Sequence record: LR745208.1
Strand: one strand, 5' to 3'
Length of the DNA stretch: 64,000 bases
The translations under genes and the position numbers were made by a program. This document shows positions 1-64,000 of the stretch, in pieces. The notes below the pieces were generated by a model. It had not been told where the DNA came from. It saw only the letters and a program-made list of their open reading frames with translations, and did not search any database. Numbering within the stretch: the stretch's first letter is position 1; each line of letters begins with the position of its first letter.

Positions 1-92
1 ATAATGTCCTCAATTATCCTCATTTGACCACAGGTGGAAAATCGTACTGACCCTCAATACCTGCCTTATAGCTTACCCTTAACTGTAGAGAC

Positions 93-1535
93 ATGAAGGC
101 CAGGATCACATTATTGGACCCCGAAACCAATTCGGGGAAGGTTCACCAACTAGACTTACTCCATGCGGAGCATATCCAGTACGTCCAATCGTGTGTCAAG
201 TTGATGGTCTCCAACCGAATCTTCAATGTCCTCCCCTCAGGTCGGAAATCCTACTTCCCAACCTCGGAGATACTCTCTTCCCAACTAGTCAAAAACGCTC
301 AAGCTCAAGCAGTCGAGTTGGTTCATGGTTGGGTCAACGGAGTTTACGGTCGAACCCTCAAAGCCAAGATCACGGGACTCAAAGAAGACGGTACTTACAG
401 TGACTTGGAAGCCCTTCAGCTTTACACAATTGGGAAGTACCGGCTGACCCATGGAGGGAAATTTGGGAAGGGGACGATCTCTCAAGAACTCGTTGACCTG
501 TATTGGTCGTGGGTCTGGAATCCCGAGACTGTTGGAAACCCACCTACAATCAGCGAGCGATTTCCCCTGCGATTCACGGAGATGACCTGTACCTTCCGAG
601 AGTCCGGAGCATCTCATTTTCACGGTTGGTGGCTCAAGTTCTCCTCTTTGACTCGGTACAAAACCATCTTCCTTCCCCTCAAAGAGTCCCCCTTTCTTCG
701 TAAACGCAAGGATGTCCAGCTGACGGTCCTGGCCGCGAAGCGCCCCGACGGTCATTGGACCTTCCAATTCTCTGAGAAGTCAGAAGATCCGGTTCTCGAT
801 GGTTCGGCTGGCAAGTTGGGGATTGATGTTGGCTTGAATGTGTTGGCGGCCACTTCAAGCGGAACCCTCTATGGTCAACGATTTAAGGCCAAGTTCAACA
901 GGCTCCATAAGAGAGCTCAGTCCATCCGAGCTAACAGGAAACGACAAGGGTTCTTGGAGGATAGCCGTCGGTTGTGGGCCATGGAGCGGAGGCTCTCCGG
1001 CCAGATCAAGACGGCAACGAATACGGTAGCTAACCAGCTCGTGAAGAGCCACCCAAACACCACATTTGTGGTTGAGGATTTGGATCTCTCCAGTGCACCT
1101 GGGTCGAAAAGGTTTGCCTACAGGGCCCTTCAATCGAGTCTGGAGAGGAAAGCAGTTACGGAGAAGGTGAACCCGGCTTATACGAGTCAGGAATGTCCTT
1201 CGTGTCATTTCGTTTCCCGGAGTAACCGTCGGGGAGTAAAGTTTGTCTGCCAGAGTTGTGGCAGAAAGAGTCATGCGGATTTTGTTGGGGGATCCAATCT
1301 GCTCGGACGTTCCGGGGATAACCAGATTGGGTTGAAAACCTCAGTGAAGTCGGTGAAAGCGATCTTGGATGAAAGGCACCGCTTGCGGTTCAGATCACCA
1401 AGATCCCTGTTAGAAGGAGCTCACACCGATGAGCCCGAAGCTTACTGTGGGGGTATGGCTGGTAACAGCCTCACCCGCATAGCTCCAAAACAACCGATAC
1501 CCATTAAACCTCGCAAGAGGGATAAACGCGTATAG
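93..1535 (+). mobile_element. tnpB: IS200/IS605-family TnpB RNA-guided nuclease, no TnpA in window
   Basis: RuvC motifs LGIDVG, VVEDL, HADFVG; zinc finger CPSC..CQSC. Confidence 0.9.
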
Positions 1536-1542
1536 ATTGTCA
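1380..1542 (+). ncRNA. probable TnpB omegaRNA/right end
   Basis: nested stems TGTGGG/CCCGCA and GGCTG-GTAA-CAGCC over tnpB 3' end; TCAAC near 1538-1542; boundaries uncertain. Confidence 0.5.
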
Positions 1543-1599
1543 ACGGTAAGGAAGTGGAGGTTGGCCAAGGCATCCGAGGTGAAAGGGTAGTCCCCCTGT

Positions 1600-1646
1600 C
1601 GATTTCCCTAAAAATTACCCTTCTCGTGCCGATAGGGTATTGAAGG
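1600..1646 (+). promoter_or_regulatory. sigma28-type promoter cassette
   Basis: CGATTTCCCTAAA-N15-GCCGATAG; heads ORF 1660. Confidence 0.8.
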
Positions 1647-1659
1647 CAGGTAGCTCATC

Positions 1660-1944
1660 ATGGACACCGATCGCGACATGGAAGAAATCGAAGCAGGCAG
1701 CGAGATCGAGCCCCTCTACGAGGACGACTTCGACCTTGACAACATGAGGGGACACCAGGGGGAGCCCACGGACTCCGAGGACATGGATGATTCCGACGAC
1801 CATGACCCCGATGACGATGACGAGTCCTACGAGGACGACGATTTCAACGATTCCATGGACGGTGATCATGCGTCGGCCTTGGCCTCCGCGGGTTGGGGAA
1901 CTGACGAAGATTATGGCACCTTCAACGCCTTCGGGGAGGAGTAG
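1660..1944 (+). CDS. highly acidic small phage protein
   Basis: about 39/94 residues D/E; C-terminal SALASAGWGTDEDYG. Confidence 0.8.
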   Translation: MDTDRDMEEIEAGSEIEPLYEDDFDLDNMRGHQGEPTDSEDMDDSDDHDPDDDDESYEDDDFNDSMDGDHASALASAGWGTDEDYGTFNAFGEE

Positions 1945-1945
1945 G

Positions 1946-2203
1946 GTGGTGCTCTGGCCCCCCCAGCCCCAGGGCTACACCAAGCGCACCGTCAAGGACT
2001 ACCAGCCTGGGGATGCCATCGGATATGCTCGGGCCTTCCTGAAGAGCACGGGTATGGCCACGGATCCACGCTGGAGCCAGCGGGGGAAGGTCGTGGGACC
2101 CAAGGGGGCCTTCCTCGAAGTCCAGTGGGCGGACCCTGAGGGCACGTCTCTGGTCCATCCCAACAATATCGCCAAGGTAGGAACGGCCGCTTGGGCGGAT
2201 TGA
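1946..2203 (+). CDS. hypothetical protein (GTG start)
   Basis: 3' part of ORF 1787..2203, abuts previous stop. Confidence 0.6.
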   Translation: MVLWPPQPQGYTKRTVKDYQPGDAIGYARAFLKSTGMATDPRWSQRGKVVGPKGAFLEVQWADPEGTSLVHPNNIAKVGTAAWAD

Positions 2204-2248
2204 CGATTCTACTAAAAATCTTCCATCTCGTGCCGATAGGGTGTAAGG
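2204..2248 (+). promoter_or_regulatory. sigma28-type promoter cassette
   Basis: motif copy; heads ATG 2263. Confidence 0.8.
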
Positions 2249-2262
2249 AAGAAGAGAGCACA

Positions 2263-2466
2263 ATGAACCTCGTGACCCGCTCGGCCCGAAAGATGATCCG
2301 TCGATGTTGTGGGGATCACTCCCTCTCGGAGTTCAAGGCAAACGCCCACCGCGCAAATCGTGCGCGGGTCAAGCGAACCCTCGCCCAAGTCGCCTCGGGC
2401 AACATGGAGGATGCCAACCTCATGCCCGTTCGAGCGCACATGATCACCGCGTATGAGGTAGACTGA
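2263..2466 (+). CDS. small basic hypothetical protein
   Basis: ATG after promoter cassette. Confidence 0.7.
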   Translation: MNLVTRSARKMIRRCCGDHSLSEFKANAHRANRARVKRTLAQVASGNMEDANLMPVRAHMITAYEVD

Positions 2467-2574
2467 GCCATGAAAACCACCCTCACTGAATTCCTTCACG
2501 ATGTCATGGTCGGTGCCTTCTCCACCCTCGCTGTGCTGGTCCCGGTGCTTTGGCTATCCGGACAGGTATGACCG

Positions 2575-2865
2575 TTGTTGTTTTCACCTACCAGCGGGGG
2601 TACTTCCAGCATGGCCGTTGTTGAGCGATGGTCCGCCAAGATGGCTGATGGCCAAGAATTCCAGATTTCCCTGACGTATACAGGGATGGAGGGGTTCGGC
2701 TACGTCATCTACAACGTGGTTGACAACAAGCCTTGCATCCGGTCTACTCAGACGGGGCGGGGGTCAGACTTCAGTGCTCTGGCCCGAGCCCAGTTGGAAC
2801 TAGGGGAGAACATTGGACGTTCTGTCGTGATCTCCATGACCAAGTTGCCTAGGGGGGCATTATGA
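2575..2865 (+). CDS. hypothetical protein (start uncertain, possibly 2611)
   Basis: ORF coupled to next gene. Confidence 0.55.
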   Translation: MLFSPTSGGTSSMAVVERWSAKMADGQEFQISLTYTGMEGFGYVIYNVVDNKPCIRSTQTGRGSDFSALARAQLELGENIGRSVVISMTKLPRGAL

Positions 2866-3326
2866 TGGAATCAATTTGTACGTTTCTCGCATCCGCGCCG
2901 CATGCAGAGGTATGTCCGGCGCGGGCCGATGAAGATGCAACCTGCGTGTGTGGCCTGTGGGATGCCCGCAACGAGCTTGAGTGCCTCAACACATCCTATA
3001 ACGCCTACTATCGCGACGAGGACTGGAGGGCCGGTTCACCGGAGGTCCTCGCGGAGATCCTCGTGAGTAAGCGTTTTCGATCACGGCCAAAGCTGGATGT
3101 GACAGTGACCTTGGATTTGTCCTGTGAGGATCTGGCGCGATTTGATGCTGCTTTTGCGAAGTGTCTGGCAGTCTCAGAGAGGAAAGCAAAACTTGGGGAT
3201 TTGCATGAGGCACTGCGCCGCCAGCAGGAGGACCGATCGCGTCTGGCTGCACATGCGCTCACCGAGATTGATACAAATATCGCTGGCATCGAGGCTCAGA
3301 TCGCTGCGTTGAAGTCAGAGACCTAG
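2862..3326 (+). CDS. hypothetical protein with C-terminal coiled coil
   Basis: ORF, overlapping start/stop. Confidence 0.65.
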   Translation: MMESICTFLASAPHAEVCPARADEDATCVCGLWDARNELECLNTSYNAYYRDEDWRAGSPEVLAEILVSKRFRSRPKLDVTVTLDLSCEDLARFDAAFAKCLAVSERKAKLGDLHEALRRQQEDRSRLAAHALTEIDTNIAGIEAQIAALKSET

Positions 3327-3361
3327 AAGACGGAATCAACCAAGAAATGTTGGGGTAGTGT

Positions 3362-3410
3362 CGATTTCTTGAAAAAGTGGGCTATCCCGTGCCGATAGGG
3401 TTGTGAGAGA
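3362..3410 (+). promoter_or_regulatory. sigma28-type promoter cassette (TTGAAAAA variant)
   Basis: motif copy; heads ORF 3420. Confidence 0.75.
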
Positions 3411-3419
3411 GCAAACAAC

Positions 3420-3611
3420 ATGAAGACCCTGAAGACCATCGGACGTTCCGCCAGTGCTGTTTCTGCCCAGTTCCGTACCGGGGCAGGTTCGATGCATGAT
3501 CGGCGAGCCCCCAGGGGTGGTGCCTGCAACGATGTCAGGGAGCTCATGGACTCCTACATGGAGGACCGTGAGGTTCAGGGGGAACTTGATTCGATGGTTG
3601 ATGAGGGCTGA
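3420..3611 (+). CDS. hypothetical protein
   Basis: ATG after cassette. Confidence 0.7.
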   Translation: MKTLKTIGRSASAVSAQFRTGAGSMHDRRAPRGGACNDVRELMDSYMEDREVQGELDSMVDEG

Positions 3612-3638
3612 AAATCCCGACTGTTGCTGGAGTTGAAC

Positions 3639-3971
3639 ATGAATACGACGTGGTGTAAGCTGGCGAGTGGGTCGTGGGGACTCAAAATCGTGGGGACCGA
3701 TGAAGAGTTGGCCGCCCTGGTGGTAGGTGCCCCACTCAAGGTGGCTCGGCAGGACGGCACGTCCAGCATGGAAACACCCACCGCGATTTCTCTGTTCCCT
3801 GGGTATGCCCAGGCGTCCATCGTTGCAAAACCGAAGGCAGCCGCAACCACCCGACCAGTCACAGCTTCCCGACGATCCAACTGGCGCCCCTGTGGCTACC
3901 CAGGATGCAGCCCATCGTACTGTGATGAGTGTGACGGGGTAGGGTACCGCTCCGGACGTGGTGGATATTGA
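3639..3971 (+). CDS. hypothetical protein with C-terminal Cys cluster
   Basis: CGYPGCSPSYCDECDG. Confidence 0.7.
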   Translation: MNTTWCKLASGSWGLKIVGTDEELAALVVGAPLKVARQDGTSSMETPTAISLFPGYAQASIVAKPKAAATTRPVTASRRSNWRPCGYPGCSPSYCDECDGVGYRSGRGGY

Positions 3972-4170
3972 CATGCGTGACATGTACGCTCGGATCATAA
4001 GGTACACATGGCCCGCAACCACACGACATGTCCCCATGGGCACTGCCATGTGGATGGACGGAATAATTCCGCCCCTCAAGCAGATTGCTCCCCCAAGTCT
4101 TCGGCCGGAGTGTAATACCAATATCGAACCTGAGGGGAACAAATATCCCCCACGGTCTAAGGAGAGAGAC

Positions 4171-5014
4171 AATGACGACTACGATCAAGATGGGCCAGTG
4201 TCAGGAACCAATTCTCAAGTGTCTGCACCAGCACGGGGGTAGCTTCGCGGCTGCTGAGGTGACCGCCGAGGTGATTACCTCCATGGGGGCCGCTTCGGAA
4301 GGGGATGCGGGCAAGAAGTCCCGTCAGGCTGTGACCAACGCGGCCTTCGAGCTGCGGCAGCGGCATTGCATGACCAGTAATGGCAAGGTCTGGACGCTGA
4401 CCGGCCTCGGGACATCCGTGGCAACGGGAAGCACCGGAGGCAAGATCCCAGCTCGCGACTACAAGGCGGATCTGGTTCGGGTCCGTGCGCCCAACGGGGA
4501 AAGGGCAAAGGATGTCGCTCCGGAACCTTCGGGGGATGCAACCTCAGAGGGGGATACTTCGCAGGAAGCATCCGCTCAGATCTCGGCTGAAGCGACCGAA
4601 GAGGGCACAGCCACAGAGAGTGTCTCCCCCCCGGTGGATCCACATGCCGCGACGGATCCGGCTCCTGCGGCTACACCCCCCCGGCAGCGTCGCATGAAGG
4701 TGGCCAGCGCGGCCCCTCAGCAGCAGGGGGTGGAGGACCCACGCATCCAGGAAGCACGCCTGAAGACGGAATGCTTCGGCGGGTGGTCGTCCAAGGCTCG
4801 CCCCTGTGAGGGATGCCCTGTCTCTCGTCAGTGTCGGGAGGGTCAGGCAGCGGCAATGATGCACCTTGCAAGCTATCTCAAGGCAGCAGTTGTCACCGAT
4901 GCCATGAAGAACCTTCACACCACCCTCATCACGGGGATGTTGGAGTCCCGCGTCCGTGTGGCTCCCGTGTGGTCAGCCCCCGTGCTGACCGTGGTTCCTC
5001 CGGTCGAGGAGTAG
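4171..5014 (+). CDS. Mrr-N-like winged-helix protein with C-terminal Cys motif
   Basis: PILKCLHQHGG..WTLTGLG; CFG..C..C..C. Confidence 0.6.
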
Positions 5015-5018
5015 TTCG

Positions 5019-5516
5019 GTGTCCACGGGGACATCGGCAGAACAAGCTCTAGCCCCATTTCGATCCGTCTTGAATGACCCCAACACCCCCCTGCCTGAAA
5101 AGATTCGGGTGGGGGCTGAGTTGTGGTTGTTGATTGACCTAGCCGAAAAAGTCTTGGGGCCGTTCAAGGAAGAGCTGAGATCAGCTGCCTTGGCCCAGCT
5201 TGGTGGGAAAAAGGACTCTGTGACCTTCGACGGGAATGGGTTTTCTCAAGCTCGGGTAACTGTGCCTGAGGAGATTGTCAAACTCGAACCTAAGGCACAG
5301 GCTGCCCTCAATTCCTTCCAGGGGCTGTCCCTTGAAATGGCAATCTTGGAAGATGTGTTCAACAGCATCTATAAGGTGGACTTGAGGTCCAATTCGGTAG
5401 CTGCCTTCAATGCACTCCCCGAGGATGCCAGACGGCACATGGCCCACAAGGTCAAGATTGACATGAATACCCCGAGAGTATCCCTGCAAACCTTCAATGG
5501 GGTCGACCCCCTGTGA
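5019..5516 (+). CDS. hypothetical protein
   Basis: 165 aa ORF in operon. Confidence 0.7.
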   Translation: MSTGTSAEQALAPFRSVLNDPNTPLPEKIRVGAELWLLIDLAEKVLGPFKEELRSAALAQLGGKKDSVTFDGNGFSQARVTVPEEIVKLEPKAQAALNSFQGLSLEMAILEDVFNSIYKVDLRSNSVAAFNALPEDARRHMAHKVKIDMNTPRVSLQTFNGVDPL

Positions 5517-5963
5517 GTGAACATGAAAGCATGGTGGTTACGTGACATACTACCTGGAGGCTTCAGCCCAGTTGGCCCCACAGAATCTGTCCCCCAAGCG
5601 AAAGCATCAGGGGGGTGACCTAATGGGATACAATATCTGGCAAACCGAGGCAGACTTCAAGATAACAGCTGAGCGCCAACACTGGCGGATGCGGTTCCGA
5701 GATGAGATGTGCCATGACAACGTGGATCTTCACACCCGTTCCTGCCAGGAATGAGTCGGATGTGTGTCCGACGTGTGGGGGAGACCTATCCACCAAACAT
5801 TCCACTCCATGCCCCCGCGGGGAAGGTGTAACCATGTGGGCGATTGTGGAGACGTTTGAGTTTGATGATGAGAACGAGTCCCCGTAGCTCAGATGGACAG
5901 AGCGGTGAATTCCTAATTTACAGGTCACACGTTCAATTCGTGTCGGGGACGCTAGGTGAAACA

Positions 5964-6386
5964 ATGAATGTCAAACAAGTAATCGTGATCCGTAAGGACA
6001 TCAAGATGAGGCGAGGGAAGGAGATTGCTCAGGGGAGCCATGGCAGCATGGCCTGGATGTCCGAAGTGATCCGAAACCACACGAGAGATCATCAGGACTC
6101 CTGTGTGGACTACTTGAGTAATGGGTACCAGCCAATCGACCTGACCCCGGAACAAAACGAGTGGCTCATCAACGGGCTGTTCACTAAGATTGTGACTCAG
6201 GTGGATTCAGAGGCAGAACTCATGTCCGTCTTCCAAGCCGCCACGGATGCAGGTCTCACAGTGCATTTGATCACCGATGCTGGTCTGACCGAGTTTAATG
6301 GGGTGCCTACCCGCACCTGTCTGGCAATTGGTCCCAACAAGTCTGAGGAAATCGACAAGATCACCGGGCACCTGAAGTTGTATTGA
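5964..6386 (+). CDS. pth2: peptidyl-tRNA hydrolase, Pth2 family
   Basis: KQVIVIRKD..GKEIAQGSH, KIV, DAGLTE, LAIGP..IDKITGHLKL. Confidence 0.92.
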   Translation: MNVKQVIVIRKDIKMRRGKEIAQGSHGSMAWMSEVIRNHTRDHQDSCVDYLSNGYQPIDLTPEQNEWLINGLFTKIVTQVDSEAELMSVFQAATDAGLTVHLITDAGLTEFNGVPTRTCLAIGPNKSEEIDKITGHLKLY

Positions 6387-6389
6387 CCA

Positions 6390-6695
6390 ATGTCCAACGT
6401 CATCAAGATAGCAGAATTCCAAACTCGTAAGGACCACCGCAATCGACGGGATAGGGCGCGGTGGGCCCACAAAAAGGCTTCCCTGAGGCCCTTGGAGCCA
6501 CCAGATCTGCCCGATACGAACCGGTGTCAGGCTTGGCACCAGGGCGGGCAATGCGCCCTGGATATTGGACATTACAGGCCCAACCTGGATTTGAACCCCT
6601 GTCCTCACATTTTGGAGAATGGGACGGAATGGTTTGGTGTTGGTGATTGGGCGTCAGTTGCATACTTGACCAGTGGCATACTTGACAGGATCTAG
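6390..6695 (+). CDS. hypothetical protein
   Basis: ORF in operon. Confidence 0.55.
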   Translation: MSNVIKIAEFQTRKDHRNRRDRARWAHKKASLRPLEPPDLPDTNRCQAWHQGGQCALDIGHYRPNLDLNPCPHILENGTEWFGVGDWASVAYLTSGILDRI

Positions 6696-6817
6696 ACCGT
6701 GCTTATCATGGGGGCCATGCACCACTAACTGCCGTACTGTCGTGGCCCCCCTCTAGCATTGGTCTGCCCAATTTCATCTCAAGTGAAGGTCAGTCGATGT
6801 AATCAAGGAACAAGGTC

Positions 6818-7222
6818 ATGAATCCAATCAAGTCACGGTTTCTCAAGTCCCCCAGCTACCGGGCCGTCCAGCTCGCCTACGCTTTCCTGCGTGAAACCCC
6901 CTACCGTAATGTGGAGGCGGTCACCGGCCAGGACAAGATGGACAAGGCCCCTCGGGAGTATGCCCGTAGCGTCCTCGCCTTGGATGTTGCCACCTACGTG
7001 CTGTGGCTCTCCGAAGAGGGTGCGATCGACCCCAAGAACACGTCCCCAGCCTGGGGTTACCGGGCTGCGGAGGCCAAAGCTTTGAAGCCCAGCATCCTGG
7101 AATGGATGCTTCTTCCCGAGACTCCTGAGCGGGCAGAGAAGCGACTGGGCATCTACAATGCCTACATGGCCCGTAAGAAGGAAGTGGCAGCCGCCCATAT
7201 GGCAGCCAGGAAGCTGTCGTGA
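6818..7222 (+). CDS. phage hypothetical protein
   Basis: R..QLAYAFLR..PY..VE. Confidence 0.75.
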   Translation: MNPIKSRFLKSPSYRAVQLAYAFLRETPYRNVEAVTGQDKMDKAPREYARSVLALDVATYVLWLSEEGAIDPKNTSPAWGYRAAEAKALKPSILEWMLLPETPERAEKRLGIYNAYMARKKEVAAAHMAARKLS

Positions 7223-7596
7223 AGGAACGGCTGTATCTGGTGGTCCGTTCGGATTTGCCACCTGGGCTCCAGATGTCTCAGGTGGTGCATGCCATGGTGG
7301 CGTTCGACCGTGCTCATCCGGGGGTCTCGGAGGCATGGCAGGACAGCTCCAACACCATCTCAATCCTGTCTGTCCCCAATGAGGGGGCCCTCAGGAAATT
7401 GGCAGATGAGATTGATTGTTGGGGGGATGCCCCTTGGGTACCTTTCTATGAACCGGACCTGGAGGGCAGCATGACGGCTCTGGCACTAGGACCAGGGTAC
7501 ACCTCCCAGCGTATGGTGCGAGGGCTGCTCCCTGCATTGGACCCCAAGGTGGCTTACTACGCAAGTGCAGAGTTCGACACCAATCCCCATCCCTGA
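7219..7596 (+). CDS. second, divergent Pth2-like protein
   Basis: LYLVVRSDL..G.QMSQVVHA, FYEPDL..MTALALGP. Confidence 0.75.
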   Translation: MKERLYLVVRSDLPPGLQMSQVVHAMVAFDRAHPGVSEAWQDSSNTISILSVPNEGALRKLADEIDCWGDAPWVPFYEPDLEGSMTALALGPGYTSQRMVRGLLPALDPKVAYYASAEFDTNPHP

Positions 7597-7628
7597 TCCA
7601 GCGGTATCGGTGTGGCCGATACCCCCAA

Positions 7629-7703
7629 GCCCCATTGAGACATAGCGGCCTAATGCTCTGAGCTTTAACCTCAGGATCGCGAGTTCAAATCTCGCATGGG
7701 GCA
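7629..7703 (+). tRNA. tRNA with UUA anticodon (putative ochre suppressor, Glu-like body)
   Basis: acceptor GCCCCAT/ATGGGGC, anticodon arm CTGAG-CTTTAAC-CTCAG, T arm GCGAG-TTCAAAT-CTCGC. Confidence 0.8.
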
Positions 7704-7727
7704 CCCGCCAAAGGTGTAACTACAATC

Positions 7728-8306
7728 ATGAACATGACCCCCAAAGAAAAGCAACAGGTCGCAGAGAGCGTGATGGTGCTGCGTGATGTTCTCAAGGGAT
7801 ATGACTCCTTGGTGGAGGACAAGCACAATCTCCTGGAAGGTATCAAGAAGATAGGGGATGCCCTGAATGTTTCCTGGGAGTGCATTCCAGGACAGTACAT
7901 AAAGTTTGCGAAAAATGGTGGCGGGATGGTCGCAATCATCCTGGAGATCCTCAAGGATGCCAGCCACAACACAAGCCTCAATAGTCATACCTTGGGGCAT
8001 GAGCGAGAAGCCCGTGAGAAGGGTGCCCCAATCACACCTTTGGAGGAGGCAAAGAAGCAGATCGCCTACCTGACTTCCAAGCTGGATGCTGCCAACAAGG
8101 AACTGGCCCAGCGTAAGGAAGACGCCACCGCATGGTGTCAGGTTGACGAGTCCAATCCAACGGAAGTAGCTCTACGGGATCTGGTATACGAATGGGCTCG
8201 AACGGAGACCCGGGGGACCACCCCGTTTCGGGAACTTCAAGGTTTAGTGCTAGCTGCCCTTGTGCATTCCCTGATTAGCCGGGAGAAGTCATGCGTGTCC
8301 TCCTGA
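7728..8306 (+). CDS. hypothetical protein
   Basis: 192 aa ORF. Confidence 0.65.
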   Translation: MNMTPKEKQQVAESVMVLRDVLKGYDSLVEDKHNLLEGIKKIGDALNVSWECIPGQYIKFAKNGGGMVAIILEILKDASHNTSLNSHTLGHEREAREKGAPITPLEEAKKQIAYLTSKLDAANKELAQRKEDATAWCQVDESNPTEVALRDLVYEWARTETRGTTPFRELQGLVLAALVHSLISREKSCVSS

Positions 8307-8521
8307 CCCCTCAGGACATCCTCAAGGTATTCGAGGATTACGAGTATGACGAGCATTGTGGGAATTGTTATGACGTCCACAACCAAGACGCCCATGGACA
8401 CTACGACTCTTGTGAGTTTGCGGACAACCGAGATGCTCTCATCCGGCTGGCAACCTTGATTGTGGAATTCGCCAGCAGCCCTTCCACGCTACGAAAAGGC
8501 CCAAAGCCGTGGCACCGATGA
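8291..8521 (+). CDS. hypothetical protein
   Basis: overlapping ORF. Confidence 0.55.
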   Translation: MRVLLTPQDILKVFEDYEYDEHCGNCYDVHNQDAHGHYDSCEFADNRDALIRLATLIVEFASSPSTLRKGPKPWHR

Positions 8522-8535
8522 CGGTACAGTGAAGT

Positions 8536-9327
8536 ATGGTAACAGTCATTGGCATTGCTGGCAACTCAAGCGCAGGCAAAGACACCGTGGCCAACCTTCT
8601 TGTCGAGCGGGGTTTCACGATTGTGTCCTTCGCTGATGAGCTGAAACGCCTTGCTGGCCGGATCTTTGACTATGATGCCAACACCCTCTTTGGGGAACCC
8701 GCATGCAGGAATGCGCCGGACCCCAGAGCATCCGACCCAGCCTACTGGAAGGGGGTTTGGGATCGGGTGGATGTTAACCAAGGGCGGCTAGTGAAACTAT
8801 TTAGGGATGCCCCGATTCCCATCTCGGAATGCAGGATCACCAGGACATTTACAGAGATGGTGTTGGAGTTCCTCCATCGGCGAGAGGGTATGACGGCCCG
8901 GCGCTGTCTGCAGCAAATGGGCACCGCCTGGGGCAGGGCACTGTGGTCAGACGTGTGGATTAACACGGTCAGAAATACCGTTCAGCACCTGGAGCAGGGC
9001 TGGTCCTACACCCGACAGGGGGGCCCCGTGGACCCCGATACCTGGGGTACAGACCCACATGTGCATGTGTGTATCTCGGACTCTCGGTTCGCCAATGAGG
9101 CACAGGCCGTCCGTTCCCTCAAGGGTGGCAAAATGATATGGCTTGAGGCGTCCCTTCGGGCGCCAAGGAATCCCAGCATCGCACATGACTCAGAGCCCGT
9201 GAGGGAATCCTTCATCGTGAATGGGGTAGACCTGATCGACTACGACCTGGACAACAACGGGACCCTGGAGTCTTTGCCCGGGAAGTTGGATCTAGCCCTC
9301 ATTGCTCTTGCGGAAGGGTTATCATGA
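8536..9327 (+). CDS. deoxynucleoside monophosphate kinase
   Basis: IGIAG..SAGKDT, FADELK, LQQMGT, SDSRFANE. Confidence 0.88.
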   Translation: MVTVIGIAGNSSAGKDTVANLLVERGFTIVSFADELKRLAGRIFDYDANTLFGEPACRNAPDPRASDPAYWKGVWDRVDVNQGRLVKLFRDAPIPISECRITRTFTEMVLEFLHRREGMTARRCLQQMGTAWGRALWSDVWINTVRNTVQHLEQGWSYTRQGGPVDPDTWGTDPHVHVCISDSRFANEAQAVRSLKGGKMIWLEASLRAPRNPSIAHDSEPVRESFIVNGVDLIDYDLDNNGTLESLPGKLDLALIALAEGLS

Positions 9328-9878
9328 AGCACCAACTGCTGATGGTGGATATGGATGGCACGATCGCAGAGTTCTTGGGGGGGTTGCGCAGGGTATGGGC
9401 TACCTCAGTGGGGACAGTGTGCCCCCTTCCACCACCGGAACAACACACGATCTGGGATCTCTATGCCGTAGTGCCAAAAGAGCATCACGAAACGTTTGAT
9501 CAGGTGATGGCCACCCCAGGGCTGTTTCGAGATTTGGAACCCATCAAGGGAGCCGTGGATGCTTTGCATGCTATGCGGCAGGCTGGGCACGAGGTAATGT
9601 TGTGTTCCACCCCACTTGTGACCAACAAGGGTTGTGTTGAGGAAAAACTCGATTGGATCGAGAGACACCTAGGAGATGCCTTCACCAAGAAGGCCATATT
9701 CACTCACGACAAAACTGTAGTTTGTGGGGACATTCTGGTGGATGACAAGCCGGTCATCCGGGGGGCCAGGATGCCTACATGGAGTCATGTGGTCTACCAC
9801 CAACCCTACAATGCACACATCACAGACAGGCCCCGGCTGCACTCCTGGGCCGATTGGCGTAGCTTACTTACAATCTAG
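9324..9878 (+). CDS. 5'(3')-deoxyribonucleotidase (HAD)
   Basis: DMDGTIAEF, K..W, GDILVDD. Confidence 0.9.
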   Translation: MKHQLLMVDMDGTIAEFLGGLRRVWATSVGTVCPLPPPEQHTIWDLYAVVPKEHHETFDQVMATPGLFRDLEPIKGAVDALHAMRQAGHEVMLCSTPLVTNKGCVEEKLDWIERHLGDAFTKKAIFTHDKTVVCGDILVDDKPVIRGARMPTWSHVVYHQPYNAHITDRPRLHSWADWRSLLTI

Positions 9879-10102
9879 AACACCGTGGCCTGAATGTCCT
9901 GGCGGCGGTCATCCAGCAGCTGTAGCACTTCCTGGACCGCTGCGATGGCATCCTCCGGGGTGGTGGCTCGCCCGATGTCCGCCGCCAGATCCTCGTCATC
10001 GAACGCTTCGACCACGTAGTCCCAGCCACCTTCTTCGTAGTGGGCACGGGCATGTGCCCTCACGGCTGCAATCAGGGCTGTCATCTTCTCATCCATGGTC
10101 AT
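9875..10102 (-). CDS. hypothetical protein
   Basis: ORF with RBS. Confidence 0.7.
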   Translation of the reverse strand: MTMDEKMTALIAAVRAHARAHYEEGGWDYVVEAFDDEDLAADIGRATTPEDAIAAVQEVLQLLDDRRQDIQATVF

Positions 10103-10113
10103 GCTCCTTGGAC

Positions 10114-10320
10114 TTACGGACACACGATCTTGCTGTTGGCACGGACCCACTCACGGGCCTTGGTCTGGCTGGTGAACACAATGTGCTTGGGGGAACCATC
10201 CGGTAGGAACTCCCCAGGAATCACCACCTTGAAGGGGCGGCTGGGCTGGGCACTGAATTCGATGACTAGTGGGCTGCCCTGAACTTGCGTGATCCTGGTG
10301 TTGTATCGGTTGGTCGCCAT
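10114..10320 (-). CDS. small protein, paralog of 12998..13183
   Basis: MATNRYNTRITQVQG. Confidence 0.75.
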   Translation of the reverse strand: MATNRYNTRITQVQGSPLVIEFSAQPSRPFKVVIPGEFLPDGSPKHIVFTSQTKAREWVRANSKIVCP

Positions 10321-10332
10321 GGTTGGTCTCGC

Positions 10333-10377
10333 TCTCACAACCTTATCGGTATGGGGGGTCCCACAATTAGGAGAATC
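10333..10377 (-). promoter_or_regulatory. sigma28-type promoter cassette (variant)
   Basis: CTAAT-N15-ACCGATA. Confidence 0.7.
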
Positions 10378-10395
10378 AACTCAGCAAGAGGCCCA

Positions 10396-10632
10396 TCAAG
10401 ACAGGGCCACCATCACGGCTTCCCTGGCATCGTTGGACCCCCGGAAGGGGGCGCCGGGCTGGTCTCTACGACCCACAACCCGACCCGTCACAGTCATGGA
10501 GGTATCCCGGACCTCCACCCGGCCATCTGCCCGAAGGGAGACCCAGAAGTGCCGGTGACGCCCACGGGAAACGCTCACATGCACCGTCCCCGCAAGGTCC
10601 GTGCACGAATGATTTCGGGTCATTGTTTCCAT
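10396..10632 (-). CDS. hypothetical protein
   Basis: ATG after cassette. Confidence 0.65.
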   Translation of the reverse strand: METMTRNHSCTDLAGTVHVSVSRGRHRHFWVSLRADGRVEVRDTSMTVTGRVVGRRDQPGAPFRGSNDAREAVMVALS

Positions 10633-10638
10633 GGGCAT

Positions 10639-10684
10639 CCTCACAACCCTATCGGTACCAAGGGGTGACTTTTTAGTGAAATCG
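10639..10684 (-). promoter_or_regulatory. sigma28-type promoter cassette
   Basis: motif copy. Confidence 0.8.
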
Positions 10685-10849
10685 AACATCCCTAGGCCAG
10701 AAGGTGCTGACCTGTATGTAGGCACTCTGATATCTCATGGGCCAGCTTGGGGTTCACGGATCGAACCAGCTCTCGCAGGGCTGGCAGCGAGAAGCTCATG
10801 GCTTCTGCAACCGTCCAACCGAGGGTCTTGGCAATTCGTTCGTGGAGGC

Positions 10850-11053
10850 TCATGAGTTCACCAGGGCCAGCGCGGAATCCTTGGCAGCCTTCTCCGCACC
10901 CTGACCCGTGTACTCCTGGCGGACCGTGTTCGAGTCAGAGCTACCGTCCGGGAGCAGGTTCAGGTAGACCACGAAGTAGCCCGCACGAAGACGGAAGACT
11001 CGGTGGATCCGGGTTCCCTGAGGATTCGCTGGGACGGTCAGGATGGGTTTCAT
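10850..11053 (-). CDS. hypothetical protein
   Basis: ATG after cassette. Confidence 0.7.
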   Translation of the reverse strand: MKPILTVPANPQGTRIHRVFRLRAGYFVVYLNLLPDGSSDSNTVRQEYTGQGAEKAAKDSALALVNS

Positions 11054-11060
11054 GGTCTAG

Positions 11061-11107
11061 CCTCACAACTCTATCGGTATGGGGCAAGGCACTTTTTAGA
11101 GAAATCG
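11061..11107 (-). promoter_or_regulatory. sigma28-type promoter cassette (back-to-back with 11118)
   Basis: motif copy. Confidence 0.8.
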
Positions 11108-11117
11108 TGATGCAGTC

Positions 11118-11163
11118 GGAATTTCCTAAAAGTCATCCCTCCCGTACCGATAGGGTTGTGAGG
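11118..11163 (+). promoter_or_regulatory. sigma28-type promoter cassette
   Basis: motif copy; heads 11164. Confidence 0.8.
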
Positions 11164-11301
11164 ATGCCCATGACCGTTGAAGAACTCGAAGCTATGGACC
11201 GTTCCTGGCCTTCCTGGATGCTAGGGGGGTTGGTCGGCCGGAGGTCCTGGCCCGGAGTCGGGCCCGAATGGCCGAGCTGGCTGAGCAGTTTCACCAGATG
11301 A
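11164..11301 (+). CDS. small hypothetical protein
   Basis: ATG after cassette. Confidence 0.55.
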   Translation: MPMTVEELEAMDRSWPSWMLGGLVGRRSWPGVGPEWPSWLSSFTR

Positions 11302-11354
11302 CCCAAGAACCGGGACAGGTGTGAAGAGATGGTGCCCCAGAGAGTAAAGGGAGC

Positions 11355-11600
11355 ATGACCGAGCTGCCACAATTCACCAAGGGCAAGAAGTACCACATTC
11401 TGCTCAGGTGTGATCCCACAGGCCAGGAGGCGTACTTCAAGGGAACCTTCCTGGAACTCTCACACCCTGCCCCAACAAGATCCGCCTACGCCTTGTTCGA
11501 TGGGACCCTCCATCTGGGTCGGGGCTGGCCCGATGAAACCAGTGAGGAATTCATCGTTCAGGCAGATCACATTCATTCCGTTCAGGAGATTAAATCATGA
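11355..11600 (+). CDS. hypothetical protein
   Basis: RBS, coupled ORF. Confidence 0.7.
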   Translation: MTELPQFTKGKKYHILLRCDPTGQEAYFKGTFLELSHPAPTRSAYALFDGTLHLGRGWPDETSEEFIVQADHIHSVQEIKS

Positions 11601-11920
11601 AACAGTACCTGAGCATGACCACCAAGCGCAGCGACCTTCGCAGTGCGGCAATTGGTTGGGGCAACATCGAGGACCCCCGGCTGGTGGTACAGGGGAAGTC
11701 TATTGGGCACACGCCCTGCATCCATGGCCCCACGTATGACTGTGTCCTGAGGGCACTTGCGGACGGCTGGGAACTTCTTGGTCCCTCTGAGTCTCTGGAT
11801 GATGATGGTACCTTTTCTTGGGACTTGGTCCGGGATTGTGACCACGGGAGTGCAAGAGAAGCCTTCCTTCCAGAGTTCAATCGGCAGATGGCCAGGATGC
11901 GAAAGGAAGAGGGCCGATGA
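11597..11920 (+). CDS. hypothetical protein
   Basis: ATGA overlap. Confidence 0.65.
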   Translation: MKQYLSMTTKRSDLRSAAIGWGNIEDPRLVVQGKSIGHTPCIHGPTYDCVLRALADGWELLGPSESLDDDGTFSWDLVRDCDHGSAREAFLPEFNRQMARMRKEEGR

Positions 11921-12762
11921 TGAGCAGCCACGTCGTGATCTACCATGCCGGTTGCCCCGATGGGTTCACGGCTGCCTGGGTGGTTTGGGAAAACCTGTAC
12001 GGGAATGATGCGGAGTACATCCCTGCCAAGTACGGGGATGCTCCACCCGATGTCACTGGGAGGACAGTTCTCATCGTAGACTTCTCCTACTCCCGTGATG
12101 TGCTCCTCAAGATGCATACGGAAGCCAAGTCCCTGCTCGTGTTGGATCACCACAAGGGTGCTCGGGAGGCTCTTGAGGGGCTTCCCTTCTGCACCTTCGA
12201 CATGGCACGGTCTGGCGCCGGGATGGCCTGGGATCACATCCGTGGCAAGAAGGATCGCCCTTGGCTGGTCAACTACGTGGAGGACAGGGACCTATGGCGA
12301 TGGGCCCTCGATGACTCCAAGGCGGTCAATGCCTGGGTCGGGATCCAAGATTTCCACGATGATTCCACAGACCACCTTCCGACCCATGCCTTCTGCAATT
12401 GGAGTAGGATGTTGGCGGCCGGGTCTGGGGTGGCGAAGCGGAATGGCAAGCCCATTCTCAGGTTTCAGGCCCAGTACGTGGCCAACATGGTCAGGCAGGC
12501 GCAGAGGGTTTCCTTCGGAGGATTCGACAACATCCCCCTGGTCAACTGCACCCGCCCCCTGATTGACGAGGTTCTCAACAAACTGGCAGAAACATCCTTC
12601 CTGGCCATCGGCTGGTCACAGGAGGCAGATGGCCGGTTCCGTTACTCGCTTCGTTCCAGCAAAGAGAATGGAAATGTTGACGTTTCCTACCTTGCCCAGG
12701 CCCATGGTGGCTCAGGTCACCAGAACGCCGCGGGCTTCACTCTCGACAAGCTGTTGTTTTGA
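11917..12762 (+). CDS. DHH/DHHA1 phosphoesterase
   Basis: YH..CPDGF, LDHHK, GGSGH..AAGF. Confidence 0.88.
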   Translation: MMSSHVVIYHAGCPDGFTAAWVVWENLYGNDAEYIPAKYGDAPPDVTGRTVLIVDFSYSRDVLLKMHTEAKSLLVLDHHKGAREALEGLPFCTFDMARSGAGMAWDHIRGKKDRPWLVNYVEDRDLWRWALDDSKAVNAWVGIQDFHDDSTDHLPTHAFCNWSRMLAAGSGVAKRNGKPILRFQAQYVANMVRQAQRVSFGGFDNIPLVNCTRPLIDEVLNKLAETSFLAIGWSQEADGRFRYSLRSSKENGNVDVSYLAQAHGGSGHQNAAGFTLDKLLF

Positions 12763-12953
12763 TCGTGGACATCCAGGACACCGCAAAGGCCCTCATAGGG
12801 GCTGGGGACCGCCTCCGGGCAGCCAAGGCCGCTTGGGTCACCCGGGGACCAGAATCGCCCTGGTACCGTCTCTGTGACGAACTGCGGGAGGCAGAGGTGC
12901 AATACCTACAGGCATTCGAGACCCTGAGGGCCGCCCTGGAACGATTTCACTAA
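12759..12953 (+). CDS. hypothetical protein; its TAA stop is the -35 of next promoter
   Basis: CGATTTCACTAA overlap. Confidence 0.65.
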   Translation: MIVDIQDTAKALIGAGDRLRAAKAAWVTRGPESPWYRLCDELREAEVQYLQAFETLRAALERFH

Positions 12954-12987
12954 AAAGTTGCCTTCTCGTGCCGATAGGGTATTGAGG
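12942..12987 (+). promoter_or_regulatory. sigma28-type promoter cassette
   Basis: motif copy. Confidence 0.8.
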
Positions 12988-12997
12988 CTAGACTAAC

Positions 12998-13183
12998 ATG
13001 GCGACCAACCAATACAACACCCGGATCACTCAGGTACAGGGCTCGGCGATCGTGATTGAGTTTTCTGGCCAGCCCTCGCACCCCTTCAAGGTGGAGATTG
13101 CGGGACAGCGTTGGGTCTTCAAGTCCCAGACCAGGGCCCGAGAGTTCGTTCACAGCCGAATGCCAGTGGGTTCAAACGAGTAG
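12998..13183 (+). CDS. small protein, paralog of 10114..10320
   Basis: MATNQYNTRITQVQG. Confidence 0.75.
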   Translation: MATNQYNTRITQVQGSAIVIEFSGQPSHPFKVEIAGQRWVFKSQTRAREFVHSRMPVGSNE

Positions 13184-13193
13184 GTGTCCTGGT

Positions 13194-13239
13194 CGATTTC
13201 ACTAAAAAGTCACCCCCCCATACCGATAGGGTTGTGAGG
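13194..13239 (+). promoter_or_regulatory. sigma28-type promoter cassette
   Basis: motif copy. Confidence 0.8.
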
Positions 13240-13241
13240 AC

Positions 13242-13520
13242 ATGAACATGACCACCTACCGAGTCGCAGTAAGCCTTTTCGCAGTCCGGGTCCGTGTGGG
13301 CACGGAGCACATCCTGTATGTGGCCGAGAAGCCCCAGTGGGATGGCAGCTGGGCAACCAGCGATGTCACGCAGGCCAAGACCTGGACGACCAAAGGCTGG
13401 GCGCGCAAGTGGATCCAGGAGCGTGCATTCCGACAGATCGAGTCGGCCAGCGTCATCCCCCAGGACTGTCACAACCAGAACTATGCCTGGGTGGAAACTG
13501 TTTTGGGTCGTCAGTCCTGA
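13242..13520 (+). CDS. hypothetical protein
   Basis: ATG after cassette. Confidence 0.75.
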   Translation: MNMTTYRVAVSLFAVRVRVGTEHILYVAEKPQWDGSWATSDVTQAKTWTTKGWARKWIQERAFRQIESASVIPQDCHNQNYAWVETVLGRQS

Positions 13521-13578
13521 AGTCGCATTTGCCTCAACCACCCCGATGAGGGGGATGTTCCGGAAGGGATGTAAAATC

Positions 13579-13938
13579 ATGAGCAAGATCAAGACTGTCC
13601 ACCCGAATCTGACCGCCCCCGCTGCTCTGTCCAAGAAGGGCAAGGAAGCTGTTCAGAAGGTCCTGGACGTGATGGCCAAGCATGGCTGCAACCTCGCGGA
13701 AGATGCCACCGGGGGCTGCCCTGCCTTCCGGACCCCCGAGGAATGGGCTGCCAGGGGAGAGTCCTACGGGCTCAAGTCCGTTGTGGTCGTGGTCCATGAC
13801 GGTGGGGACGTGGGCAACTACTTCAGCTTCGATCGGGAGCAGTACAATCTCGTCGAGGATGTGAATGCTGCCCTGGGGAAGATTGGGCTGTACGCCGAAC
13901 AGTGCACCTGCTGGTACAGCGCCATCTACCCGATTTGA
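13579..13938 (+). CDS. hypothetical protein, paralog of 40223..40537
   Basis: VVVHDGG..GLYAEQCT.WY. Confidence 0.75.
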   Translation: MSKIKTVHPNLTAPAALSKKGKEAVQKVLDVMAKHGCNLAEDATGGCPAFRTPEEWAARGESYGLKSVVVVVHDGGDVGNYFSFDREQYNLVEDVNAALGKIGLYAEQCTCWYSAIYPI

Positions 13939-14006
13939 TAGTACTTCCCAGGACTTAAGCGAATCCTGGTCTCAGCAAGCAGGTTGCCGTGTACGGTGTC
14001 CCTGGA

Positions 14007-14052
14007 CGATTTCACTAAAAATTGGTCCCCTCATGCCGATAGGGTTGTGAGG
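14007..14052 (+). promoter_or_regulatory. sigma28-type promoter cassette
   Basis: motif copy. Confidence 0.8.
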
Positions 14053-14059
14053 ACGAACC

Positions 14060-14263
14060 ATGAACACCAACGACGCAACATTCTCGAACCGGGTCAACGT
14101 CAACGGTGCCGAAATCAACGAGGCAATCATTGCCCGGATCCGCACGGCGGTTGCCTACGAGTGTTCAACCGACGAGATCATGGACATGATCGAGGCAACT
14201 TCGACCTGCCCTACCCGTTGGGTAGCCTTCATGGCTGAGGCAATCCGCTCGGGCCGGGCATAG
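14060..14263 (+). CDS. hypothetical protein
   Basis: ATG after cassette. Confidence 0.75.
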   Translation: MNTNDATFSNRVNVNGAEINEAIIARIRTAVAYECSTDEIMDMIEATSTCPTRWVAFMAEAIRSGRA

Positions 14264-14268
14264 ACCTA

Positions 14269-14315
14269 CGATTTCGCTAAAAAGTCCCCTTCCCGTACCG
14301 ATAGGTATTTGAAAG
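14269..14315 (+). promoter_or_regulatory. sigma28-type promoter cassette
   Basis: motif copy. Confidence 0.8.
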
Positions 14316-14325
14316 CGAGAACTCC

Positions 14326-14565
14326 ATGGACGCCATCGTTTGGATCTCCAACCGCAACCATCCCACACAGACCACCTGCAAGGTCCTCCGAACAACCCCG
14401 ACCACGATCATCGTGGACATGGTCTATCCGCACACGACAACCAACCTCAAGTTCCGGCGCTCGGACGGCAACATGACCGGGGGCAAGGTGTCCTTCTGGC
14501 TGGACGCGGAGTCCCTGAAGCAGATCAACCGAGAGATCCTTGCCACCCACACAGGGAACTGCTAG
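14326..14565 (+). CDS. hypothetical protein
   Basis: ATG after cassette. Confidence 0.75.
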   Translation: MDAIVWISNRNHPTQTTCKVLRTTPTTIIVDMVYPHTTTNLKFRRSDGNMTGGKVSFWLDAESLKQINREILATHTGNC

Positions 14566-15269
14566 TCCCAGTCGAGCATGCAGCCAAGATGGGTTGCATG
14601 CTCTTCAATGCTGTCCGCCATATCCTCAGCGGTCCTAGCCTGCTGCCCAGCGTCCTCTTCCATGACAGGACACCATGGGGCATTGAAGGACGTAGTGGGG
14701 ATACCTCGTGGGGTTCCTACCATAATTTTCTCAACGGGGCCAACCCCTGCCAGGGTCCTCGTGTAGTGGAGCCCATCGGGGCTTGGCTTGACCGGCTTCC
14801 CAAGGATTTCGGGTACATGGGCCGCACATATGACGGGTGCCCCACCAGCCAGGACAAGCTTCTCAACCCCATGGGAGACCTCACTGTATTGTCCAGGCTG
14901 GCGATAGACACGGCTCAGGAGGCTCTTGATGGCACCCCTTCCTTCGGCGCTACCATTGGACCCTGCTAGACCTCCCTTGACACCGAACCGGGTTTTCTTG
15001 CATAGCTTGAAGGCAACAGGCGTTTCCCCATCGAAGTAAATTGACCATACATCAAACTCATTCAACCCTTGGGGGGAGGAAATGATCAGCCCCAATTGCC
15101 TGTAGGTAACTTCATACATTGCCCACACTGCATCCCTGTACTGGTCGTAGTCCCCATGCCCTATCTCAGTCCATTGCCCCATTGCTTCCTTGAGAAGGGG
15201 GAGGAGGTGGGGCCGAAGAGCCGGATTCTCGTGGGCAAGTCGGACCAGTTTGGATCGAAGGGTCACCAT
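14562..15269 (-). CDS. protein with TLRSKLVRLAH leader
   Basis: shared N-terminal motif. Confidence 0.8.
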   Translation of the reverse strand: MVTLRSKLVRLAHENPALRPHLLPLLKEAMGQWTEIGHGDYDQYRDAVWAMYEVTYRQLGLIISSPQGLNEFDVWSIYFDGETPVAFKLCKKTRFGVKGGLAGSNGSAEGRGAIKSLLSRVYRQPGQYSEVSHGVEKLVLAGGAPVICAAHVPEILGKPVKPSPDGLHYTRTLAGVGPVEKIMVGTPRGIPTTSFNAPWCPVMEEDAGQQARTAEDMADSIEEHATHLGCMLDWD

Positions 15270-15288
15270 GAAACGGTAGGGGTATAGG

Positions 15289-15334
15289 CGATTCCGCTAA
15301 AAATCTCCCCTCTCGTGCCGATAGGGTATTGAGG
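15289..15334 (+). promoter_or_regulatory. sigma28-type promoter cassette (identical to 15584 copy)
   Basis: 58 bp identity including ATGAACATGA. Confidence 0.8.
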
Positions 15335-15336
15335 AC

Positions 15337-15576
15337 ATGAACATGAAGAAGCCAGCCAAGAAAAGCTACTCCCCGCGGAAGAGCAACAAGTTCGAGTTCA
15401 CCTACGTGGAGTGGGATGAGGACACAGCGGCTCACTGTGTCTTCGGGAAAGACAGTGGGTTCGCCTACGCGGCCTTCTCGGATAAAGGTGAGGCAGACAC
15501 CTACAGTGAGGACCACAACCAGAACACGCGGGATGCCATCCAGCATGTTACAGAGACCAGCCTGTTCCCCCGGTAG
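15337..15576 (+). CDS. hypothetical protein
   Basis: ATG after cassette. Confidence 0.7.
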   Translation: MNMKKPAKKSYSPRKSNKFEFTYVEWDEDTAAHCVFGKDSGFAYAAFSDKGEADTYSEDHNQNTRDAIQHVTETSLFPR

Positions 15577-15583
15577 GTAGGTC

Positions 15584-15629
15584 CGATTCCGCTAAAAATC
15601 TCCCCTCTCGTGCCGATAGGGTATTGAGG
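15584..15629 (+). promoter_or_regulatory. sigma28-type promoter cassette
   Basis: motif copy. Confidence 0.8.
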
Positions 15630-15631
15630 AC

Positions 15632-16189
15632 ATGAACATGACCACCCTACTCTACATCCACGGCCTGGAGTCTGGCCCTCGGGGGGCGAAGACTGAGGCC
15701 CTTGAGGCTGCGGGATTCACGGTGGTTTCCGAGCAGATGCCCTGCCCTCCCATCCGTGACCTGAAGGGACCAGAGGGCGCTCAACTTTTCGAGCAAAGCC
15801 TTATGATCCAGCTTCAGGCACTGGCAACCCATAAGATCGATGCCATCGTGGGGTCTTCTTTTGGAGGGGCAGTGGCCGTTGAGCTGTTGCTCCGTGGGCT
15901 CTGGGCTGGCCCCACCCTACTGCTATGCCCCGGTCACGAACTCATGGCGGAGCGAACCGGGTACCAGCTTCACTGGGAAGGGCTCGAAGGTCTCCCGGGC
16001 GAAGTCACCAAGCAGGTACTGGTGGTCCATGGTAGGGGTGATGCTGTGGTTCCCGTAGGGCACTCACAGAACCTAGTGGCAGGATCCCAGGCGACCCTGG
16101 TTCTTGTGGATGATGACCACCGCCTCTCGGCCACATCGAACACCCAGCAACTCACCAGCCTGCTTGCCCTCATCGGTGTGAGCCCCTAG
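15632..16189 (+). CDS. alpha/beta hydrolase (YqiA-like esterase)
   Basis: YIHGLES, GSSFGG, HG..D..VP, DDHRL. Confidence 0.85.
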   Translation: MNMTTLLYIHGLESGPRGAKTEALEAAGFTVVSEQMPCPPIRDLKGPEGAQLFEQSLMIQLQALATHKIDAIVGSSFGGAVAVELLLRGLWAGPTLLLCPGHELMAERTGYQLHWEGLEGLPGEVTKQVLVVHGRGDAVVPVGHSQNLVAGSQATLVLVDDDHRLSATSNTQQLTSLLALIGVSP

Positions 16190-16190
16190 T

Positions 16191-16237
16191 TGATTTCGCT
16201 AAAAAGTCCCCCTCCCATACCGATAGGTATTTGAAAG
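16191..16237 (+). promoter_or_regulatory. sigma28-type promoter cassette
   Basis: motif copy. Confidence 0.8.
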
Positions 16238-16252
16238 CGGGACCCACCCACT

Positions 16253-16474
16253 ATGAAGCCCACATACATCATCGTTCTTACCCACACCACCACGAACGTC
16301 AAAACCTACGTGGCGGCCCGGACCCAGGTGGACGGTAGCTGGTCCACTCCTCACCAGGATCTCGCTCGTGTTTACAAGACCCTGGGTGGGGCGATGCGCT
16401 GGCTGGCCGACCACCCCGAGATCGCCCTTGGTACCGGTGGCATCCAGGGCGACATTGTCACGGTCCAGGTGTGA
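16253..16474 (+). CDS. hypothetical protein
   Basis: ATG after cassette. Confidence 0.7.
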   Translation: MKPTYIIVLTHTTTNVKTYVAARTQVDGSWSTPHQDLARVYKTLGGAMRWLADHPEIALGTGGIQGDIVTVQV

Positions 16475-16728
16475 CAACCGAGAGTAAACCCCTAACCAAC
16501 CCGAGTGCCATCGCCCTCCAGGAAGCCCTGGACCAGATGGAGTACAGCAAAACTTGCATCCGCGAGAATCGGGGTTACGACAAGGAGCTAGCTCGCGAAA
16601 GCTATGTGTCTGGCCTTGGTGAGGTGCTGATCCCGGCCATGGAGATCGCCCTTGGGGACATCGAGAAGGGGCAGGACCTAGAGAAGATCGCCAGGATGAT
16701 GGTCAAGATACTGGAAGGTAAGTCATGA
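16471..16728 (+). CDS. hypothetical protein
   Basis: GTGA overlap. Confidence 0.65.
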   Translation: MTTESKPLTNPSAIALQEALDQMEYSKTCIRENRGYDKELARESYVSGLGEVLIPAMEIALGDIEKGQDLEKIARMMVKILEGKS

Positions 16729-16949
16729 GCGACTGGAAGAACTCGAAGGGGGAGTCCGTGTATATTGAATCCATCCCCTGGGTGGAGGAGGGGATGAAGG
16801 TCTACGTTCCCAAGCAGGGGGATGAGAGGGCCTACACCGCTGGCATCGTTATGATTGCTACGGGCGATGCAGCAAGGGTCTTGACCCAACTCGGGTCCCA
16901 CTGGTATCGGCTCCGGGACTGTGTGAAAATCTCACAGTCGAATTCTTAG
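16725..16949 (+). CDS. hypothetical protein
   Basis: ATGA overlap. Confidence 0.65.
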   Translation: MSDWKNSKGESVYIESIPWVEEGMKVYVPKQGDERAYTAGIVMIATGDAARVLTQLGSHWYRLRDCVKISQSNS

Positions 16950-16951
16950 GT

Positions 16952-16997
16952 CGATTTCGCTAAAAAGTCCCCTTCCCGTACCGATAGGGGATTGAGG
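16952..16997 (+). promoter_or_regulatory. sigma28-type promoter cassette
   Basis: motif copy. Confidence 0.8.
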
Positions 16998-17002
16998 ATC
17001 AC

Positions 17003-17552
17003 ATGAGATGTCTCTGAAGCATCCGTCCAGAAGGCCGAACAGGAACAACAGCGGGTTGCAGCTCAGCGGGCCTACAGAGTTGAGGGACGGAAAACATTTG
17101 CCAAGAGGGCTGCCACGGTGGTTGGGGTTGTTCTGGTCGCGTTTCTTGGTGGCCTTGGGCTCATGCACGCGCAGGGCAACAGGGTAAGGGACGAACTCAC
17201 GACCCGCATGGAAGCCGTACGCCAACGTCGGGCGGACATCTACTCAGCCACCCAGAGAGAAGCCCACATAGTGGCCTACTGGGAGCAAGTGAGTGGCATG
17301 TCAGCCCCAAGGGAACGTGACGTTTGGGAAGCCCCCCTTTCACCACGGGATCGCGCTCTGGAACGAAGCCGGGCAGAACGCATCCGTGCCAGGGATGCCG
17401 AGATCACAGGTGCTGAAAACCGAGTTCACATTGCCATCCGCCGCTATGATGAGGCTGCGGCCAACTACAACCGTTACGCAGAATTAGTCGATCCATCCGT
17501 TTCTCGTGGGTTCCCCCACCATGTCCCCTACTCCAACGAGGTTTCCCCATGA
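17003..17552 (+). CDS. lemA: LemA-like membrane protein; extra base just after ATG 17003 (in-frame ORF from 17118)
   Basis: TM segment then QRRAD and ENRVHIAIRRYDEA..YN. Confidence 0.6.
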
Positions 17553-18382
17553 ATTCGATTTCTCGTTTCGGGCTCAGCATGTTGGCTGTGCTCCTCACCC
17601 TGACCGTTGCTACGTCGGCCATCGCTTACCCGGCCATCACCCACCCGGTGACAGACCTTGCGGGAGTCCTGACTCCAGCGGAGGTTGAGGATATTGCCGC
17701 CCGGGAGCTGGACCATTTCCAGCGGACCCATGTCCAGATTGCCGTGCTAACGGTGCCCACCACCAATGGGGAACCCATTGAGGACTTCGCCAACGGAGTT
17801 GCGGGTCAATGGCGTGGAGGGCAGGCCGGGCAGAACAATGGGGTCCTAGTCGTGCTGGCCATCCGGGATCACCGATCACGGATCGAAGTCGGCTCAGGGC
17901 TCGAAGCCCAGGTGACCGATTCACAGGCAGTCGAACTGCTGGACAGCATGCGCCCATCCTTCCGGGCCAGCCAGTTCGGAGATGGCCTGCGGGGCATCGT
18001 GGGTGCCCTGATTGTGGCCACAGGGGGGAACCCTCAGATGGTCACACAGGCTGGCTGGCGCTACCATCCAATGCCCGCACAGCACAGTAGTGGGGACCAT
18101 ACCGTGCTCATTCTGTTCATCATCCTGGGGGGTTTTCTGTTCCTACTGATGCTGTGGTGGATGGCGCGAGACGAGCGGGGCAGCTACGGTTACAGCAGTG
18201 GTCGAAGCTACGGTGGGAGTGGGAGTAGCTCAACCTTCGTGTACCTGAACAACGACAGTTCGAGTTCAAGCAGCTCAAGTTCGAGTAGCTGGGACAGCGG
18301 GTCAAGCTCAAGCTCCAATGACTCCAGCTACGGTGGTGGGGGCGGTGACTTCGGTGGTGGTGGCGGAAGCAGCGGCTGGTAG
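17549..18382 (+). CDS. TPM-domain (YgcG-like) membrane protein
   Basis: VTDLAGVL, IEVGSGLE, TM, Gly/Ser tail FGGGGGSSGW. Confidence 0.9.
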   Translation: MNSISRFGLSMLAVLLTLTVATSAIAYPAITHPVTDLAGVLTPAEVEDIAARELDHFQRTHVQIAVLTVPTTNGEPIEDFANGVAGQWRGGQAGQNNGVLVVLAIRDHRSRIEVGSGLEAQVTDSQAVELLDSMRPSFRASQFGDGLRGIVGALIVATGGNPQMVTQAGWRYHPMPAQHSSGDHTVLILFIILGGFLFLLMLWWMARDERGSYGYSSGRSYGGSGSSSTFVYLNNDSSSSSSSSSSSWDSGSSSSSNDSSYGGGGGDFGGGGGSSGW

Positions 18383-18388
18383 GATCCA

Positions 18389-18853
18389 ATGAACCCCATC
18401 CCCCTTGCAGCATGTGCGCTCATCATTCACGAGTCTGGCCTGATCCTGGCAGTATCCAGGAAGGATAGACCTGATGCCTTCGGACTCCCCGGGGGCAAGG
18501 TAGATGGGAAGGAGTCTCTGGAGTTCACAGCCTACCGGGAACTCTTCGAGGAGACCGGGCTGGTGGCTTTGCCAGATGGGGCACCTCCCTTCTTCACCGC
18601 ACTATGTCCTGGAGGGGGCCCCAATGGGGTGGACTACATGACCAGCACCTTCCTCTGCAAGACACATGGGTCAAGGATCCAGACAACCGAGAAGGGACTT
18701 GTTCGTTGGGTCCCCAAGGAAGTGCTCTGCCATCCCACAGCCCCCTTTGCCCAGTACAACCTGGACATGTTTGTGGCCCTGAACTCTGTCCCATGGTTCA
18801 TCCAAGACCTTCACATCACCACCATCCACCTTGACCCGGAGTACGTCCTATGA
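18389..18853 (+). CDS. NUDIX hydrolase
   Basis: PGGKVDGKES..TAYRELFEETG. Confidence 0.9.
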   Translation: MNPIPLAACALIIHESGLILAVSRKDRPDAFGLPGGKVDGKESLEFTAYRELFEETGLVALPDGAPPFFTALCPGGGPNGVDYMTSTFLCKTHGSRIQTTEKGLVRWVPKEVLCHPTAPFAQYNLDMFVALNSVPWFIQDLHITTIHLDPEYVL

Positions 18854-19107
18854 GCCGCACTATCACTTGGGGAACCTTGGCCGAAGGATGCCAGTATGCC
18901 ACTTGGCACGGGTGGGGGATCTCTGTAACTCGGAGGTACCCAAAGGGCTGGTCTATTGAGTTGCGCCGTGGCAAGAAGGCGTCCCCAGGACGTGTCACCC
19001 TGGACTCTCACCTGTCTGCCCGGTACTCCGAGGCATATGCGATGAAGTGGGCCGAGAAGGTTGTTCGAGCACTCAACCGTGCGCTCAAGAAGGACCAGAA
19101 GCGATGA
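18850..19107 (+). CDS. hypothetical protein
   Basis: ATGA overlap. Confidence 0.65.
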   Translation: MSRTITWGTLAEGCQYATWHGWGISVTRRYPKGWSIELRRGKKASPGRVTLDSHLSARYSEAYAMKWAEKVVRALNRALKKDQKR

Positions 19108-19463
19108 CTATAACCGTTACTGTTTCCCATATCCACGATGTGTTCGCAGCCCGTGCCAACCATTGGGCGCTTACCACCATTGACAATGCGTTCTTCAATT
19201 CGCGTGACAGGTGGGTGGGGGTCGAAGAGGGTCCACTCACGTTCCAATTCACTGACCGGGATGCATTCCTCAACTACTTGACTGAGGGGTACCTGAAGGC
19301 ATTTGGGCGGTTCACTTCCGCAGGGGAGTCCTGTGATGAGATAGAGAAGGTTCTCTCCGATCCCCACTACCAGAAGAAGTTCGCCTCAGTGGGATGGGTA
19401 CTCAACATGGCAGGCACCCATGGTCGGGTTGAGTACAACTGGTGGTTCAAACGGTGCGAGTAG
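19104..19463 (+). CDS. hypothetical protein
   Basis: ATGA overlap. Confidence 0.65.
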   Translation: MTITVTVSHIHDVFAARANHWALTTIDNAFFNSRDRWVGVEEGPLTFQFTDRDAFLNYLTEGYLKAFGRFTSAGESCDEIEKVLSDPHYQKKFASVGWVLNMAGTHGRVEYNWWFKRCE

Positions 19464-19464
19464 T

Positions 19465-20316
19465 TTAGTCGATCACTTCAACGTGGGTGATCTTCACTTT
19501 GTGGGGATCGAACACGGCCACTTCGGGGACACCACTCACGAGGTCTGACCCGTAGTAGATGACCGAATCATAGCCCCGGCTTTTGGCCCTTTTGGCCTGA
19601 GCCTTGCTGGATGTGATGAGGGTATTGAAGACGGTAGCCACAACCGTATAGACCTTGGGGCGGTAGGCCGATGAGTCCAGGCCCACCTCATCCAAGGTGT
19701 CGTAGAGGTAGCCGGGAGCCCCAGTCGGTGCCCCACCAAACATGTCCAGTGGGGACTCCCCACTCCCAAGGGGCTTTACCTTGCTACCAATGATGTACCC
19801 GGCAACGTCATTGATAGAGTTTGGGTCTACTCCCAAGAACTTCTCAAATCCCATTGTGTCGAGGGTCCCTTGACCTGGAGTAGGATTGTCGTTCCAGAAG
19901 CCTGTGGCCCGAGGATACGTCTCCCATGCGTCAACACCCCCTTTGTAAAGGGCCTCCAGCATCCCACCGGCATTGCGGTTCTGGCTCTTGAGATCATCAA
20001 TGATTGAGGGGTCGAACCCAATGTTGCGGTTGGCCTCTGCGTACTTCTCAGCAACGTGCTTGTAGGGAGTTAGGAAGATTCCCCGGCCGTAAAACTTGTT
20101 GACCAGTTCGTCCCGGCCACGGTTCATGTCAAAGGTCTTGAAGAAAGCCGTGGTGCCATGGTAGAGGGTCGTGGGTTTCCCCTCAGGGAGCCCCTCAAGG
20201 TCATAGTTGGATAGGTTGAGAGTCTTGGCTCCCTGGAGGAGATGCCGGAAGGCAACCTTGATGGGACTGGCCTGAGGGCTCATTAGGTGTCCAACAGGGC
20301 CATTTTCGTGAGCCAT
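19465..20316 (-). CDS. ADP-ribosyltransferase-like protein with KVAFRHL leader
   Basis: LYHGT..FD..GRGIFLT..AEKYA, GYDSV, EVAVFDP. Confidence 0.6.
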   Translation of the reverse strand: MAHENGPVGHLMSPQASPIKVAFRHLLQGAKTLNLSNYDLEGLPEGKPTTLYHGTTAFFKTFDMNRGRDELVNKFYGRGIFLTPYKHVAEKYAEANRNIGFDPSIIDDLKSQNRNAGGMLEALYKGGVDAWETYPRATGFWNDNPTPGQGTLDTMGFEKFLGVDPNSINDVAGYIIGSKVKPLGSGESPLDMFGGAPTGAPGYLYDTLDEVGLDSSAYRPKVYTVVATVFNTLITSSKAQAKRAKSRGYDSVIYYGSDLVSGVPEVAVFDPHKVKITHVEVID

Positions 20317-20732
20317 CCAAAGACTTCCCGCTTTGACAGTAGGGCCAGTTCCTTGCGGGTCTTGAGATCAAAAGCTACAAACTGGGCTGCATTCTGCTTC
20401 CCAGTCGTAGGCAGGGCTGCCACGGGTTGCCCTGGTACCCGAAGGATCCATTGACCCTCTAGTTTCTCCCATTTTGCCTGATTGTCCAGGATCGTCTGGT
20501 GCCTCTGGTTCTCTTCCGTACCTGGAGTCTGGAGGTTGTTGTGGTACTGGTCCCGTAGGGCCACCTCCCGTTGCTCACGTCGCAATGCAGATGGCATCCA
20601 TTTGGCAATGGCCTCTTCATCCACGTCCCTCTTTTTGGGGCCACCAGCCGCTTCCTTCAATAGCGGAAGCAATTGCCCACGCAACTCGGGATTGGCATGT
20701 GCCAGACGAATGAGCTTGGAGCGAAGGGTCAT
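20283..20732 (-). CDS. protein with TLRSKLIRLAH leader
   Basis: shared N-terminal motif. Confidence 0.8.
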   Translation of the reverse strand: MTLRSKLIRLAHANPELRGQLLPLLKEAAGGPKKRDVDEEAIAKWMPSALRREQREVALRDQYHNNLQTPGTEENQRHQTILDNQAKWEKLEGQWILRVPGQPVAALPTTGKQNAAQFVAFDLKTRKELALLSKREVFGWLTKMALLDT

Positions 20733-20915
20733 ACTTGGGGGCCTTGGATAGCCAGTTTAGGGTCTTACACCCAAATGTCGGCGATAAGCAACTTCCCGGA
20801 ATGTTGCTTATCGTACACTCTTAACTGGCGAAACCTTGCCTGGACGGGCACCGGGCAACGACTAACCGGCGAATTGTTGCAGGGACCCCTATTCCCCCTA
20901 TCCCCAGCACCCCGT

Positions 20916-21650
20916 ATGCCCCTCGACAAATTGGCAGCATGGCGGATTGCGTACTCCCATTGGGTATCTAGAGTTGCCCGTACCGTTCCAATGTACACGG
21001 ACGAGGCCCTCAAGGTCCTGGGGCTTCCTGCCACAGCCAGTGTTGAGGATGCCAAGAAGGCGTTCCGGACCCTCATAATGATCCACCACCCGGATAGGGG
21101 CGGGGACATCGCCAAGGCTGTACCAATTATTGAGGCCTGGACACAGTTGAAAGATGGGGTCACTATTTCCCGTCCCAACCCCACCTCCGGGACCTACCCG
21201 GGTAGCGGCTACCGTAGTCCACCCCCCAGGACCCGTCCAAGGCCACCACCGCCTCCGCCCCCAAGGCCACCACCAAGGAAGCCCGAGCCGCCCCCAGCAC
21301 AGCCGTCCCAGGGGCCATCCTCCAAGTATCCTCCCCTGAAGGTAACTTGGAAGGAAGCGGAACGGGCAACCAAGGTTCCTAATGGCACGAGTCAACCAGA
21401 AGCCAAGGACCGTCAACGGGCCGAAGACTTGATCAAGAAGGCCGCCAAAGTCCCCGGGTACGCCATTAAGATGAGTGCCTTGGCCAACCAGATGGCCAAC
21501 TCCATTGACAGCGTCGCCAAAGCCCTACGTCGCGGTCGGGCCTTCGAGGACCATGATGAAGTCCCGGGCATTGACATCCATATCATCCGGTCCATGTCCC
21601 AGATCTTCTATACCAGGGCTATGACTCTGGCTAGAGTCGCCGGGGCCTAG
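20916..21650 (+). CDS. DnaJ-domain protein with Pro-rich linker
   Basis: ALKVLGL..KKAFRTL..HHPDRGG. Confidence 0.8.
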   Translation: MPLDKLAAWRIAYSHWVSRVARTVPMYTDEALKVLGLPATASVEDAKKAFRTLIMIHHPDRGGDIAKAVPIIEAWTQLKDGVTISRPNPTSGTYPGSGYRSPPPRTRPRPPPPPPPRPPPRKPEPPPAQPSQGPSSKYPPLKVTWKEAERATKVPNGTSQPEAKDRQRAEDLIKKAAKVPGYAIKMSALANQMANSIDSVAKALRRGRAFEDHDEVPGIDIHIIRSMSQIFYTRAMTLARVAGA

Positions 21651-21655
21651 TCCAA

Positions 21656-22450
21656 ATGGCAGAGTCAATCATTCCTGTGGACCCTAACCCTGCACGGGTT
21701 GCCTTCCGGCATTTGTTGGCCTCCAGACCAATCTATATTGACAAACAGGCCCTTCAGCACTTCGTGCAAACAGACCTCATCCCATCAATCAGCAAATGGT
21801 TGAAACGCCAACCCCAGCAGAATGACCCAATAGGGTCAGTGGACCACATCGCCCAAGCAACCCTTCAGGTTGAGAAGGCAGACCAGAGGAGTTCCGATCA
21901 GGTTCGTGTCCAGATCCATGCCCGATCCTCTAGGAGCAAGGGGGTTGCTGTACTAAGCGGAAGTGCCGGGCGTGCAGCAAGAGAAATCAATGTGTGGATC
22001 AATGGAGCCCTATCCCCCGAGGATTTCCTGGTGCCCACCAAATGGTCGGATCGAATGTCTCCCGTATGGGAGTGCTCCAGTCCAGGGTGCCTCCCCTATG
22101 GCATCTATGCAGTTCTACTCCATGAAGTTACCCACATGGCCGAGGTGGCCCCGCCATCTCTTTCCTACAATCCCAGAGACGTGATTGAAAAAGGGGAGGC
22201 TGTTTGGGAGGGTTACATCAATGACCCAGGTGAAGTCCGGGCCTTCATGCAGGAAGTGGTGGATGCAGCAGAGCGTTTAGCCCCTAAACTCCGGGTTCAC
22301 ATGCGCTCCAATCAGCAACTCATGGAAACAGTGCTTACCCTGACAACCACTTGGTCCATTATTGAGAAGCACCTCAAACCTAGGGAGAGGGTCAAGATAC
22401 TCAAAGCAGTCTATGAAGTATTAGATCGAAAGGGGCTGCTGCTTGAGTGA
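21656..22450 (+). CDS. HExxH metallopeptidase-like protein with RVAFRHL leader
   Basis: LLHEVTH, YINDPGEVRA. Confidence 0.65.
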   Translation: MAESIIPVDPNPARVAFRHLLASRPIYIDKQALQHFVQTDLIPSISKWLKRQPQQNDPIGSVDHIAQATLQVEKADQRSSDQVRVQIHARSSRSKGVAVLSGSAGRAAREINVWINGALSPEDFLVPTKWSDRMSPVWECSSPGCLPYGIYAVLLHEVTHMAEVAPPSLSYNPRDVIEKGEAVWEGYINDPGEVRAFMQEVVDAAERLAPKLRVHMRSNQQLMETVLTLTTTWSIIEKHLKPRERVKILKAVYEVLDRKGLLLE

Positions 22451-22454
22451 TGCT

Positions 22455-22645
22455 TGATGCTACTTGGGGTGACGATTTCCCGCCCCAACGGTTCCCTCGG
22501 GGTGTAAGCTAGGCAAGGTCTGGAGCCACGAGCAAAACACGCTGCATGGATAGGTCACCCGTTCCCATCATGGAACACTTCGGCCGTCCCGATTTGGGTT
22601 CAACGCGGGGATTAGATACCCCCGGTGCGCGAGAAGACCTTTCAA
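22455..22645 (+). ncRNA. candidate structured RNA containing 16S helix-24-like hairpin
   Basis: ORF-free gap, several stems, GGGATTAGATACCCC at 22607-22621; strand uncertain. Confidence 0.35.
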
Positions 22646-22679
22646 TTCTTGGACAACCCTGCAATATTCTTGGACACAC

Positions 22680-23273
22680 ATGCAATTCACTCCTCCTGAA
22701 GAACAGTGGTCAATCATCATCGACACGGACAGCTACTCGGGTAACTTCGAACGTGAGATGGGGGCCTACATCACCGGTCTGGAAACAATTCGAGGGGAAG
22801 ACTTGATCCACGACTTCCGAGAGGCTCATGGTGTCAACCGAAAGGAACGGAACGTCTACTGGAACGATGACCCCAGGAACCCCCTAGCTGAAGTTTTTAT
22901 GGAGTGGCCTGGGGAGCATGGCGATGAGCTGGCCCACATCTGTCCAACTCCCGGCTATGGGAACAACGGGCATGGAGAGCACAAGAAGCTCTCGGAGCTG
23001 ACCCCCGCCAAAGCCGAGAAGTACCTCTGTCCCGCCTACCAATCGGTCCAGCTTCGAACCAATGAGAAACCCACGGACGAGCAAGTGAAGCTCATCAAGG
23101 AATGGGCCTACAAATTTGCTGCCAAAACCCAGGACCCTAAGCCCACTCTCGCGGAATACGAGAAGAGTGGCCGGGATAACCACCCCTTCTACTTCCAGCA
23201 ACCCATCAAAATTATTGGGTTCCGTCTCCAGTGTGACAGAATGACAACTGAGGAGACCAATCTTGGACCCTGA
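22680..23273 (+). CDS. hypothetical protein
   Basis: 197 aa ORF. Confidence 0.75.
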   Translation: MQFTPPEEQWSIIIDTDSYSGNFEREMGAYITGLETIRGEDLIHDFREAHGVNRKERNVYWNDDPRNPLAEVFMEWPGEHGDELAHICPTPGYGNNGHGEHKKLSELTPAKAEKYLCPAYQSVQLRTNEKPTDEQVKLIKEWAYKFAAKTQDPKPTLAEYEKSGRDNHPFYFQQPIKIIGFRLQCDRMTTEETNLGP

Positions 23274-23655
23274 CCAGTATACCCTTCAAGCTCGAAGGCT
23301 CCTCCAGGAGACCGATTGGGAAACCCTCGTTGCGAAGATCGCCCAAGCCATCCAAGAGGCCCGTACTAATGCCTTCTCGGAATGCGTGGAAACGGTCCGG
23401 GACTTCTGCCATAGCACGAAAAGCCCTGGGGGTAGTGAGGTGGCTTCCCGTATCCTCGAATCACTTGGCAGCCGGTCTGGCAATGATGGTACGGCCTTCA
23501 CGCACACCGCCTCCCTACGTGCCGCCCAAGAACTCAACTACATGTTCGTCCAATGCCAGCATTGTGGTCACGTGGACGTTCAATGCCAACTCACCAAACC
23601 AATTCCCAGGCCTCAGCCCACGATGCCAGAGGGGTCCTGGGATGATGAAGACTAA
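23263..23655 (+). CDS. hypothetical protein
   Basis: overlapping ORF. Confidence 0.6.
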   Translation: MDPDQYTLQARRLLQETDWETLVAKIAQAIQEARTNAFSECVETVRDFCHSTKSPGGSEVASRILESLGSRSGNDGTAFTHTASLRAAQELNYMFVQCQHCGHVDVQCQLTKPIPRPQPTMPEGSWDDED

Positions 23656-23878
23656 ACGACCCACCGAAAAGGCTCTTGACCAAATCCATTCTCTGAGCCA
23701 GGAGATGGAACGGCTGATTGCTAATGGGGATTGGACCCAAGCTGAGTTCAATAGGCTGCGTCATGAGGCTCATGCCATTGTACCGGATTTTGCAGATGTC
23801 CACAGCTTCCTAATTCGAGCCGCCCACCCGGACTGGCTAGGTCCAGCCTACAGGGCAAGACAGGACCCCGATGACTAG
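23642..23878 (+). CDS. hypothetical protein
   Basis: 3' part of ORF 23330..23878. Confidence 0.55.
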   Translation: MMKTKRPTEKALDQIHSLSQEMERLIANGDWTQAEFNRLRHEAHAIVPDFADVHSFLIRAAHPDWLGPAYRARQDPDD

Positions 23879-24128
23879 CTGGCATGTTCGACACATCCCC
23901 AAAGGCCAACTCGGGAACCTCTCCAAGATCGCTGAAGAGCTGGAGGAGGCCCTGGACGCCGAAGAACAGGGCCAAGACCTCATGCTCATGTTCGAGCTCT
24001 CAGATATCATCGGGGCCTGCGGGCTAGTGGCAGCCCGCTACGGAATGACCCTGGACCAACTCGTCACCTTCTCAAAACTCCGCAGCGAAGTGGCTATAGC
24101 TGATGCTGGACCTGTCCCAAATCCGTAA
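23871..24128 (+). CDS. MazG-like NTP pyrophosphatase
   Basis: KIAEELEEA..ELSDIIGA. Confidence 0.7.
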   Translation: MTSWHVRHIPKGQLGNLSKIAEELEEALDAEEQGQDLMLMFELSDIIGACGLVAARYGMTLDQLVTFSKLRSEVAIADAGPVPNP

Positions 24129-24695
24129 CGGGGTTTTCTTCCCGGACGCTGAAACCTCAGCGTTGGAGCAGGACCTGTTTGCCGACATGGCACCATCCCA
24201 CACAACAAGACCTTCCCGACCCGGGGCTTCACCCTATCAGGGTCAGCCGAACAGGGGATCCTTGAACGGTTCAGGGGCCAGAAGGTATCGCCCCAACTCC
24301 TCTATGCCAAGAACCAATGCTTCCGAGAGGAGCCCGTCCTTGAGGGGTTCAAGTGGCTTCGTGAGTTCACCAAGATGGAGCAGTTCGTGTTCTGCTACCA
24401 ACGGGATGCCCATGACCGCTTCGACATGCTCGTAGAGAATGCCACTGCGTTCCTTCAAGCCCACAACATTGAATGGCGTGTTCGGGATGTCACCCACGAG
24501 GACTCCGGATACCACCACCACAAGGTTGACATTGAAGTCCTGACCCAAACCTACGGGTGGCTCGAAACCCATTCCTGTACCTACTACGCCGATGAACAGA
24601 CCAGCCGGTTCAACATCAAGGGCAACCAACACACTCTGTCCAACACCGCCATTGCGTCCCCAAGAATCCTGGTCCCTTTTCTGGAACGGTTGTAA
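24103..24695 (+). pseudogene. seryl-tRNA-synthetase-like catalytic core, frameshifted near 24190
   Basis: frame of 24375 extends upstream through GSAEQGI, CFREE, REFTKMEQF; then KVDIE, ETHSC, HTLSNTAIASPR. Confidence 0.7.
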
Positions 24696-24886
24696 CCCAT
24701 GAGTAAAGAATACAAGGCGGAACTTAGTGCCCGATTGGGCTAGGTTTCCTCCGGTGCCTGAGTGTAACATCCTGCATGAGCACCCAAGAAGCAATTGTAC
24801 TGGTTGTATTGATTTTGACGATGGGCACGGTCATGGGCATCAATGCCTGGAAGGGCACCGGCTCTTGGTGGGGCTGAGAGGAACCG

Positions 24887-25321
24887 ATGAGTACCATCAA
24901 AGATACTGACAGCTACGTACATATCCAGATGCATGCTTGGTATCCTACCTTGGAGCAATTCCAAGAACTACTGGCGGCGGACTGGAAGGAGGCAGCCCTG
25001 GAGGCGTACTGCCTGGACTACAGCTTCGACGAGAAGACCCGGGAGGAGTACCTGCTCGTCCAGGAATTCACGAAGCTGGTCAGGGAGGCATGTCCGGCCG
25101 GGTTCCAGGTGGGGGTCCATCTGCTGTGGCCTAGAGCCGCCCACTGTGGCGAGGACATCTACGTTGTTGACGGGGAGTTGGACCACAACCGGTGGATGTA
25201 CCATCGCAAGTGCGACAAAGCTGCCCTTATCGAGCGCGGTGGGAAGCTGTGGTGCGCTGGTTGTATGGAGCCGGTAGAGAGGGAGGATACAATGTCCCTT
25301 GAGGAAAAGGCCGGGGCCTAG
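24887..25321 (+). CDS. hypothetical protein
   Basis: 144 aa ORF. Confidence 0.65.
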   Translation: MSTIKDTDSYVHIQMHAWYPTLEQFQELLAADWKEAALEAYCLDYSFDEKTREEYLLVQEFTKLVREACPAGFQVGVHLLWPRAAHCGEDIYVVDGELDHNRWMYHRKCDKAALIERGGKLWCAGCMEPVEREDTMSLEEKAGA

Positions 25322-25322
25322 T

Positions 25323-25368
25323 CGATTTTGCTAAAAATTGTGCTCCCCGTGCCGATAGGGTATTGAGA
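25323..25368 (+). promoter_or_regulatory. sigma28-type promoter cassette
   Basis: motif copy; heads 19-codon ORF 25373..25432. Confidence 0.8.
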
Positions 25369-25437
25369 AGCGATGGAGAAGGTCCTTCGCGAGCGTGGCT
25401 GGAAGGTCACCTGCTACTACCAGATCGACTGAGGGGA

Positions 25438-25749
25438 ATGACAATGAGCCCGACCACTTGGCCTTGCAGTTGTACCAAGACCCACCCAATCACCAAGCTC
25501 GAATGTGAGAGCTGTGGGGATCCACGCCCAGCGTTCCTGCCCGAGGATGACACCCATGCTCGCGACAAGGCCCGGGAGTACATCGCTAGGGCTGGCTTCA
25601 ACGTCGTTGAGGCTCAGGCGTTCGCGCTCCGGAACGGGATCCCCGTAGCCCAGTCTCGGGCGGTTGCTGAGATGACCCGGGAGCTGGAAGACACCGTTCG
25701 CAGGTACGGGACACAGGCTGGGTTTATCTTCGAGTGGTCACAGGTCTAA
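25438..25749 (+). CDS. hypothetical protein with zinc-ribbon-like N-terminus
   Basis: WPCSC..CESCG. Confidence 0.65.
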   Translation: MTMSPTTWPCSCTKTHPITKLECESCGDPRPAFLPEDDTHARDKAREYIARAGFNVVEAQAFALRNGIPVAQSRAVAEMTRELEDTVRRYGTQAGFIFEWSQV

Positions 25750-25753
25750 GGGT

Positions 25754-25799
25754 CGATTTCGCTAAAAAGTCCCCTTCCCGTACCGATAGGGTTGTGAGG
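25754..25799 (+). promoter_or_regulatory. sigma28-type promoter cassette
   Basis: motif copy. Confidence 0.8.
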
Positions 25800-25807
25800 T
25801 AGCAGTC

Positions 25808-26122
25808 ATGAAAGACACTCTTCATTTCTATGGACAGGGTAATGTGGTGACGGATTGCCTTCGGCCTATCGGGGCAGATACTAAGAAGACCCAGGATGTT
25901 TTGCAGGTCACCTGCAAGGCATGTCAGAAGACACATACCTTCAAGGCATCCTTCCGGTTCCAATACGGGGTACGGATTGTGGTGGGAGACCGGGTCCGTG
26001 TTATCTCAACCCAAGAAGTGGGGGAGGTAATCGGATTCTGTCCCGAGGGGGTTCCCTACACGGTTCAGTTCAAGTCCGGGGAAACTGCCCGGCTCATGGG
26101 ACATGAAATCGAGGTCAAATGA
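25808..26122 (+). CDS. hypothetical protein with SH3/KOW-like C-terminus
   Basis: VGDRVRV..GEV. Confidence 0.7.
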   Translation: MKDTLHFYGQGNVVTDCLRPIGADTKKTQDVLQVTCKACQKTHTFKASFRFQYGVRIVVGDRVRVISTQEVGEVIGFCPEGVPYTVQFKSGETARLMGHEIEVK

Positions 26123-26413
26123 GCACCTGGATCCCCCAGCAAGGCAGCGTGGCCACCAGCGTGCTGCTGCACCGGGATCTCAAGCCCGGCGACCCTCCAG
26201 GACTGCTGGGACTTCGATGCCATCGGCCCCACGGAAACCTCCAAGTCTCCTCTGGTGGTGGTTCACCGGAACGGCATGTTCCTGGGTACCTTCTCGGTGA
26301 TGTCAGGCCACATCCTGCTCACGGCCGAGAAGCAGGTCTCACCGGCATCCCTCAAGGCCGGTCTCAACGTTCTTCAGGCCTTGTGTGTGGCCTGTGCCTG
26401 CATGGCCCAGTAG
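26119..26413 (+). pseudogene. hypothetical gene with +1 frameshift near 26194
   Basis: GC3 bias switches frame at GACCCTCC; second frame ends TAG 26411-26413. Confidence 0.55.
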
Positions 26414-26414
26414 G

Positions 26415-26520
26415 CCCACCCAGTAAGAAAGGTCCAACCCTCACCGGCAAGTTGGGACTAGGAGGACCTGTGGACCTGTAGGGGTTCGACTCCCTTCCCT
26501 CAACAATCCTGTTGGGGGGT
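26415..26520 (+). ncRNA. candidate small RNA with T-arm
   Basis: AGGGG-TTCGACT-CCCTT at 26480-26496 plus flanking stems. Confidence 0.4.
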
Positions 26521-26541
26521 AACCCTTGAAAACAAAGAGCC

Positions 26542-27027
26542 ATGAACCAAAAGAAACTCAACTGCTGGGAGTTCAAGGACTGTGGGCGGAACCGGTCAAG
26601 AGGGCAACAACCCAAACAGGACTTCAAGTGTGGGACCTGTGGAAAAGTATGATCTGACTTCGCTTGCAATAAACGGAAATACTGCTCCCGGAAATGCACC
26701 AATCAAGCCGCTAGAACAGACAGACCCACCTGTCAACAGTGTGGGAAGTCATGTCGTCTTGGACGCAATCGGTTCTGCTCAAAATCCTGTGCAGCCATCT
26801 TCCAGGTGCGACCACCAGCTATGTCTTGGAGTGACTTCTATCGAAAAGCCCAGGCCGCAAATCCAGATCCACAACCTTGTGCCTGCGGGTCCCCAGGCAA
26901 ACACCGGCATCACACAGACTACACTAAACCCGAAGTCGTGGTGTGGTTGTGCGCCCCCTGTCATCTCAAGCACCACCACATTGGAGCCATTAGAGGACAA
27001 CGATTTCGCCCAGACCGCCCGCTTTAA
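26542..27027 (+). pseudogene. zinc-finger/HNH-like gene with in-frame TGA at 26650
   Basis: NCWE start, CxxC and YCSxxC repeats, HH.DY..P..V.WLC..CH..HH. Confidence 0.6.
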
Positions 27028-27487
27028 GTATGCCCCAAAAGCATCTGCCCATGACAGGTTGGCCTACTTGACATGTACCGATAGTTGTCCAGCCCACGAC
27101 ACCGTGGTGCCAGCCAAGGAGGCTAAGGATCGGGCCCCCAACTGCCCCCTGTGCAACCAGCCCCGTGAGGTCTACCAACACCCCACCGTCAAGCCGTATG
27201 GACTCGCCATCTACCACGCCAAGTTGTTGTCCTTGCCCCCACACACCAACCCCATTGCCATTGTCCCCTTCTGTGGAACTGGCATTGAAGCCAAGGCACT
27301 CCTGGATGTTGGGTTCAGGGTCATCGCCATTGATATTGATCCCCGTCACGTTGCCATGACCCAGTACAGGCTAGGTGGGGTGGGGGTAACTGTTGTAGCC
27401 GTTGGGGATGCCCCTCCAGCCACCACCACCACCACCGAAGTCCCCGCCACTGACACCACATCTTTTGAAGACCTACTGGGACTCTAA
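26990..27487 (+). pseudogene. C-terminal fragment of a DNA methylase
   Basis: RFKYAPKAS, HPTVKP, PFCGTG, IAIDID. Confidence 0.65.
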
Positions 27488-27490
27488 CAC

Positions 27491-29038
27491 ATGACCAACA
27501 CCAACCTGACACCCCCCTCCGCCGCCCCAACCAAATACACCCTTCACCACGGGGACTGCTTGGATGTCCTCAAGTCCCTACCAGCCAATTCCGTGGACGC
27601 CATCGTTACGGATCCCCCGGCAGGGATCAACTTCATGGGCAAGGATTGGGATAAGGACAAGGGTGGGCGGGACAAGTGGGTTGCTTGGATGACCGAGATA
27701 TCTCGTGAATGCATCCGCGTCATCAAGCCCGGTGGCCATGCCCTCGTGTGGGCAATTGGTCGCACATCTCATTGGACCGGCTGGGCCTGGGAGGATGCTG
27801 GCTGGGAAGTACGCGAAAAAATTACGCATTTGAATGGGCAGGGATTTCCGAAATCGTTGGATGTCAGCAAGGCGTTGGACAAACAGGCCGGAGCCGAGAG
27901 GGAAGTGGTTGGGTCGAAGGTGGGGCAACCAGGATACTCTGTGGCTCCTGGAAAAGGGCGCAACACCCTCAACTCGGCGAACGATGGCAGCCTCAACAAT
28001 TCTGACGCCGAATGTCAGATCACAGCCCCCTCCACCGACGCCGCTAAGAAGTGGGACGGTTGGGGGACGGCACTGAAACCTTCTAGTGAAGACTGGTGGA
28101 TGTTCCGTAAGCCCCTTGAAGGCACCGTAGCAGCCAATGTATTGGCCCATGGAACCGGGGCGCTCAATATCGATGGGTGTAGAATTGGATGTGAGTCTCG
28201 CCCTATCAACAACTACTCAAGTGAGGGGGCTCAAGGCTGTATGTCCCATGGTGAGGGTAAGGGTCACTCAGGTAAGGAGTACACAACCACGACAGTGTCC
28301 CAGGGCAGGTGGCCCGCAAACGCCGTCCTCAGCCACAACGAGGATTGCGTCGAAGTAGGCACCAGGAAGGTCAAGACCGGTACTGCCACCTTCAAGAATA
28401 CAGATGCCGGGACCGTGCTGGACTCCTACAGTGGGGGGCTGAAACGCCAGGACCACGGTGAGTATGGCCACGCAGACCCCGATGGCACCGAAACCGTACC
28501 CGCCTGGGATTGCACCCCCGATTGCCCCGTACGGATGTTGGACGAACAGAGCCTTGCTGGAGGCATGCACAGTGCTGGAGCCGCCCGAGACAAAACAGTA
28601 ACCTCAACCTATGAAGCATCCTCCTATGACCTGTCTGGACCCAGACCCATGGGGAGGCTAGGGGACACAGGAGGAGCCAGTAGATTCTTCTACTGCGCCA
28701 AAGCCTCCAAAGGTGACCGGGGCGAGGGTAACAATCACCCCACCGTAAAATCACAATCTCTTATGGTTTGGCTTTGCAGGCTAATCTGCCCACCCGGTGG
28801 GACCATCCTGGATCCCTTCCTGGGCAGTGGTACCACCGGTATCGCCGCCCTACTTGAGGGGTTCCGGTTCATTGGCATCGAGAAGGAGCTACCCTACTTC
28901 GAGATCGCTAAGGGACGAATCGAAAACTACAACCAACCAAAGGCTGCCCCCAAGGCGGCAACTAAGGTGGAGGGGGCAACTGAGGGTAAGAACCCCACCA
29001 CACCCGATACAGGCTCCATCCTGGACATGTTCGGGTGA
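27491..29038 (+). CDS. DNA N6-adenine/N4-cytosine methyltransferase (beta class)
   Basis: VTDPP, HPTVKS, LDPFLGSGTT, IGIEKE. Confidence 0.92.
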   Translation: MTNTNLTPPSAAPTKYTLHHGDCLDVLKSLPANSVDAIVTDPPAGINFMGKDWDKDKGGRDKWVAWMTEISRECIRVIKPGGHALVWAIGRTSHWTGWAWEDAGWEVREKITHLNGQGFPKSLDVSKALDKQAGAEREVVGSKVGQPGYSVAPGKGRNTLNSANDGSLNNSDAECQITAPSTDAAKKWDGWGTALKPSSEDWWMFRKPLEGTVAANVLAHGTGALNIDGCRIGCESRPINNYSSEGAQGCMSHGEGKGHSGKEYTTTTVSQGRWPANAVLSHNEDCVEVGTRKVKTGTATFKNTDAGTVLDSYSGGLKRQDHGEYGHADPDGTETVPAWDCTPDCPVRMLDEQSLAGGMHSAGAARDKTVTSTYEASSYDLSGPRPMGRLGDTGGASRFFYCAKASKGDRGEGNNHPTVKSQSLMVWLCRLICPPGGTILDPFLGSGTTGIAALLEGFRFIGIEKELPYFEIAKGRIENYNQPKAAPKAATKVEGATEGKNPTTPDTGSILDMFG

Positions 29039-29048
29039 TGCAACCCCA

Positions 29049-29535
29049 ATGAACCTCTTCATCCTTCACGAAAACCCCACCCTCGCATCCCACATGATGT
29101 GTGACCAGCATGTCGTCAAAATGCCAACCGAAACCGCTCAAATGCTATCCACGGTCGCACGGGCACATGGATTCGACGTGGGATACAAGACCACCCACCC
29201 CAACCACCCCTGCACCCGCTGGATAGGAGAGTCCCTGGAAAACTTCGCCTAGGCATCCCAACACGGTATGGCCCTGTGCCACGAATTTAACTTCAGGTAC
29301 CTGCACCCACACGGCGCCCAAACGGTCATCCAAGAGATCCTTAGCAAGGTGGGGCATCTACTCCAACTACCCAATCAACCAACCAAGAACACCCTTCCCC
29401 CAAGTGATGCCCCCACAGTATAGGGGCAACGACCCAGTTACCGCCTATCGCCGATTCTACACCGAAGACAAAGTACGGTTCGCCTCATGGAGGAAAACAA
29501 GGCAACCCCCAGAATGGTGGCCCAGAAGGGTGTAA
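29049..29535 (+). pseudogene. pyrimidine-dimer DNA glycosylase-like gene, TAG at 29250 plus frameshift near 29390
   Basis: MNLFIL..DQHVVKM..AQMLST..THPNHPC; downstream frame VTAYRRFY..PPEWW. Confidence 0.8.
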
Positions 29536-29558
29536 CTACCCTCAACAGGAGCCAATTG

Positions 29559-29969
29559 ATGAAGTTTATGTACCTGCGCCTCAATAAGTCCACCAACCCA
29601 CGAGTGACCGTCGCCTACATGACGGTATCTGAAGCCAATGGCCCACAGGCCATCCAGTTCGGCTACGCCATCCGTGCTCCTAACGACCCCTGGAACCGAA
29701 ACCGCGCTCGCCTGATCGCCGAAGGACGCATGTTCGCCTCCATGGTACGGGCTCCCAAGGAGCCCACCACCAAGGCCCCCACACAGGCCAGCGGATCCAT
29801 CCCCCTGGACACCACCCCAGGTAACCCCCCAGACCAGCAAATCCTCGACGCCCTCACCGCCCTGCCCGATACCTTCATGTGCGCCGCCACCGTCCGCAAG
29901 TACGCCAAGATGGTCAGGGAAGCCAGGACAATTCGGGTGGTGGCTCAGAGCACCGTCTCGGCACCCTAA
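29559..29969 (+). CDS. phage hypothetical protein
   Basis: TVAY..P.D.WNRNRARLIAEGR. Confidence 0.7.
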   Translation: MKFMYLRLNKSTNPRVTVAYMTVSEANGPQAIQFGYAIRAPNDPWNRNRARLIAEGRMFASMVRAPKEPTTKAPTQASGSIPLDTTPGNPPDQQILDALTALPDTFMCAATVRKYAKMVREARTIRVVAQSTVSAP

Positions 29970-29978
29970 AGGGACGAC

Positions 29979-30302
29979 CAAGGGCCGGAGAGCCTAGGTC
30001 CCCCCATTCCAAATCGGGACCCAAAAATTTCTGGGTAGAAAAATCGGCCGAAAACGTATTGCTGTGGCAATCGGCAGAATTTAAATAGGAATGGGCCCTC
30101 ATGGACAATGAACCCTCACAGGACCAGCTACAAGCCCAGAAGGAAGCCCGCTGGCAAGAACTCCAAGAGTTCGGGACCCTCCACGACTGGGAGGGTGGAC
30201 AGAACATCCTCCAATGCCTCCTTCAGGAAAAAGGGACCTCTAGTGGGAGAGGACAGGGGGGATGTGACACAGGAACCAGACAAGGGCCGGAGAGCCTAGG
30301 TC
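29979..30302 (+). repeat. 22 bp direct repeat CAAGGGCCGGAGAGCCTAGGTC (29979, 30281)
   Basis: exact duplicate; related copy at 42369. Confidence 0.8.
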
Positions 30303-30550
30303 GCCCTTTGGGGTTCCTAATCAAAAGTCCAAAATTTTCAGGCCAAGAAATTGAGCCAACTCGTCCTGGCCTTGGCTTTCGGGGAGTTTAATAGGTTCCA
30401 CTATAGGAATCAGGGGCTAATACCTGGATATCAAAGGGGTTTTCCAAATTGGTGTCCCTATTCCAATGTCGGTTGAATGTAGGTCCTGGGCCTACATGGG
30501 ACCCACATGTAAGTCTATTAACCGGTTCTACAGACCCGGGGGACGGGCGA

Positions 30551-30934
30551 TGTCAAGTGAATCAGTGCTGTCAAGTGAAATCGTACGTCGATTTTTCTGT
30601 TGACATCATCCCATACGATTGCCCTTGACATGCCCCGCACCCCATGCCCGCAAGGGGCCGGACCCCCCATGGTGCCCCTACCCCTGTCAAGCCAATTCGT
30701 CTGTCAAGAGAAATCGACTGGTACGAATTTGGTGCTTGACATGCCACCAACTATTAGGAGTTGCCGAATGGTTGGTTCCCGGACCCGGCCGTTGGCCCAC
30801 AGGGTCAGGTGCCTGTCAAGAGAAATCGCCCACAGAAGGGGCATCCCCTGGGGGAACCTTGTCAAGGGAAATCACCTAGCTCCTCCCGGATCAACGAAGG
30901 CTTGGATCTTGGGACTTGTTGATTTGGCTTGACA
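30551..30934. repeat. array of 10 CGATTTNNCTTGACA-like sites, both orientations
   Basis: copies at 30551, 30569, 30589, 30616, 30685, 30702, 30724, 30814, 30860, 30920. Confidence 0.85.
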
Positions 30935-31283
30935 GGAAGTCAATGGCCCCGAGGAGCCACAGGAGGCGTCCTACCTCTTTGGATGCCTCACTGCGTTCCC
31001 CGTTGGGGTCTTTAGGGAACTTTATAGTGATGTCAGCAACAGTGAAGCCAATGCCATTGCCGATACCATTCTGGATTTCCATGGCATGTTCAGCATAGTC
31101 GATCCCGTACTGTTCACTGAGGTCCAGGATTGCAGCCTCCCTGGCATCCCAAGCCCGTTTGATATGCTCCATCAGGTTGATGGGTGCGCCGCCAGCGGTC
31201 TTGAGCAAGGGCAACAGATGGGGCCGGAGAGCCGGGTTCTCTTGGGCTAGGCGGATCAACTTGGAGCGAAGGGTAGGGGCCAT
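30891..31283 (-). CDS. protein with TLRSKLIRLA leader
   Basis: shared N-terminal motif. Confidence 0.75.
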   Translation of the reverse strand: MAPTLRSKLIRLAQENPALRPHLLPLLKTAGGAPINLMEHIKRAWDAREAAILDLSEQYGIDYAEHAMEIQNGIGNGIGFTVADITIKFPKDPNGERSEASKEVGRLLWLLGAIDFLSSQINKSQDPSLR

Positions 31284-31429
31284 ACACCCGGTCAGGGCAT
31301 AGGCCAAGTAGGGAGCCCCGAAATTGGAACAGGCAGGTCCCCTCCCCGGGTTCCTGCCTGTTTGGCTGGGGAAGATGAGAATCGGCTCCTTGGTGGTGCC
31401 CATGGTCACATAATTACCGGTACTTGTTT

Positions 31430-31639
31430 TCATTTGGGCTCCTGGACTCCGAGCCGGGCGTTCATGAATGCCTTGATTTCTAGCCACGCCTCCGCGCTGC
31501 CCGGCTCCCCTTTTATGGTTTTGATGAGGTCCACCGATATCACCATGTTTGGGTCATTTGCGAGCATCATCACGAGCTTGCCAACAGAGGTTTCGGTCAG
31601 GAGCTTGCTGATTTTGTTGACTGCGGGGGGTTTCTTCAT
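31430..31639 (-). CDS. hypothetical protein
   Basis: ATG after cassette. Confidence 0.7.
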   Translation of the reverse strand: MKKPPAVNKISKLLTETSVGKLVMMLANDPNMVISVDLIKTIKGEPGSAEAWLEIKAFMNARLGVQEPK

Positions 31640-31643
31640 GATG

Positions 31644-31690
31644 TCCTCAACTACCTATCGGCACGGGAGGAGGACTTTTTAGTGAAATCG
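31644..31690 (-). promoter_or_regulatory. sigma28-type promoter cassette
   Basis: motif copy. Confidence 0.8.
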
Positions 31691-31706
31691 GTGCCCCCAC
31701 CCTAGG

Positions 31707-31943
31707 CTAGTTGCTGGACTGGGCCGACAGGGCATTGATCTGGCGGGCGGTATCCACCATGCCCTGGAGGAGATCCTGGAGTTCGAGGAGCTTGTGGACA
31801 TCCTCCATGGGTAGCCGGTTGATTATGGCCAGGGCATCCTTCTCGCTCCGTACGGGCCCCATATAGAACAGCAACTCCCTGAGGTGGGGGTGCTTGGGGG
31901 CATGGCGGGCCATGAAGGCATCTGCGATCTTGTCGAGGGTCAT
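31707..31943 (-). CDS. hypothetical protein
   Basis: ORF with RBS. Confidence 0.7.
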   Translation of the reverse strand: MTLDKIADAFMARHAPKHPHLRELLFYMGPVRSEKDALAIINRLPMEDVHKLLELQDLLQGMVDTARQINALSAQSSN

Positions 31944-31988
31944 GGGAGGGACTCCTGAGGGATTGTTGGGTCAGAGGGTCAGATAGAT

Positions 31989-32204
31989 CTACGACAGGGC
32001 GTCCATGATGCCGGTCCGGATGGCCTGGATGGTTTCCTGTGACCACCGGTAGGAGCGGGCATCCGCCATGAGGTTGCCGACGATACCTTGGACATTGGCC
32101 CGGGTGACGGGGCCTACGGTGAACAGGAAATTCTCAACCGCCTTGCGGGACACGCCCGGCTGGCTGGCGAGGGATTCGATTCGTTCGTTGGTCAGGGTGG
32201 TCAT
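31989..32204 (-). CDS. phage hypothetical protein
   Basis: AVENFL..NL.ADARSYRW. Confidence 0.75.
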   Translation of the reverse strand: MTTLTNERIESLASQPGVSRKAVENFLFTVGPVTRANVQGIVGNLMADARSYRWSQETIQAIRTGIMDALS

Positions 32205-32212
32205 GGGGTTGT

Positions 32213-32259
32213 TCCTCAACTACCTATCGGTACGGGGATGGGACTTTTTAGCGAAATCG
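32213..32259 (-). promoter_or_regulatory. sigma28-type promoter cassette
   Basis: motif copy. Confidence 0.8.
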
Positions 32260-32268
32260 TGCCGGGTC

Positions 32269-32586
32269 CTACTCATCATCCTCTTCCGAGTCATCGTCTT
32301 CCTCCGAGTCATCCTCGTCCGTGTAGGGGACATCGGGGAAGTAGAGGATCTGTCCCAAACCCATGCTGTCGGTCTGGGCACTACGCAGGCCCTCGGCCAG
32401 ATCCATCAGGTGACGGCTGTTGTCCTCCGCCCCCCAGACGAGGGCAGCCAGGAACTCTCCCAGGGTGTTGTCCATGCCCAGTTCGACCCCCAGGCAGGTC
32501 TTCCCGTACATGCCCCGTCCACTGTAGGACCGGCTGGTGAAGCCCTCAGAGTCATCGATGATCTGCTGTAGGATGTGCTTGGTCAT
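32269..32586 (-). CDS. phage hypothetical protein, acidic tail
   Basis: RSYSGRGMYG..C.G; DSMGLG.I.YFP. Confidence 0.8.
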   Translation of the reverse strand: MTKHILQQIIDDSEGFTSRSYSGRGMYGKTCLGVELGMDNTLGEFLAALVWGAEDNSRHLMDLAEGLRSAQTDSMGLGQILYFPDVPYTDEDDSEEDDDSEEDDE

Positions 32587-32595
32587 GACTGCTTC

Positions 32596-32640
32596 CTTCC
32601 TTCCCTATCGGCACGAGAGGGGTAGTTTTTAGCGAAATCG
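32596..32640 (-). promoter_or_regulatory. sigma28-type promoter cassette
   Basis: motif copy. Confidence 0.8.
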
Positions 32641-33077
32641 CAACTCTGAAATAGGCCAGTCATTTCAAGCACCGTCATCATATTGGGTCCAGTTGGGGTC
32701 CTGGGTACCTCATCAAAACTAAGAGCCCAATGATTTCAATATCCGGCACGACCGTGCTGGAGGAGACAGAATCGTTTTTATGCGAAGTCGTGATTCCAAT
32801 ATTTCCCTGTTCCAATAATCCTCAATAACTCCCACTGACATAGGTCAAATCCCAATAAGGTGACTCCGGAAAGTCACCCGAGCGCGTCAAAACCAAATGA
32901 GCGATTTGGAAACGGGCTGTTCAGGGTACACGGATGTTCAGGTTGAGCGGTTCATGACGCGGGGCGTCGAACGGTGCAGGTCGGGTGCAAGATCCGCGGT
33001 CGGGGAGGCTTGGTGCACGCAACGGGCACTACGACTTCAACTTCTAGCCTCGAACAAGGGCCCGATCTGGCCCTTGT

Positions 33078-33123
33078 CGATTCCACTAAAAATCCCCATT
33101 CTCGTGCCGATAGGGTATTGAAG
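33078..33123 (+). promoter_or_regulatory. sigma28-type promoter cassette
   Basis: motif copy; heads 33133. Confidence 0.8.
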
Positions 33124-33132
33124 CAGGAGACC

Positions 33133-33339
33133 ATGGAGAAGAACACGAACCGAGATCACGTCACTGGCCAGTATGACGTGGATGATGATGCCATGTGCAC
33201 CTGTGGCCACAAGCGTGGTGAACACACCTGTGGCAAGCGCGGTACGGGGGCCTTTGAGTGCGTGGTCGAGGGGCCCGATGGCATCCTTGGAAGCGCCGGA
33301 TGCGAGTGCATGAAGTTCAATAGGGTCAGCTACCGATAG
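33133..33339 (+). CDS. small Cys/His-rich protein
   Basis: CTCGH..H..C..CEC. Confidence 0.7.
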   Translation: MEKNTNRDHVTGQYDVDDDAMCTCGHKRGEHTCGKRGTGAFECVVEGPDGILGSAGCECMKFNRVSYR

Positions 33340-33617
33340 GCTTCACCGCTACTGGCCAGTGACGTGATCTCGCAGGAGAGGCATGCTTCCAGGCCAGACC
33401 CAATGTTGTCCTGTCGGACGGCCTTCACAGCATCCAGGTGTTGGCCCGACTGCCGCAGCAACACTGCATACAGGACACTCGGGGGCTCTGGTTAGAACCC
33501 GAGGGTGACCCTCGCCTTGAGGGCCCGCATGCCCTGGCGGGCCAGTGACAACTCACTAAAGTACACCTTGCTGGTGCTGTGCATGGGAAAGTAGACCAAC
33601 TTTTTAGTGAATTCGAC

Positions 33618-33926
33618 CTACCACCAGCTCGGGGAGGCTCCTACCCAGTTCTTTTCCACCTCAGCAAGGTCCCGCTGGGCATTCCGGATGGCCATCTGGA
33701 CGGTCTTCCCGTACCACGTACGGCCTCGGCGTCCCATGGGCCCCAGGTGCAGGGCCCATACAAGCGCCGAATCCCCCTGCTCCAGGTTGGGGCAGTCCTT
33801 GTGGACGTTCGCAGGGAGGTTTTCCGGTACTACCAGACACCGAATCAGCTGTGTCCCTGGCGTTGTGCCCATGGTGAGCTTGGCCACACGGCGTTCCAGG
33901 TTCAGCAAGGCTTCTTGGATCTTCAT
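33618..33926 (-). CDS. hypothetical protein
   Basis: coupled ORF. Confidence 0.6.
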   Translation of the reverse strand: MKIQEALLNLERRVAKLTMGTTPGTQLIRCLVVPENLPANVHKDCPNLEQGDSALVWALHLGPMGRRGRTWYGKTVQMAIRNAQRDLAEVEKNWVGASPSWW

Positions 33927-33928
33927 GG

Positions 33929-34195
33929 CTAGTCAATCTCCGTTCCATACTCCGCCCAGACAGCCGGTCCGACAATCCTTTGCCCTGCCAGAACACTCGC
34001 CGTGGGGTTGAAAGGCAGACCCTTCAGGACCCCCTCCTCGTTGACCACCAGGACATACCGTCGCTCACCGGGCAGCGGTCGCACAATCTCAATCCACCCA
34101 CCAACAGCCTCATGCAGCTGGTCCAGGGACAGCTCTGGCCCGTTCAGGCCATGAAGTGCCGTGACTGATCCGTCTGTACCGATGATTTTTGCCAT
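33929..34195 (-). CDS. DUF3846-like protein
   Basis: LDQLHEAVGGWIE..VNEEG..LPFN.TAS..IVG. Confidence 0.75.
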   Translation of the reverse strand: MAKIIGTDGSVTALHGLNGPELSLDQLHEAVGGWIEIVRPLPGERRYVLVVNEEGVLKGLPFNPTASVLAGQRIVGPAVWAEYGTEID

Positions 34196-34197
34196 GG

Positions 34198-34443
34198 CTA
34201 CTTTCCCAGTCCGAATTCGTCGATGGTGATGATCAGGGTCTGCCGCTGAACCTCAGCGACCGCCTCATTGAACTTCCATGCCTTGTAGGCATCGCTGACT
34301 GCCTTGTTGAAGTTACCGTCCGTACCCCCAGCCACATCACGGTCGAGTAGCTCCTTCCAGTACCTCTTGGCCTCCTCAACCTCTTTGAGGGCCATCCGGT
34401 AGGCAACTGCCGCAACCGTAACATGCATGTTCATCTTGTTCAC
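34198..34443 (-). CDS. hypothetical protein
   Basis: coupled ORF. Confidence 0.65.
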   Translation of the reverse strand: MNKMNMHVTVAAVAYRMALKEVEEAKRYWKELLDRDVAGGTDGNFNKAVSDAYKAWKFNEAVAEVQRQTLIITIDEFGLGK

Positions 34444-34643
34444 GGCCCAGTCTCCTCCAAAAGTTCCAGCTCGTCCTCCGACCAGGGGGCATCATCCTCA
34501 AACTCGTCATCCCACCGGATGAAGAACTCCAGGTGGACATCATCCACAGCGATGATGGTTCCCCTGGCCGCTGTATCGTCCTCTCCAAGACACAGCCCGG
34601 GCTTGACTCGAACTCGATCATGAAGCCTCATTGGTTTCCTCAA
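34440..34643 (-). CDS. SH3-like small protein
   Basis: DRVRV..GTI. Confidence 0.6.
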   Translation of the reverse strand: MRKPMRLHDRVRVKPGLCLGEDDTAARGTIIAVDDVHLEFFIRWDDEFEDDAPWSEDELELLEETGP

Positions 34644-34888
34644 TACTTCCCCGAGACAATCCCGTTGGCCAGCTCGATGGCATCCCTACGAAAGAAGTAT
34701 GTGCCCACGATGCCCCCGTTCAGGTACACCGTGAACCGAAGCCGGGGCGTGGGGTTGAAAACGTTGCCATTCTTGGGGTAGAGGTGCCCAATGACCACAC
34801 GCTCAATCGTGTACCCCGCCGCCTTGGCCCCCGCCGAAAGCCCCACCACGCTGAATGACGTGTGCCCGAGTTCGTTGATGGGATTCAT
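34640..34888 (-). CDS. hypothetical protein
   Basis: ATG after cassette. Confidence 0.7.
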   Translation of the reverse strand: MNPINELGHTSFSVVGLSAGAKAAGYTIERVVIGHLYPKNGNVFNPTPRLRFTVYLNGGIVGTYFFRRDAIELANGIVSGKY

Positions 34889-34893
34889 AGGTG

Positions 34894-34939
34894 CCTCAAT
34901 ACCCTATCGGCACGAGAAGGAGGATCTTTAGTGAAATCG
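34894..34939 (-). promoter_or_regulatory. sigma28-type promoter cassette
   Basis: motif copy. Confidence 0.8.
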
Positions 34940-35057
34940 ACCTGCCTCAATGCCCACCGGGGCCAAAACCTAACCCAAAGGGCACCATCAGCAGCCTCAA
35001 GTTGACAAATAGTTCAATGGTTTCGTCAAGACCTATGGATTGGTCAGACTCCCAGAG

Positions 35058-35165
35058 CTATGGGTACGGGAGGCTCTGCAGGGAGTCCAGCAACTTCTCG
35101 GTCTGGGCCCGACGCACCTGCAACTGGGCCACAATTGCCTTGACGAGCTGGTTGGGATCCCGCAT
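35058..35165 (-). pseudogene. fragment paralogous to C-terminus of 37525..37923
   Basis: MRDPNQLVKAIVAQL vs MRDPNQLVKAVVAGL. Confidence 0.6.
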
Positions 35166-35298
35166 CGATCTCAGGACATCCGAATAGAGCCTAGCAGGAC
35201 ATCCCACCCCGCGCTGGCCTGAGAAGCCTCTTCGGGTTTTTCTAGGATGCCCTGCCAGGACCTACTACCCATCCCGAGCCATATGGTGTCCATCCCTG

Positions 35299-35345
35299 CC
35301 TTCAAATACCTATCGGTATGGGAGGGGGACTTTTTAGGGAAATCG
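35299..35345 (-). promoter_or_regulatory. sigma28-type promoter cassette
   Basis: motif copy. Confidence 0.8.
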
Positions 35346-35536
35346 ACATTGGAAGAGCTACCAACATCCTTTCCTCAGACCGAGCTCGCTCATCATGGTC
35401 ATCCTGAGGGGGTGGGTTCATGGTTGGGATCCTCGCTGGGGCTGTTCGGAATGTCAAGGGCGGAGTAGGCTCGAAATTGAAGTTGTAGTGCTCGTTGCGC
35501 TGACCCAGGGACGGAGCCCACACCCCTGGGTCTTGT

Positions 35537-35637
35537 CCACCGGACCCAAAACCACACCCAAATGACACCAATGAGACACATCGGCTTACGAAATCATTGG
35601 ACTTTTCAGAATTGGTCACTTTTGGGGGTCCAGGACA
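35537..35637. repeat. ~100 bp R2 element, full copy
   Basis: CCAAAACC left arm, TACGAAATCATT core, TTGGTCACTTTTGGGGGTC right arm. Confidence 0.8.
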
Positions 35638-36068
35638 GTCCCCACGGCGAGCGCCCCTGCAACCCGATCCCAGAAGGCCTCGGTATCCATGTCATCGAGG
35701 TGGATCCTGACCTTCGTGATGCCATAGTCCCGTTTGATGGTGTTTTCAGCGATCCTGCGGTACCCAGCATCCTTGCTCTTTAGGGCTGTGAAGACTTCGT
35801 TGGCTGCCTTCAGGGTGTCCTTGAACCCCCGTACCTCATGCTGGAACACCACCACGAGGTTGCGATCCAGGAGGGTACTCACCTCAGTCCTCCAATGGGC
35901 AACCCACTTGGTCTGGCCATTCTTCTCGGCCAGCTGAGCCTTGTAGAACTCCAACAGAGCCCCTCCCGTGTGTTCCTCCACCTTGTCCTTGAAGGTCTCT
36001 CGGCTGTAGGCCATGGCCCTAAGAATACGCGTAGCGACCCGTTTGGCTGTTGGTTTCAAATCCGGCAT
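35616..36068 (-). CDS. protein with KRVATRIL leader; ends in R2-encoded LDPQK
   Basis: 150 aa ORF. Confidence 0.75.
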   Translation of the reverse strand: MPDLKPTAKRVATRILRAMAYSRETFKDKVEEHTGGALLEFYKAQLAEKNGQTKWVAHWRTEVSTLLDRNLVVVFQHEVRGFKDTLKAANEVFTALKSKDAGYRRIAENTIKRDYGITKVRIHLDDMDTEAFWDRVAGALAVGTVLDPQK

Positions 36069-36273
36069 TTCCGTCTCTTTCCAAAGTCGCGGGTTGGTCC
36101 GACAGACCCTACCAGAACCTCAACCACACCCGTCCCCGCTGTAACCCGGTTCCAAATGTGTTTACAGGCCATGATGTCCAACAGGGCTTTAAAGGGCCCA
36201 ACCAGAGTACATGGTGTTGAGGTCCTGGTAGGACCAGTCAAGAAAAGTGCCCCAGGGGCCAAAGATTAGGAAC

Positions 36274-36408
36274 CAGTACAGTCCGGTGGGACTCGAACCC
36301 ACATCCACGGTTTACAAAGCCGCTGCTCTGCCTGCTGATCTACCTCAATGTAGGTTATCCTAGGTTCCTACACCCACTTCCACCAGCTGAGCTACTTGGA
36401 CTGTACTG
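36274..36408 (-). tRNA. tRNA-Thr(UGU)-like with 52 nt D-loop insertion
   Basis: TAGCTCAGCTGGT..AGAGC, arm GCGGC-TTTGTAA-ACCGT, T arm GTGGG-TTCGAGT-CCCAC. Confidence 0.65.
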
Positions 36409-36409
36409 A

Positions 36410-36612
36410 CTCGATGAAGAATCCCATGTGTGGCCAGGAATTGAACCCAGCTACGGTCAGTCCACACCGACCGTCCCCATCCAGGGGCTAGGGGGAATCG
36501 AACCCCTGCACATCCAACACACACATGAGACTCGGTCGCGGGCAGGGGAGCTGCACCCCTCTAGCTTCATCAGCACCCTTTCGGGCCCCAGAACTCCTGG
36601 GCGGTCCGCGTT
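36410..36612 (-). ncRNA. promoter-driven structured RNA with three T-loop-like hairpins
   Basis: GGTTCAATTCC, GGTTCGATTCC, AGGGG-TGCAGCT-CCCCT, GCCC-GAAA-GGGT. Confidence 0.6.
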
Positions 36613-36616
36613 GTTG

Positions 36617-36662
36617 TTACAAACTACTATCGGTACGGGAAGGTGACTTTTTAGGGAAATCG
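36617..36662 (-). promoter_or_regulatory. sigma28-type promoter driving the RNA cluster
   Basis: motif copy, no RBS/ATG downstream. Confidence 0.8.
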
Positions 36663-37331
36663 TCACCGACCCATCACAACAGCCCCACAGCCAACATTGG
36701 CCATACATAGGATGCCACGTACCCCTTTGCTGGAGTTGCAGGACTTGCAGGCGATCACGATGTTCTCAGCCACATTGGGGCCACCCTTCGAGATTGGGGC
36801 TACATGGTCCACCGTAGGTTTGTCCCCATAGGGCTTGAGGCAGTAGGCACACAACCCACAAGATACCTCCAGGGCCAGCTCAACCTCATCCCCTGTGAGG
36901 GTACTCTCCACCTTGGCTAGATTGGCCCGACGCTGCTGGCGGTTCACAGTGAAATGTTCTGGGTGGGATTTGTAGAACCGGGCATCCTTCGCCCGTCTCC
37001 TTTCAGGGTGCTCCTTGTTCCGGGCATTTTGACGGGCCCGCACTGCTGCCCTGTTAGCCTGATAATAAGCTGCACTCCGGACCCTATATTTTTCAGGGTC
37101 CCTGGCATCCTCCCATGCCTGAACTCGTTCTGGATTGGAGGCACGATAAGCAATAACCTGCTCCTTAACCTTCACCCCGTCCCTCACGTAGCGTGCATGC
37201 CTGAGAATGGACATACACTCTTTACACTTGTACTTGTGCCCATCTTTAGCCCGTTTGTTAAGGCCAAAATCGTCAAGGGGCTTCAGAGTCCCACATTCGG
37301 AACATACTTTTTTAGCTGCCAAGGCATCCAT
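36663..37331 (-). CDS. HNH homing-type endonuclease
   Basis: CSEC, CKEC; CAYC..TVDHV.P.SKGG.N..NIV.AC..CN..K. Confidence 0.9.
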   Translation of the reverse strand: MDALAAKKVCSECGTLKPLDDFGLNKRAKDGHKYKCKECMSILRHARYVRDGVKVKEQVIAYRASNPERVQAWEDARDPEKYRVRSAAYYQANRAAVRARQNARNKEHPERRRAKDARFYKSHPEHFTVNRQQRRANLAKVESTLTGDEVELALEVSCGLCAYCLKPYGDKPTVDHVAPISKGGPNVAENIVIACKSCNSSKGVRGILCMANVGCGAVVMGR

Positions 37332-37463
37332 GCCAATGTGTGCGCAATAGGGAGATTAGCTGCGGGCCCTAACCTGAGCCCCGCCAGGGACTTGAACCCT
37401 GACCCGAAATCAAATGCCCGGTACTGCTCCATCTCACCCTTCGAAAGTCGAATCTTCATGGTA

Positions 37464-37509
37464 TCCTCAATATCCTATCGGTACGTGGAGGCAACTTTTA
37501 GTGAAATCA
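37464..37509 (-). promoter_or_regulatory. sigma28-type promoter cassette
   Basis: motif copy, 14 nt spacer. Confidence 0.75.
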
Positions 37510-37524
37510 TATTCGGCCCCCAAT

Positions 37525-37923
37525 TCAGCCCTGCCCGTCTTCGGACAGCATGGAACTAATCAACTTCTCGGCCGTGTCCCGACGCTCACGTAACCCGGCC
37601 ACAACCGCTTTGACCAGCTGGTTCGGATCCCTCATGGGCCCGATATTGCTCACAATTGTGTGTTCCCCACACACGATGTAGTGGCCATCCCCAGTTGGGT
37701 AAATTGAGAACTCCTTCGTGAACCTCAGGCAATAGTGCCAGCCGAGATTTTCCCACACGTCCACAACCCACCCCCCAGTCCTCATCCTCTTCAGGAGCTT
37801 CTGGGCTTCCCGCCCAGCGGTTTCGTATGCCTCCCGGGTACACCCTCCCCCGCAAGCCGGAGAACAATAGACCCCCCCGCGAAGTACCGGTGTCCATGAC
37901 AGTTTCTTTGCAACAGGCTTCAT
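37525..37923 (-). CDS. hypothetical protein
   Basis: YCSPACGGGC, VWENLGWHY. Confidence 0.75.
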   Translation of the reverse strand: MKPVAKKLSWTPVLRGGVYCSPACGGGCTREAYETAGREAQKLLKRMRTGGWVVDVWENLGWHYCLRFTKEFSIYPTGDGHYIVCGEHTIVSNIGPMRDPNQLVKAVVAGLRERRDTAEKLISSMLSEDGQG

Positions 37924-37953
37924 TTCTTCAAGTCTCCAGTTTCAATGCCAGGG

Positions 37954-38313
37954 CTACCCGTACACGATCTCCCCAAACAGGGCACATTGGATGAACACGT
38001 CAGCCGTGACCATATCACAGTTGCTGATCAGGACATCCTTGAAATGGTCAGGGTACTCCCGGGCCATCACCTGAAGGCCCCTCACGATGGAAGCATGGTT
38101 CATCACACACTCCCGCCTGGGGTCCTCGTTCTCGTAGATGGTCACCCCCCAGTAGTGTGCCCGGTCGGGACAGCTTGTGGAGTCCACATGCCCCCAATAC
38201 CGGATTCCGCCAGACTCGATGGCACTGATCAGCAAGGACTCGATCTCCTCGTTCTCAACCTCGAACGTCACGGTTACGGATGTCTTGGGCTGCTCAACTT
38301 CACGCTTGGTCAT
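37954..38313 (-). CDS. phage hypothetical protein
   Basis: AIESGGIRYW..ADVFIQCALFGEIVYG. Confidence 0.8.
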   Translation of the reverse strand: MTKREVEQPKTSVTVTFEVENEEIESLLISAIESGGIRYWGHVDSTSCPDRAHYWGVTIYENEDPRRECVMNHASIVRGLQVMAREYPDHFKDVLISNCDMVTADVFIQCALFGEIVYG

Positions 38314-38372
38314 TGGTCAATCCTTTTATCAGTCGGGCTGTATCCTCAGAGATCCAAACTGGACCCCACGCT

Positions 38373-38417
38373 ACCTCACTACCTATCGGCACGGGAAGCC
38401 AACTTTTTAGCAAAATC
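38373..38417 (-). promoter_or_regulatory. sigma28-type promoter cassette
   Basis: motif copy. Confidence 0.8.
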
Positions 38418-38496
38418 CCACGGCGGCCCTATGTGGCCCTATACCTCGAAGCTCAGTTCCTTTCAGCATGGAGAAATCGGCTGTAGCCCTCACAAA

Positions 38497-38868
38497 TCAG
38501 GCCCGACTCCAAGGTCCCTGCTTGGGACTGGAGACCCACTCCAAGGGTTCCCTGCCCAGCTTCCCAGAATCAAAGGTCACGGTAACCAGAGCCAGCCTAC
38601 CAGACAGGGCTTCGGTCCCGCCTATACGAGCGAACTCAAGTGGGACCCCAGCCTCAGTACACAGCTGACGGGCCTGCCCCTCCGCCCGAAGGCAGGCTTG
38701 ATGGTTACTAGGCCCAAGAGACCGCAACTCCTCAACCCCCTCGCTCGCAGAAGCCACACGATCCCTCTCAGCTCGGGTAGGACCCATGTTGGCCAGGAAG
38801 GTAGCAATCACGTCACCGCGTTCCCACGTCGTCTCACTCATGTCCCCTGTTACGCCCTCCGGGGTCAA
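38497..38868 (-). CDS. hypothetical protein
   Basis: ORF. Confidence 0.55.
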   Translation of the reverse strand: MTPEGVTGDMSETTWERGDVIATFLANMGPTRAERDRVASASEGVEELRSLGPSNHQACLRAEGQARQLCTEAGVPLEFARIGGTEALSGRLALVTVTFDSGKLGREPLEWVSSPKQGPWSRA

Positions 38869-38957
38869 AACCTAACCTAAATGGCCCCTGACTCCCTCAC
38901 GGCCTTACGAAATCATTAGGTTTTCTCGGATTGGTCACTTTTGAGGGTCTCGGACAG
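38859..38957. repeat. ~100 bp R2 element, full copy
   Basis: as 35537. Confidence 0.8.
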
Positions 38958-39234
38958 GACCCCGTTCCACGAATCGTCGGTGGCAGTCTGCACCCACCGG
39001 AAACTCTCCCATGTACCCAGGTGCACTGGCGTCACTGTCCTGGTCCCCCCATGCCGCACCACCGTCGATCACAATGGCAAGATACGGGTAGTCCCCCTCC
39101 TGGCTTTGTTCGCCCATACACCGCACCGGGCGCTCACAGATTGCACACTGCGCCTCATCCGACCTGTACGCATGGGCTCTGCCCGTCCCCATCGCGAACG
39201 GAGGAACCGCAAATGATCCATCTGGCCTCTTCAT
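38935..39234 (-). CDS. hypothetical protein ending in R2-encoded DPQK
   Basis: CAIC..C; stop inside R2. Confidence 0.7.
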   Translation of the reverse strand: MKRPDGSFAVPPFAMGTGRAHAYRSDEAQCAICERPVRCMGEQSQEGDYPYLAIVIDGGAAWGDQDSDASAPGYMGEFPVGADCHRRFVERGPVRDPQK

Positions 39235-39289
39235 CCCAATCGCGAGGTGCGGTGTAATAACTTCACACGTCAGTTCATGCCCCGTCCGA

Positions 39290-39335
39290 TTCTCGCGTCT
39301 CGTCGGTATGATGTCTCAACTTTTAACCGAAATCG
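39290..39335 (-). promoter_or_regulatory. degenerate sigma28-type cassette (ACCGACG -10)
   Basis: CGATTTCGGTTAAAAG..CATACCGACG. Confidence 0.55.
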
Positions 39336-39354
39336 GCCATTGCCATATGTGGCC

Positions 39355-39681
39355 CTATACCTCGAAGCTCAGCTCCTTGAACAGGTCCTTCGCAGCCTCA
39401 AGCCCCAGGGCCCGATCAACCACCTCCAGGCGTACCACCCTGCGAAGCCCCTCAACAGCCTCCCTGATCGATGAACAGAACTCGGATGCAAAGGTGGTGA
39501 GATCCCCATCAGGTCCCAAGTCAGCCATGGCACGGTACTCAGGACCAGCTGCCCGGGGATAGACACACACCCGAATTGGTAACCCCCCAAACACACCAAG
39601 CTCGTCCTTGGTCAAGATATGAGGACGATCCTGAGCCTCATCACTGTATTGGATATCTGTCAGCTTGTTCATCATCTTCAT
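39355..39681 (-). CDS. hypothetical protein
   Basis: ATG after cassette. Confidence 0.7.
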   Translation of the reverse strand: MKMMNKLTDIQYSDEAQDRPHILTKDELGVFGGLPIRVCVYPRAAGPEYRAMADLGPDGDLTTFASEFCSSIREAVEGLRRVVRLEVVDRALGLEAAKDLFKELSFEV

Positions 39682-39684
39682 GTC

Positions 39685-39731
39685 ATCACTACCCCTATTG
39701 GTAACGGGAGACCCCACTTTTAGGAAAATCG
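39685..39731 (-). promoter_or_regulatory. sigma28-type promoter cassette (ACCAATA variant)
   Basis: motif copy. Confidence 0.7.
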
Positions 39732-39742
39732 ACCTACTTCGA

Positions 39743-39845
39743 TGCCCACCGGGGTCAAAACCTAACCAAAATGGCCCCCGCTAGCCTTACCGGCTGACGT
39801 AATCATTAGGTTTTCTCGGATTGGTCACTTTTGGGGGTCCAGGAC
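39743..39845. repeat. ~100 bp R2 element, full copy
   Basis: as 35537. Confidence 0.8.
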
Positions 39846-40226
39846 AAGGCCCTCCGTTGGGACTAGATCCCGGCTCCGAAAAAGGACCGGATAGTTCGCC
39901 TCAGGGAGACCTTCCAGGTAGACTGTGTACCGACCGGTGCTGGTACAACATTTCCGGACCTCTCCGTACAGTCCCTTGAAGGGACCCTTTTCACGAACCC
40001 GGACCCGAACGCCACTTCCAGGCTGGAAGGAGCCAATTAGGGTTGCAGGCTCATTGGAAATGGAGCCGGGGACATCTGCCATAAGGATGAGCCTGTCCCC
40101 ATCATCAACCCCAAGACGATGGAGGCCCCGGCGGGCATCCACATCGAGTATGACCTTGGTGTTCCCAGGCATCTTCCCGCTTTGCAGGATCCGCTGCAAT
40201 GACTCGAAAAGTTCTTGGACGGTCAT
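39825..40226 (-). CDS. hypothetical protein (SH3-like C-terminus) ending in R2-encoded LDPQK
   Basis: stop inside R2. Confidence 0.7.
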   Translation of the reverse strand: MTVQELFESLQRILQSGKMPGNTKVILDVDARRGLHRLGVDDGDRLILMADVPGSISNEPATLIGSFQPGSGVRVRVREKGPFKGLYGEVRKCCTSTGRYTVYLEGLPEANYPVLFRSRDLVPTEGLVLDPQK

Positions 40227-40537
40227 CGTACAACCCTCAGAGCGGGCTTCCCTCGCATGGCTACCGGGAGGGGATTGATGACGGCATACCAGCCCGTACA
40301 GAGCTCAGCATACACACCACAAGCCTGGAGGGCTCCATCCATCTCTACCGCACGGTCACCCTCAGGGTCGAAGAAGGGGGCAAGGTTACCTCCTCCATGG
40401 ACCACCACGAGAAGAGCACTGGGATGGACTTGGTTCCACTCCCCCACAGAGGCATTCCATTCCTTGGGGGTGTAGAACTTACCGTCAGGAATATCCCCAA
40501 CGAGGTTCTGAACCACTTGTCGGAGCTTGAGGGTCAC
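40223..40537 (-). CDS. paralog of 13579..13938
   Basis: VVVHGGG..GVYAELCTGWY. Confidence 0.7.
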   Translation of the reverse strand: MTLKLRQVVQNLVGDIPDGKFYTPKEWNASVGEWNQVHPSALLVVVHGGGNLAPFFDPEGDRAVEMDGALQACGVYAELCTGWYAVINPLPVAMRGKPALRVVR

Positions 40538-40818
40538 AGCCAGCGACCCTTGGACGGGGAAAGGATCGTGTCGACCCCATTCAGGGTCGAGTAGGCAGAG
40601 ACCACTGCCCGGCCATCCAGGAACATGACCTTGGCAAGGGTCACCTCTCCCGCCAGGAAGGCCAGCCCCATCTTGGTCCTGATATCCTGGGTGACCAGGA
40701 AAAGCTTCCACTCAGGACCGTCCCAGTGCCCCTTGTACTGAGGGTACCGGGCATTCTGAAGCTCCGCATTCCTGCGAAGCCGGACAATCCGCTCAGCTGG
40801 ATCCTTGGGTGTGGTCAT
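40534..40818 (-). CDS. hypothetical protein
   Basis: ATG after cassette. Confidence 0.75.
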   Translation of the reverse strand: MTTPKDPAERIVRLRRNAELQNARYPQYKGHWDGPEWKLFLVTQDIRTKMGLAFLAGEVTLAKVMFLDGRAVVSAYSTLNGVDTILSPSKGRWL

Positions 40819-40823
40819 CTTAA

Positions 40824-40868
40824 CCTCACTACCCTATCGGCACGAGAAGACAACTTTTTAGTGAAATC
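40824..40868 (-). promoter_or_regulatory. sigma28-type promoter cassette
   Basis: motif copy. Confidence 0.8.
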
Positions 40869-41072
40869 CTACGGTGGCCCTAGTACCGGCTCGATCAAGT
40901 TGACCATTTTCCCACAAGCTGCGGGGGAACACCCATCCGAACAGCCCCTGTCGGCAATCCTCCAAACCTCACGTAGAACCGCATAGGCGGCATCCCGCTC
41001 TCGAAGGATCCGTTCCATCTTCTCGTAGGCTAAAGAGGGGAGGAGTGCAAAATCATCATCATCCGTGAGCAT
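40869..41072 (-). CDS. hypothetical protein
   Basis: ORF. Confidence 0.55.
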   Translation of the reverse strand: MLTDDDDFALLPSLAYEKMERILRERDAAYAVLREVWRIADRGCSDGCSPAACGKMVNLIEPVLGPP

Positions 41073-41096
41073 GCCCCTATTACCCCCATCCCGTAT

Positions 41097-41196
41097 CCCA
41101 CCGGACCCAAAACCTAACCAAAACAGCTCCGCCTACCCCACATCACTGACGGAACTATTGGGGATTTTGTCGGAGTGTGGTTTTGACCCCGGTGGG
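41097..41196. repeat. R2-related element with two left arms in inverted orientation
   Basis: CCCACCGGACCCAAAACC ... GGTTTTGACCCCGGTGGG. Confidence 0.7.
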
Positions 41197-41493
41197 ACAG
41201 GCAATCCCCATGTTGGCCATGATGGCAGCCTCTCGCTGTTCATCAGGCACCCCAAATGTCATGGCCTTCGCTTCCTCCCTACCCCTAGTAGGTGCCTGCA
41301 TCCTATGTAGCTCCTCCCTCAGGAACCACATGGGCTCACCCTCTCCCTCAAGCTGTACTAGAACTTGGCTGCTACCCTCTCGACCCACCACAATTCCATC
41401 CCGGCCATCTATGGCCACCAAGCCAGTCTGGGGAAGACCTGCCTCAGGTCGCCATTGAGAAGCCACTCGAACGGTGTCCCCCAATAGGATCAT
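41155..41493 (-). CDS. SH3-like hypothetical protein
   Basis: LGDTVRV..GIVV. Confidence 0.5.
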   Translation of the reverse strand: MILLGDTVRVASQWRPEAGLPQTGLVAIDGRDGIVVGREGSSQVLVQLEGEGEPMWFLREELHRMQAPTRGREEAKAMTFGVPDEQREAAIMANMGIACPTGVKTTLRQNPQ

Positions 41494-41548
41494 GTCCTGT
41501 AGAGTCTGCTGTCCTAGGGACCGACCCACCCGTGGGATTTTGGTCACT

Positions 41549-42076
41549 TCAGGCGAGTGCAGGACTACTACCCCCCCCATCCACCTTTGGGACATCAGGT
41601 GAGGCAGTGACCCTCTCCAAATGGCGTAGAGCAATCAGCTCAATGTGCCCGTCAGGAAACAGGACCCAAGAAGAGTCCCGTACATCATCCCCCTCAACTA
41701 CAACTGGTAGGAATAGCGGAGGGAGTGGTTCCACTATCACCCCAATCTGAAGATGAACCCGAGCACCCCAGCCATTTGGCCAGTTCACCTTGACCTTATC
41801 CCCTACCAGGATTGGATCCTCCACAGATGCCAGCAAAGTCTCATATTGCTCGTGCACCTCACTGGCCCTACGTACCCTGTTCTGTAACTCCCCCCTGAGG
41901 TCCACAAGGGCCATCTCAAGGGTAGGACCATAACCACAGGCCCCATCAGGCCCATCATCCGCCTCCACCCGATAGTGGGCATCCCATTGCGGGAGATATA
42001 CGTGAACTGCCGTGATGGGAAGTGCACCCCACCTGCCCAATTGGTCCTTGCCTAACTTGTACTCCATGTGTGCCAT
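41549..42076 (-). CDS. hypothetical protein (HicB-like segment plus SH3-like)
   Basis: YRVEAD..GYGPTLEMAL; VGDKVKV. Confidence 0.65.
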   Translation of the reverse strand: MAHMEYKLGKDQLGRWGALPITAVHVYLPQWDAHYRVEADDGPDGACGYGPTLEMALVDLRGELQNRVRRASEVHEQYETLLASVEDPILVGDKVKVNWPNGWGARVHLQIGVIVEPLPPLFLPVVVEGDDVRDSSWVLFPDGHIELIALRHLERVTASPDVPKVDGGGSSPALA

Positions 42077-42078
42077 GG

Positions 42079-42300
42079 CTACTTGCCCCCTACTAGATGA
42101 CGCCTTGCTATGGCATCATGGGTCCGCTCATTACTGACAAAAGTCCCCAGAAGCGCAATCAGCCTGATTCGGGATACACTCACCTGAGAAGCCGTAGCCC
42201 CAAATCGCTCCCTCCCTAATTGCTGGAGGGCCAATCCCGAAACCCGGGAATCCTTGAGCAGTATCTCCACTTCATCCAATGTCAGCTTCTCATAACTCAT
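42079..42300 (-). CDS. hypothetical protein
   Basis: ORF with RBS. Confidence 0.6.
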   Translation of the reverse strand: MSYEKLTLDEVEILLKDSRVSGLALQQLGRERFGATASQVSVSRIRLIALLGTFVSNERTHDAIARRHLVGGK

Positions 42301-42474
42301 TGTGGTTCCTTTGTTTGTGATGTTTGGTAAGGGACTGGCTGGAGACTGTGGAGTTCGGGACTGACTCTGGCCGGAGAGCCCAAGTCAGGTTGAGTTGAGG
42401 GCCAAAGTATTGGCCGGGATTTCAGTTTCAATATTTTTGGGTCCAAAATCATTGGGGCTTTAACTATTTGACTC

Positions 42475-42780
42475 CTACCGACCCGACCCTCGCTCTCCGG
42501 CGTCGGTAGGGTCCTCCCCATCCCTCGAAGGGACCCTGATGTCCCACCCCGTTGTGGCTCCATGGATGAGCCCACAGGACTTGGTTCCTAGGGGGCACAC
42601 GCAGGACAGGACGGGGTTAATCTGGCAAGAGGGGTCTTGTTTGCCCTGTTCTAGTGCCCGGTCTTCACAGGGAATGTGATCCATGCAAATGAACTGACCC
42701 GGATGGGTAATTGGGGAAGCTGCCTTCATGTGAGGCCGAATCTGTTGGGTTCCACAGCGGGCGCATGAGACGAGGGTCAT
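42475..42780 (-). CDS. Cys-rich hypothetical protein
   Basis: CARC, C.D..C. Confidence 0.55.
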   Translation of the reverse strand: MTLVSCARCGTQQIRPHMKAASPITHPGQFICMDHIPCEDRALEQGKQDPSCQINPVLSCVCPLGTKSCGLIHGATTGWDIRVPSRDGEDPTDAGERGSGR

Positions 42781-42984
42781 TTACCTACTTGCTCTTCCTA
42801 GGGTTCCGATGATGATCTCTTTACAAGTAGGGCATTGGACCAGATACTCACTTGGGCCTGCCGCACACTCTCCAAGGGTATGGGACGATTCCCACACCTG
42901 GAACTCGACCAAGGTCAAACAGTACTGGCAGGTACCGTGGCAGATTGCATCTTGGGGTCTTGTTCCTTCACGTAGTACAATCAT
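42781..42984 (-). CDS. zinc-ribbon small protein
   Basis: CQYC..CPTC. Confidence 0.7.
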   Translation of the reverse strand: MIVLREGTRPQDAICHGTCQYCLTLVEFQVWESSHTLGECAAGPSEYLVQCPTCKEIIIGTLGRASR

Positions 42985-43220
42985 GGGCTCACCAGGATGG
43001 GAGCACCGCAGTCCCCGTCAAAGGTAGGGTCATTTGGGTCCAGGTGGCGGTCTTCTGGGAGGGTCTGCCAAGCTGTAGGTGCCTTGAGGGTGGCCTTACG
43101 TGGGGGTGTGGGTGCCAGGACAGCTACGGTGATCATGGCACCCAGGGCGATGGCAGCCAGGGTCAGGAAGATGAACTCCCAGGGGTTGTCCCAAGGGTCA
43201 TTTGGGTGTGTCTCAGTCAT
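42981..43220 (-). CDS. small membrane protein
   Basis: single hydrophobic segment. Confidence 0.6.
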   Translation of the reverse strand: MTETHPNDPWDNPWEFIFLTLAAIALGAMITVAVLAPTPPRKATLKAPTAWQTLPEDRHLDPNDPTFDGDCGAPILVSP

Positions 43221-43249
43221 GGGTTTAGTTACCCCTCCTGTAGTTGTTC

Positions 43250-43357
43250 CAGACCCCCCCAAAACCGACACCTTCTGGATTCTCGGCAAATTGTCCAATG
43301 ATTTCGTAGTGGGCTATAGTAGGTGGTCTCTATTCGGGTGTGGTTTTGGCCCCGTGG
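43250..43357. repeat. R2 element, reverse orientation
   Basis: CCAATGATTTCGTAG core; GGTGTGGTTTTGGCCCCGTGG arm. Confidence 0.75.
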
Positions 43358-43451
43358 AGCATGACGGGGTGGTTGGGGGTGGGGTTTTTGGGATTGTGGG
43401 TCCTTATGGGAGGGGTCCTATATTGTGGGTTTGTGGCAACCCTGAGTTTTG

Positions 43452-43498
43452 AAATCGTTTCAAGCGATTCGTTTCGAGCGAATCGCTTGAAACGATTT
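43452..43498. repeat. perfect 20 bp inverted repeat, 7 nt loop
   Basis: AAATCGTTTCAAGCGATTCG / CGAATCGCTTGAAACGATTT. Confidence 0.9.
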
Positions 43499-43872
43499 GT
43501 CCCAATTGGAATCGTTTGAATGTATTTGAGTTTCAATAACTTGTGGGGTCCCAGAGGGGTTTCCCAACGGCTAGTGGGTGGTCCATTTTGGACCAGTCCT
43601 GTTACCTGATAGGTTAAGGGGACTTAGTCACCAAGGTGTTCTATTAATGGGTCCAAGTACTTGGGGTTGTCGGTCTTAGGGATACCCATTCATCGCAGAC
43701 TTGGCGTGTAGTGCAGATGAGGAGTGCCCACACACCCGAGCCAAAGATGATGGCGAGGAGGATGCCAAAGCCTATGTAGGAGGGCCAGTCTTCGTTCCAC
43801 ACGTTTGAGCGGCCCTGGTCATTGGGTGTTTGGGGGGTGGTGGGACCCATGGTTGGCGGTAGTTGGGTGGGG

Positions 43873-44214
43873 TCATTGCTCTGGGGGTCTTGGGATGTCT
43901 GGCCAACATTGGGGGCCTTGGGAGTTGAGGATCTGTCGTTGGTCTTTGGTGAGGGCGTCCCAAGCTGCATCCATCTGGTCAAGGATGTCGTCTTCCAGTT
44001 CCATGTCAGCCTGACGGGCGGTGGTGGTTCTTGTGCCATGGAAGGATGGGTCATCGAGGGAGGCTTCTTTGGCCCGGATGTCCCATAGTTGGCATTGGAG
44101 GTTCCGGTAGGTTTTGAGGGGGTCTGTGGGGTCGTCCATATCATTTAGTTCCAGCTGGTAGTGTTTTGGACAGGTGGTGTTCCAGCTGGCTACGGAGTAG
44201 GTCTTCCGCTTCAC
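43873..44214 (-). CDS. hypothetical protein
   Basis: EDDILDQMD..W. Confidence 0.55.
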   Translation of the reverse strand: MKRKTYSVASWNTTCPKHYQLELNDMDDPTDPLKTYRNLQCQLWDIRAKEASLDDPSFHGTRTTTARQADMELEDDILDQMDAAWDALTKDQRQILNSQGPQCWPDIPRPPEQ

Positions 44215-44596
44215 TTAGATTGAAGAAGTTGGAGACACAGGGGATATCGGTACGTGGGTTGTCATGGGTGTACATGAGGAACAGCCGTCCGGCCCCATAG
44301 AGCCATACCCCCAGGGTGTTTCTCTGCCCTCCTCCGGTCAGGACTATTGGGCGCAGCCCCTTGCAACCACAGCCACAGGGGGTCCAGTCGAAGTCGAATT
44401 TGTAGTCGGGGGTCTTGGGTGCTTTGAGGGTCATGAGCTTGCTGGCACCTCTGGGCTTACGGGGTCGTGGTGTCTTTTTGGGCTTCCAGGTCACGCGGGT
44501 GTTGCAGGCGTGGTTATCTCGATGGTGTGGGGAAAGGGTACACATTAGCCCATCTTTGTTGCGTTCGCCACAGGTGGCCAAGTTGGTGGGGGTCAA
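44141..44596 (-). CDS. hypothetical protein
   Basis: ORF. Confidence 0.5.
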   Translation of the reverse strand: MTPTNLATCGERNKDGLMCTLSPHHRDNHACNTRVTWKPKKTPRPRKPRGASKLMTLKAPKTPDYKFDFDWTPCGCGCKGLRPIVLTGGGQRNTLGVWLYGAGRLFLMYTHDNPRTDIPCVSNFFNLSEAEDLLRSQLEHHLSKTLPAGTK

Positions 44597-44753
44597 TTAG
44601 TTTCTCCTGGTATGGCGCGTTCCACGTAGATCCCCCCGAGGAATGTTTGGAGGCAAGCAAGGGCACCCCACCACCCCAGGTCATGGACGAGGATGGTGCT
44701 TAGTGCAATAAGCCCCCATACTCCTGCCAGTAGCAATCTTCGAGTTGAGTTGC

Positions 44754-44972
44754 TCATTGGTTTCCCATGAGCAGAGCAACCAGGGCTTTTCTCTGTTCCT
44801 CATCGAGGAAGGTGCTAGCACAGGTGTTGTTTGTGTCGTCTATGACAGAGAGTTTGTAGGTGGTTTTCCCGGTGGTGGACTCAATGCGGGTCCAAACAAC
44901 GACGCCATCGTTGGGAAGGACCACCCTGTGTTCGGTGGTAGTGGTCTTGTAGACCTGGAGTGGGGATGTCAT
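44754..44972 (-). CDS. hypothetical protein
   Basis: coupled ORF. Confidence 0.65.
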   Translation of the reverse strand: MTSPLQVYKTTTTEHRVVLPNDGVVVWTRIESTTGKTTYKLSVIDDTNNTCASTFLDEEQRKALVALLMGNQ

Positions 44973-45718
44973 GGGGTTGGCACCTTATCGACCAGGGTGA
45001 TTGCCCCTTCGGTCCATGCCTTTTCAGCCCAATCAAGCAGGCCGATGGCTTGCATTTCGGTAGCATCAATTCCCTGGATGCCCATCCGCATGGCGTCTTC
45101 ATTTTCGGCTGTGATGAGGGTGATGCGAGCCTTGGGGTTTTCGAGTTCGATCAGGCACCGTCCAGCGGTACACCAAGTCTTGAGGGTGTAGTCGTGTAGT
45201 CGAGGCAGAACTGAAAAGAGACGCGAGGCCCTGTCGGTTTCCTTAGAGACCATCCAGGATGCCTTGGAGGCTCGGATGACCTTGGCCATCGGCTCACACA
45301 CGGCCGTTCCGAACCCACAGGTGGGGCTTCCCCATTTGTCCTCAGTCTTGGTGAATGGGTGTCCACCGTGGCCGAACCAGACGGAGGGCTCAAAGTTGGC
45401 TTTGACGTAATCGTGAACACGGTTGGACGCTTCGTTGATGGCGGTCCAGCGAAGGTCCACGAACTTGTTAGGGGGGTCGTTGCGCCACCTGTAGGTCTTG
45501 AGGGCTGCTTCCAGGGTGGCATGGGAGTGGAGGCGATGGTCCTGGTCCCATTCACGGAGGGTGTCATCGTTCCGGCATGCATTGCAGATGACTTCCTGGA
45601 CCTTGGGGTTCTCACTTTTGGTATCCCCGGTGTAGATGGTGGTCCAAGAGGACAGGTTGGCGGCTTTGCAGCGGCCACAGGAGTGGTTGCCATCGATCTG
45701 GGTGTCAGTCATGCTCAT
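44969..45718 (-). CDS. hypothetical protein with CxxC N-terminus
   Basis: 249 aa ORF. Confidence 0.7.
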   Translation of the reverse strand: MSMTDTQIDGNHSCGRCKAANLSSWTTIYTGDTKSENPKVQEVICNACRNDDTLREWDQDHRLHSHATLEAALKTYRWRNDPPNKFVDLRWTAINEASNRVHDYVKANFEPSVWFGHGGHPFTKTEDKWGSPTCGFGTAVCEPMAKVIRASKASWMVSKETDRASRLFSVLPRLHDYTLKTWCTAGRCLIELENPKARITLITAENEDAMRMGIQGIDATEMQAIGLLDWAEKAWTEGAITLVDKVPTP

Positions 45719-45886
45719 CTTTCATGGATGCCGCTTCGAGGGCGAGGCATGGGGTACAGGGATTTGGGTGTCCATAAACGCAGCCTGTTCCCTTGTATTT
45801 ACACCCCAGCGAGGCAATCTGCGTGAGTGCCCCTTGCATCAGGGTGATGCGGTGGTTCAGTTCGTCCAGGTGTGGGTCGGGGACTC

Positions 45887-46294
45887 TCATTTGCTTTCGG
45901 TCCTTCCAAAGCAGTTATTCTGAAGCTTCTCCCAGTTGGGTCCCTCACATTCAATCATTTGCCCTTGAGTATCCACCACATACCATTGGAAGACGATCTC
46001 GGTGCCATCCAGGTAATGGTGGACCTGATTGGCATAGCCAAACGGGCATGTGATGTGGCTATGCCCCTTGGCCTTGTCATATTCCCGTTCAAGGACCCCT
46101 TCAAAGAGTGTGGTTTGGGCCCCAGTTTGCTTGTTTATTGAGGTGTATCGATGGGTTACCTTGGGGGACACAGGGCCCTCCATATCTCGCATGTGTCCCA
46201 CCCGAAGATGGCCGTAGAGAGCCAGACCAAGTAGTAGCTCTTCATGGTTACCGGCACCCGCTACAGCATGAGCCGTTCTTGGTGTCATAGCCAC
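45887..46294 (-). CDS. hypothetical protein
   Basis: ORF. Confidence 0.6.
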   Translation of the reverse strand: MAMTPRTAHAVAGAGNHEELLLGLALYGHLRVGHMRDMEGPVSPKVTHRYTSINKQTGAQTTLFEGVLEREYDKAKGHSHITCPFGYANQVHHYLDGTEIVFQWYVVDTQGQMIECEGPNWEKLQNNCFGRTESK

Positions 46295-46556
46295 ACCTTG
46301 GGCAGCAATGGTTGGAGAGGTATTCAGTCTTCAGGTGGTAGTTCCAACCTAGCAAGAAGGCATAGATCCAGATGGCTAGGAGGGTGCTGTCAGACACTCG
46401 TGGAGAGATGGGCTCTTGGGACTTGTTGGGGTAAGCGGATGCCATCAGGACTCCGTCGGGGGCATAGCTAACGGCTACGGGGATCCCTGTAATCTTCTCA
46501 AAGTCGGCGATTGCTTCGGTGAGGTCATTATTGGGGCCAACAGGGGTCATGGTCAA
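46248..46556 (-). CDS. hypothetical protein
   Basis: ORF. Confidence 0.55.
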   Translation of the reverse strand: MTMTPVGPNNDLTEAIADFEKITGIPVAVSYAPDGVLMASAYPNKSQEPISPRVSDSTLLAIWIYAFLLGWNYHLKTEYLSNHCCPRCGYDTKNGSCCSGCR

Positions 46557-46826
46557 TCACTTCTTTGGTGGTGTGGTCCAGTATTGAATCTCGTAGGCAT
46601 GCATAGCTGCCTTGAGTTTGGCAAAAAAGGCTCTTAAGGGTGCCTTGAAGTCGGGTATGATGGTTCCGGCGGTGACCTGGGCAGCAAGGGCCTCAAAGTC
46701 CTGGACCACTTCGGCCACCTGACTTTCCAGACCTGGGTTGGGGCCGTAGGACTTCTGGGCACTATTGGCCACGTCACTCAGATTTTCCACAGCTGGGCGA
46801 AGGCGTTCGATGGCATCACTTACCAC
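46557..46826 (-). CDS. hypothetical protein
   Basis: ORF. Confidence 0.6.
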   Translation of the reverse strand: MVSDAIERLRPAVENLSDVANSAQKSYGPNPGLESQVAEVVQDFEALAAQVTAGTIIPDFKAPLRAFFAKLKAAMHAYEIQYWTTPPKK

Positions 46827-46831
46827 GGGAT

Positions 46832-48151
46832 TTACCAGTTCTCTCGTTCCGTGGCCTGCTTGCGGGCTTCCACGTAGGCCAGTTGGGTCATTGCCTTGAG
46901 GTATTGGTGGTGTGCCTGAAAGTCTCCAAACTGGGGGCCAGAGGCGGCTGGCTTGAGGTCAATGCGGATTGAGCCTAGCCAGTTCATGACGTGGACATAT
47001 TGGGCCACGGTGGTCAGGAAGTCTTTGGCCTCTTGGGGGGTGACGTTCCCTTTGGCGGCAGCTTCGACCATAGCGTTCCAGTTCTCGAACAGGCCTACCG
47101 TGAAGGGGACTCGTTTGAAGGACTGGGACAGGAGGTCATTGCCAAGGTGCCACAAGGCACGGGAGAAGAGTGGGTCAGTCCCCTTGAAGCCCGCAATTGC
47201 CTTGTCCCATTCGGTCTTGACCAGCCCATACAGGGTCTCGATATTTTGGGTCTTCCCGTCCCAGTTGCCAGTTGTTGGCAGGTTGACCAGGGTTCTCCAA
47301 ACATCATCACGGATCATGATGGCCGTGACTGGGAGGGGGTGACGGCCCTTGGATGCCCCTTGTCCGTAGAAGTTTCGGTGCTCGTCCTTGTCCCCATACT
47401 CGGTATCGGGCAGGATGGATAGGTGGAGTTCCGCCCGTCTCTGCCCCCCTCTACCGGCCACAACCATACCTGCCCATTTGTTGGCCAGCTGGTCACGGAT
47501 GGTAGTCAGGATGTTGGCTTCCCCGGCCGGTGATGTACATGTATGGCCATTCTCGTTTTGGAACTTGGGTGCCATCATGTAGGAGGCGACAACCCGGATG
47601 GTCATCCGGTTGATCTTGGTGACCATGATGGCATTCCCACCGAGTTCATAGCCAAGGGCTTTGAGGGCCTTTTCGACCCGCTTACGGGTAGGGACCCAGC
47701 TTGGGATGAGGTTCTTTTTGACAGGCTTTCCAGTTACTTTGGCTAGCAGTTCCTTCAAGGGGGGGTAGGGGTCAACGTTGTCACTCACGAGGAGGCGTCC
47801 CCCGTGGATGGCATCGATGAGGTCTTCGAGGGGCATGTCCTTGGTGGTGGGGACATCATGGACGGAGTTGTCGCCCCAGCCCCGTTCGATGAGGTCCTGG
47901 TTGAACATTTCCTTCCAGGCAGCCTGTTGGGCAACGCCCTCAAGGTGTTCAACCCCTCCGTAGTCGTTGTAGGTGCCTTGGAGGGGGAAGGTACGGGGGA
48001 ACCACCCTCCCGTGATAGTAGCCATGGCTCCCCCGGCTTCCTTGCCCTGGTAGTAGGGGGAGCGAGTCAGGAGCATGTATTGGACTCGGTCTCCACAATG
48101 GATGGGGAGGCCTGAGATTGCACAAGTGAAGCTGGAGCTGCCCATGTTCAA
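46832..48151 (-). CDS. phage hypothetical protein
   Basis: MGSSSFTCAISGLPI..YNDYG; 439 aa. Confidence 0.8.
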   Translation of the reverse strand: MNMGSSSFTCAISGLPIHCGDRVQYMLLTRSPYYQGKEAGGAMATITGGWFPRTFPLQGTYNDYGGVEHLEGVAQQAAWKEMFNQDLIERGWGDNSVHDVPTTKDMPLEDLIDAIHGGRLLVSDNVDPYPPLKELLAKVTGKPVKKNLIPSWVPTRKRVEKALKALGYELGGNAIMVTKINRMTIRVVASYMMAPKFQNENGHTCTSPAGEANILTTIRDQLANKWAGMVVAGRGGQRRAELHLSILPDTEYGDKDEHRNFYGQGASKGRHPLPVTAIMIRDDVWRTLVNLPTTGNWDGKTQNIETLYGLVKTEWDKAIAGFKGTDPLFSRALWHLGNDLLSQSFKRVPFTVGLFENWNAMVEAAAKGNVTPQEAKDFLTTVAQYVHVMNWLGSIRIDLKPAASGPQFGDFQAHHQYLKAMTQLAYVEARKQATERENW

Positions 48152-48343
48152 TCCTTTGACTTGGTAGTAGCCCGGAACGGGCTGGTGATGAGTCCCAGAA
48201 GGAACATGGCAGCCCAGGCGACCCAGAAGCCTACCTGTGCGGTTTCATGGTGGCATTTCTCTGGGGTCCAGTTCGTGGCCCGCTTGGCGCGTTGTTTGAT
48301 GGTGTGGATGTCAATGGGTGGGCTGTTGCTCATTGTGGGTCTT

Positions 48344-48772
48344 TCATTTGCAAGACTGAATCTTGTTGAGTGCCCGGAGGTTGGCGGCATAGTGGGGGAC
48401 CACCGTGAGGGTCCGTCCCTCGGGGTTCTCAATGGAGCATGTGTACAGGTGGTTTCCAGCTTCAAAAGACAGGGAATGCCTTGGGGGACTGATCTCATAG
48501 ACCATGAAGCCATTGAAGTCCGTGGCATTCTGTGGGGGTCGTGTCTGGAAGTCCTCCATGGGCACACCTACAGGCCAATCCATGTCAAGCACGAATCGGA
48601 GGTTGCCTGAGAAGTAGTCTCCGGTCATGGAGACCAGCATGGCGGAGACCTTTTGGCCGTTCAAAGACACTTGAATGGGTGTGGGCAGGGTGGTGGTCAC
48701 TGGAGGGTCCTTCTGGCAAACATTGAAGATTTCCCACATTGGTGGCACCTCAATTGGATGAGGTGCCACCAA
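48344..48772 (-). CDS. hypothetical protein
   Basis: ORF, start uncertain. Confidence 0.5.
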   Translation of the reverse strand: MVAPHPIEVPPMWEIFNVCQKDPPVTTTLPTPIQVSLNGQKVSAMLVSMTGDYFSGNLRFVLDMDWPVGVPMEDFQTRPPQNATDFNGFMVYEISPPRHSLSFEAGNHLYTCSIENPEGRTLTVVPHYAANLRALNKIQSCK

Positions 48773-48886
48773 TGTGGGTCATTTGGGGCGATGACGGGGG
48801 TGGTCACTGGGACAAGGGGCATGGAGAATTGGCAGTGGGGGCAGGGCACATGGGTTACCTGATTGTCAACGGTGGTCATGGTGTGG

Positions 48887-49105
48887 TTACGCCTTTGATG
48901 GCAACAATTTCTTCCAAATGGCCCGATATGCCCTCATCCATTTTTCTGCCTCGTTGACAAGTTTGGTTTCCCCCTCATCGAGATGGGATTGAGCCATCGA
49001 CATATGGTCAATCATCTCTTTCAATTCAGCCAGACGCTCACGGGGCAATTCTCGCAAGGCATCCTGAAGTTCTACCGGGAAGTCTTCAATATCAGTGGTT
49101 CTCAT
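48887..49105 (-). CDS. hypothetical protein
   Basis: ATGA overlap. Confidence 0.6.
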   Translation of the reverse strand: MRTTDIEDFPVELQDALRELPRERLAELKEMIDHMSMAQSHLDEGETKLVNEAEKWMRAYRAIWKKLLPSKA

Positions 49106-49759
49106 GGTTCTGCTATGCTTCTAGGGTATTTGGCGCCACCAAATTTGCGGGGTCTGGGGAACTCATCTAGCCCTACCGTTTGGAGGATATCTCGGGTCAT
49201 GCCAATCCTTCGGAACAGGACCCCAATGTCCTCATCATAGGCCAGCCTGAGGCAGAAGTCCTTCAAGTAGGCCTGTGAGAACCCCTCGGTTAGCTCTGCC
49301 ATCTCCAGGACCTTCTCGGGCGAGAGGGTGGTGGTGTTTTGGGCCAGGAACAGGTCAATGAACCGTTTACGGTCATTGGCGTTGGGTAGGTTGAAGGTGA
49401 AGATGTCATCGAACCTCCCTGGACGGAGCATTGCATACCCCAAAGGGGCCAAGCTATTGACTGTGGCGAGGATGGTGGGGTGGTACACCGACTGTCTTCA
49501 GAGAAGATCCTACGGTGGTGTCATTGGCATCTGGGAGATTGTTCCATTGGGAAGTGCCGACACGGAGTAGATCGAACAGGTCGTGGAGAAAGAAGCGTTT
49601 CCAACTCCACTTGCCCTTCAGTTTCTTGAAATGGTTCCATACCACCAGGACAAAAGATGCCACAAGGGAGACCAGGATCACAATATTGAGGATGGCTCGG
49701 GTCAGGTGGTTGACCCGCTCCCAATCGGTCTTTGGGCTGGTGGTGTCTTCAAGTAGCAT
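49102..49759 (-). pseudogene. truncated AAA+ ATPase (second region of homology and lid only) with upstream TM fragment
   Basis: ILATVN..AMLRPGRFD..LP..DR..TEGFSQAYL; no Walker A/B seen. Confidence 0.6.
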
Positions 49760-49766
49760 ATCGGGC

Positions 49767-50102
49767 TCAATCCATCTGGTAGTAAACAGCAGTGCCCCAA
49801 CCGGCCGTCTTAAGGGTCCAGGAGATGGCTTCAGCCTGTCTGGTGTTCAGGTCACCCTGTCCCCCAATGGGGGCGTGGATGAAGTAGACACGGGCACCCA
49901 ACCAAGTACTGCCATGGCCGCTCAGTCCTGCTCTCGTGACTGCTCCCGCCACCTGGGCGACCCTGACTCCCTTGGGGAGAAACAGGATTGCACGGTCCAT
50001 ATTGCAGGTGCCCCCATCACCCGGGTTGTCCCTGGCGGTCTTTAGGGCTGCTTCCTTGGCGGCTTGAAGGTCCTGGATTAGCTTTGGCTGATCGAGTTTC
50101 AT
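49767..50102 (-). CDS. phage hypothetical protein
   Basis: DGGTCNMD..QGDLNTRQAEA..GW...YYQMD. Confidence 0.8.
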   Translation of the reverse strand: MKLDQPKLIQDLQAAKEAALKTARDNPGDGGTCNMDRAILFLPKGVRVAQVAGAVTRAGLSGHGSTWLGARVYFIHAPIGGQGDLNTRQAEAISWTLKTAGWGTAVYYQMD

Positions 50103-50130
50103 GGTCCTGTTACACCCGTCCGAGCGGCGG

Positions 50131-53100
50131 TCATGGCAGGTGATTTACTCCCCTCTCGGTCGTGTTGGGCACATCAACCTCAACTTCGGCCCCCTCAGTC
50201 TCATCGACCCTGGTTAGCTTCCGGGCTGGCTCCCCCACATCCACCCGGACCTTCTCGTCAGCCATTCCTGAGACCATGTCCATGACTAGCCTGAGGGCCG
50301 GTTTAGTGACCAGATCCGCCAGGGAGTCACCAAGATCGGCTAGGCCATCTTCCCGCATTGATTGGGCAATGGAGGCGAGTTTGCTGCTTGGTTCATAGCT
50401 CATGTCAAAAAGCTTCGGGCCCACGGCATCAGGGTCCGAAAGGTACCCTGAGTCGGGAGTTGAGTTGCGGGTTGCCATTGTTGAGTGCTTAGCCCAAGGG
50501 GTTGAGGCGAGTCCAACACCTCCCAGGACCTTAGTCAGGGCGAGCCCCTGAGGGCCCGCCAGGAACTTGAGTGCCTTGCCCCTATTGGCCCCCAGGGTTT
50601 GGGTCAGGAACTCCACAAGGGGGTCCCTAGCCGCCTTGGCGAGCTGTCTACCAGCGACGGTTACCATGGCTGACTTGGCTTCGGTTTTGGCCCGTGCCTT
50701 GAGGCGTTGGGTCGTCGTGGCAGTGGCTGGGGCGTGGAGGACGCCCACCTTGGGCATCAGGTTAGCCAGGGGGGTAGTCTTTGGGTGCTTCGAGTAGATG
50801 TCTACAATGTTGTGCAGCTCCTCTCTCCAGCCAGATGTCAGTGCCGACCCCCATGTGGCCACCACCCAGGCCTCCAAGTCATGGAGGTTCATGGGTCCCC
50901 GATGGGATACCCAGGAAGATGTCTTGGTAGACCACACTTGGTAACCGGTCACAGTTGTACCAATTGTATCAAAGGACCACATCCCCACGTCAAGAGACCA
51001 GCCCTCGTGGATCATGTAGGAGGCTAGGTCTGTTCCTTTGAAGTCTTGCGCGAGGGCAATGGGGCACCCCTCAATGGCATCCACTGTCCCTTCTTCGTCG
51101 GGATCATACCCATCCTCGTCATCATAGCGTTTCCTGGCGTCCCGCATGAGCGTGTTCAGGTCGGCTGCGTCAATGGGGTTCCAGAAGGTCTTCTCGTCTA
51201 TTTTTGGGTAGACAGCATTGGAGATATATGGGATTGGGTCCTTCAGCCATATACGGGGCCCCAGGTGGCGGTAGTCGGCCTGTTTGGTGTTCCAGAGGGC
51301 GTACTCCCAGGTTTCCTTATCGGCACCTTCGTCAAAGCGTGCCCGGAGGGATAGGTTGTTTTTGGTAAGCCAAATCAGGAAAGATGTCCCCACGGCCAAC
51401 TCCTCCTTATGGTGATCTCCGCCCGAGATAGCGGTGGCCTGGGGGGACAAGCGATTCATGTCGGCAGATATATTCTCATTCTCAGGATTCTTGGTACGGG
51501 CTTGGTTCCTGGCTTGGCGTAGGATGTCATCCAGTTCCTCCTGCTGTGCTACGGTGAGGCCTAGGATTGGGATGCCGGTGCCCGCGGATGGCTTGGTCCA
51601 CAGGTAGCCAGTGTGCCCCTCCAGCCACCCTACAAGGTCGCTAAAGGGCATCCATTTGGTCAGGGTCTCCACGTTGGTTACGTTGGTCATGGCTGGAGTC
51701 ACGGTGATTCGATAAGTAAGCCTGTAGGTCCAGCAGTCTTTTGTGGCGTTTGCCTCCACCTTAATCCCCGTCAACAGGTCTTTAACAGACACGGTTGGGG
51801 GCAGGGATCCATCATCCTTGGGGGCAGGTTGCTTCGACCATTGCTGTGCAAGCCATGTCTCGGTACGGGCGAGGAGGTCTGGGGATACTTTGGCTCGGGA
51901 GGCCTTGGCCATCTGGTTTGTCGGCGCCCATGTAGAATCCCTTTTAGCTAGCCCTTCGAGCCAGACTGTCGGGTGGTAGCTCCCTGTATAGCCTTCCGGA
52001 TATGCTTCCTTCCACTCGGCTGCTAGGGATTCCAGGGTATCTTTGGTCTCGGTAGTCATGGGTCCCTTTTCCTGCGCACGAGCGGCATCCTGTATCCAAG
52101 CCTCGGTACGAGTCACAAGGTCAGCAGAAGAGGTGAAAAAGTGTGGCCCTATCGTACCGATTTTGTTCAATGGGATCCAATTGTGATCCAGCCCATCAGC
52201 CTCCTTCGACACAAACATCTCAGCGGGTGCCACCCATGAGTGGCTGGTGTCTTTGGATAGCAGCCCGAGGAGCCATTCCTTGGGGCCCTCCTCCTTGCTC
52301 CAATAGGAGGATGGTTTGGCCTTCAGCCACTCTCTTGCCAAGGATTCCAAGGTATCTATGGCCCTGGTGGCCAACCGGGAGGATACGGCCGACTCGGATT
52401 TGGAGTTCTTCTCCGTTTTGAGTTGACGGAATGTTTCCTGAGAGATACTGGGGTTGCTGGAGAGGGGGAGGGTCCATGAGGCTTTGTCCACCAATGCTTT
52501 GTCATTCCACCAGCCCTCGAAGGCGGGGGTGGATAGGGTTATGAGAAGCTTACCTTTATGGTCTTTCAGGGATTGACGTACCTCAGGATGTAGGTGCTCC
52601 GCCTCATCGGCGATGACCAGATCGAACTCTTCACCCGCATAGAACTTGCTACTAAAAGTCCCTTTGCTGATGACCTCAGGGGGGTCCGTGGTACTGGGAG
52701 ACAAGTAGAGGACTCGTTTGCCCTCAGCCAGGGCTGCGTTGGCAACCGCTACGGCGAGAGTGGTTTTCCCCGCCCTCCGGTCAGCACTCACCACGTTGAC
52801 TCTATAGCCGCTTCGGGCAATTTGCCGCTGTATATGGCTCAGATATTCAAAATGGTCGAGTTTAGGGGCAGCTTCAGCTGTCTCAGCTGCGTGCTGCCCT
52901 TTTAGGATACAGTCATCGACGGAATCAACAGCTTGGTGCAGGGCATCAAGGTTGTCGTGGGTCCACTCTGCCCCCCAGTGGCGGGTCATTAGGTCCTGGA
53001 TCTCTTTGCATAAACGGACCCCAGTTGAGGTTCGGAGATCGGTCTCACCTCTACCATCGAGGGAGTAGGTCAGGTCATATGTAGAGTCAAGAGCACCCTT

Positions 53101-53673
53101 CAAGGTGACTGTGAAGCTAGCTTTGTTGGGGTCCGTGAAGTGGTGGGTAAAGGTGGCCTGGGCTGTCCTAGGCTCGGTTTGTGTTTGTTCACAGCCTTTG
53201 GCAATGTCCGAGACAACGTTTTGAAGTAGCTTCTCATTGTCCGGTGTCCAAAGGATTTTCCAGTGGCTCGACATCCACTCTTTGGCGGCGAGTAGGTTGC
53301 TGAACTGTATGGGGTGTCGGGTTGTGTGAGGATCCCCTGTTCGGCTTATCCCATAGGATATCCTCCCCGTACTTGCGTCTAACAGATAGCCGGTCAACGT
53401 GAATGAATGGGTCGCGGGAATGGTGGCCTTACCAAATTCGATCAGTTTGATGACCCGATCTTCGAGATCTCGGCGGGCTGTTCCAGAACCCAGGTTGGGT
53501 ACAATTATCCCCGTTGGACGGTCTGCGTAGCAACCTACAATATCGTCAAAGAAGTCCTGTCTCCATTGCGCTGGAGACCTACCAAGGGCATTGCGCAGGT
53601 CTACAATAAGGTCCTCTAGCCCGTCTATTTTGAGAGGGCGTCGGAACTCAGGCAATGGAACGGAAGGGATCAT
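50131..53673 (-). CDS. 1180 aa mosaic protein with terminase-like P-loop ATPase domain
   Basis: RRAGKTT, VIADEA, STP..SNPSI; internal duplicated domain. Confidence 0.7.
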   Translation of the reverse strand: MIPSVPLPEFRRPLKIDGLEDLIVDLRNALGRSPAQWRQDFFDDIVGCYADRPTGIIVPNLGSGTARRDLEDRVIKLIEFGKATIPATHSFTLTGYLLDASTGRISYGISRTGDPHTTRHPIQFSNLLAAKEWMSSHWKILWTPDNEKLLQNVVSDIAKGCEQTQTEPRTAQATFTHHFTDPNKASFTVTLKGALDSTYDLTYSLDGRGETDLRTSTGVRLCKEIQDLMTRHWGAEWTHDNLDALHQAVDSVDDCILKGQHAAETAEAAPKLDHFEYLSHIQRQIARSGYRVNVVSADRRAGKTTLAVAVANAALAEGKRVLYLSPSTTDPPEVISKGTFSSKFYAGEEFDLVIADEAEHLHPEVRQSLKDHKGKLLITLSTPAFEGWWNDKALVDKASWTLPLSSNPSISQETFRQLKTEKNSKSESAVSSRLATRAIDTLESLAREWLKAKPSSYWSKEEGPKEWLLGLLSKDTSHSWVAPAEMFVSKEADGLDHNWIPLNKIGTIGPHFFTSSADLVTRTEAWIQDAARAQEKGPMTTETKDTLESLAAEWKEAYPEGYTGSYHPTVWLEGLAKRDSTWAPTNQMAKASRAKVSPDLLARTETWLAQQWSKQPAPKDDGSLPPTVSVKDLLTGIKVEANATKDCWTYRLTYRITVTPAMTNVTNVETLTKWMPFSDLVGWLEGHTGYLWTKPSAGTGIPILGLTVAQQEELDDILRQARNQARTKNPENENISADMNRLSPQATAISGGDHHKEELAVGTSFLIWLTKNNLSLRARFDEGADKETWEYALWNTKQADYRHLGPRIWLKDPIPYISNAVYPKIDEKTFWNPIDAADLNTLMRDARKRYDDEDGYDPDEEGTVDAIEGCPIALAQDFKGTDLASYMIHEGWSLDVGMWSFDTIGTTVTGYQVWSTKTSSWVSHRGPMNLHDLEAWVVATWGSALTSGWREELHNIVDIYSKHPKTTPLANLMPKVGVLHAPATATTTQRLKARAKTEAKSAMVTVAGRQLAKAARDPLVEFLTQTLGANRGKALKFLAGPQGLALTKVLGGVGLASTPWAKHSTMATRNSTPDSGYLSDPDAVGPKLFDMSYEPSSKLASIAQSMREDGLADLGDSLADLVTKPALRLVMDMVSGMADEKVRVDVGEPARKLTRVDETEGAEVEVDVPNTTERGVNHLP

Positions 53674-53705
53674 TTAGAATTCAGAGCCGGTTGACGGTAT
53701 GGCAT

Positions 53706-53906
53706 CTACTGATCCTGATTGGCCGAATGTATGGCACGAAACCAGTATCCCGCGCAGGTGACTACCATGAAGGCAGCCAGATTGAGTGCCCCAGGGAAGG
53801 TGGAAAAACCAATGAGGGTGGCCAATATTCCAAGCCAGATGGACGCAATACAATGCTTGTGCCAAGTTTTCATGTCATTCCCCCACTTCTCTGGATGTGA
53901 TTCCAA
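53706..53906 (-). CDS. small membrane protein
   Basis: two hydrophobic segments. Confidence 0.55.
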   Translation of the reverse strand: MESHPEKWGNDMKTWHKHCIASIWLGILATLIGFSTFPGALNLAAFMVVTCAGYWFRAIHSANQDQ

Positions 53907-54032
53907 ACCTGGATAATACCCACTGTGATCCAGCCAGCCAGGATGAGCCCCAGGAGGGGGTCTCCGGAGACCAGCAAGAGATACAGGGAGAGGATGGCTC
54001 CGAATGGGCCATAAGCCCCATGGCGAGGTACC

Positions 54033-54644
54033 TCATAGAAGTCCTTTCAGGGCGTCCACTTGAGCCTGCATGGCATCGACCTTTTCCTTCAAGGCCAGGG
54101 TCAGGTTGGATAGGGTCTTCTGAAGGGCATCCTCAGGTGCCCCTTTGATGCCCTCGCAATCCAAACGACCGCCTACCTGCACTCGGTAAATGCCCTCGTT
54201 CCCCTCAGTAATGGTGAGAGTATCTTCCCCTAGCTGGCGCATGATTGTGAAGCACCGGTCCAGGGTTGAGGGCTGGCTCGGGAGCTTGCCAGCCAGTTGG
54301 ATCAAGGCAAGCTCATCGTCGGCTGGGATGTTAACAGGTTTGGCAAACCCGAGTTGGACATCTATTTGGCCGATGTGGATGGTATCATCTGAGCGGGGAT
54401 ACCACCTGTTGACCACAGCGTCATTCACGTACTCAAGGGCCCAGATTTCCTTACCCACCCTGTTTTCAATGATTAGTCTCCGTCCCTCCGTCCCCGAGAT
54501 GACGAGGTGGCTTTTTGGGTCTTCCCCAATGCGGATTACCTGTTGGGTAATGGTCTTGGTCTGGTGGATGCCGGACCCCCTCCGTGAGCACACGAAGGTG
54601 ATGGGGGTGATCTGGTTCTTGGGATTCGTGAAGCTTTTGATCAT
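54033..54644 (-). CDS. hypothetical protein with shared CF.LMR.LG domain
   Basis: paralogous module. Confidence 0.75.
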   Translation of the reverse strand: MIKSFTNPKNQITPITFVCSRRGSGIHQTKTITQQVIRIGEDPKSHLVISGTEGRRLIIENRVGKEIWALEYVNDAVVNRWYPRSDDTIHIGQIDVQLGFAKPVNIPADDELALIQLAGKLPSQPSTLDRCFTIMRQLGEDTLTITEGNEGIYRVQVGGRLDCEGIKGAPEDALQKTLSNLTLALKEKVDAMQAQVDALKGLL

Positions 54645-54650
54645 GGTTCC

Positions 54651-54944
54651 TCAAAGTCCGAGTAGTCCGGCCAGCCCATTGTCTTCCGCTGGCTTCGGGT
54701 CCTGCTGGAGTGGCTGGGGATTCAGATAGATGTGCCGCTGCCCTGTTACGCCTAGGGATACTCTTGGCTTGACGGTAGCACACCCCTCTTCAAAATACTC
54801 TAAGGTAACCATGGTTGCCCATGTCTTGTCGAAGCACCACGCTGGCTGTTCTCCAGATGTGGGTGACTCGATGACGATGGCTGGGTGCTCATTGCCATAG
54901 GCATCTACGTAGACAACATGGGAACCAATAGGGGTGCGGGTCAT
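54651..54944 (-). CDS. hypothetical protein
   Basis: ORF with RBS. Confidence 0.7.
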   Translation of the reverse strand: MTRTPIGSHVVYVDAYGNEHPAIVIESPTSGEQPAWCFDKTWATMVTLEYFEEGCATVKPRVSLGVTGQRHIYLNPQPLQQDPKPAEDNGLAGLLGL

Positions 54945-55037
54945 GGGGTCATCTCCAAGTTGTTCAAATTGGGGACCCTGCCCACACGTCTAGGCACTTA
55001 CGATGCCATGCGTCTAGGCAGGTGAGCCACCAGGGTC

Positions 55038-55391
55038 TTACTCTTTTGGGTTGATATCGGGGAGGTGCCCCTGTTGTAGACTACAGCAATGGGGGTGGGC
55101 GAGATCCCCGCTAGCTACGAGGGCTGTGTGGGTGACTCCTGCGATGGCGTCCAAGCAACGGCCAAACTCCAGCCGGTACTCCTCATCATCGTAGGTATAG
55201 GGACCACGACTGGTGGTGGCCCACCCATAGCCGCGGGTGATATTGAGGACCTCTTCCAAGGCGGATGCCAGACCCGTCTGGTCTCGGTGCAGGGCAGCCT
55301 CCAAGGTGGCAATTCGTGTATGCAATACGATCATTACATCACGAAAACTCTTGTCCCGTATGGCCCATTCTTCACATTGCTGACAGGTCAT
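55038..55391 (-). CDS. hypothetical protein
   Basis: ATGA overlap. Confidence 0.65.
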   Translation of the reverse strand: MTCQQCEEWAIRDKSFRDVMIVLHTRIATLEAALHRDQTGLASALEEVLNITRGYGWATTSRGPYTYDDEEYRLEFGRCLDAIAGVTHTALVASGDLAHPHCCSLQQGHLPDINPKE

Positions 55392-55804
55392 GATTGGCCC
55401 CATTTGCGAAGGAGCATGCTCAGGTCTGCCACGACCAGCACTTCCCACTCGGTAGCTTTGAGTAACCCGGCCCCCGACGGGTGTGGGTCGTGAAACAGCT
55501 TTGTTCCCTGCCACAGCACAGCATGTTGGTGCCCACGGGGACCGGGCCCGGCGGCAATGGAAATTCCATGGTGGTAGGCTGGGTCCTCGAATGGATTGAA
55601 TCTGAAGTTCATGGACATCAATCCACGCTCGGCCAGCCATTGCTGAGACTGTGAGAACCAGCTGTTATCTTTGATGGCGCAGAAGTTGGGCACATTGGCG
55701 ACATCCAAGTCTAGCAGTGAGGCGAGGCATGTAGCATAGCAGTTACCGACTTGTTCGGGTGGGTCATCTACGCCACCGAATGTGGTCTGGTGCTGGAGCC
55801 TCAT
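55388..55804 (-). CDS. papain-like (C39-like) peptidase-family protein
   Basis: GNCYATCLASLL..HAV..HDPHPS. Confidence 0.6.
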   Translation of the reverse strand: MRLQHQTTFGGVDDPPEQVGNCYATCLASLLDLDVANVPNFCAIKDNSWFSQSQQWLAERGLMSMNFRFNPFEDPAYHHGISIAAGPGPRGHQHAVLWQGTKLFHDPHPSGAGLLKATEWEVLVVADLSMLLRKWGQS

Positions 55805-56709
55805 GGGGCACTCAATGCCTTGAAGATCAGGTCAAGGTACTCAACGGTCTTGGCAGGCGTCCAGGCATGAATGAGGACATTCGTGACCAGGGTACTGTCG
55901 GCGTCAAAAGTCACCCCATCTGCCTTGGCAAGTTCCGCCAGAGCCCCCACGTCAAAAGGGGTGCCCCGGGTGGCTTGAATGGAGATCACGCGTTTGCGGG
56001 GCCCCATGGTGATTTGTGCCCCACGCATTGGGAAGGTGTACCACGGTTCTAGGTTGAACTCGTCCTTGTAGTATTGGTTTGGGATCTCCTGGGGCCGGAT
56101 ACAGACATCATTGGAGGACAGTTCCTCGAAGATGCCCAGGAACTCTGCATCGTGACGCACACGAATTGGGTCCGGAGGGATGGGCAGGTGTTTGGTGTCG
56201 GAGGGAACCACCCGCTCCCATCCCGTAGGTTGCCACATGTAGGCAAACATGTTTGGGGGCATCTGGGGGGGCACAGGGAGGCGGTCAAACCCTTTCGGGT
56301 ACTTGTATTTCTTGCTGCGACGAAACTCATTCAGAAGGTCGCTCCATTTCCCATAGACTTCCTTGGGGATGTCTTTGGCGTCAACTGGCAGGCCCAGTTG
56401 GGCATTGACATCGTGGTAATTGGCAAGACTCAGAGGCGCACGCGCAGCTTCTACCCGAGCATGCCAGTCACGCCACACGGAGAGAAGCACTCGGTTGATG
56501 TACTGAATGTGGGGGTCAGAGGCGAGACCCTCATCGTCTACTGAGGAGTTGGTCTGGACATGAAAAAGGCCACAGCCATTCATGTACAACTCAATTGCAC
56601 ACCGCTGGCATCGGTTGCAGCGATAGTTGGTCTGGCTCATCCCACCAAACGACCCCCCACGCTCTTGCCAGTCCTGGCTGCCACACCAGCAATCCGGTAG
56701 GTTCTTCAC
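55801..56709 (-). CDS. hypothetical protein
   Basis: 302 aa ORF. Confidence 0.75.
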   Translation of the reverse strand: MKNLPDCWCGSQDWQERGGSFGGMSQTNYRCNRCQRCAIELYMNGCGLFHVQTNSSVDDEGLASDPHIQYINRVLLSVWRDWHARVEAARAPLSLANYHDVNAQLGLPVDAKDIPKEVYGKWSDLLNEFRRSKKYKYPKGFDRLPVPPQMPPNMFAYMWQPTGWERVVPSDTKHLPIPPDPIRVRHDAEFLGIFEELSSNDVCIRPQEIPNQYYKDEFNLEPWYTFPMRGAQITMGPRKRVISIQATRGTPFDVGALAELAKADGVTFDADSTLVTNVLIHAWTPAKTVEYLDLIFKALSAP

Positions 56710-56715
56710 TACATC

Positions 56716-57072
56716 TTACCTTTTCGATAAACGCCCATTCCCGTTCCCGCCTTGGACTCCTCTTTGGTCCGGTCCGTACCGTTCGACCCTCAAGACTATG
56801 CGATGGGGCAAGGTCCACAGGATAAACCCTACAGTCCATATCGAAAGGGACGCTGGCCAGAGTACGGAACCGAAGATGATGTATGCGGCATGCCAGTCAC
56901 AGGGACTCATTTTGGGATAGTCCTTGTGGTCATGCTCAGAACGCCACGTGCCAGGACTCTGATTACTGTAGGCGGAGGAGGGGTCGAATCGCTCAAACAG
57001 CCTGGATGCAAAGTGTGCAAACAGCACATAGAGGAAGATCAGCCCAACAATGCAACCAAAAGTTCCCATCAC
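56716..57072 (-). CDS. membrane protein
   Basis: two TM segments. Confidence 0.65.
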   Translation of the reverse strand: MMGTFGCIVGLIFLYVLFAHFASRLFERFDPSSAYSNQSPGTWRSEHDHKDYPKMSPCDWHAAYIIFGSVLWPASLSIWTVGFILWTLPHRIVLRVERYGPDQRGVQGGNGNGRLSKR

Positions 57073-57138
57073 ACACCCTCCCGTAGGCGTTCACACTCTT
57101 CCAGCCCATACCCGCATGTTTGCAGTTCTGGCAGCCCA

Positions 57139-57576
57139 TCAGGTCCTCGGCTTCGGCCGGATCACTTCCAGCATCGCATTGAGACGGTACACCCCATGGG
57201 ACCCGATCTTGGGGGTCACGTCCATCCCATCCAGGAAATTGTCCACCAGCTCACTGGCATTGGTGTACCCCATCGAATTGGCCAGCAGAAACAGGATCAA
57301 CCGGACCGTGTCCTCACTCAGCACATTGTTGGCCATGCACTCCCGCAGGTGATTGTTGTCATCCTGGATGGCCCTCAGTTCCCTGGTAGCCCTCAGGAGG
57401 GCTCGGCCATCAACGTCATGGGCGTCCCGCTCGTGGGTGTACTGGTCACGAAGCTCACGGAGTTGCCTCTTCAACTCGGTCTCAGCTTGTGTGTCCCGCA
57501 TGGCTTCGCAGTATCCTCCTGGTTCACAATCTGAACAGGGGCCTCCGTGGATATTGTGACAATTCATGCAACTCAT
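57139..57576 (-). CDS. hypothetical protein, coiled coil
   Basis: ATGA overlap. Confidence 0.7.
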   Translation of the reverse strand: MSCMNCHNIHGGPCSDCEPGGYCEAMRDTQAETELKRQLRELRDQYTHERDAHDVDGRALLRATRELRAIQDDNNHLRECMANNVLSEDTVRLILFLLANSMGYTNASELVDNFLDGMDVTPKIGSHGVYRLNAMLEVIRPKPRT

Positions 57577-58202
57577 GTGGTTTTTGCATCCTTCCAGTCG
57601 TCAACAAAACGATAGCTGGTATCCTCCCCCCATAGGTATAAGGAGCATCGCTTCAGGGGGGATCCCGGTACCTGGGGTGTGCGGCCAAGGTCCAGTCCCA
57701 CCATGATGAATTCGGACGCTCTTTCCAAACCCACCCACCGAGAGATGTAGCTGCGCAGAAAAGCCTCCTGAAGCTCGAACCAGAAGGGACGCTTTCGAGA
57801 AAGCAGCGCGTCCAGTCGGGGAAGCATGGCCTTTGGCACCTTGGGGAGGTAGTCCTCGGTGAGGATGAGGATCAGGTCATCCCCTTCCAACCCAAAGTTG
57901 GCGAAGTATGTCTGTCCCGTGTCCGTGTTGATGGCCAGGGTGTAGCTGAATTGCTTGACCCTACCACCCCAGATAGCTCCCGCGAACTTGTCGGGCAGCC
58001 TCTCGTTGCCATAGTTGTCCAGAACCAGCAGGTTGATGGGGTTGGAGCCTGTACCATGTACTTTGAAGTTCCCAAGGTGGTCCCCGTCCGGCACCATGGT
58101 ACAGGCAGTCTGAGGGATCCAGTCGAAGGTGTTGTAGACCCTGCGCAAGATTCGGCCTTCGGCCTTGTGGGGGGAGATTATCGTGTGGGTGGTTATGGAC
58201 AT
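57573..58202 (-). CDS. hypothetical protein
   Basis: 209 aa ORF with RBS. Confidence 0.75.
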   Translation of the reverse strand: MSITTHTIISPHKAEGRILRRVYNTFDWIPQTACTMVPDGDHLGNFKVHGTGSNPINLLVLDNYGNERLPDKFAGAIWGGRVKQFSYTLAINTDTGQTYFANFGLEGDDLILILTEDYLPKVPKAMLPRLDALLSRKRPFWFELQEAFLRSYISRWVGLERASEFIMVGLDLGRTPQVPGSPLKRCSLYLWGEDTSYRFVDDWKDAKTT

Positions 58203-58254
58203 GTTGTTTCTCTTACACCTTCAAGGGGTGGTACATGCTTCAATCCTCTCATTT

Positions 58255-58362
58255 TGGCAACTTGCCTGGGATTTGAACCCAGATCCCGGCAAGAGTTGGG
58301 GGTGGGGTCTAGAACACCTTCCAACTCTCACCATGTGCTAACCAGTCTTGCACCAACAAGTT
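58255..58362 (-). tRNA. 108 nt tRNA with 47 nt anticodon arm and encoded CCA
   Basis: AACTTGT/GCAAGTT-G-CCA, D stem GTGC/GCAC, T arm CTGGG-TTCAAAT-CCCAG. Confidence 0.75.
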
Positions 58363-58364
58363 CA

Positions 58365-59210
58365 GGCCCCTACCCGGTTCTGCCCCGGGCCTCCCACCAT
58401 TCTGGGTAATGCGACTACACACCGTTAGGCCGTACTGGGTGGCGTGGGACATAACCACTAACGCTAGCCACCATCACGATTGAGGCAGTTTGTGGACCCC
58501 GCCGGGGTATTCCCTGACACAGACCACACTCTGCCCAAACATTAACCCCGTGCAGCAATTTCCACGGGACGGGTCCAACTGCGCCTTTTGGGTGACCTTT
58601 CGCTAGCAGGTGTCTCATTGTCCACGGGAGGCCCCGCTTCATCCGTTTGAGACTCGACCCAGTCAGTGGAATGCCTCCCACGTCTACCCAGGCCACCGCT
58701 AACTCCATCCTGTGCTGCCCTCAGACTGCCCCAAGAATCTTCACTGGGACCTTGGACCAACTGTAACGACAACACAAGGCATCATTGCGGAAGTACGCGC
58801 ACTCTATTCCGCTTCCCTCTCTCCCTGCGCGCTATGCCAGGAACTAAACCCTGGCTACCTGGAGAGGAATAAGCTGTTGGTGGGTTGATCCAGGCCAATA
58901 CTGGGGCCCGGACATTTCACTTGGGGGGGCGCCCACCGGCATCCTCCTTGCGCTACATCTTTCAGCGACCGGGCGGTTGTCTCGCATACCTGCCCAGTTA
59001 TCGCTTCTGGTTCGCCATTGGAACTGCTTACCCTCCGACATCAATCTAACTTCATCGATCAATCCGACTCAATCCACACATGGGGTGCCCCGTAGGGCGT
59101 AAGTTGGGTGGGATCTAACTCGGCGGGGCTCTTGCGTTTTTCATCATTGTAGGGTTCCTCTGCGTACGTTTACTGGTGCCTTGTTGGCTGGGACTCTTCT
59201 CTGTTCCTTA
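58365..59210 (-). ncRNA. candidate large structured ncRNA (~850 nt)
   Basis: own promoter, no convincing ORF, multiple hairpins, tRNA immediately 3'. Confidence 0.65.
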
Positions 59211-59252
59211 CACACCCTATCGGCACAAGAAGACCAATTTTTAGCAAATTCG
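59205..59252 (-). promoter_or_regulatory. sigma28-type promoter driving the large ncRNA/tRNA
   Basis: CGAATTTGCTAAA-N15-GCCGATAG. Confidence 0.8.
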
Positions 59253-59259
59253 TATGACC

Positions 59260-59874
59260 CTACGTGACCACATCTTCGTCTGGCTCGGCCAGTATGTACT
59301 GGTCCTCTGGAAAGCAGACGTCCACCCGGTAGGCGGACTCCTCATCATCTGACTCGTCCTGATCCTTTTTGATCACCACCAGGACTTTTTCGGATGCCGG
59401 GCACGGAAGGGACCCCACGAACATGTGGCGGCCCCCCAGGACTCCAACCACCACGTCCCCGGCATTGAGGTCCTTGGCCAATACCTTGATGGCATCCGGC
59501 CCCACCCGCTTGATCCCCAGGGGCTCCGCGATGGCGTTCAGGGCACCTGCCCGTTCAGACGGGGGGTCCACCGGGGCGTCTACCCCAATGGCTTTGCGGA
59601 GCTTCCCAATTTGGGACTCCAAATCCCCAATGTCCTTCTGGATTGCCTGGACCAAAGTCCCATAGAGAAGGTTGAGGGCAGCCTCCCCAGTTTTGACAGG
59701 CTGTCCTGACGAGAGGGGGATGCCTCGGTGCCTGATGACAGGGGACCCAACATTTGCAAAAACACCCCCGTCAGCCTTGTTGTCGCTGATCTCAATTCGG
59801 GTATCATGCCCCAAGAATCGCATGAGAAGGAAACACTCGCCTGTTGTCCGTTGCCTATTCATTGTCTGCTCCAC
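59260..59874 (-). CDS. hypothetical protein with shared CF.LMR.LG domain
   Basis: paralogous module. Confidence 0.75.
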   Translation of the reverse strand: MEQTMNRQRTTGECFLLMRFLGHDTRIEISDNKADGGVFANVGSPVIRHRGIPLSSGQPVKTGEAALNLLYGTLVQAIQKDIGDLESQIGKLRKAIGVDAPVDPPSERAGALNAIAEPLGIKRVGPDAIKVLAKDLNAGDVVVGVLGGRHMFVGSLPCPASEKVLVVIKKDQDESDDEESAYRVDVCFPEDQYILAEPDEDVVT

Positions 59875-60892
59875 ACGTCGTTCGTCTCAGGTCCCCATGT
59901 GGAAGCGCCACAGGTTCGGGCTGTGAGGGGAAAAGTACTAAGCAAGTAGTGGGGCCAACGTCCACCACTTCGCCCTTTTCGGTGGTGCTCACCCAACCCC
60001 TGTCTGCACGAACTATGTCGCCCTTTTTGATTGACCCGCGGCCCCAGGGACCACGGGCCAACTCCTCTTCCTCCACATGGTCCAGGTGCTCGGTCATGTA
60101 GTATCCTGTATACGCGCTGGTACCGGTACCCCTACTACTGGAGAATCCCACGCAAACCTCGTGGGGTCCGCAAGGACCAATCACGGTTCCAGTCTCATCA
60201 ATGTGTTGGTACCGGCCCCGTGCCACTTTGACCCGGTCCCCAATCTTGAATCCAGTCAGGCTCCCTGGTTCCGGGGTCCTCTCACAGGCAGCCACACAGG
60301 CAGAGGCAGGATCAAGGTCACCAGCGATGTACCATCCTGCCTTGGCACCCCCATCGAAGCTCACCATAAATTCGAGTTCCTCATATGCGTTTGGGGTAGT
60401 GCTTGTCACGGTCCCCGTAAGACCTATGAACCGGTGCTCCAAGTTGGTACCCCTGGTCTTGCGGGCAAGGCGAACCCGGTCCCCCACTTTGTAGGCTGGG
60501 GTTCGGATAGAGCAGGTACACTCATCGCCAGCCCCAGCCGCACAACCAGGACAGGTACCCCCACCATGGGGTCCCGCAGCACCAGTTGGGGCTGTGATTG
60601 ATCTCAGCTTGGCGATTTGGGTCTCCAAGGTCTTGACCTTGGCATCCACCCGCTTGGTCAGGAGCCGGACCAGCTCCTCAAGTGAGGCTTCCGGGGTGGG
60701 ATGTTTCTTGGACGTCATGTCCCCGGCTGACACCCAATAGGTAGAGGTGCCATCGGCGAGTAGCATCTCCTTCTTGAGGATGCCTCCCGTGAATCCCATT
60801 CCCTCGATGAGGGCAAAACATGTTTTCTCAAGCGTTTTCATCACTTGCACTCGAATCTTTCTGGGAAAAGTGCTGCCACCTTTGCTGTCCAC
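59855..60892 (-). CDS. mosaic protein: shared domain plus three SH3/KOW-like repeats (start possibly 60841)
   Basis: KVGDRVR, KIGDRVK, KKGDIVR. Confidence 0.75.
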   Translation of the reverse strand: MDSKGGSTFPRKIRVQVMKTLEKTCFALIEGMGFTGGILKKEMLLADGTSTYWVSAGDMTSKKHPTPEASLEELVRLLTKRVDAKVKTLETQIAKLRSITAPTGAAGPHGGGTCPGCAAGAGDECTCSIRTPAYKVGDRVRLARKTRGTNLEHRFIGLTGTVTSTTPNAYEELEFMVSFDGGAKAGWYIAGDLDPASACVAACERTPEPGSLTGFKIGDRVKVARGRYQHIDETGTVIGPCGPHEVCVGFSSSRGTGTSAYTGYYMTEHLDHVEEEELARGPWGRGSIKKGDIVRADRGWVSTTEKGEVVDVGPTTCLVLFPSQPEPVALPHGDLRRTTCGADNE

Positions 60893-61131
60893 TCATGTCC
60901 ATGTACCTTTTGTGCCTTCCGCTCCCCGTCCTGGAGCTTCTCCAGCGCGCGCTTGAAGATCCTCCCCGCTCGTAGGGGTACGATTTTGAAGGGCTTAAAC
61001 CAGTAACTCCCCCACCCATGGGCCCTTACGTGCCCCTCGTCGCTCATTTCAGTGACCTCCCCTCCCAATACGTAGGGGTACACGTCATGTTTCCAGAAGG
61101 CGTATTGTTTCACTGACTTGGACCCTCTCAT
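60841..61131 (-). CDS. phage hypothetical protein
   Basis: YAFWKHDVYPYVLGG. Confidence 0.75.
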   Translation of the reverse strand: MRGSKSVKQYAFWKHDVYPYVLGGEVTEMSDEGHVRAHGWGSYWFKPFKIVPLRAGRIFKRALEKLQDGERKAQKVHGHEWTAKVAALFPERFECK

Positions 61132-61337
61132 GGTTCCTTCCCCTTCGGTGTCCCAGCGAGATCCTCAAGGGACTCCGCCAGCCCATCCAGGTCGTAAGAT
61201 TTCGCACAACAGGTTCCAAACTTGCCATCACAGCCCTTCGTGATCAACAGCCCCGACGCAGCATCGTAGCTCATGTCGAAGTTGGAGTGGGTCTTCCAGA
61301 AGGCCAGGAAGGCACGGATTGTTTCTTCTAGGGTCAC
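61128..61337 (-). CDS. hypothetical protein
   Basis: overlapping ORF. Confidence 0.6.
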   Translation of the reverse strand: MTLEETIRAFLAFWKTHSNFDMSYDAASGLLITKGCDGKFGTCCAKSYDLDGLAESLEDLAGTPKGKEP

Positions 61338-61762
61338 GGGCCACCAAACTTCTGAGGAACCCCGCCTCTATCGAAAGGCCAAGCCGGGCCATACTCGGAG
61401 TTGGGATTGGCTGCATCCCACGCTGCCGCACATGTCCGACAGGGACGCTCCCAGTAGCCATTTCGATCCAGGTGCCCGCATCCGAAGGTCAGGCCCTCGT
61501 GGATACCTGATGAGACGGCACAGTCGGCTTGGCCACATGGCCTGGGTGCGCAGTGCATGGGGGCCATAGCGTCATCGTCGCCCTCGCCGCGAATCGCGCT
61601 GCACTCACACTCGCCCGGTGTCGGGGCGCCACATCCATCACAGGCGCACTCGCACGGCACGCAGTCGCATCCGGTGCAGGGGGTGGCGAGCGCGGTGATG
61701 TTGTTGAGCCGGTAGGTGCGGCGGGTCTTGGGTGGGTCATTGTCAACGGTCGAGGCATCCAT
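61334..61762 (-). CDS. Cys-rich hypothetical protein
   Basis: GIHEGLTFGCG.LD.NGYW..PC. Confidence 0.7.
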   Translation of the reverse strand: MDASTVDNDPPKTRRTYRLNNITALATPCTGCDCVPCECACDGCGAPTPGECECSAIRGEGDDDAMAPMHCAPRPCGQADCAVSSGIHEGLTFGCGHLDRNGYWERPCRTCAAAWDAANPNSEYGPAWPFDRGGVPQKFGGP

Positions 61763-61802
61763 CGTGGTCTCCTGGGTGGGTGTTCCGGCCCGCAGGGCCA
61801 GT

Positions 61803-61848
61803 TCCTTACACCCTATCGGCATGGGGGCACCAATTTTTAGAGAAATCG
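61803..61848 (-). promoter_or_regulatory. sigma28-type promoter cassette
   Basis: motif copy. Confidence 0.8.
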
Positions 61849-61967
61849 ATATGGGGTCACGTATGGTCGTGCGCTTGGGCTTCTTTTAGTTCCCTGATTC
61901 TGGCCACTTCATTGGCGGCCATGGTGGGAACATCCATCCTGGCATATGAGATGAAGTTGGGATGTCG

Positions 61968-62372
61968 TCATAGTGGATCTCCCAGGACGGTTACAGTAGC
62001 CGGAAGGGTGGTGTCCCACCTGACACCGAGGATGGCTAGGTGGTGGCAGATCGTACCAGCAACCCGGCACCACACCTTGGCTTGGTTCAGGTGATTGAGG
62101 CGGGTCTCTTCCCTACGTGCGTTGACGATTGGGTCCTCATGGTGCTCCAAGTGGTCAAAGAACTCGGCATTGCTGGCGGCTTCCTTCTGCTTGTGCATTG
62201 CCTCCCGGGCCAGTGCAATCAGGAACTCCTCATGGGACAGCATTGCTGGAGCCCGTGTCAGGCGTTCCGCTGCTTGAACGATTTCCTGGTTGGGGACAAA
62301 GGGGATCTGGAGTGTCACCACTGGTTCCTTGAAGGGAGCAAATGGATCAGGCATCTTGGGCATTCCGTTCAT
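61968..62372 (-). CDS. hypothetical protein
   Basis: ORF. Confidence 0.55.
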   Translation of the reverse strand: MNGMPKMPDPFAPFKEPVVTLQIPFVPNQEIVQAAERLTRAPAMLSHEEFLIALAREAMHKQKEAASNAEFFDHLEHHEDPIVNARREETRLNHLNQAKVWCRVAGTICHHLAILGVRWDTTLPATVTVLGDPL

Positions 62373-63219
62373 TACGCAACTCCTGCAATTCCCGTTCGTA
62401 GTTGGCCAGCATTTTTTCGTACCTCTGGATCCTCAAATTGGCAATGTCCAGGTCATCATACTGCCTTGGTAGGCAATACCGACAGGCCCCACAGGGGCCG
62501 TTCCCTGCTGCCTGCTCCTCCTCACATGCTTTGCCGGACCAGACATGGATTTCGGTTCGGGCTGCCTCAAGCTCTTGCGTGAGTCGTGCGACATCTTTGC
62601 GAAGCAGGTTTCTCTCACCCCGCGCCATTGCAAGGGATCCCTCACTCGCCTCCGCACGCCACGTCATGCTCTCAAGATTTGCAAGAAGGGATGGGATTCT
62701 CGGCAGGACCAGTACTGCATAGCTGGCCTGTTCATGTCGGTCTTTGGCCTGAAGGGCGGCATTGAGATCCTTGCGGAGTTCAGTCAAGCATTGTAGCCCA
62801 CCACACCCCGGAGTCTCATCAGATGTGTGCCCACAGCCACATGGCTCCCCGCCCATCTGTTCCTCCCGGAATGCCTTGGCGGACTCAGGACTGGGCTCAG
62901 GGATAGGATGGTGAACCTTCTCGTAGGCGTCCACCACTTCAGCAAGGATCTGTAGACGCTCGAAGGCTGGCGTGCCTGGAGGGGCCTCCCAGAGGCGTTC
63001 TACCTCATGAAGCGCCGCCGCATGCTCGGTGTCATTGGTGATGCCCTCCAGTACAGGTTCCACCTTGGACTCATGGAGCCACACCGTGACTGGTCCTACA
63101 AGCTCACGCCACTCGACCTGCACCATCTCACCCCGGAGGGCGGTCACTTTGCCAGTGTAGGTGGGTCGAGGCCAATGCTCAACATGGAACCTAACTTGGT
63201 CACCTATCTTGTGGGCCAT
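62347..63219 (-). CDS. mosaic protein with HigA-antitoxin-like segment
   Basis: AAL.EVE.LW.A.PGTP..ERL..LAEVV.AYE..H.PI..P. Confidence 0.7.
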   Translation of the reverse strand: MAHKIGDQVRFHVEHWPRPTYTGKVTALRGEMVQVEWRELVGPVTVWLHESKVEPVLEGITNDTEHAAALHEVERLWEAPPGTPAFERLQILAEVVDAYEKVHHPIPEPSPESAKAFREEQMGGEPCGCGHTSDETPGCGGLQCLTELRKDLNAALQAKDRHEQASYAVLVLPRIPSLLANLESMTWRAEASEGSLAMARGERNLLRKDVARLTQELEAARTEIHVWSGKACEEEQAAGNGPCGACRYCLPRQYDDLDIANLRIQRYEKMLANYERELQELRNERNAQDA

Positions 63220-63222
63220 GCC

Positions 63223-63471
63223 TTACTTACGCCCCGACACCCCAGAGTTGGGCCACGAATGCACCAAGCAGACCTGTTCCCAGCCCTTGCTCCTTGGGGG
63301 AGGGGCGTCACATTCGATGCAGTAGGGTTTGACCCGGCGTGACTCCGGTGGCCTATTGATGACCATACGTGTGGTGTCACGCTCTTTGGTTGCGGTTAGG
63401 GCCCTAACCTCGGTGGCAGACTCCTGGAGCAAGTCATTCAGGTCGTACCAGTCCCAACGGTCTATCACCAT
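63223..63471 (-). CDS. hypothetical protein
   Basis: ORF. Confidence 0.5.
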   Translation of the reverse strand: MVIDRWDWYDLNDLLQESATEVRALTATKERDTTRMVINRPPESRRVKPYCIECDAPPPRSKGWEQVCLVHSWPNSGVSGRK

Positions 63472-64000
63472 TCACCCCGCATGTATGCCTTCAGGTTCCA
63501 TTTGGTACCAAGAATGTGATCCGTTACAACTCCGTCCTGCATCCTGACTGTCCTTCTCTTATCCGCTTTGGATCCCGCCCCAACCTGTTGCTTACGGTCG
63601 GCTGCCCGGGTTGACGTGGCCTGGGTGTTCGCAGCCTCCCAGAGGCGTGCCCGTAGTAGGGACAGGGCAGATGCCAAGTTCTGCTTCTGGCTACGCTCGG
63701 TCTGGCATCGAACCATGAGCCCTGTAGGCAAATGTCTTACTTGTACGGCGCTATCAGTAGTGTTGACTCCTTGTCCGCCACATCCGCTCGCTCTCGTAGC
63801 TGCCCATTCAATATCCTGGGGCCGAATCACGAGTTGGGTCTCGTTCGGAGGTTCAAGGGTTGCCACCGTAATTGTGCTACTGTGGATTCTCCCATTGCTG
63901 GTCCGCTGCACCCTGTGGCCACCTGCCTCATTGGCGAAGGCATCCTTGGCGCCCTTCCCTGATACCTCTATGATGCACAGCCCTGGGGATTGCTCAATGA
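63465..64000 (-). CDS. class I peptide release factor (RF1-like), 5' end outside window
   Basis: EAGGHRVQR, GRIHSS, SGCGGQGVNTTDSAV, QTERSQ, VTDH. Confidence 0.88.
   Translation of the reverse strand, partial: IEQSPGLCIIEVSGKGAKDAFANEAGGHRVQRTSNGRIHSSTITVATLEPPNETQLVIRPQDIEWAATRASGCGGQGVNTTDSAVQVRHLPTGLMVRCQTERSQKQNLASALSLLRARLWEAANTQATSTRAADRKQQVGAGSKADKRRTVRMQDGVVTDHILGTKWNLKAYMRGEW

What the first reader, a model, noticed from the sequence alone, without database searches (positions are those of the whole stretch)
10114..40537. Promoter cassettes look like recombination joints for gene shuffling
Seen: cassettes abut or overlap the previous stop (TAA at 12951-12953 is the -35); 58 bp identical copies at 15289 and 15584; back-to-back pair at 11061/11118; dispersed paralogs (10114/12998; 13579/40223); stranded gene tails after promoters (MEKVLRERGWKVTCYYQID at 25373 resembles the C-terminus of 49767..50102; 35058 resembles the end of 37525); the same 33 bp gene end precedes two promoters (38430, 39346); a half cassette at ~33585-33615. 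Known: PeSL promoter cassettes mediate modular shuffling in T4-type phages. Inference: an analogous promoter-anchored cassette exchange system.
Basis: partly seen in the sequence, partly recalled or inferred. Interest (0 to 1): 0.65.

Follow-up and report, generated by a model that had tools for sequence, protein, structure and literature searches.

The report
Repeated promoter cassettes as recombination joints
A 485-kb uncultured groundwater phage puts the same 46-base promoter-like cassette in front of many small genes of unknown function, and wild relatives show that gene modules are gained or lost at these cassettes (once by recombination between two identical copies), much as described for T4-type phages.

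Summary
A 46-nt cassette (CGATTTCRCTAAAAAKT-N-CCYYCYCGTRCCGATAGGGTnTTGAGG) occurs about 55 times in the 485-kb genome and 28-30 times in the window. It always points towards a ribosome-binding site and start codon 0-25 nt downstream, and it usually abuts the previous stop codon.

Wild near-identical strains, in three assemblies from at least two samples (one built at k=141), carry a single cassette where the window has cassette 15289, a 77-aa gene and cassette 15584. This is a precise 295-bp deletion between the two identical 58-bp copies. An 87%-identical relative keeps the gene.

Five of seven structural differences among relatives have a junction within 25 nt of a cassette (P about 8e-5 against random positions, 0.01-0.04 against gene junctions). 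Several of those junctions lie beside the cassette, with the other end inside a gene. Ordinary homologous exchanges (one crossover, seven conversion patches) and two indels lie away from cassettes.

The cassette has no stem-loop and no sigma-70 consensus. No integrase was found, and circles could not be tested. Promoter function is inferred, not shown. I read it as a PeSL-like variant, not a dedicated exchange system.

The parts
10333..10378 (-). weak cassette heading gene 10114-10320, a paralogue of 12998-13183
   Evidence: PWM 24.7 bits; DNA homology with the 12942 unit runs from the cassette's 3' end into the gene
10639..10684 (-). cassette
   Evidence: PWM 58 bits
11061..11107 (-). cassette with a 1-nt longer spacer; one half of the divergent back-to-back pair
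   Evidence: (D7)
11118..11163 (+). cassette; the other half of the divergent pair, heading the run of genes that includes the DHH gene
   Evidence: PWM 52 bits
12942..12987 (+). cassette whose TAA (12951-12953) is the stop of ORF 12759-12953; left junction of the segment replaced in relative L105
12998..13578 (+). segment present here but replaced in relative L105 by a 58-aa N-terminal extension: 61-aa gene, cassette 13194 and 90-aa gene
13194..13239 (+). cassette
   Evidence: PWM 62.8 bits
14007..14052 (+). cassette
   Evidence: PWM 64 bits; orthologue in L105 is 43/46 identical
14269..14314 (+). cassette
   Evidence: PWM 65 bits
15289..15346 (+). cassette plus 12-nt leader and start; first copy of the identical 58-bp repeat
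15343..15576 (+). 77-aa ORFan between the identical cassettes; absent from three wild assemblies
15584..15641 (+). second copy of the identical 58-bp repeat; with the first it bounds the 295-bp deletion polymorphism
16191..16236 (+). cassette; in L105 and L106 an extra 177-aa gene lies between the upstream stop (16189) and this cassette, and the cassette's 5' half is divergent
16952..16997 (+). cassette; L105 carries about 2.5 kb extra (four more cassettes and eight small genes) starting right after it
16998..17552 (+). 16-nt filler, then a 5'-truncated, out-of-frame homologue of L105's 217-aa gene: a stranded gene body behind a cassette
25323..25368 (+). cassette followed by the 19-aa mini-ORF 25373-25432, which resembles the C-terminus of 49767-50102
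25754..25799 (+). cassette heading gene 25808-26122, whose N-terminus is homologous to the N-terminal extension of L105's 181-aa gene
31645..31690 (-). cassette
32214..32259 (-). cassette
32595..32640 (-). cassette
33078..33123 (+). cassette, divergent from the 32595 array
33585..33615 (-). half cassette: 5' block only
34894..34939 (-). cassette, preceded by a copy of the second repeat family
   Evidence: (D6, D8)
35300..35345 (-). cassette; downstream lie a 40-aa ORF and then the 35058-35165 fragment homologous to the end of 37525-37923
36617..36662 (-). cassette without a nearby ORF start; a partial tRNA-like Rfam match lies downstream at 36285-36343
37465..37510 (-). cassette with a 1-nt register shift
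38373..38418 (-). cassette preceded by the shared 37-nt gene end 38426-38462
   Evidence: (D10)
39300..39378 (-). decayed cassette (about 39300-39340) preceded by the second copy of the 37-nt gene end (39342-39378)
39686..39731 (-). diverged cassette heading gene 39355-39681
   Evidence: (D3)
40824..40869 (-). cassette

Best explanation
The 46-nt cassette is most likely a phage promoter joined to a ribosome-binding site. It heads short modules of small, non-essential genes in the variable left 160 kb of the genome.

The same roughly 46-58 nt is repeated at many non-allelic sites. It therefore occasionally serves as the homology for ectopic recombination, or for slippage, by the general recombination machinery; the phage has its own RecA/UvsX-like protein. 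Such events delete a module and, in the reverse direction, could insert one.

This has happened at least once in the wild population: recombination between the identical cassettes 15289 and 15584 removed the 77-aa gene.

Other rearrangements near cassettes look like illegitimate joins. They survive because they leave a cassette in front of the next gene, and they produce the truncated genes, shared gene tails and half cassettes seen in the window.

Shown: the repeat family and its anatomy, the deletion polymorphism, and the enrichment of junctions at cassette borders. Inferred: promoter function, the recombination mechanism, and any insertion of modules or circular intermediates.
For: Motif anatomy:
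- Two nearly invariant blocks (CTAAAAA and CCGATAGG) lie 14 nt apart.
- Every copy is oriented towards a ribosome-binding site and start codon.
- Divergent pairs sit where gene direction switches.
- Orthologous cassettes in the 87% relative keep both blocks and vary in the spacer.
- There is no RNA structure or covariation.

Modules: downstream genes are small (median 94 aa against 129 aa) and have no PHROG or Pfam family.

Recombination shown once:
- L128, L129 and L130 have one cassette and lack 295 bp, with flanks 99.7-100% identical. One of these assemblies was built at k=141, longer than the 58-bp repeat.
- L125, L126, L127 and L131 have both cassettes.
- The outgroup L105 has the gene.

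Enrichment: 5 of 7 structural events have a junction within 25 nt of a cassette. P=8e-5 against uniform positions and 0.012-0.038 against gene junctions.

Opportunity:
- Window-type and L105-type phages co-occur in the same samples.
- L106 is a natural recombinant of the two.
- A RecA-family gene is present.
Against: - Only one event has both junctions inside cassettes.
- For the other cassette-associated events the junctions are next to, not within, the motif. The partner junction lies inside a gene or at a start codon without a cassette. One of these events is a TnpB/IS insertion.
- A 58-bp perfect direct repeat 295 bp apart would delete by slippage whatever its function.
- Homologous exchange between the two phage types happens inside genes. 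Cassettes are not special islands of identity between orthologous regions: only 2 of 27 exact runs of 30 nt or more are in cassettes.
- Orthologous cassettes remain each other's best match, so exchange among cassettes is rare.
- There are few events, and the comparison contigs were found starting from genes near cassettes.
- No transcript data exist, so promoter function is unproven. There is no sigma-70 consensus, and no phage sigma factor or RNA polymerase was recognised.
Confidence: 0.6

Rival explanations
1. The cassettes are ordinary promoters and nothing more. They play no mechanistic part in rearrangement. Junctions coincide with them because only rearrangements that keep whole promoter-gene units survive selection. 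The single cassette-to-cassette deletion is a trivial consequence of a chance local duplication.
For: - Most cassette-associated junctions lie outside the motif, with non-cassette partners.
- Against a gene-junction null the enrichment is only P=0.01-0.04 from seven events.
- Crossovers and conversion patches occur freely inside genes.
- Cassettes are not homogenised.
Against: - The one clean event does use cassettes as the homology.
- Half and decayed cassettes, shared leaders and first codons among different genes, and cassette-plus-gene-tail duplications show breakage and joining in or at cassettes themselves.
- The enrichment holds even against gene junctions.
Confidence: 0.3
2. The cassette is an RNA-level element, such as a 5' leader that binds a translational regulator or marks a processing site. 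Transcription would start further upstream.
For: - The motif is contiguous with the ribosome-binding site and lies at a fixed distance from the start codon.
- No known promoter consensus matches it.
Against: - There is no conserved structure, no covariation, and the folding z-score is about 0.
- The motif often overlaps the upstream gene's stop codon.
- It occurs as divergent pairs at strand switches, where no upstream transcript exists.
Confidence: 0.07
3. The cassettes are sites for a dedicated site-specific recombinase, an integron-like gene-cassette system.
For: - One module is removed precisely between two cassettes.
- Many small ORFan modules are each bounded by the element.
Against: - No tyrosine recombinase was found, and there is only a sub-threshold resolvase match far away.
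- The element has no inverted-repeat or hairpin architecture.
- It sits 5' of genes together with a ribosome-binding site.
- Other junctions do not fall at a fixed position in the motif.
Confidence: 0.03

Closest known systems
PeSL (promoter-early stem-loop) cassettes of T4-type phages (Arbiol et al. 2010, PMC2839356; Comeau et al. 2014, PMC4122927)
   Same: - A short repeated regulatory cassette heads small ORFans in hyperplastic regions.
- Indels between close relatives are bounded by the cassettes.
- Recombination between neighbouring copies removes the gene in between.
- No dedicated recombinase is involved; the phage's own general recombination system is assumed.
   Different: - There is no stem-loop terminator component.
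- There is no sigma-70 consensus or AT-rich UP element. Instead there are two unusual blocks with a pyrimidine-rich spacer.
- The cassette is fused to the ribosome-binding site and abuts the previous stop codon.
- The host and the polymerase factor are unknown.
- Mini-circles were not tested.
- Most junctions lie beside the cassette rather than within it.
- The genome is a 485-kb uncultured phage whose closest database relatives are only about 36% identical in a DHH protein.
Arrays of early promoters in large lytic phages (T4, T5, phiKZ-type); from general knowledge
   Same: Many copies of one promoter consensus are concentrated in the region of small host-takeover or accessory genes, all co-oriented with those genes.
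   Different: - Here the conservation runs through 46 contiguous nt, including the spacer.
- There is direct population evidence of recombination between copies.
Integron attC gene cassettes
   Same: Small single-gene modules are bounded by a repeated element and can be lost precisely.
   Different: - There is no integrase.
- The element lies 5' of the gene and is promoter-like, not a 3' hairpin site.
Boundary or linker sequences proposed for modular exchange in lambdoid phages (Susskind and Botstein model; from general knowledge)
   Same: Short conserved intergenic sequences are proposed as crossover points between otherwise unrelated modules.
   Different: Those are allelic boundaries between functional modules in different genomes. 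Here the repeats are dispersed within one genome and head single small genes.

Membership tests
PeSL cassettes (T4-type phages) | Strong sigma-70-consensus early promoter with an AT-rich upstream region | tested here: not met
   The sigma-70 consensus scan flags none of the cassettes. The conserved blocks are CTAAAAA and CCGATAGG. Promoter function itself is inferred only.
PeSL cassettes (T4-type phages) | Adjacent stable stem-loop acting as a terminator | tested here: not met
   There is no consensus structure on either strand, the mean folding z-score is -0.12, and there is no covariation. Terminator-like sites are not above shuffle expectation and are not next to cassettes. In about three quarters of cases the cassette starts within a few nt of the previous stop.
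PeSL cassettes (T4-type phages) | Preferential location in hyperplastic regions, flanking small ORFans | tested here: met
   47 of 55 copies lie in the first 160 kb. Downstream genes have a median of 94 aa against 129 aa genome-wide. Ten tested genes have no PHROG family.
PeSL cassettes (T4-type phages) | Indels between closely related phages bounded by the cassettes, leaving a single or chimeric cassette | tested here: met
   A 295-bp deletion between cassettes 15289 and 15584 is seen in L128, L129 and L130. Other events are only adjacent to cassettes, so this feature is met once and is inconclusive as a general rule.
PeSL cassettes (T4-type phages) | Mini-circles formed by recombination between neighbouring cassettes | not testable with these tools
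   The only read-laying run used Logan contigs, which break at the cassettes. Its 'goes back' joints are explained by other cassette copies.
Integron gene cassettes | IntI-type tyrosine recombinase | tested here: not met
   PF00589 has no match in the 485-kb genome, while the control genomes all match.
Integron gene cassettes | attC-type imperfect inverted repeat at the 3' end of each cassette | tested here: not met
   No hairpin potential was found. The element is 5' of the genes, together with the ribosome-binding site.

The most novel reading that the evidence does not exclude
The cassettes are the working parts of a recombinase-free gene-cassette system of huge phages. Modules of one cassette plus one or a few ORFans would be excised as circles and re-inserted at other cassettes, including those of co-infecting relatives. 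The promoter array would then act as a shared docking platform that drives accessory-gene turnover in these very large genomes.
Probability: 0.12. Interest if true: 0.8.

Novelty: new variant of a known kind. Interest (0 to 1): 0.5.

Why it matters
How huge phages build up and turn over hundreds of small genes of unknown function is an open question. Here, natural population data from groundwater metagenomes show that a repeated promoter-type cassette marks the edges of variable gene modules. At least once the cassette served as the recombination substrate for losing one.

This extends the PeSL idea, known only from cultured T4-type phages, to an unrelated uncultured 485-kb phage, with a cassette of different design. 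It also gives a concrete, testable handle: a defined 46-nt motif and a defined polymorphic locus. These could be used to study transcription and genome plasticity in this phage group.

Tried and rejected
- Motif scans of IMG/VR and JGI metagenome contigs gave only single chance matches. None scored on the full matrix.
- The phage database holds no close relative.
- Laying Logan contigs of four runs on 11050-17049 (6,000 letters) was not informative for circles or deletions. The contigs break at the cassettes. Nearly all 'joints' and loose ends are other cassette copies of the same genome, or collapsed repeat unitigs. This call did reveal an about 85% relative.
- Walking outwards from both ends of L105 found no longer contigs.
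- Contigs found through clusters of genes in 21-38 kb were 99.9-100% identical to the window, with no rearrangement. The minus-strand array at 31-41 kb therefore could not be compared with a diverged relative.
- Homologues of gene 35616-36068 led only to distant huge-phage contigs at 55-68% aa identity, too far for breakpoint mapping.
- The idea that the 58-bp identity arose by gene conversion after the split from L105 was considered and left open. L105's copies differ at only 3 of 46 cassette positions, so the duplication predates the split.
- The idea that cassettes are islands of identity favouring allelic crossover was rejected.
- Assembly artefact as the explanation for the deletion was rejected. 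It appears in three assemblers, including k=141, and in at least two samples.
- The search for a phage sigma factor found only two proteins with a region-4 helix-turn-helix and no region 2. No T7-like or multisubunit RNA polymerase was found.
- Rfam found nothing at the cassettes.


Full report
**What the window is**

The window is identical to the first 64 kb of LR745208.1, an uncultured 485-kb phage. The whole genome is held as G000. Sequencing runs that contain it are groundwater metagenomes.

The region encodes accessory-type proteins among many small ORFs without any family. The recognisable ones are a DHH phosphoesterase, a TPM phosphatase, an ADP-ribosyltransferase, a DnaJ-domain protein, DNA methyltransferases, an HNH endonuclease and TnpB.

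**The motif**

Repeat finding and a position-weight scan define a 46-nt cassette: CGATTTCRCTAAAAAKT-nn-CCYYCYCGTRCCGATAGGGTnTTGAGG.
- Two blocks are nearly invariant, CTAAAAA and CCGATAGG. They are separated by a pyrimidine-rich 14-nt spacer.
- The score distribution is bimodal. About 50 sites exceed 40 bits and almost nothing lies between 0 and 40.
- There are 55 hits in the genome. There are also two indel or diverged copies, one half copy and one decayed copy.
- Every copy points towards a purine-rich ribosome-binding site and a start codon 0-25 nt downstream.
- In 32 of 44 cases with a same-strand upstream gene, that gene's stop lies within -17..+19 nt of the cassette start. Three times the stop is the TAA inside CTAAAAA.
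- Divergent pairs sit where gene direction switches.
- Downstream genes are small, with a median of 94 aa against 129 aa.

All seven details in the finding were confirmed, with the corrections given under the observation check.

**Is it a promoter?**

This is inferred, not shown.
- For: the bipartite conservation, the orientation, the position at heads of gene runs and at strand switches, and the fact that orthologous copies in a relative keep the two blocks and vary in the spacer.
- It is not a structured RNA. There is no consensus fold on either strand, the z-score is about 0, and there is no covariation.
- It does not match the sigma-70 consensus, and no terminator-like hairpins accompany it.
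- The genome shows no recognisable sigma region 2, T7-like polymerase or beta subunit. Two paralogous proteins carry only a sigma region-4-type helix-turn-helix.
- No RNA run holds the phage.
- More distant huge-phage contigs show their own bipartite motifs just upstream of start codons, for example CGGATCA-N13-GCCCGTACTC in L118. This is a hint of a clade-wide promoter design, which I looked at only superficially.

**Relatives**

The motif is absent from IMG/VR and JGI contigs. No close phage genome exists in the phage collection. Relatives were reached through proteins instead.
- A 90%-identical homologue of gene 16253-16474 led to L105, a 9.7-kb contig that is 87.6% identical to window 11327-18291. 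It also led to L106, 9.3 kb.
- Cluster members led to the near-identical strains L121, L122 and L124 (98-100%), which cover about 1-16.5 kb. They also led to L115-L117, which cover 21-30 and 32.5-38.5 kb and show no rearrangement.
- Both phage types occur in the same samples. ERZ909574, ERZ909577 and ERZ909580 each hold an L105-type and a window-type contig.

**The decisive event**

L121 aligns to window 5705-15346 and to 15584-16493, and the two alignments overlap by 58 nt. A look-up of the downstream 183-aa protein returned both forms.
- L128, L129 (the same contig as L121) and L130 have the 235-aa minus-strand gene, one cassette, then the 183-aa gene.
- L125, L126, L127 and L131 have two cassettes with the 77-aa gene between them.
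- The junction sequence is the upstream flank of cassette 15289, one 58-bp unit, and the downstream flank of cassette 15584. The flanks are 99.7-100% identical to the window.
- L130 is a megahit k=141 contig, so 141-mers must span the 58-bp repeat. Repeat collapse is therefore excluded.
- L128 and L130 probably come from one sample, because they share the same start. L129 comes from another sample.
- L105, the 87% outgroup, has the gene and both cassettes, which are 43/46 alike. The single-cassette form is therefore most simply a deletion by recombination or slippage between the two identical cassettes.
- This pair is the only identical pair among 1,225 cassette pairs.

**Other structural differences**

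| Event | What differs | Relation to cassettes |
|---|---|---|
| E1 | A 2.3-kb TnpB element sits in the 7-nt gap between a stop codon and cassette 1600 in the window and L124. It is absent from L121 and L122. | Upstream of base 1600 the haplotypes are 90% and 74% identical; from 1600 on they are identical. |
| E2 | 427 nt extra at 3999 in L121 and L122. | No cassette nearby. |
| E3 | 5611-5705 is replaced by 666 nt in L121, L122 and L124. | No cassette nearby. |
| E5 | 12998-13578 (61-aa gene, cassette 13194, 90-aa gene) is replaced in L105 by 182 nt. That stretch encodes an N-terminal extension fused to the 13579 gene and is homologous to the N-terminus of gene 25808. | The left junction is at the leader and start codon behind cassette 12942. 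The right junction is at start codon 13579, with no cassette. |
| E6 | L105 and L106 carry an extra 177-aa gene between stop 16189 and cassette 16191. It is 40% identical to the gene behind cassette 70998 of this genome. | The cassette's 5' half is only 21/28 identical between window and L105, while the 3' half is 17/18. |
| E7 | L105 carries about 2.5 kb extra, with four more cassettes, eight small genes and a TnpB-element end. | It starts right behind cassette 16952. In the window the cassette is followed by 16 nt and then codon ~43 onward of the homologue of L105's 217-aa gene, out of frame with either nearby ATG. |

Counting the deletion as E4, five of seven events have a junction within 25 nt of a cassette. 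The expected number is 0.6 under uniform placement (P=8e-5). Against gene junctions, 20 of 81 of which carry a cassette, P is 0.012-0.038.

There are caveats. There are only seven events, the definitions were made after seeing the data, one event is an IS insertion, and the contigs were found from genes near cassettes.

**Background recombination**

- L106 is identical to L105 up to window position ~16541 and identical to the window from ~16563. This is a crossover inside gene 16471-16728.
- The near-identical strains differ from the window mainly in seven short dense mismatch patches: 1807-1976, 4034-4089, 4966-5066, 5423-5562, 7214-7335, 11785-11812 and 13836-13879. All lie inside genes or at junctions without cassettes.
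- Between L105 and the window there are 27 exact runs of 30 nt or more, and only two are in cassettes.
- Orthologous cassettes are 38-46/46 identical and are mostly each other's best match.

Homologous exchange between these phages is therefore frequent and not tied to cassettes. What is special about the cassettes is that they are repeated at non-allelic sites.

**Footprints inside the genome**

- 130 of 208 intragenomic DNA matches are cassette-to-cassette, and most are confined to the motif.
- Some matches extend into the leader and first codons. For example, 13194 and 15584 share 17 nt after the cassette although their spacers differ. A CTAGACCAACATG-type leader recurs in several units here and in L105.
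- One match extends into the upstream gene's last 37 nt (D10).
- Together with the half and decayed cassettes and the stranded gene pieces, these are traces of past breakage and joining in or beside cassettes.

**Mechanism and machinery**

The genome encodes a RecA/UvsX-family protein (152.7 bits). It encodes no tyrosine recombinase and has only a sub-threshold resolvase match. This fits general homologous recombination or replication slippage on short repeats, not a site-specific system.

**Comparison with PeSLs**

PeSLs are defined by five features (PMC2839356, PMC4122927):
- a sigma-70-consensus early promoter with an AT-rich upstream region;
- an adjacent stem-loop terminator;
- a location in hyperplastic regions next to ORFans;
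- indels between close relatives bounded by the element;
- mini-circles.

Here the location and one bounded indel are met. The promoter consensus and the stem-loop are not met, and circles are untestable. The cassette therefore works like a PeSL in one shown case, but it is not a member of that family by composition. I found no paper linking PeSL-type elements to huge or jumbo phages outside the T4-likes, and none citing this record.

**Verdict**

This is a new variant of a known kind of element, of moderate interest. The strongest single result is the natural 295-bp cassette-to-cassette deletion polymorphism.

Noticed in passing
window 7629-7705 (+); also 5878-5952 (+): ARAGORN calls a tRNA with anticodon UUA, which would read the stop codon TAA. 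Rfam scores it as a tRNA at 29.5 bits, just above threshold. A tRNA-Arg(CCT) lies nearby. TAA ends 150 of my 686 predicted genes, and the standard code gives 91% coding density, so general recoding seems unlikely.
   Followed up: partly
window 1-1578 (ORF 114-1535): A TnpB/IS605-type element (Cas12f1-like TNB and OrfB_IS605 domains) has two more full copies in the genome (91% and 77% aa) plus fragments. This copy is polymorphic in the population: it is absent from L121 and L122. It sits in the 7-nt gap between a stop codon and cassette 1600. A matching element end lies inside the L105-specific insert.
   Followed up: partly
window 34953-34994, 35480-35650, 38800-38970, 39680-39860, 41040-41180 (minus strand); weak copy at 59735: A second repeat family of 42-130 nt lies downstream of gene ends, and twice directly upstream of a cassette. 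Its core has a possible GGGGCC...GGCCCC stem with a 16-nt loop, and one copy shows an apparently compensatory change. It has no T-run and its function is unknown (D5/D6/D8, 68).
   Followed up: partly
window 14562-15269 (-), 20283-20732 (-), 30891-31433 (-), and about seven more loci elsewhere in the genome: About ten proteins share a conserved N-terminal stretch of about 30 aa (60-90% identity) but have different C-termini. They have no Pfam or PHROG family. One of them lies directly next to the polymorphic 15289/15584 module.
   Followed up: partly
window 36285-36343 (-): A partial tRNA-like Rfam match (35.6 bits, model positions 7-64) lies downstream of cassette 36617, which has no ORF start nearby. 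ARAGORN does not call it. In distant relatives the homologue of the next gene (35616-36068) sits directly behind a DDE transposase.
   Followed up: no
L118 (407-kb JGI contig, distant relative), 1-300, 9100-9830, 14900-15630: There are three CRISPR-like arrays (36-nt repeat, about 37-nt spacers) within 20 kb of a huge-phage-like contig. The contig also has its own bipartite motif (CGGATCA-N13-GCCCGTACTC) just upstream of start codons. L119 has a third variant of such a motif.
   Followed up: no
G000:C1:75474-76265 (-) and G000:C1:294919-295512 (+), outside the window: Two paralogous proteins (45% identical) contain only a sigma-70 region-4 type helix-turn-helix, with no region 2. They are candidates for a promoter-recognition or appropriation factor, but this was not tested.
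   Followed up: partly
window 16471-16728; L106/L107: L106 and L107 are natural mosaics. They are identical to the 87% relative on the left and identical to the window phage on the right, with the crossover inside a gene at 16541-16563. This shows that the two phage types co-infect and recombine in the aquifer.
   Followed up: yes

What the first reader, a model, noticed from the sequence alone, without database searches (positions are those of the whole stretch)
14562..36068. Shared N-terminal leaders (TLRSKLIRLA and xxRVAxRxL) on unrelated proteins
Seen: TLRSKL(I/V)RLA(H/Q)xNPxLRxxLLPLLK begins 14562, 20283 and 30891; KVAFRHL, RVAFRHL, RVATRIL and RVART lie near the N-termini of 19465, 21656, 35616 and 20916. 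Bodies are unrelated and none is directly headed by a sigma28 cassette. Known: T4 internal proteins use a short N-terminal capsid-targeting sequence. Inference: a modular capsid-packaging tag delivering diverse effectors at infection.
Basis: partly seen in the sequence, partly recalled or inferred. Interest (0 to 1): 0.7.

Follow-up and report, generated by a model that had tools for sequence, protein, structure and literature searches.

The report
Portable address tags on huge-phage proteins
A 485-kb uncultured phage puts one of two short, strongly conserved peptide tags at the ends of many unrelated proteins; the main tag marks thousands of protein families from uncultured, mostly large phages. 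It most likely docks these proteins to a shared site, possibly the capsid interior, but where it sends them is untested.

Summary
The window is bases 1-64000 of LR745208.1, a 485-kb uncultured phage.

**Leader A**
- It is a 24-residue module, LRsKLIRLA[HY]x[NK]PxLRxxLLPL[LI]K, predicted to form a helix-turn-helix.
- It heads three unrelated window genes and occurs 11 times in the genome, 10 of them at an N-terminus.
- Synonymous sites are saturated while the peptide is kept, so selection acts on the protein.
- It matches no Pfam, PHROG or PDB entry and is absent from every other GenBank phage.
- It is nearly absent from 185,579 bacterial and archaeal genomes.
- It is found in 3,022 metagenomic protein clusters and on at least 51 viral contigs, many over 100 kb, often in tandem gene arrays.
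- About two-thirds of copies are N-terminal. The rest are internal, C-terminal or multi-copy.

**Leader B**
- The motif [KR]VAxR[FYH]L is short but real: 16 copies against 3 expected, and orthologues keep it at the N-terminus.

**Cargo** includes an ADP-ribosyltransferase, a GNAT-fold protein, proteins with an HExxH metallopeptidase signature and an RNA ligase.

A modular docking tag is well supported. Capsid packaging is plausible but untested: I found no conserved cleavage site and no linkage to head genes.

The parts
14562..15269 (-). Gene A1 (235 aa): leader A followed by a GNAT-fold body
   Evidence: ORF. AF2 model with pLDDT 75.7 and pTM 0.67. All top Foldseek PDB matches are GNAT acetyltransferases. 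Orthologues keep the leader; the pT24 homologue lacks it.
15189..15260 (-). Leader A core in A1 (LRSKLVRLAHENPALRPHLLPLLK)
   Evidence: 70.1 bits. AF2 predicts helices at residues 4-14 and 16-28.
20283..20732 (-). Gene A2 (149 aa): leader A followed by a body with no recognised family
   Evidence: 69.3 bits. An in-frame stop lies 8 codons upstream of the ATG.
20655..20726 (-). Leader A core in A2 (LRSKLIRLAHANPELRGQLLPLLK)
30891..31283 (-). Gene A3 (130 aa from the ATG at 31283): leader A followed by a body with no recognised family
   Evidence: 66.3 bits. The start is inferred from the family pattern, in which the M lies 2-4 residues before the core.
31200..31271 (-). Leader A core in A3 (LRSKLIRLAQENPALRPHLLPLLK)
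19465..20316 (-). Gene B1 (283 aa): leader B followed by an ART-PolyVal ADP-ribosyltransferase domain
   Evidence: Pfam PF18760, E 9.1e-12, 46.4 bits against a cut-off of 31.2.
20239..20259 (-). Leader B motif KVAFRHL in B1
21656..22450 (+). Gene B2 (264 aa): leader B followed by a body with an HExxH (LLHEVTHMAE) signature
   Evidence: No Pfam or PHROG hit.
21695..21715 (+). Leader B motif RVAFRHL in B2
35616..36068 (-). Gene (150 aa) with the looser leader B form KRVATRILRA at 36021-36041
   Evidence: It scores 19.9 bits in the B-motif HMM, but it was one of the seeds of that model.

Best explanation
Leader A, and with weaker evidence leader B, is a portable docking or 'address' peptide.

**Shown**
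- Leader A is a self-contained 24-residue unit predicted to form a helix-turn-helix.
- It has one hydrophobic face (L1, L5, I6, L8, A9, L15, L19, L20, L22, L23) and nearly invariant R2, R7, R16, H/Y10, P13 and P21.
- It is attached, mostly at the extreme N-terminus, to proteins with no other similarity.
- It is kept by purifying selection.
- It is found almost only in viral sequence, much of it from large phage contigs.

**Inferred**
- A unit this small cannot bury its hydrophobic face by itself, so it must bind a partner.
- Ten or more different proteins per genome would bind the same partner. That many-to-one arrangement would freeze the peptide sequence.
- The most likely partner is a phage-made assembly. 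The leading candidate is the inside of the procapsid, so that tagged enzymes are packed into the head and ejected with the DNA. This would work like the T4 capsid-targeting sequence or the coat-binding helix-turn-helix of the P22 scaffolding protein.
- Leader B would be a second, shorter tag of the same kind, found at either end of a protein.
- The tagged genes behave as mobile accessory genes, inserted at variable positions and often in tandem arrays.
For: - **Copies in this genome:** 11 copies at 48-70 bits, with the next hit at 10 bits; 10 are N-terminal. The bodies are unrelated.
- **Selection:** pS 0.61 against pN 0.15.
- **Structure:** AF2 predicts two helices per module, with pLDDT 71-89.
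- **Modularity:** orthologues of the GNAT-fold body keep the leader, while the pT24 homologue lacks it.
- **Spread:** 3,022 cluster representatives with E<=1e-3 among 1.84 billion. There are 91 stretches on at least 51 IMG/VR contigs, 21 of them >=100 kb.
- **Near-absence outside uncultured viral sequence:** only 4 hits, all on metagenome-assembled genome (MAG) contigs, in 596 Gb of bacterial and archaeal genomes. No other record among 50,697 GenBank phages has it.
- **Position:** in a less biased viral sample, 94 of 140 copies are N-terminal and 10 C-terminal, and 120 of 129 ORFs carry a single copy.
- **Arrays:** tagged genes form tandem arrays with divergent bodies.
- **Cargo:** ART-PolyVal, GNAT fold, HExxH proteins, RNA ligase. 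ART and GNAT domains are also found in polyvalent proteins that phages inject with their DNA (PMC7824862).
- **Leader B:** enriched 16 against 2.9. It is kept at the N-termini of orthologues and of an unrelated neighbouring gene in another phage. It is also seen at extreme C-termini.
Against: - Nothing ties the tags to the capsid.
- Tested neighbours of tagged genes are DNA and RNA metabolism genes. Among 148 neighbouring ORFs in 15 other phage loci, only about 5 hit head families, which is about what chance would give.
- Besides the 10 N-terminal copies, this genome has only one other copy of module A. It sits inside a 588-aa protein among replication genes. So no scaffold-like protein next to a coat gene was found.
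- The residues after the module (K-[EKSQ]-A-A) are the same for N-terminal and internal copies, so no N-specific protease site is evident.
- Across metagenomes, many proteins carry 2-7 copies separated by charged linkers, or one copy at each end. That fits a multivalent or self-associating module at least as well as a cleaved leader.
- AF2 gave no confident packing of two modules in one chain (pTM 0.26), so self-association is neither shown nor excluded.
Confidence: 0.4

Rival explanations
1. Module A binds to itself. Hairpins would pair into helical bundles. Single-copy proteins would be recruited by multi-copy 'sticker and spacer' proteins into a cytoplasmic assembly such as a replication or virus factory, not into the capsid.
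For: - Many metagenomic proteins carry 2-7 copies separated by K/E/D-rich linkers.
- Some carry one copy at each end, including a 63-aa protein made of two modules only.
- Some proteins have closely spaced tandem copies (P0076, P0132).
- The neighbours of tagged genes in this genome are replication and nucleic-acid genes.
Against: - LR745208 itself encodes no multi-copy protein, so no multivalent hub of this kind exists in this phage.
- AF2 did not pack the two modules of a two-module protein with any confidence (pTM 0.26).
- 120 of 129 ORFs in the viral sample carry a single copy.
Confidence: 0.25
2. The tags bind a conserved host machine such as a chaperone, protease, RNA polymerase or ribosome. 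This would bring phage enzymes to their substrate or control their folding or turnover.
For: - The peptide is almost unchanged between GC-rich and AT-rich phage contigs that probably infect different hosts. A universally conserved target would explain this.
- A basic, leucine-rich helix is a typical chaperone-binding sequence (my own knowledge, a lead only).
- A J-domain protein is encoded next to A2 and B1 (its score of 26.2 bits is just below the Pfam cut-off of 27.8).
Against: - A many-to-one interaction with a phage partner explains the conservation equally well.
- The motif is absent from cellular genomes, so no host protein uses the same docking motif.
- No known host-binding motif matched in Pfam or PDB.
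Confidence: 0.15
3. There is no tag function. The shared segments are remnants of common ancestry, meaning paralogues whose bodies diverged beyond recognition, or an integral cap of each fold.
For: - For leader B, four carriers (21656-22450, 64640-65776, 201728-203053, 462936-464312) share HExxH and a second downstream motif, so they may be distant paralogues.
- Two of them are detectably related.
Against: - Leader A sits on bodies of different sizes and on a GNAT fold whose pT24 homologue lacks it.
- It occurs at N-terminal, internal and C-terminal positions.
- The leader is more conserved than the orthologous bodies.
- Leader B also sits on an ADP-ribosyltransferase and an RNA ligase.
Confidence: 0.07
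4. The conservation acts on the DNA or RNA (a recombination site, a translation signal or a regulatory RNA), not on the peptide.
For: The segment lies at the 5' end of most of the genes.
Against: - Synonymous sites are saturated (pS 0.61) while the peptide is kept. Nucleotide identity is 72% against 80% amino-acid identity.
- Copies also occur inside and at the 3' end of genes.
Confidence: 0.02

Closest known systems
Capsid-targeting sequence (CTS) of phage T4 internal proteins, and the hypervariable internal-protein loci of T4-like phages
   Same: A short N-terminal peptide is shared by otherwise unrelated, fast-evolving small proteins, often in tandem. It is carried by accessory or enzyme proteins such as ADP-ribosyltransferases. 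The T4 facts are established knowledge; papers holding the term are listed (for example PMC3012670, PMC7697877).
   Different: - Leader A is 24 residues and forms a helix-turn-helix, not about 10 residues.
- It has no sequence match in T4 or any other GenBank phage.
- It is not followed by a conserved protease site.
- It also occurs internally, at C-termini and in several copies per protein.
[quoted passage not shown]
   Same: Both are small helix-turn-helix units with conserved basic residues that dock onto a larger assembly and work as portable loading tags. The abstract of 10.1101/2022.12.13.520362 says this domain is essential for coat binding; PMC9962691 covers cargo use.
   Different: - The P22 unit sits at the C-terminus of a scaffolding protein encoded next to the coat gene.
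- Here, copies are mostly N-terminal on enzymes and unknown proteins.
- This genome's only non-N-terminal copy lies among replication genes.
- No sequence similarity was detected.
Cargo-loading peptides of encapsulins
   Same: Both are short peptides at either end of diverse cargo enzymes. Encapsulin peptides direct cargo into a shell with the HK97 capsid fold (my own knowledge, a lead only).
   Different: The consensus is different, no encapsulin-type shell gene was looked for or found nearby, and the shell here would be a DNA-filled phage head.
Polyvalent proteins of phages and conjugative elements (Iyer et al. 2017, cited in PMC7824862)
   Same: The domain repertoire overlaps: an ART-PolyVal hit, a GNAT fold and HExxH metallopeptidase-like proteins. 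PMC7824862 says such domains occur in proteins injected with phage DNA.
   Different: Here the domains are separate small proteins, each with a short terminal tag, not parts of one giant multidomain protein.
Polymorphic toxin and effector families with a conserved N-terminal trafficking domain and variable C-terminal domains
   Same: Both have a conserved N-terminal 'address', swappable bodies and gene arrays (my own knowledge).
   Different: Those are cellular secretion systems with much larger N-terminal domains. This tag is 24 residues and essentially absent from cellular genomes.

Membership tests
T4-type capsid-targeting sequence | A short peptide at the extreme N-terminus of otherwise unrelated proteins | tested here: met
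   In this genome 10 of 11 leader A copies start 2-4 residues after the M. In the viral sample 94 of 140 are N-terminal. The remaining third are internal or C-terminal.
T4-type capsid-targeting sequence | The leader ends in a prohead-protease cleavage site (L/I-x-E in T4) and is removed | tested here: inconclusive
   L-K-E follows the core in 6 of the 11 genome copies (LPLLKEA). E is present at that position in only 38 of 113 N-terminal copies overall, and the same context follows internal copies. Cleavage itself cannot be tested here.
T4-type capsid-targeting sequence | Sequence relatedness to the T4 leader | tested here: not met
   tblastn with the leader consensus against 50,697 phage records, T4-like phages included, at E<=10 finds only LR745208.
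T4-type capsid-targeting sequence | Tagged proteins are present inside virions, and the tag is sufficient for packaging | not testable with these tools
   The phage is uncultured and no proteome is available.
P22-type scaffolding coat-binding helix-turn-helix | A small helix-turn-helix with conserved basic residues | tested here: met
   AF2 predicts two helices per module, pLDDT 71-89. R2, R7 and R16 are nearly invariant. This is a predicted structure only.
P22-type scaffolding coat-binding helix-turn-helix | Located at the C-terminus of a scaffolding protein encoded beside the coat gene | tested here: not met
   LR745208 has no C-terminal copy. Its single internal copy is in a 588-aa protein flanked by ribonucleotide reductase, helicase, clamp-loader and UvsX genes.
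Leucine-rich repeat variant (LRV) / HEAT-like repeats | Profile similarity to the LRV repeat unit | tested here: not met
   hhalign of the 122-sequence module profile against LRV units from P0140 gives probability 0.12% and E 0.46. The LRV hits are cargo domains that follow the module.
ART-PolyVal ADP-ribosyltransferase (body of gene 19465-20316) | Match to Pfam PF18760 above the gathering score | tested here: met
   46.4 bits against a cut-off of 31.2, E 9.1e-12. The match covers residues 45-95, which align to profile positions 3-48 of 140, so it is only the N-terminal part of the domain.
GNAT acetyltransferase (body of gene 14562-15269) | GNAT fold | tested here: met
   All 50 top Foldseek PDB matches are GNAT enzymes, best E 2.1e-4, TM 0.40-0.61. 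There is no Pfam hit, and catalytic residues were not checked.
Any curated protein, phage-protein or structure family (for leader A itself) | Match in Pfam-A, PHROGs or PDB sequences | tested here: not met
   No family at E<=0.1 for the three window proteins. A profile search of PDB gave only a chance match, E 0.16.

The most novel reading that the evidence does not exclude
A clade of uncultured, mostly very large phages runs its own protein-sorting code. It would have at least two short terminal 'zip codes' (A and B) recognised by a phage-made receptor. These load a large and fast-changing set of enzymes and unknown proteins into the capsid, or into another phage-built compartment, for delivery at the next infection. 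Multi-copy versions would serve as multivalent scaffolds. This would be a general cargo-loading system for DNA-filled phage heads, comparable to encapsulin loading peptides, covering thousands of cargo families.
Probability: 0.3. Interest if true: 0.85.

Novelty: new variant of a known kind. Interest (0 to 1): 0.65.

Why it matters
- **Unannotated proteins.** Most proteins of huge uncultured phages have no known role. A 24-residue tag shared by more than 3,000 protein clusters gives a common handle on them: find what the tag binds, and the destination of thousands of unknown proteins follows.
- **If the destination is the capsid.** These phages would carry a large, rapidly changing set of pre-made enzymes into the cell. 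The identified ones are an ADP-ribosyltransferase, an acetyltransferase-fold protein, metallopeptidase-like proteins and an RNA ligase. That bears on how huge phages overcome host defences in the first minutes of infection.
- **Practical use.** A short portable loading tag would also help in packing proteins into phage capsids in the laboratory.
- **If the destination is something else.** The tag would point to a phage-specific assembly or a host target that has not been described.

Tried and rejected
1. **Known families for leader A.** Pfam, PHROGs and a PDB profile search gave nothing.
2. **LRV/HEAT repeat origin.** Rejected by hhalign, probability 0.12%. The LRV hits are cargo domains.
3. 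**Recent duplication or a DNA-level signal.** Rejected by saturated synonymous sites.
4. **Cellular origin.** A degenerate DNA pattern found only 4 metagenome-assembled genome (MAG) contigs in GTDB.
5. **N-specific protease site after the leader.** Not supported.
6. **The 588-aa protein with the internal copy as a scaffolding protein.** Its neighbours are replication genes, and it has no PDB or phage-database relatives.
7. **Linkage to head genes.**
   - Neighbours in LR745208 are nucleic-acid enzymes.
   - In 15 other loci head families are rare, and I could not find which ORFs they were.
   - A conserved block next to leader genes in L017 and L029 contains a vWA-domain protein and unknown proteins, not recognisable head genes.
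8. **Shared promoter upstream of leader genes.** A CTATC pentamer is enriched, in 6 of 10. Genome-wide it is not clean enough to assign a timing class.
9. **Packing of two modules within one chain.** AF2 pTM 0.26, uninformative.
10. **Leader B outside this clade.** A word-based search with B2 residues 1-40 found nothing. A DNA pattern would be too unspecific, so only orthologues and neighbours in fetched loci were used.
11. **Literature.** No paper prints the motif.
12. **RVART in the J-domain protein.** Rejected as a member of leader B.

Full report
**What the window is.** The window is identical to bases 1-64000 of LR745208.1, an unannotated 485,034-bp 'uncultured phage' genome. I fetched the rest of the record in pieces. 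All genome-wide scans were run on the separate pieces.

**Leader A: the observation.** Three minus-strand genes begin with almost the same peptide:
- 14562-15269: MVTLRSKLVRLAHENPALRPHLLPLLKEA
- 20283-20732: MTLRSKLIRLAHANPELRGQLLPLLKEA
- 30891-31283, counted from the ATG at 31283: MAPTLRSKLIRLAQENPALRPHLLPLLKTA

An HMM built from the three copies and run on the six-frame translation of the whole genome gives 11 hits at 48-70 bits, and the next hit scores 10 bits. Ten hits lie 2-4 residues after a start codon, several with an in-frame stop a few codons upstream. One lies at about residue 351 of a 588-aa ORF. Without the leader, the bodies have no BLASTP similarity (best E 0.06). They also have no common Pfam or PHROG family. 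The 72-nt cores are only 72% identical in DNA but 80% identical in protein, with pS 0.61 and pN 0.15. The copies are therefore old and are kept by selection on the peptide.

**Leader B: the observation.** VAFRHLL occurs three times in the genome and never in shuffles. The looser pattern [KR]VA.R.[LI] occurs 16 times against 2.9 +/- 1.6 expected.
- About ten carriers have it within 25 residues of a start codon.
- One has two copies at its extreme C-terminus.
- Orthologues of the carrier at 64640-65776 in three other phage contigs begin MALSASRVASRYL, MHLSPHKVASRFL and MTPCAVRVATRYL. An unrelated gene next to one of them begins MSPSISRVATRHL.
- In other loci the motif is again seen at N-termini and at extreme C-termini, 10 copies against 2 in shuffles.

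So B is real but short. RVART in the J-domain protein does not.

**Anatomy of module A.** From 248 distinct copies the core is L-R-s-k-L-I-R-L-A-[H/Y]-x-[N/K]-P-x-L-R-x-x-L-L-P-L-[L/I]-k. A9, P13, R16, L20 and P21 are nearly invariant. AlphaFold2 predicts two helices joined at the N-P turn. In the window protein these are residues 4-14 and 16-28, with pLDDT 71-87. The same is predicted for both modules of a two-module protein, with pLDDT 80-89. Ten hydrophobic positions and three conserved arginines in 24 residues suggest a unit that must dock onto something. That last step is inference.

**Distribution.**
- A profile of the three window leaders finds 3,022 cluster representatives (E<=1e-3; 283 at E<=1e-10) among 1.84 billion proteins.
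- A word-based search finds 52 small proteins, almost all with the module at the N-terminus and with unrelated bodies.
- Among 50,697 GenBank phage records, only LR745208 has it.
- A degenerate DNA pattern for the core finds 4 stretches in 596 Gb of species-representative bacterial and archaeal genomes, all on metagenome-assembled genome (MAG) contigs.
- The same pattern finds 91 stretches in IMG/VR. Among the 80 listed I count 51 contigs, of which 21 are >=100 kb and 10 are >=200 kb, the largest 497 kb.
- Tagged genes often lie in tandem arrays (L018, L022, L030, L036).
- No paper in the library prints the motif.

**Position within proteins.** In the sample around the IMG/VR pattern hits, 94 of 140 distinct copies are N-terminal, 36 internal and 10 C-terminal. 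Of 129 ORFs, 120 have one copy. The highest-scoring metagenomic proteins are different. They carry 2-7 copies separated by long K/E/D-rich linkers, or one copy at each end, or close tandem copies. Other short motifs travel with the module in those proteins but are absent from LR745208. The residues after the module (K-[EKSQ]-A-A) are alike for N-terminal and internal copies.

**Cargo.**
- The body of 14562-15269 has a GNAT fold.
- Its orthologues at 55-59% identity keep the leader. The homologue in the cultured Tenacibaculum phage pT24 has no leader. This is direct evidence that the leader is an add-on.
- Leader B carriers include an ART-PolyVal ADP-ribosyltransferase (19465-20316) and an RNA ligase (347198-348706).
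- Four further B carriers have HExxH plus a second downstream acidic motif. They are probably zinc metallopeptidases; this rests on the motifs only.
- Among 84 long metagenomic carriers of module A, Pfam finds GNAT, RelA/SpoT, WGR, LRV and HEAT domains and a few domains of unknown function. Most have nothing.
- PMC7824862 notes that ART and GNAT domains occur in polyvalent proteins that phages inject with their DNA.

**Was a link to the capsid found? No.**
- Neighbours of tagged genes in LR745208 are a ribonucleotide reductase, helicases, a clamp loader, UvsX, an SbcC-like nuclease, an RNA ligase, a nucleotidyltransferase and homing endonucleases.
- Among 148 neighbouring ORFs in 15 other phage loci, the head families hit are one major head protein, one portal, one large terminase and two maturation proteases. 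The rest are mostly DNA-metabolism families.
- A block conserved between LR745208 (336-345 kb) and loci L017 and L029 has leader A genes inserted at different places. Its recognisable member is a vWA-domain protein, not a head protein.
- The tagged genes therefore look like mobile accessory genes with no fixed neighbourhood.
- T4 internal-protein genes are not tied to the head gene cluster either (established knowledge), so this is neutral rather than negative.

**Mechanism.**
- Well supported (about 0.8): A, and less securely B, is a portable protein-docking tag under strong constraint, because many proteins share one partner.
- Much less certain: what the partner is. I rank the procapsid interior first, at about 0.4. 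The reasons are the N-terminal bias, the enzyme cargo typical of injected proteins, the arrays of variable bodies, the near-restriction to viral contigs (many of them large), and the likeness to the P22 coat-binding helix-turn-helix.
- Second: a self-associating module that builds a cytoplasmic assembly (0.25). It is favoured by the multi-copy and 'both ends' proteins. It is weakened because this genome has no multi-copy protein.
- Third: a conserved host target (0.15).
- Common ancestry without a tag function (0.07) and a nucleic-acid-level signal (0.02) are poorly supported.

**Comparison with what is known.** It works like a T4 capsid-targeting sequence, a P22 scaffold helix-turn-helix or an encapsulin loading peptide. 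It is not a member of any of these by sequence. It also fails or leaves open their defining features: a protease site, a scaffold context and presence in virions. It is not an LRV or HEAT repeat. The peptide family itself appears undescribed.

**Limits.**
- All structure statements are predictions.
- The counts of contigs are my own tally of the table.
- The 'internal' class may include N-terminal copies preceded by long in-frame non-coding stretches.
- The B-motif HMM is circular for its seeds.

Noticed in passing
window 3374-40857 (17 copies); LR745208 3-160 kb mainly: A sigma-28-like promoter cassette, AAAGT-N11-12-(R)T(R)CCGATA, has 31 strict copies in the genome, almost all in the first 160 kb. 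Its translations (QYPIGTR, NTLSARE, LSVREGDF) are the most repeated 'peptides' in six-frame ORFs.
   Followed up: partly
window 93-1535 (+); paralogues at LR745208 181572-183056 and 460776-462230: A TnpB / IS605 OrfB-like ORF (Pfam PF07282, PF01385; PHROG transposase) is present in at least three copies in the phage genome.
   Followed up: no
window 20916-21650 (+): A J-domain protein (DnaJ PF00226, 26.2 bits, just under the cut-off of 27.8) with a proline-rich middle lies between the leader A gene 20283-20732 and the leader B gene 21656-22450. Its 'RVART' is not a leader B copy.
   Followed up: partly
15-35 nt upstream of leader A starts at 20732, 226068, 275658, 351543 and 390948; also at window 20896: The pentamer CTATC (as GGCTATCC or CCCTATC[CA]) is enriched upstream of leader A genes, in 6 of 10 (uncorrected p about 7e-7). 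One of those six is the reverse of a sigma-28-like cassette. It could be a promoter element, but genome-wide occurrences are not clean.
   Followed up: partly
window 21656-22450; LR745208 64640-65776, 201728-203053, 462936-464312: Four leader B proteins share HExxH and a downstream (D/N)PEE-F-x-E-x-F motif. They are likely a family of zinc metallopeptidases with no Pfam match.
   Followed up: partly
window 14562-15269 and 15632-16189; Tenacibaculum phage pT24 BPT24_057 and BPT24_056: The GNAT-fold gene lies beside a 185-aa ORF, window 15632-16189. I did not test that ORF. In phage pT24 the homologue of the GNAT-fold gene lies next to a gene annotated 'esterase', so the pairing may be conserved.
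   Followed up: no
metagenomic proteins P0016, P0023, P0028, P0043, P0055, P0073, P0090, P0131 and others: Other short motifs travel with module A in charged linkers: GCEKLPEGPMRDNCEKK, EPDEPYMKGEFTQQE and F.NP.TGN.V.F.SLP....K.R..W. None is in LR745208. A further short motif, KAWAIAWS, seen in this genome's protein at 462351-462917, occurs there once.
   Followed up: partly
LR745208 339568-340974 (-): A 469-aa ORF with a Cys-rich CxC...CxxC segment is 60-67% identical to ORFs next to leader A genes in two other phage contigs. It has only a weak 'virion structural protein' PHROG hit.
   Followed up: partly
window 26582-29038 (+): There are two adjacent ORFs. The second (27491-29038, 515 aa) is a DNA methyltransferase (PF01555; PHROG 67, E 1.7e-64). 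The first (26582-27487) was not tested.
   Followed up: no

What the first reader, a model, noticed from the sequence alone, without database searches (positions are those of the whole stretch)
30551..30934. Array of ten CGATTTNNCTTGACA sites: same upstream element, sigma70 -35, no -10
Seen: ten copies in 385 bp, six on - and four on +, two as inverted pairs (TGTCAAG..AAATCG-N5/7-CGA(T/A)TT..TTGACA). The 5' half equals the CGATTTC of the sigma28 cassettes, but CTAAAAA is replaced by CTTGACA; no good TATAAT lies 17 nt downstream and no gene follows. Inference: (a) iteron-like array for the protein that reads CGATTTC, linking replication and early transcription, or (b) a decoy array for sigma70 region 4, biasing RNAP towards sigma28 promoters.
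Basis: partly seen in the sequence, partly recalled or inferred. Interest (0 to 1): 0.8.

Follow-up and report, generated by a model that had tools for sequence, protein, structure and literature searches.

The report
Array of ten promoter-front-half binding sites
A 485-kb uncultured phage carries, at one place only, a conserved cluster of ten short DNA sites that look like the front half of its own promoters but cannot fire, so they most likely dock a transcription-linked DNA-binding protein; what that docking achieves is still open.

Summary
Ten copies of CGATTTnnCTTGACA lie in window 30551-30934, six on the - strand and four on the +. Seven fit the 15-mer within one mismatch (0.05 expected by chance). 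The other three have a 1-nt deletion or 2-3 extra spacer bases.

The window is the start of LR745208.1, a 485-kb uncultured phage. The motif occurs nowhere else in that genome, and the array is its densest 7-mer cluster. In a ~86%-identical relative all ten sites keep their order and orientation. Site bases are 95% identical against 75% between sites (p = 5e-7).

Each site joins the 9-bp module yGAwTTynC to CTTGACA(gg). The module precedes the -35 of about 50 sigma28-type early promoters. CTTGACA(gg) is the -35 region of the phage's few sigma70-type promoters. The register is the same, and no -10 of either type follows, so the sites are protein-binding sites, not promoters.

The array sits in a gene-free gap where two converging early-gene blocks end.

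My best reading (about 0.35) is a docking or titration locus for the factor that reads the promoter module. An iteron-type origin (about 0.22) has no direct support: no strong AT-rich element, DnaA box, nearby initiator gene or skew extreme. A sigma70 decoy is unlikely.

The parts
30551..30934 (.). The whole array: ten bipartite sites in 384 bp, arranged as three groups (sites 1-4, 5-7, 8-10)
   Evidence: unique in the 485-kb genome; conserved in relative L144
30551..30565 (-). Site 1, CTGATTCACTTGACA (1-nt deletion in the module). The relative has a perfect CGATTTCACTTGACA here.
30569..30583 (-). Site 2, CGATTTCACTTGACA (perfect); left arm of inverted pair A
30589..30605 (+). Site 3, CGATTTTTCTGTTGACA (spacer +2); right arm of inverted pair A, 5 nt from site 2
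   Evidence: identical in L144
30616..30630 (+). Site 4, CGATTGCCCTTGACA
30685..30699 (-). Site 5, CGAATTGGCTTGACA
30702..30716 (-). Site 6, CGATTTCTCTTGACA (perfect); left arm of inverted pair B
30724..30741 (+). Site 7, CGAATTTGGTGCTTGACA (spacer +3); right arm of pair B, 7 nt from site 6. The relative has a 7-nt insertion here that gives AGTGAAATCG, a perfect inverted match to the CGATTTCACT of its site 6.
30814..30828 (-). Site 8, CGATTTCTCTTGACA (perfect)
30860..30874 (-). Site 9, TGATTTCCCTTGACA. In the relative it reads CGATTTCTCTTGACT.
30920..30934 (+). Site 10, TGATTTGGCTTGACA, inside the 3' end of the minus-strand gene. The module half is lost in the relative, so this is the least certain site.
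30392..30890 (.). Gene-free gap that holds sites 1-9. It lies between the ends of two converging gene blocks.
   Evidence: TGA/TAA stops break every frame, so no long ORF appears even with TAG as sense; no Rfam family
30440..30550 (.). Flank left of the array, about 73% identical to the relative over the aligned part, GC 43-50%. It holds a 9-bp hairpin at about 30476-30500 with no U-tract. Its fold is not more stable than shuffles.
30891..31283 (-). Last gene of the right-hand (minus-strand) early block, 130 aa. It belongs to a family with a shared 28-aa N-terminal peptide. No Pfam, PHROG or PDB match.
29049..29969 (+). Last clear gene of the left-hand (plus-strand) block. The N-terminus matches pyrimidine-dimer glycosylase. 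Two in-frame TAG codons lie at 29250 and 29421.
31655..31690 (-). Nearest sigma28-type promoter cassette (CGATTTCACTAAAAA-N14-CCGATAG), for comparison of the shared module
25754..25789 (+). Last sigma28-type cassette of the left-hand block, heading the operon that ends at the array

Best explanation
The array is a selectively maintained cluster of ten bipartite protein-binding sites, and the sites are not promoters. Each site is a promoter front half. It has the 9-bp module yGAwTTynC, which in about 50 early promoters of this phage sits directly upstream of a sigma28-type -35. In the array the module is joined in the same register to CTTGACA(gg), the -35 region of the phage's few sigma70-type promoters. 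Nothing downstream could serve as a -10.

If TTGACA occupies -35 to -30, the module is centred near -41. That is where class II activators sit against sigma region 4 (inference).

I propose that each site docks the factor that reads the module together with a -35-reading domain of the sigma-region-4 type. That domain could be a second domain of the same protein, as in the two-domain monomeric repressors of cluster A mycobacteriophages. It could instead be sigma70 within holoenzyme, held in a closed complex that cannot open.

Ten strong composite sites at one locus would then act as a high-affinity sink or assembly point for the early-transcription factor. The roughly 50 promoters carry only the shared module plus a different -35. 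Such a sink would set a threshold or timing for when the factor occupies those promoters. Because of its position it may also stop read-through between the two converging early blocks.

Shown here: the sites, their uniqueness, their conservation, the shared module and register, and the lack of -10 elements and of genes.

Inferred: that one factor reads both site classes, the identity of the partner that reads the -35, and the sink role.
For: The sites are real and non-random.

They are unique in 485 kb. All hits with <=1 mismatch lie in the array. It is the top 7-mer cluster genome-wide.

There is purifying selection on the sites. Against relative L144, site bases are 133/140 identical and inter-site bases 148/197. 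Fisher p = 5e-7. The indels cluster between the sites, and order and orientation are kept.

The module is shared with the promoters. There are 52 sigma28-type cassettes, and 48 have CGATTTC within 2 mismatches directly upstream. The per-position tolerance is the same in both sets: G2, A3, T5, C9 and T10 fixed, and positions 1, 4, 6 and 7 variable.

The sites are not decayed promoter copies. Their downstream sequence scores like random DNA on the promoter spacer/-10 matrix (p = 0.22).

They are not promoters. No sigma70 -10 and no sigma28 -10 follows any site. No ORF follows and no RNA family matches.

TTGACA is a meaningful -35 in this system. Phage promoters at 144187, 174947 and 188766 read cCTTGACAgg-N17-cTATACT and are followed by ATG.

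The composite of module plus TTGACA occurs only in the array and never with a -10.

The position is at the convergence of the + block, whose last promoter is at 25754, and the - block, whose nearest promoter is at 31690.

There is precedent for an asymmetric site that contains TGTCAAG and is read by a monomer with two DNA-binding domains (PMC3029335, PMC9283540).

The phage encodes two paralogous proteins with a sigma-region-4 HTH followed by a second HTH-like segment, and with no region 2. They are possible readers.
Against: No binding protein has been identified.

The core tandem-region-4 protein has invariant recognition helices across a large phage clade. Yet the one metagenome scan for tandem array sites found this phage only, so that paralogue probably reads something else.

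A sink needs no particular location, so the convergent position is not explained by titration alone.

Ten sites per genome is a small buffer unless the factor is scarce.

Only one diverged relative was found, so conservation rests on a single pairwise comparison.

Site 10 lies in a coding region and is degraded in the relative.

The class II position rests on assuming sigma70-like geometry.

Nothing excludes a DNA-transaction role (replication, partition or packaging) for the same sites.
Confidence: 0.35

Rival explanations
1. Iteron-type replication origin or replication-control locus. An initiator binds the ten sites, as Rep proteins bind iterons. It also touches the shared module at early promoters, which would couple replication to early transcription.
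For: The locus is a unique, conserved cluster of about 15-bp asymmetric repeats in a gene-free gap. About 200 bp beside it has 43-48% GC in a 57% GC genome. From my own knowledge, mixed-orientation and irregularly spaced arrays are known (P1 incA, P4 ori/crr), and F RepE reads a sequence shared between iterons and its own operator. PMC13028717 describes RepE binding to iterons and to inverted repeats at its promoter.
Against: There is no DnaA box or IHF consensus. There is no pronounced AT-rich unwinding element. The spacing is irregular (17-85 bp) with no helical phasing. No recognisable initiator, helicase or primase lies in the ORFs searched within about 10 kb. The clamp loader is at about 420 kb. 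Cumulative GC skew has its minimum near 434 kb and maximum near 204 kb, not at 30.6 kb. About 50 promoters carrying the half-site is far more than initiator autoregulation needs.
Confidence: 0.22
2. Another cis-acting DNA-transaction site: a centromere for partition, or a recognition site for the small terminase (pac).
For: The locus is single, carries about ten repeats and is conserved. From my own knowledge, centromeres such as R1 parC and pac sites are repeat clusters, and small terminases often use HTH domains.
Against: Motif searches found no ParA-type Walker A motif and no convincing tubulin signature (the one hit was an 80-aa stop-to-stop fragment I judged spurious), and the one tyrosine-recombinase-like motif hit (204.7 kb) had no Pfam match. 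The neighbours searched are methyltransferases, a glycosylase-like gene and small unknown proteins. Neither model explains the link to promoter architecture. The terminase genes were not located.
Confidence: 0.12
3. Protein roadblock or insulator. Bound sites in both orientations stop RNA polymerase that arrives from the two converging early blocks, as stoperators block elongation in mycobacteriophage L5.
For: The array sits exactly where the two blocks meet. No convincing intrinsic terminator lies there: 4 terminator-like hits against 3.4 expected. Sites occur in both orientations. L5-type sites contain the same TGTCAAG and act in an orientation-dependent way (PMC3029335, PMC9283540).
Against: Stoperators are dispersed, whereas this motif occurs at one place only. 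The other convergence point, inferred from the GC skew near 204 kb, has no comparable 7-mer cluster. Site 10 lies upstream of the stop codon of the last gene, where a block would truncate its mRNA. Ten sites seem excessive for this role.
Confidence: 0.1
4. Decoy for sigma70 region 4 that shifts RNA polymerase towards the sigma28 promoters.
For: A perfect or near-perfect sigma70 -35 sits in promoter register at all ten sites with no -10. The phage relies heavily on sigma28-type promoters. phmmer found no region-2-containing sigma factor in the phage.
Against: A site that holds sigma70 holoenzyme also holds core enzyme, which cannot favour sigma28. Free sigma70 binds DNA poorly (established knowledge). 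Ten sites per genome are few. The phage itself uses sigma70-type promoters.
Confidence: 0.08
5. Real promoters of an unrecognised class, for example for small RNAs, that use the module plus TTGACA and an atypical or absent -10.
For: The front half has promoter-like geometry. The back-to-back pairs resemble divergent promoters. A few CGATTTC-N24-GTAAGAT elements elsewhere suggest the module can serve other core promoters.
Against: Nothing is conserved downstream among the ten sites. No RNA family matches and the flank has no stable conserved fold. Sites 1/2 and 5/6 lie 17-18 bp apart, so each upstream site would fire through its neighbour.
Confidence: 0.05

Closest known systems
Operator/stoperator sites of cluster A mycobacteriophages (L5 5'-GGTGGMTGTCAAG, Bxb1 5'-GTTACGWDTCAAG) and their monomeric two-domain repressor
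   Same: Both are asymmetric sites of 13-15 bp that contain TGTCAAG, the complement of a CTTGACA -35. Both join a constant -35-like half to a phage-specific half. Both occur in either orientation. The L5-type site is read by one polypeptide with two DNA-binding domains (PMC3029335, PMC9283540).
   Different: The specific half lies on the other side of TGTCAAG. L5 has 24-34 sites dispersed through the genome and oriented with transcription, whereas here all ten sit in one 385-bp cluster with none elsewhere. No homologue of the L5 repressor was identified. No lysogeny genes were seen.
Iteron arrays and their control loci (F oriS/incC with RepE, P1 oriR/incA)
   Same: Both are a cluster of about ten repeats for one protein, possibly with a titration role. 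In F, part of the repeat sequence recurs at a promoter that the same protein controls.
   Different: This array has no regular spacing, no unwinding element, no DnaA or IHF sites and no adjacent initiator gene. The shared half-site sits at about 50 promoters rather than one.
Class II activator-dependent promoters (activator centred near -41.5, contacting sigma region 4; e.g. lambda cI with sigma region 4, PDB 1rio)
   Same: The module abuts the -35 hexamer and is centred near -41. It is used with two different -35 types in one register.
   Different: In the array there is no -10, so no transcription is expected. The activator is hypothetical.
Decoy or titration loci such as E. coli datA for DnaA
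   Same: Both are a cluster of strong sites, at a locus that is not itself regulated, for a protein that acts elsewhere.
   Different: No protein is known here and no titration has been measured. The sites are hybrids of two promoter elements.

Membership tests
sigma70-type promoter | -35 hexamer close to TTGACA | tested here: met
   All ten sites carry TTGACA, nine of them as CTTGACA
sigma70-type promoter | -10 hexamer (TATAAT-like) 16-18 bp downstream | tested here: not met
   0 promoter-like sites in 29000-32000. None of the ten has TAnnnT at the right distance (read).
sigma70-type promoter | a transcribed gene or RNA downstream | tested here: not met
   No co-oriented ORF and no Rfam match. 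Transcription itself is not testable here.
sigma28-type early promoter cassette of this phage | upstream module CGATTTCnC | tested here: met
   Same module with the same tolerated variants
sigma28-type early promoter cassette of this phage | CTAAAAA -35, conserved C-rich spacer and CCGATAG -10, then RBS and ATG | tested here: not met
   TGACA replaces AAAAA. No GCCGATA within 1 mismatch in 30250-31000. The spacer/-10 matrix scores the sites like random DNA.
Iteron-type replication origin | several repeats of one binding site | tested here: met
Iteron-type replication origin | adjacent AT-rich unwinding element | tested here: inconclusive
   30290-30500 has 43-48% GC against a 57% genome mean. 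No sharp AT-rich block.
Iteron-type replication origin | DnaA boxes and/or IHF site | tested here: not met
   None in 30250-31000
Iteron-type replication origin | initiator gene next to the repeats | tested here: inconclusive
   The neighbours have no recognisable function. An unrecognised initiator cannot be excluded.
Iteron-type replication origin | strand-composition switch at the site | tested here: not met
   Cumulative GC-skew extremes are near 434 kb and 204 kb. The local sign change at 30.5 kb coincides with the coding-strand switch.
L5-type stoperator system | asymmetric site containing the -35 complement TGTCAAG | tested here: met
   L5 consensus from PMC3029335
L5-type stoperator system | tens of sites dispersed in intergenic gaps, oriented with transcription | tested here: not met
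   All sites lie in one cluster and none elsewhere in 485 kb
L5-type stoperator system | cognate monomeric repressor with two DNA-binding domains | not tested
   No search for an L5 gp71 homologue was made. The two tandem-HTH paralogues are candidates only by architecture.
Partition centromere | adjacent or genome-encoded partition NTPase and centromere-binding protein | tested here: not met
   Regex searches of all ORFs found no deviant Walker A and no convincing tubulin signature (one hit, in an 80-aa fragment, judged spurious). This is a crude test and actin-type ParM was not tested.
attP with arm-type integrase sites | tyrosine integrase gene nearby | tested here: not met
   No integrase domain in the neighbours. 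The only box-II-like motif, at 204.7 kb, had no Pfam hit.
pac/cos packaging site | DNA ends or headful start at the site; binding by small terminase | not testable with these tools
   Needs read-end analysis. The terminase genes were not located.

The most novel reading that the evidence does not exclude
The array is a DNA decoy built from promoter parts: ten 'dead' front halves. They would capture host sigma70 holoenzyme together with the phage's module-binding factor, or a phage sigma-region-4 protein, in closed complexes that cannot open. The phage would use its own replicating DNA as a growing sponge that retunes the host transcription machinery during the early-to-middle switch.
Probability: 0.1. 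Interest if true: 0.85.

Novelty: new variant of a known kind. Interest (0 to 1): 0.6.

Why it matters
Very little is known about how phages of this size regulate their genes. This genome offers a clear handle on the question:
- About 50 near-identical sigma28-type promoter cassettes each carry an extra upstream module.
- A single conserved array reuses that module with a different -35 and no -10.

Finding the protein that binds the array would probably also identify the factor that governs the whole early programme of this phage. It would also show whether clustered 'half promoters' serve as a sink, an insulator or an origin. If the sink reading is right, it would be a natural case of timing by decoy sites in a virus. 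If the array is an origin, it would be one whose repeats share a module with about 50 promoters of the same genome.

Tried and rejected
1. Searches for relatives of the array.
- A distant BLAST against phage records found only the same record.
- An inverted-pair pattern in viral contigs found only the same phage.
- Protein-based locus searches with both neighbours found only the same phage.
- The tandem-site pattern in metagenomes gave the same phage twice (L156, L182) plus chance hits. These were a eukaryote-like tandem repeat (L191/L196) and a duplicated bacterial sigma70 promoter before a transposase-like gene (L158).
- Homologues of the right-hand neighbour gave one useful relative, L144. 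The others share only the 28-aa N-terminal peptide and have no array.
- The left-hand neighbour has no homologues.

2. Host clue. The promoter cassette in bacterial genomes hit only a 2-kb contig of a Spirochaetes MAG, which is 100% identical to the phage itself.

3. Decayed-promoter idea. Rejected by the matrix test.

4. Structured RNA or terminator in the flank. The folds are no better than shuffles and the hairpin is not kept by compensating changes.

5. Coding under TAG recoding. Rejected for the array. Genome-wide ORF lengths do not call for recoding.

7. Core tandem-region-4 protein as the array reader. Weakened.

8. CAATCAGGT, an over-represented 9-mer. It has no flanking conservation and is explained by coding for Asp-Leu-Ile.

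9. Other repeat clusters (114-117 kb and others). They lie in long ORFs (114-117 kb) or show no comparable repeat family.

Full report
**Source.** The window is identical to bases 1-64000 of LR745208.1, an unannotated 485,034-bp 'uncultured phage' record. The same genome also appears as IMG/VR contig 3300025030_000038 and in several other assemblies. I fetched the remaining 421 kb in nine pieces and scanned it piece by piece.

**The observation.** Reading 30200-31300 confirms ten sites.
- Six are on the minus strand: 30551, 30569, 30685, 30702, 30814, 30860.
- Four are on the plus strand: 30589, 30616, 30724, 30920.
- Seven fit CGATTTNNCTTGACA with at most one mismatch. All seven are inside the array, against 0.05 expected.
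- Site 1 has a 1-nt deletion in the CGATTT half. Sites 3 and 7 have 2 and 3 extra bases between the halves.
- Sites 2/3 and 6/7 form back-to-back pairs with the CGATTT ends facing each other across 5 and 7 nt.
- Spacing between neighbouring sites runs from 17 to 85 bp, with no helical phasing.
- The pattern is -,-,+,+ / -,-,+ / -,-,+. That is three groups, each with minus-strand sites followed by plus-strand ones.

**Not coding, not RNA, not promoters.**
- TGA or TAA stops break every frame of 30392-30890, so no long ORF appears even with TAG read as sense.
- Rfam gives nothing credible.
- The left flank does not fold better than shuffles.
- The sigma70 promoter scan finds no site in 29000-32000. 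The bases 16-18 nt after each TTGACA are not TAnnnT.
- No GCCGATA-like -10 is present.
- Site 10 lies within the last codons of a minus-strand gene (30891-31283).

**The promoter family that shares the 5' half.**
- The window holds about 30 copies, and the genome 52, of a cassette with the logo g.CGATTTC.CTAAAAAgT..cCttCtCGTgCCGATAGGGt.TtgAgGa followed by ATG.
- TAAA-N15-GCCGATA is the classical sigma28/FliA/SigD promoter form (established knowledge).
- 48 of the 52 carry CGATTTC within two mismatches directly upstream.
- The cassettes are confined to the arc from about 460 kb through 0 to about 160 kb. They are on the + strand up to 25.8 kb, on the - strand from 31.7 kb to about 100 kb, and on the + strand again from 100 to 160 kb, with a few exceptions.
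- The array therefore lies where two early blocks converge, downstream of both.
The cassettes are therefore probably read by a host sigma28-type holoenzyme. This is an inference.

**How far the similarity goes.**
- The array and the cassettes share CGATTTCnCT, with the same per-position tolerance. G2, A3, T5, C9 and T10 are fixed. Positions 1, 4, 6 and 7 vary in the same ways. Position 8 is free.
- After that the cassettes read AAAAA and the array reads TGACA.
- Downstream, the array sites score like random DNA on the cassette spacer/-10 matrix (mean -27 against a null of -29, p = 0.22). They are therefore not decayed promoter copies.
- The phage has a few good sigma70-type promoters, cCTTGACAgg-N17-cTATACT followed shortly by ATG, at 144187, 174947 and 188766. 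None carries the module.
- Sigma70-consensus promoters are not enriched overall (25 found against about 20 expected).

This gives three combinations:
1. Module plus sigma28 core, about 50 copies.
2. Sigma70 core alone, a few copies.
3. Module plus sigma70-type -35 with no -10, ten copies, all in the array.

TTGACA and TAAA both begin at the tenth base after the start of the module. The module therefore keeps a fixed geometry with whatever reads the -35. With TTGACA at -35 to -30, the module centre is near -41, the class II activator position (inference from established promoter geometry).

A handful of CGATTTC-N24-GTAAGAT elements (22473, 141629, 167183, 190955) hint that the module can serve yet another core promoter. 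Four or five cases are too few to be sure.

**Uniqueness.** Across 485 kb, every hit to the 15-mer with at most one mismatch lies in the array. The two-mismatch hits elsewhere are scattered singles. A scan of 500-bp windows for the most repeated 7-mer ranks the array first in the genome, with CTTGACA nine times.

**Conservation.**
- The protein next to the array has an 87%-identical homologue on a 1.4-kb ENA contig, L144. That contig covers the gene and the whole array.
- All ten sites are present in the same order and orientation.
- Site bases are 133/140 identical and inter-site bases 148/197, while the gene is 86% identical. Fisher p = 5e-7.
- Indels cluster between the sites.
- Changes inside sites are mostly at the free position. 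Site 1 is a perfect 15-mer in the relative. Site 9 gains CGATTT but reads TTGACT. Site 7 carries a 7-nt insertion that gives AGTGAAATCG, a perfect inverted match to the CGATTTCACT of the relative's site 6 (7-nt spacer). Site 10, the one in coding sequence, loses its module half.
- This is one pairwise comparison only. All other searches returned the same phage or chance hits.

**Tests of a replication role.**
- No DnaA box and no IHF consensus lie in 30250-31000.
- GC falls only to 43-48% over about 200 bp left of the array, in a 57% GC genome.
- The ORFs searched within about 10 kb include two methyltransferases, a glycosylase-like gene with two in-frame TAG codons, an ADP-ribosyltransferase, a DnaJ-like protein, an HNH endonuclease and many small unknown proteins. 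None is a recognisable replication, partition, integration or packaging gene.
- A clamp loader sits near 420 kb.
- Cumulative GC skew has its minimum near 434 kb and its maximum near 204 kb, roughly half a genome apart. The local sign change at 30.5 kb coincides with the coding-strand switch.
- None of this excludes an origin, but nothing positively supports one.
- Crude motif searches found no ParA-type Walker A and no convincing tubulin signature (one weak hit in an 80-aa fragment). The one tyrosine-recombinase-like motif hit had no Pfam match.

**Candidate readers.**
- The phage encodes two paralogues: 419694-420284 on the minus strand and 153886-154692 on the plus strand. Each has a sigma-70 region 4 domain (Pfam E = 3e-10 and 5e-9) followed by a second HTH-like segment (read from the sequence; only faint Pfam HTH hits), with no region 2.
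- A profile of the two best matches region 4 of SigF and of FliA among solved structures.
- An AlphaFold model of the first paralogue (pLDDT 85) matches many -35-binding domains.
- The recognition helix of the second HTH is almost the same in both paralogues (VSQGxVRHR), while that of the first HTH differs. That pattern would suit one shared half-site and one variable half-site.
- The first paralogue is a core gene of a large clade of huge phages. It has 887 homologues and always follows a clamp loader and a KOW protein. Both recognition helices are invariant across 40 homologues. Yet the array motif was not found in relatives. That paralogue therefore probably reads some clade-wide promoter instead.
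- I keep the pair only as testable candidates.

**Closest known systems.**
- The site type most resembles the operator/stoperator sites of cluster A mycobacteriophages (L5 5'-GGTGGMTGTCAAG). These also contain TGTCAAG next to a phage-specific half and are bound by a monomer with two DNA-binding domains (PMC3029335, PMC9283540). Those sites are dispersed and oriented with transcription, which this array is not.
- Iteron arrays and control loci share the clustered repeats and the possible titration role. They do not share this array's irregular spacing or its lack of origin features.

**Verdict.**
- I am about 85% sure that these are protein-binding sites under selection, not promoters, and that they share a module with the early promoter system.
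- Their function is unresolved. I rank the options as follows: docking or titration locus for the early-promoter factor (0.35), iteron origin or control locus (0.22), centromere or pac site (0.12), roadblock (0.10), sigma70 decoy (0.08), unrecognised promoters (0.05).

Noticed in passing
whole window, e.g. 1600, 12942, 13194, 14007, 25754 (+); 31690, 32259, 32640, 35345 (-): The genome holds 52 near-identical sigma28-type promoter cassettes (CGATTTCnCTAAAAA-N14-CCGATAGgg, then RBS and ATG). Many head a single small gene. All lie in the arc from 460 kb through 0 to 160 kb. phmmer found no phage sigma factor with region 2, so the phage seems to run its early genes on a host flagellar-type sigma factor.
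   Followed up: partly
window 30894-31283 (-), 20286-20756 (-), 14565-15296 (-); also near 226, 275, 351, 352, 390, 398, 432 and 433 kb of the genome: At least 11 proteins begin with, or in one case contain, an almost identical 28-aa peptide, TLRSKLIRLAHeNPALRPhLLPLLKeA, followed by unrelated sequences. The same leader heads proteins on other large phage-like contigs. It looks like a targeting or processing signal.
   Followed up: partly
window 7629-7705 (+) and 29049-29969 (+): A suppressor-type tRNA has anticodon TTA. A glycosylase-like gene is interrupted by two in-frame TAG codons (29250, 29421) but stays open to a TAA stop. Genome-wide ORF lengths do not require TAG recoding, so this may be local read-through or a broken gene.
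   Followed up: partly
genome 419694-420284 (-) = L140:5694-6284; 153886-154692 (+) = L134:39886-40692: Two paralogous proteins have a sigma-region-4 HTH plus a second HTH-like segment, and no region 2. The first is a core gene of a large huge-phage clade and always follows a clamp loader and a KOW protein, an arrangement reminiscent of T4 late-transcription factors.
   Followed up: partly
L153 = MIBM01000156.1 (MAG 'Spirochaetes bacterium RIFOXYC1_FULL_54_7'): A 1986-bp contig binned into a Spirochaetes genome is 100% identical to the phage around 312-314 kb (about 312.2-314.2 kb). This is either a binning artefact or a weak clue to the host.
   Followed up: partly
genome 144187, 174947, 188766 (+): Good sigma70-type promoters, cCTTGACAgg-N17-cTATACT, followed by ATG and lacking the CGATTTC module. 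A second, small promoter class in the same phage.
   Followed up: partly
window 22473 (+); genome 141629, 167183, 190955 (+): CGATTTC is followed 24 nt later by GTAAGAT/GTAGTAT. This may be a third promoter class that uses the same module. A tRNA-like sequence begins about 0.6 kb downstream of the 167 kb copy.
   Followed up: no
window about 42300: GC skew flips from about -0.15 to +0.2 and AT skew flips the other way, although the long ORFs and promoter cassettes on both sides are mostly on the minus strand. The 42-59 kb segment has almost no sigma28 cassettes and holds a 1180-aa STAND-like NTPase. It may be a module of different origin or expression class.
   Followed up: no
window 93-1535 (+): A TnpB/Cas12f-like ORF (OrfB_IS605 plus TNB domain) at the start of the record.
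   Followed up: no
L140:6816-8702 (-), genome about 420.8-422.7 kb: The clamp-loader subunit gene contains an intein (HINT / intein splicing domain hits).
   Followed up: no
window 31707-31943 (-) and 31989-32219 (-): Two adjacent small early proteins share an LFxxGPV(R/T) core and look like paralogues. The second has an HTH-like stretch (SQPGVSRKAVENFL). Nothing matches in Pfam, PHROGs or PDB.
   Followed up: partly
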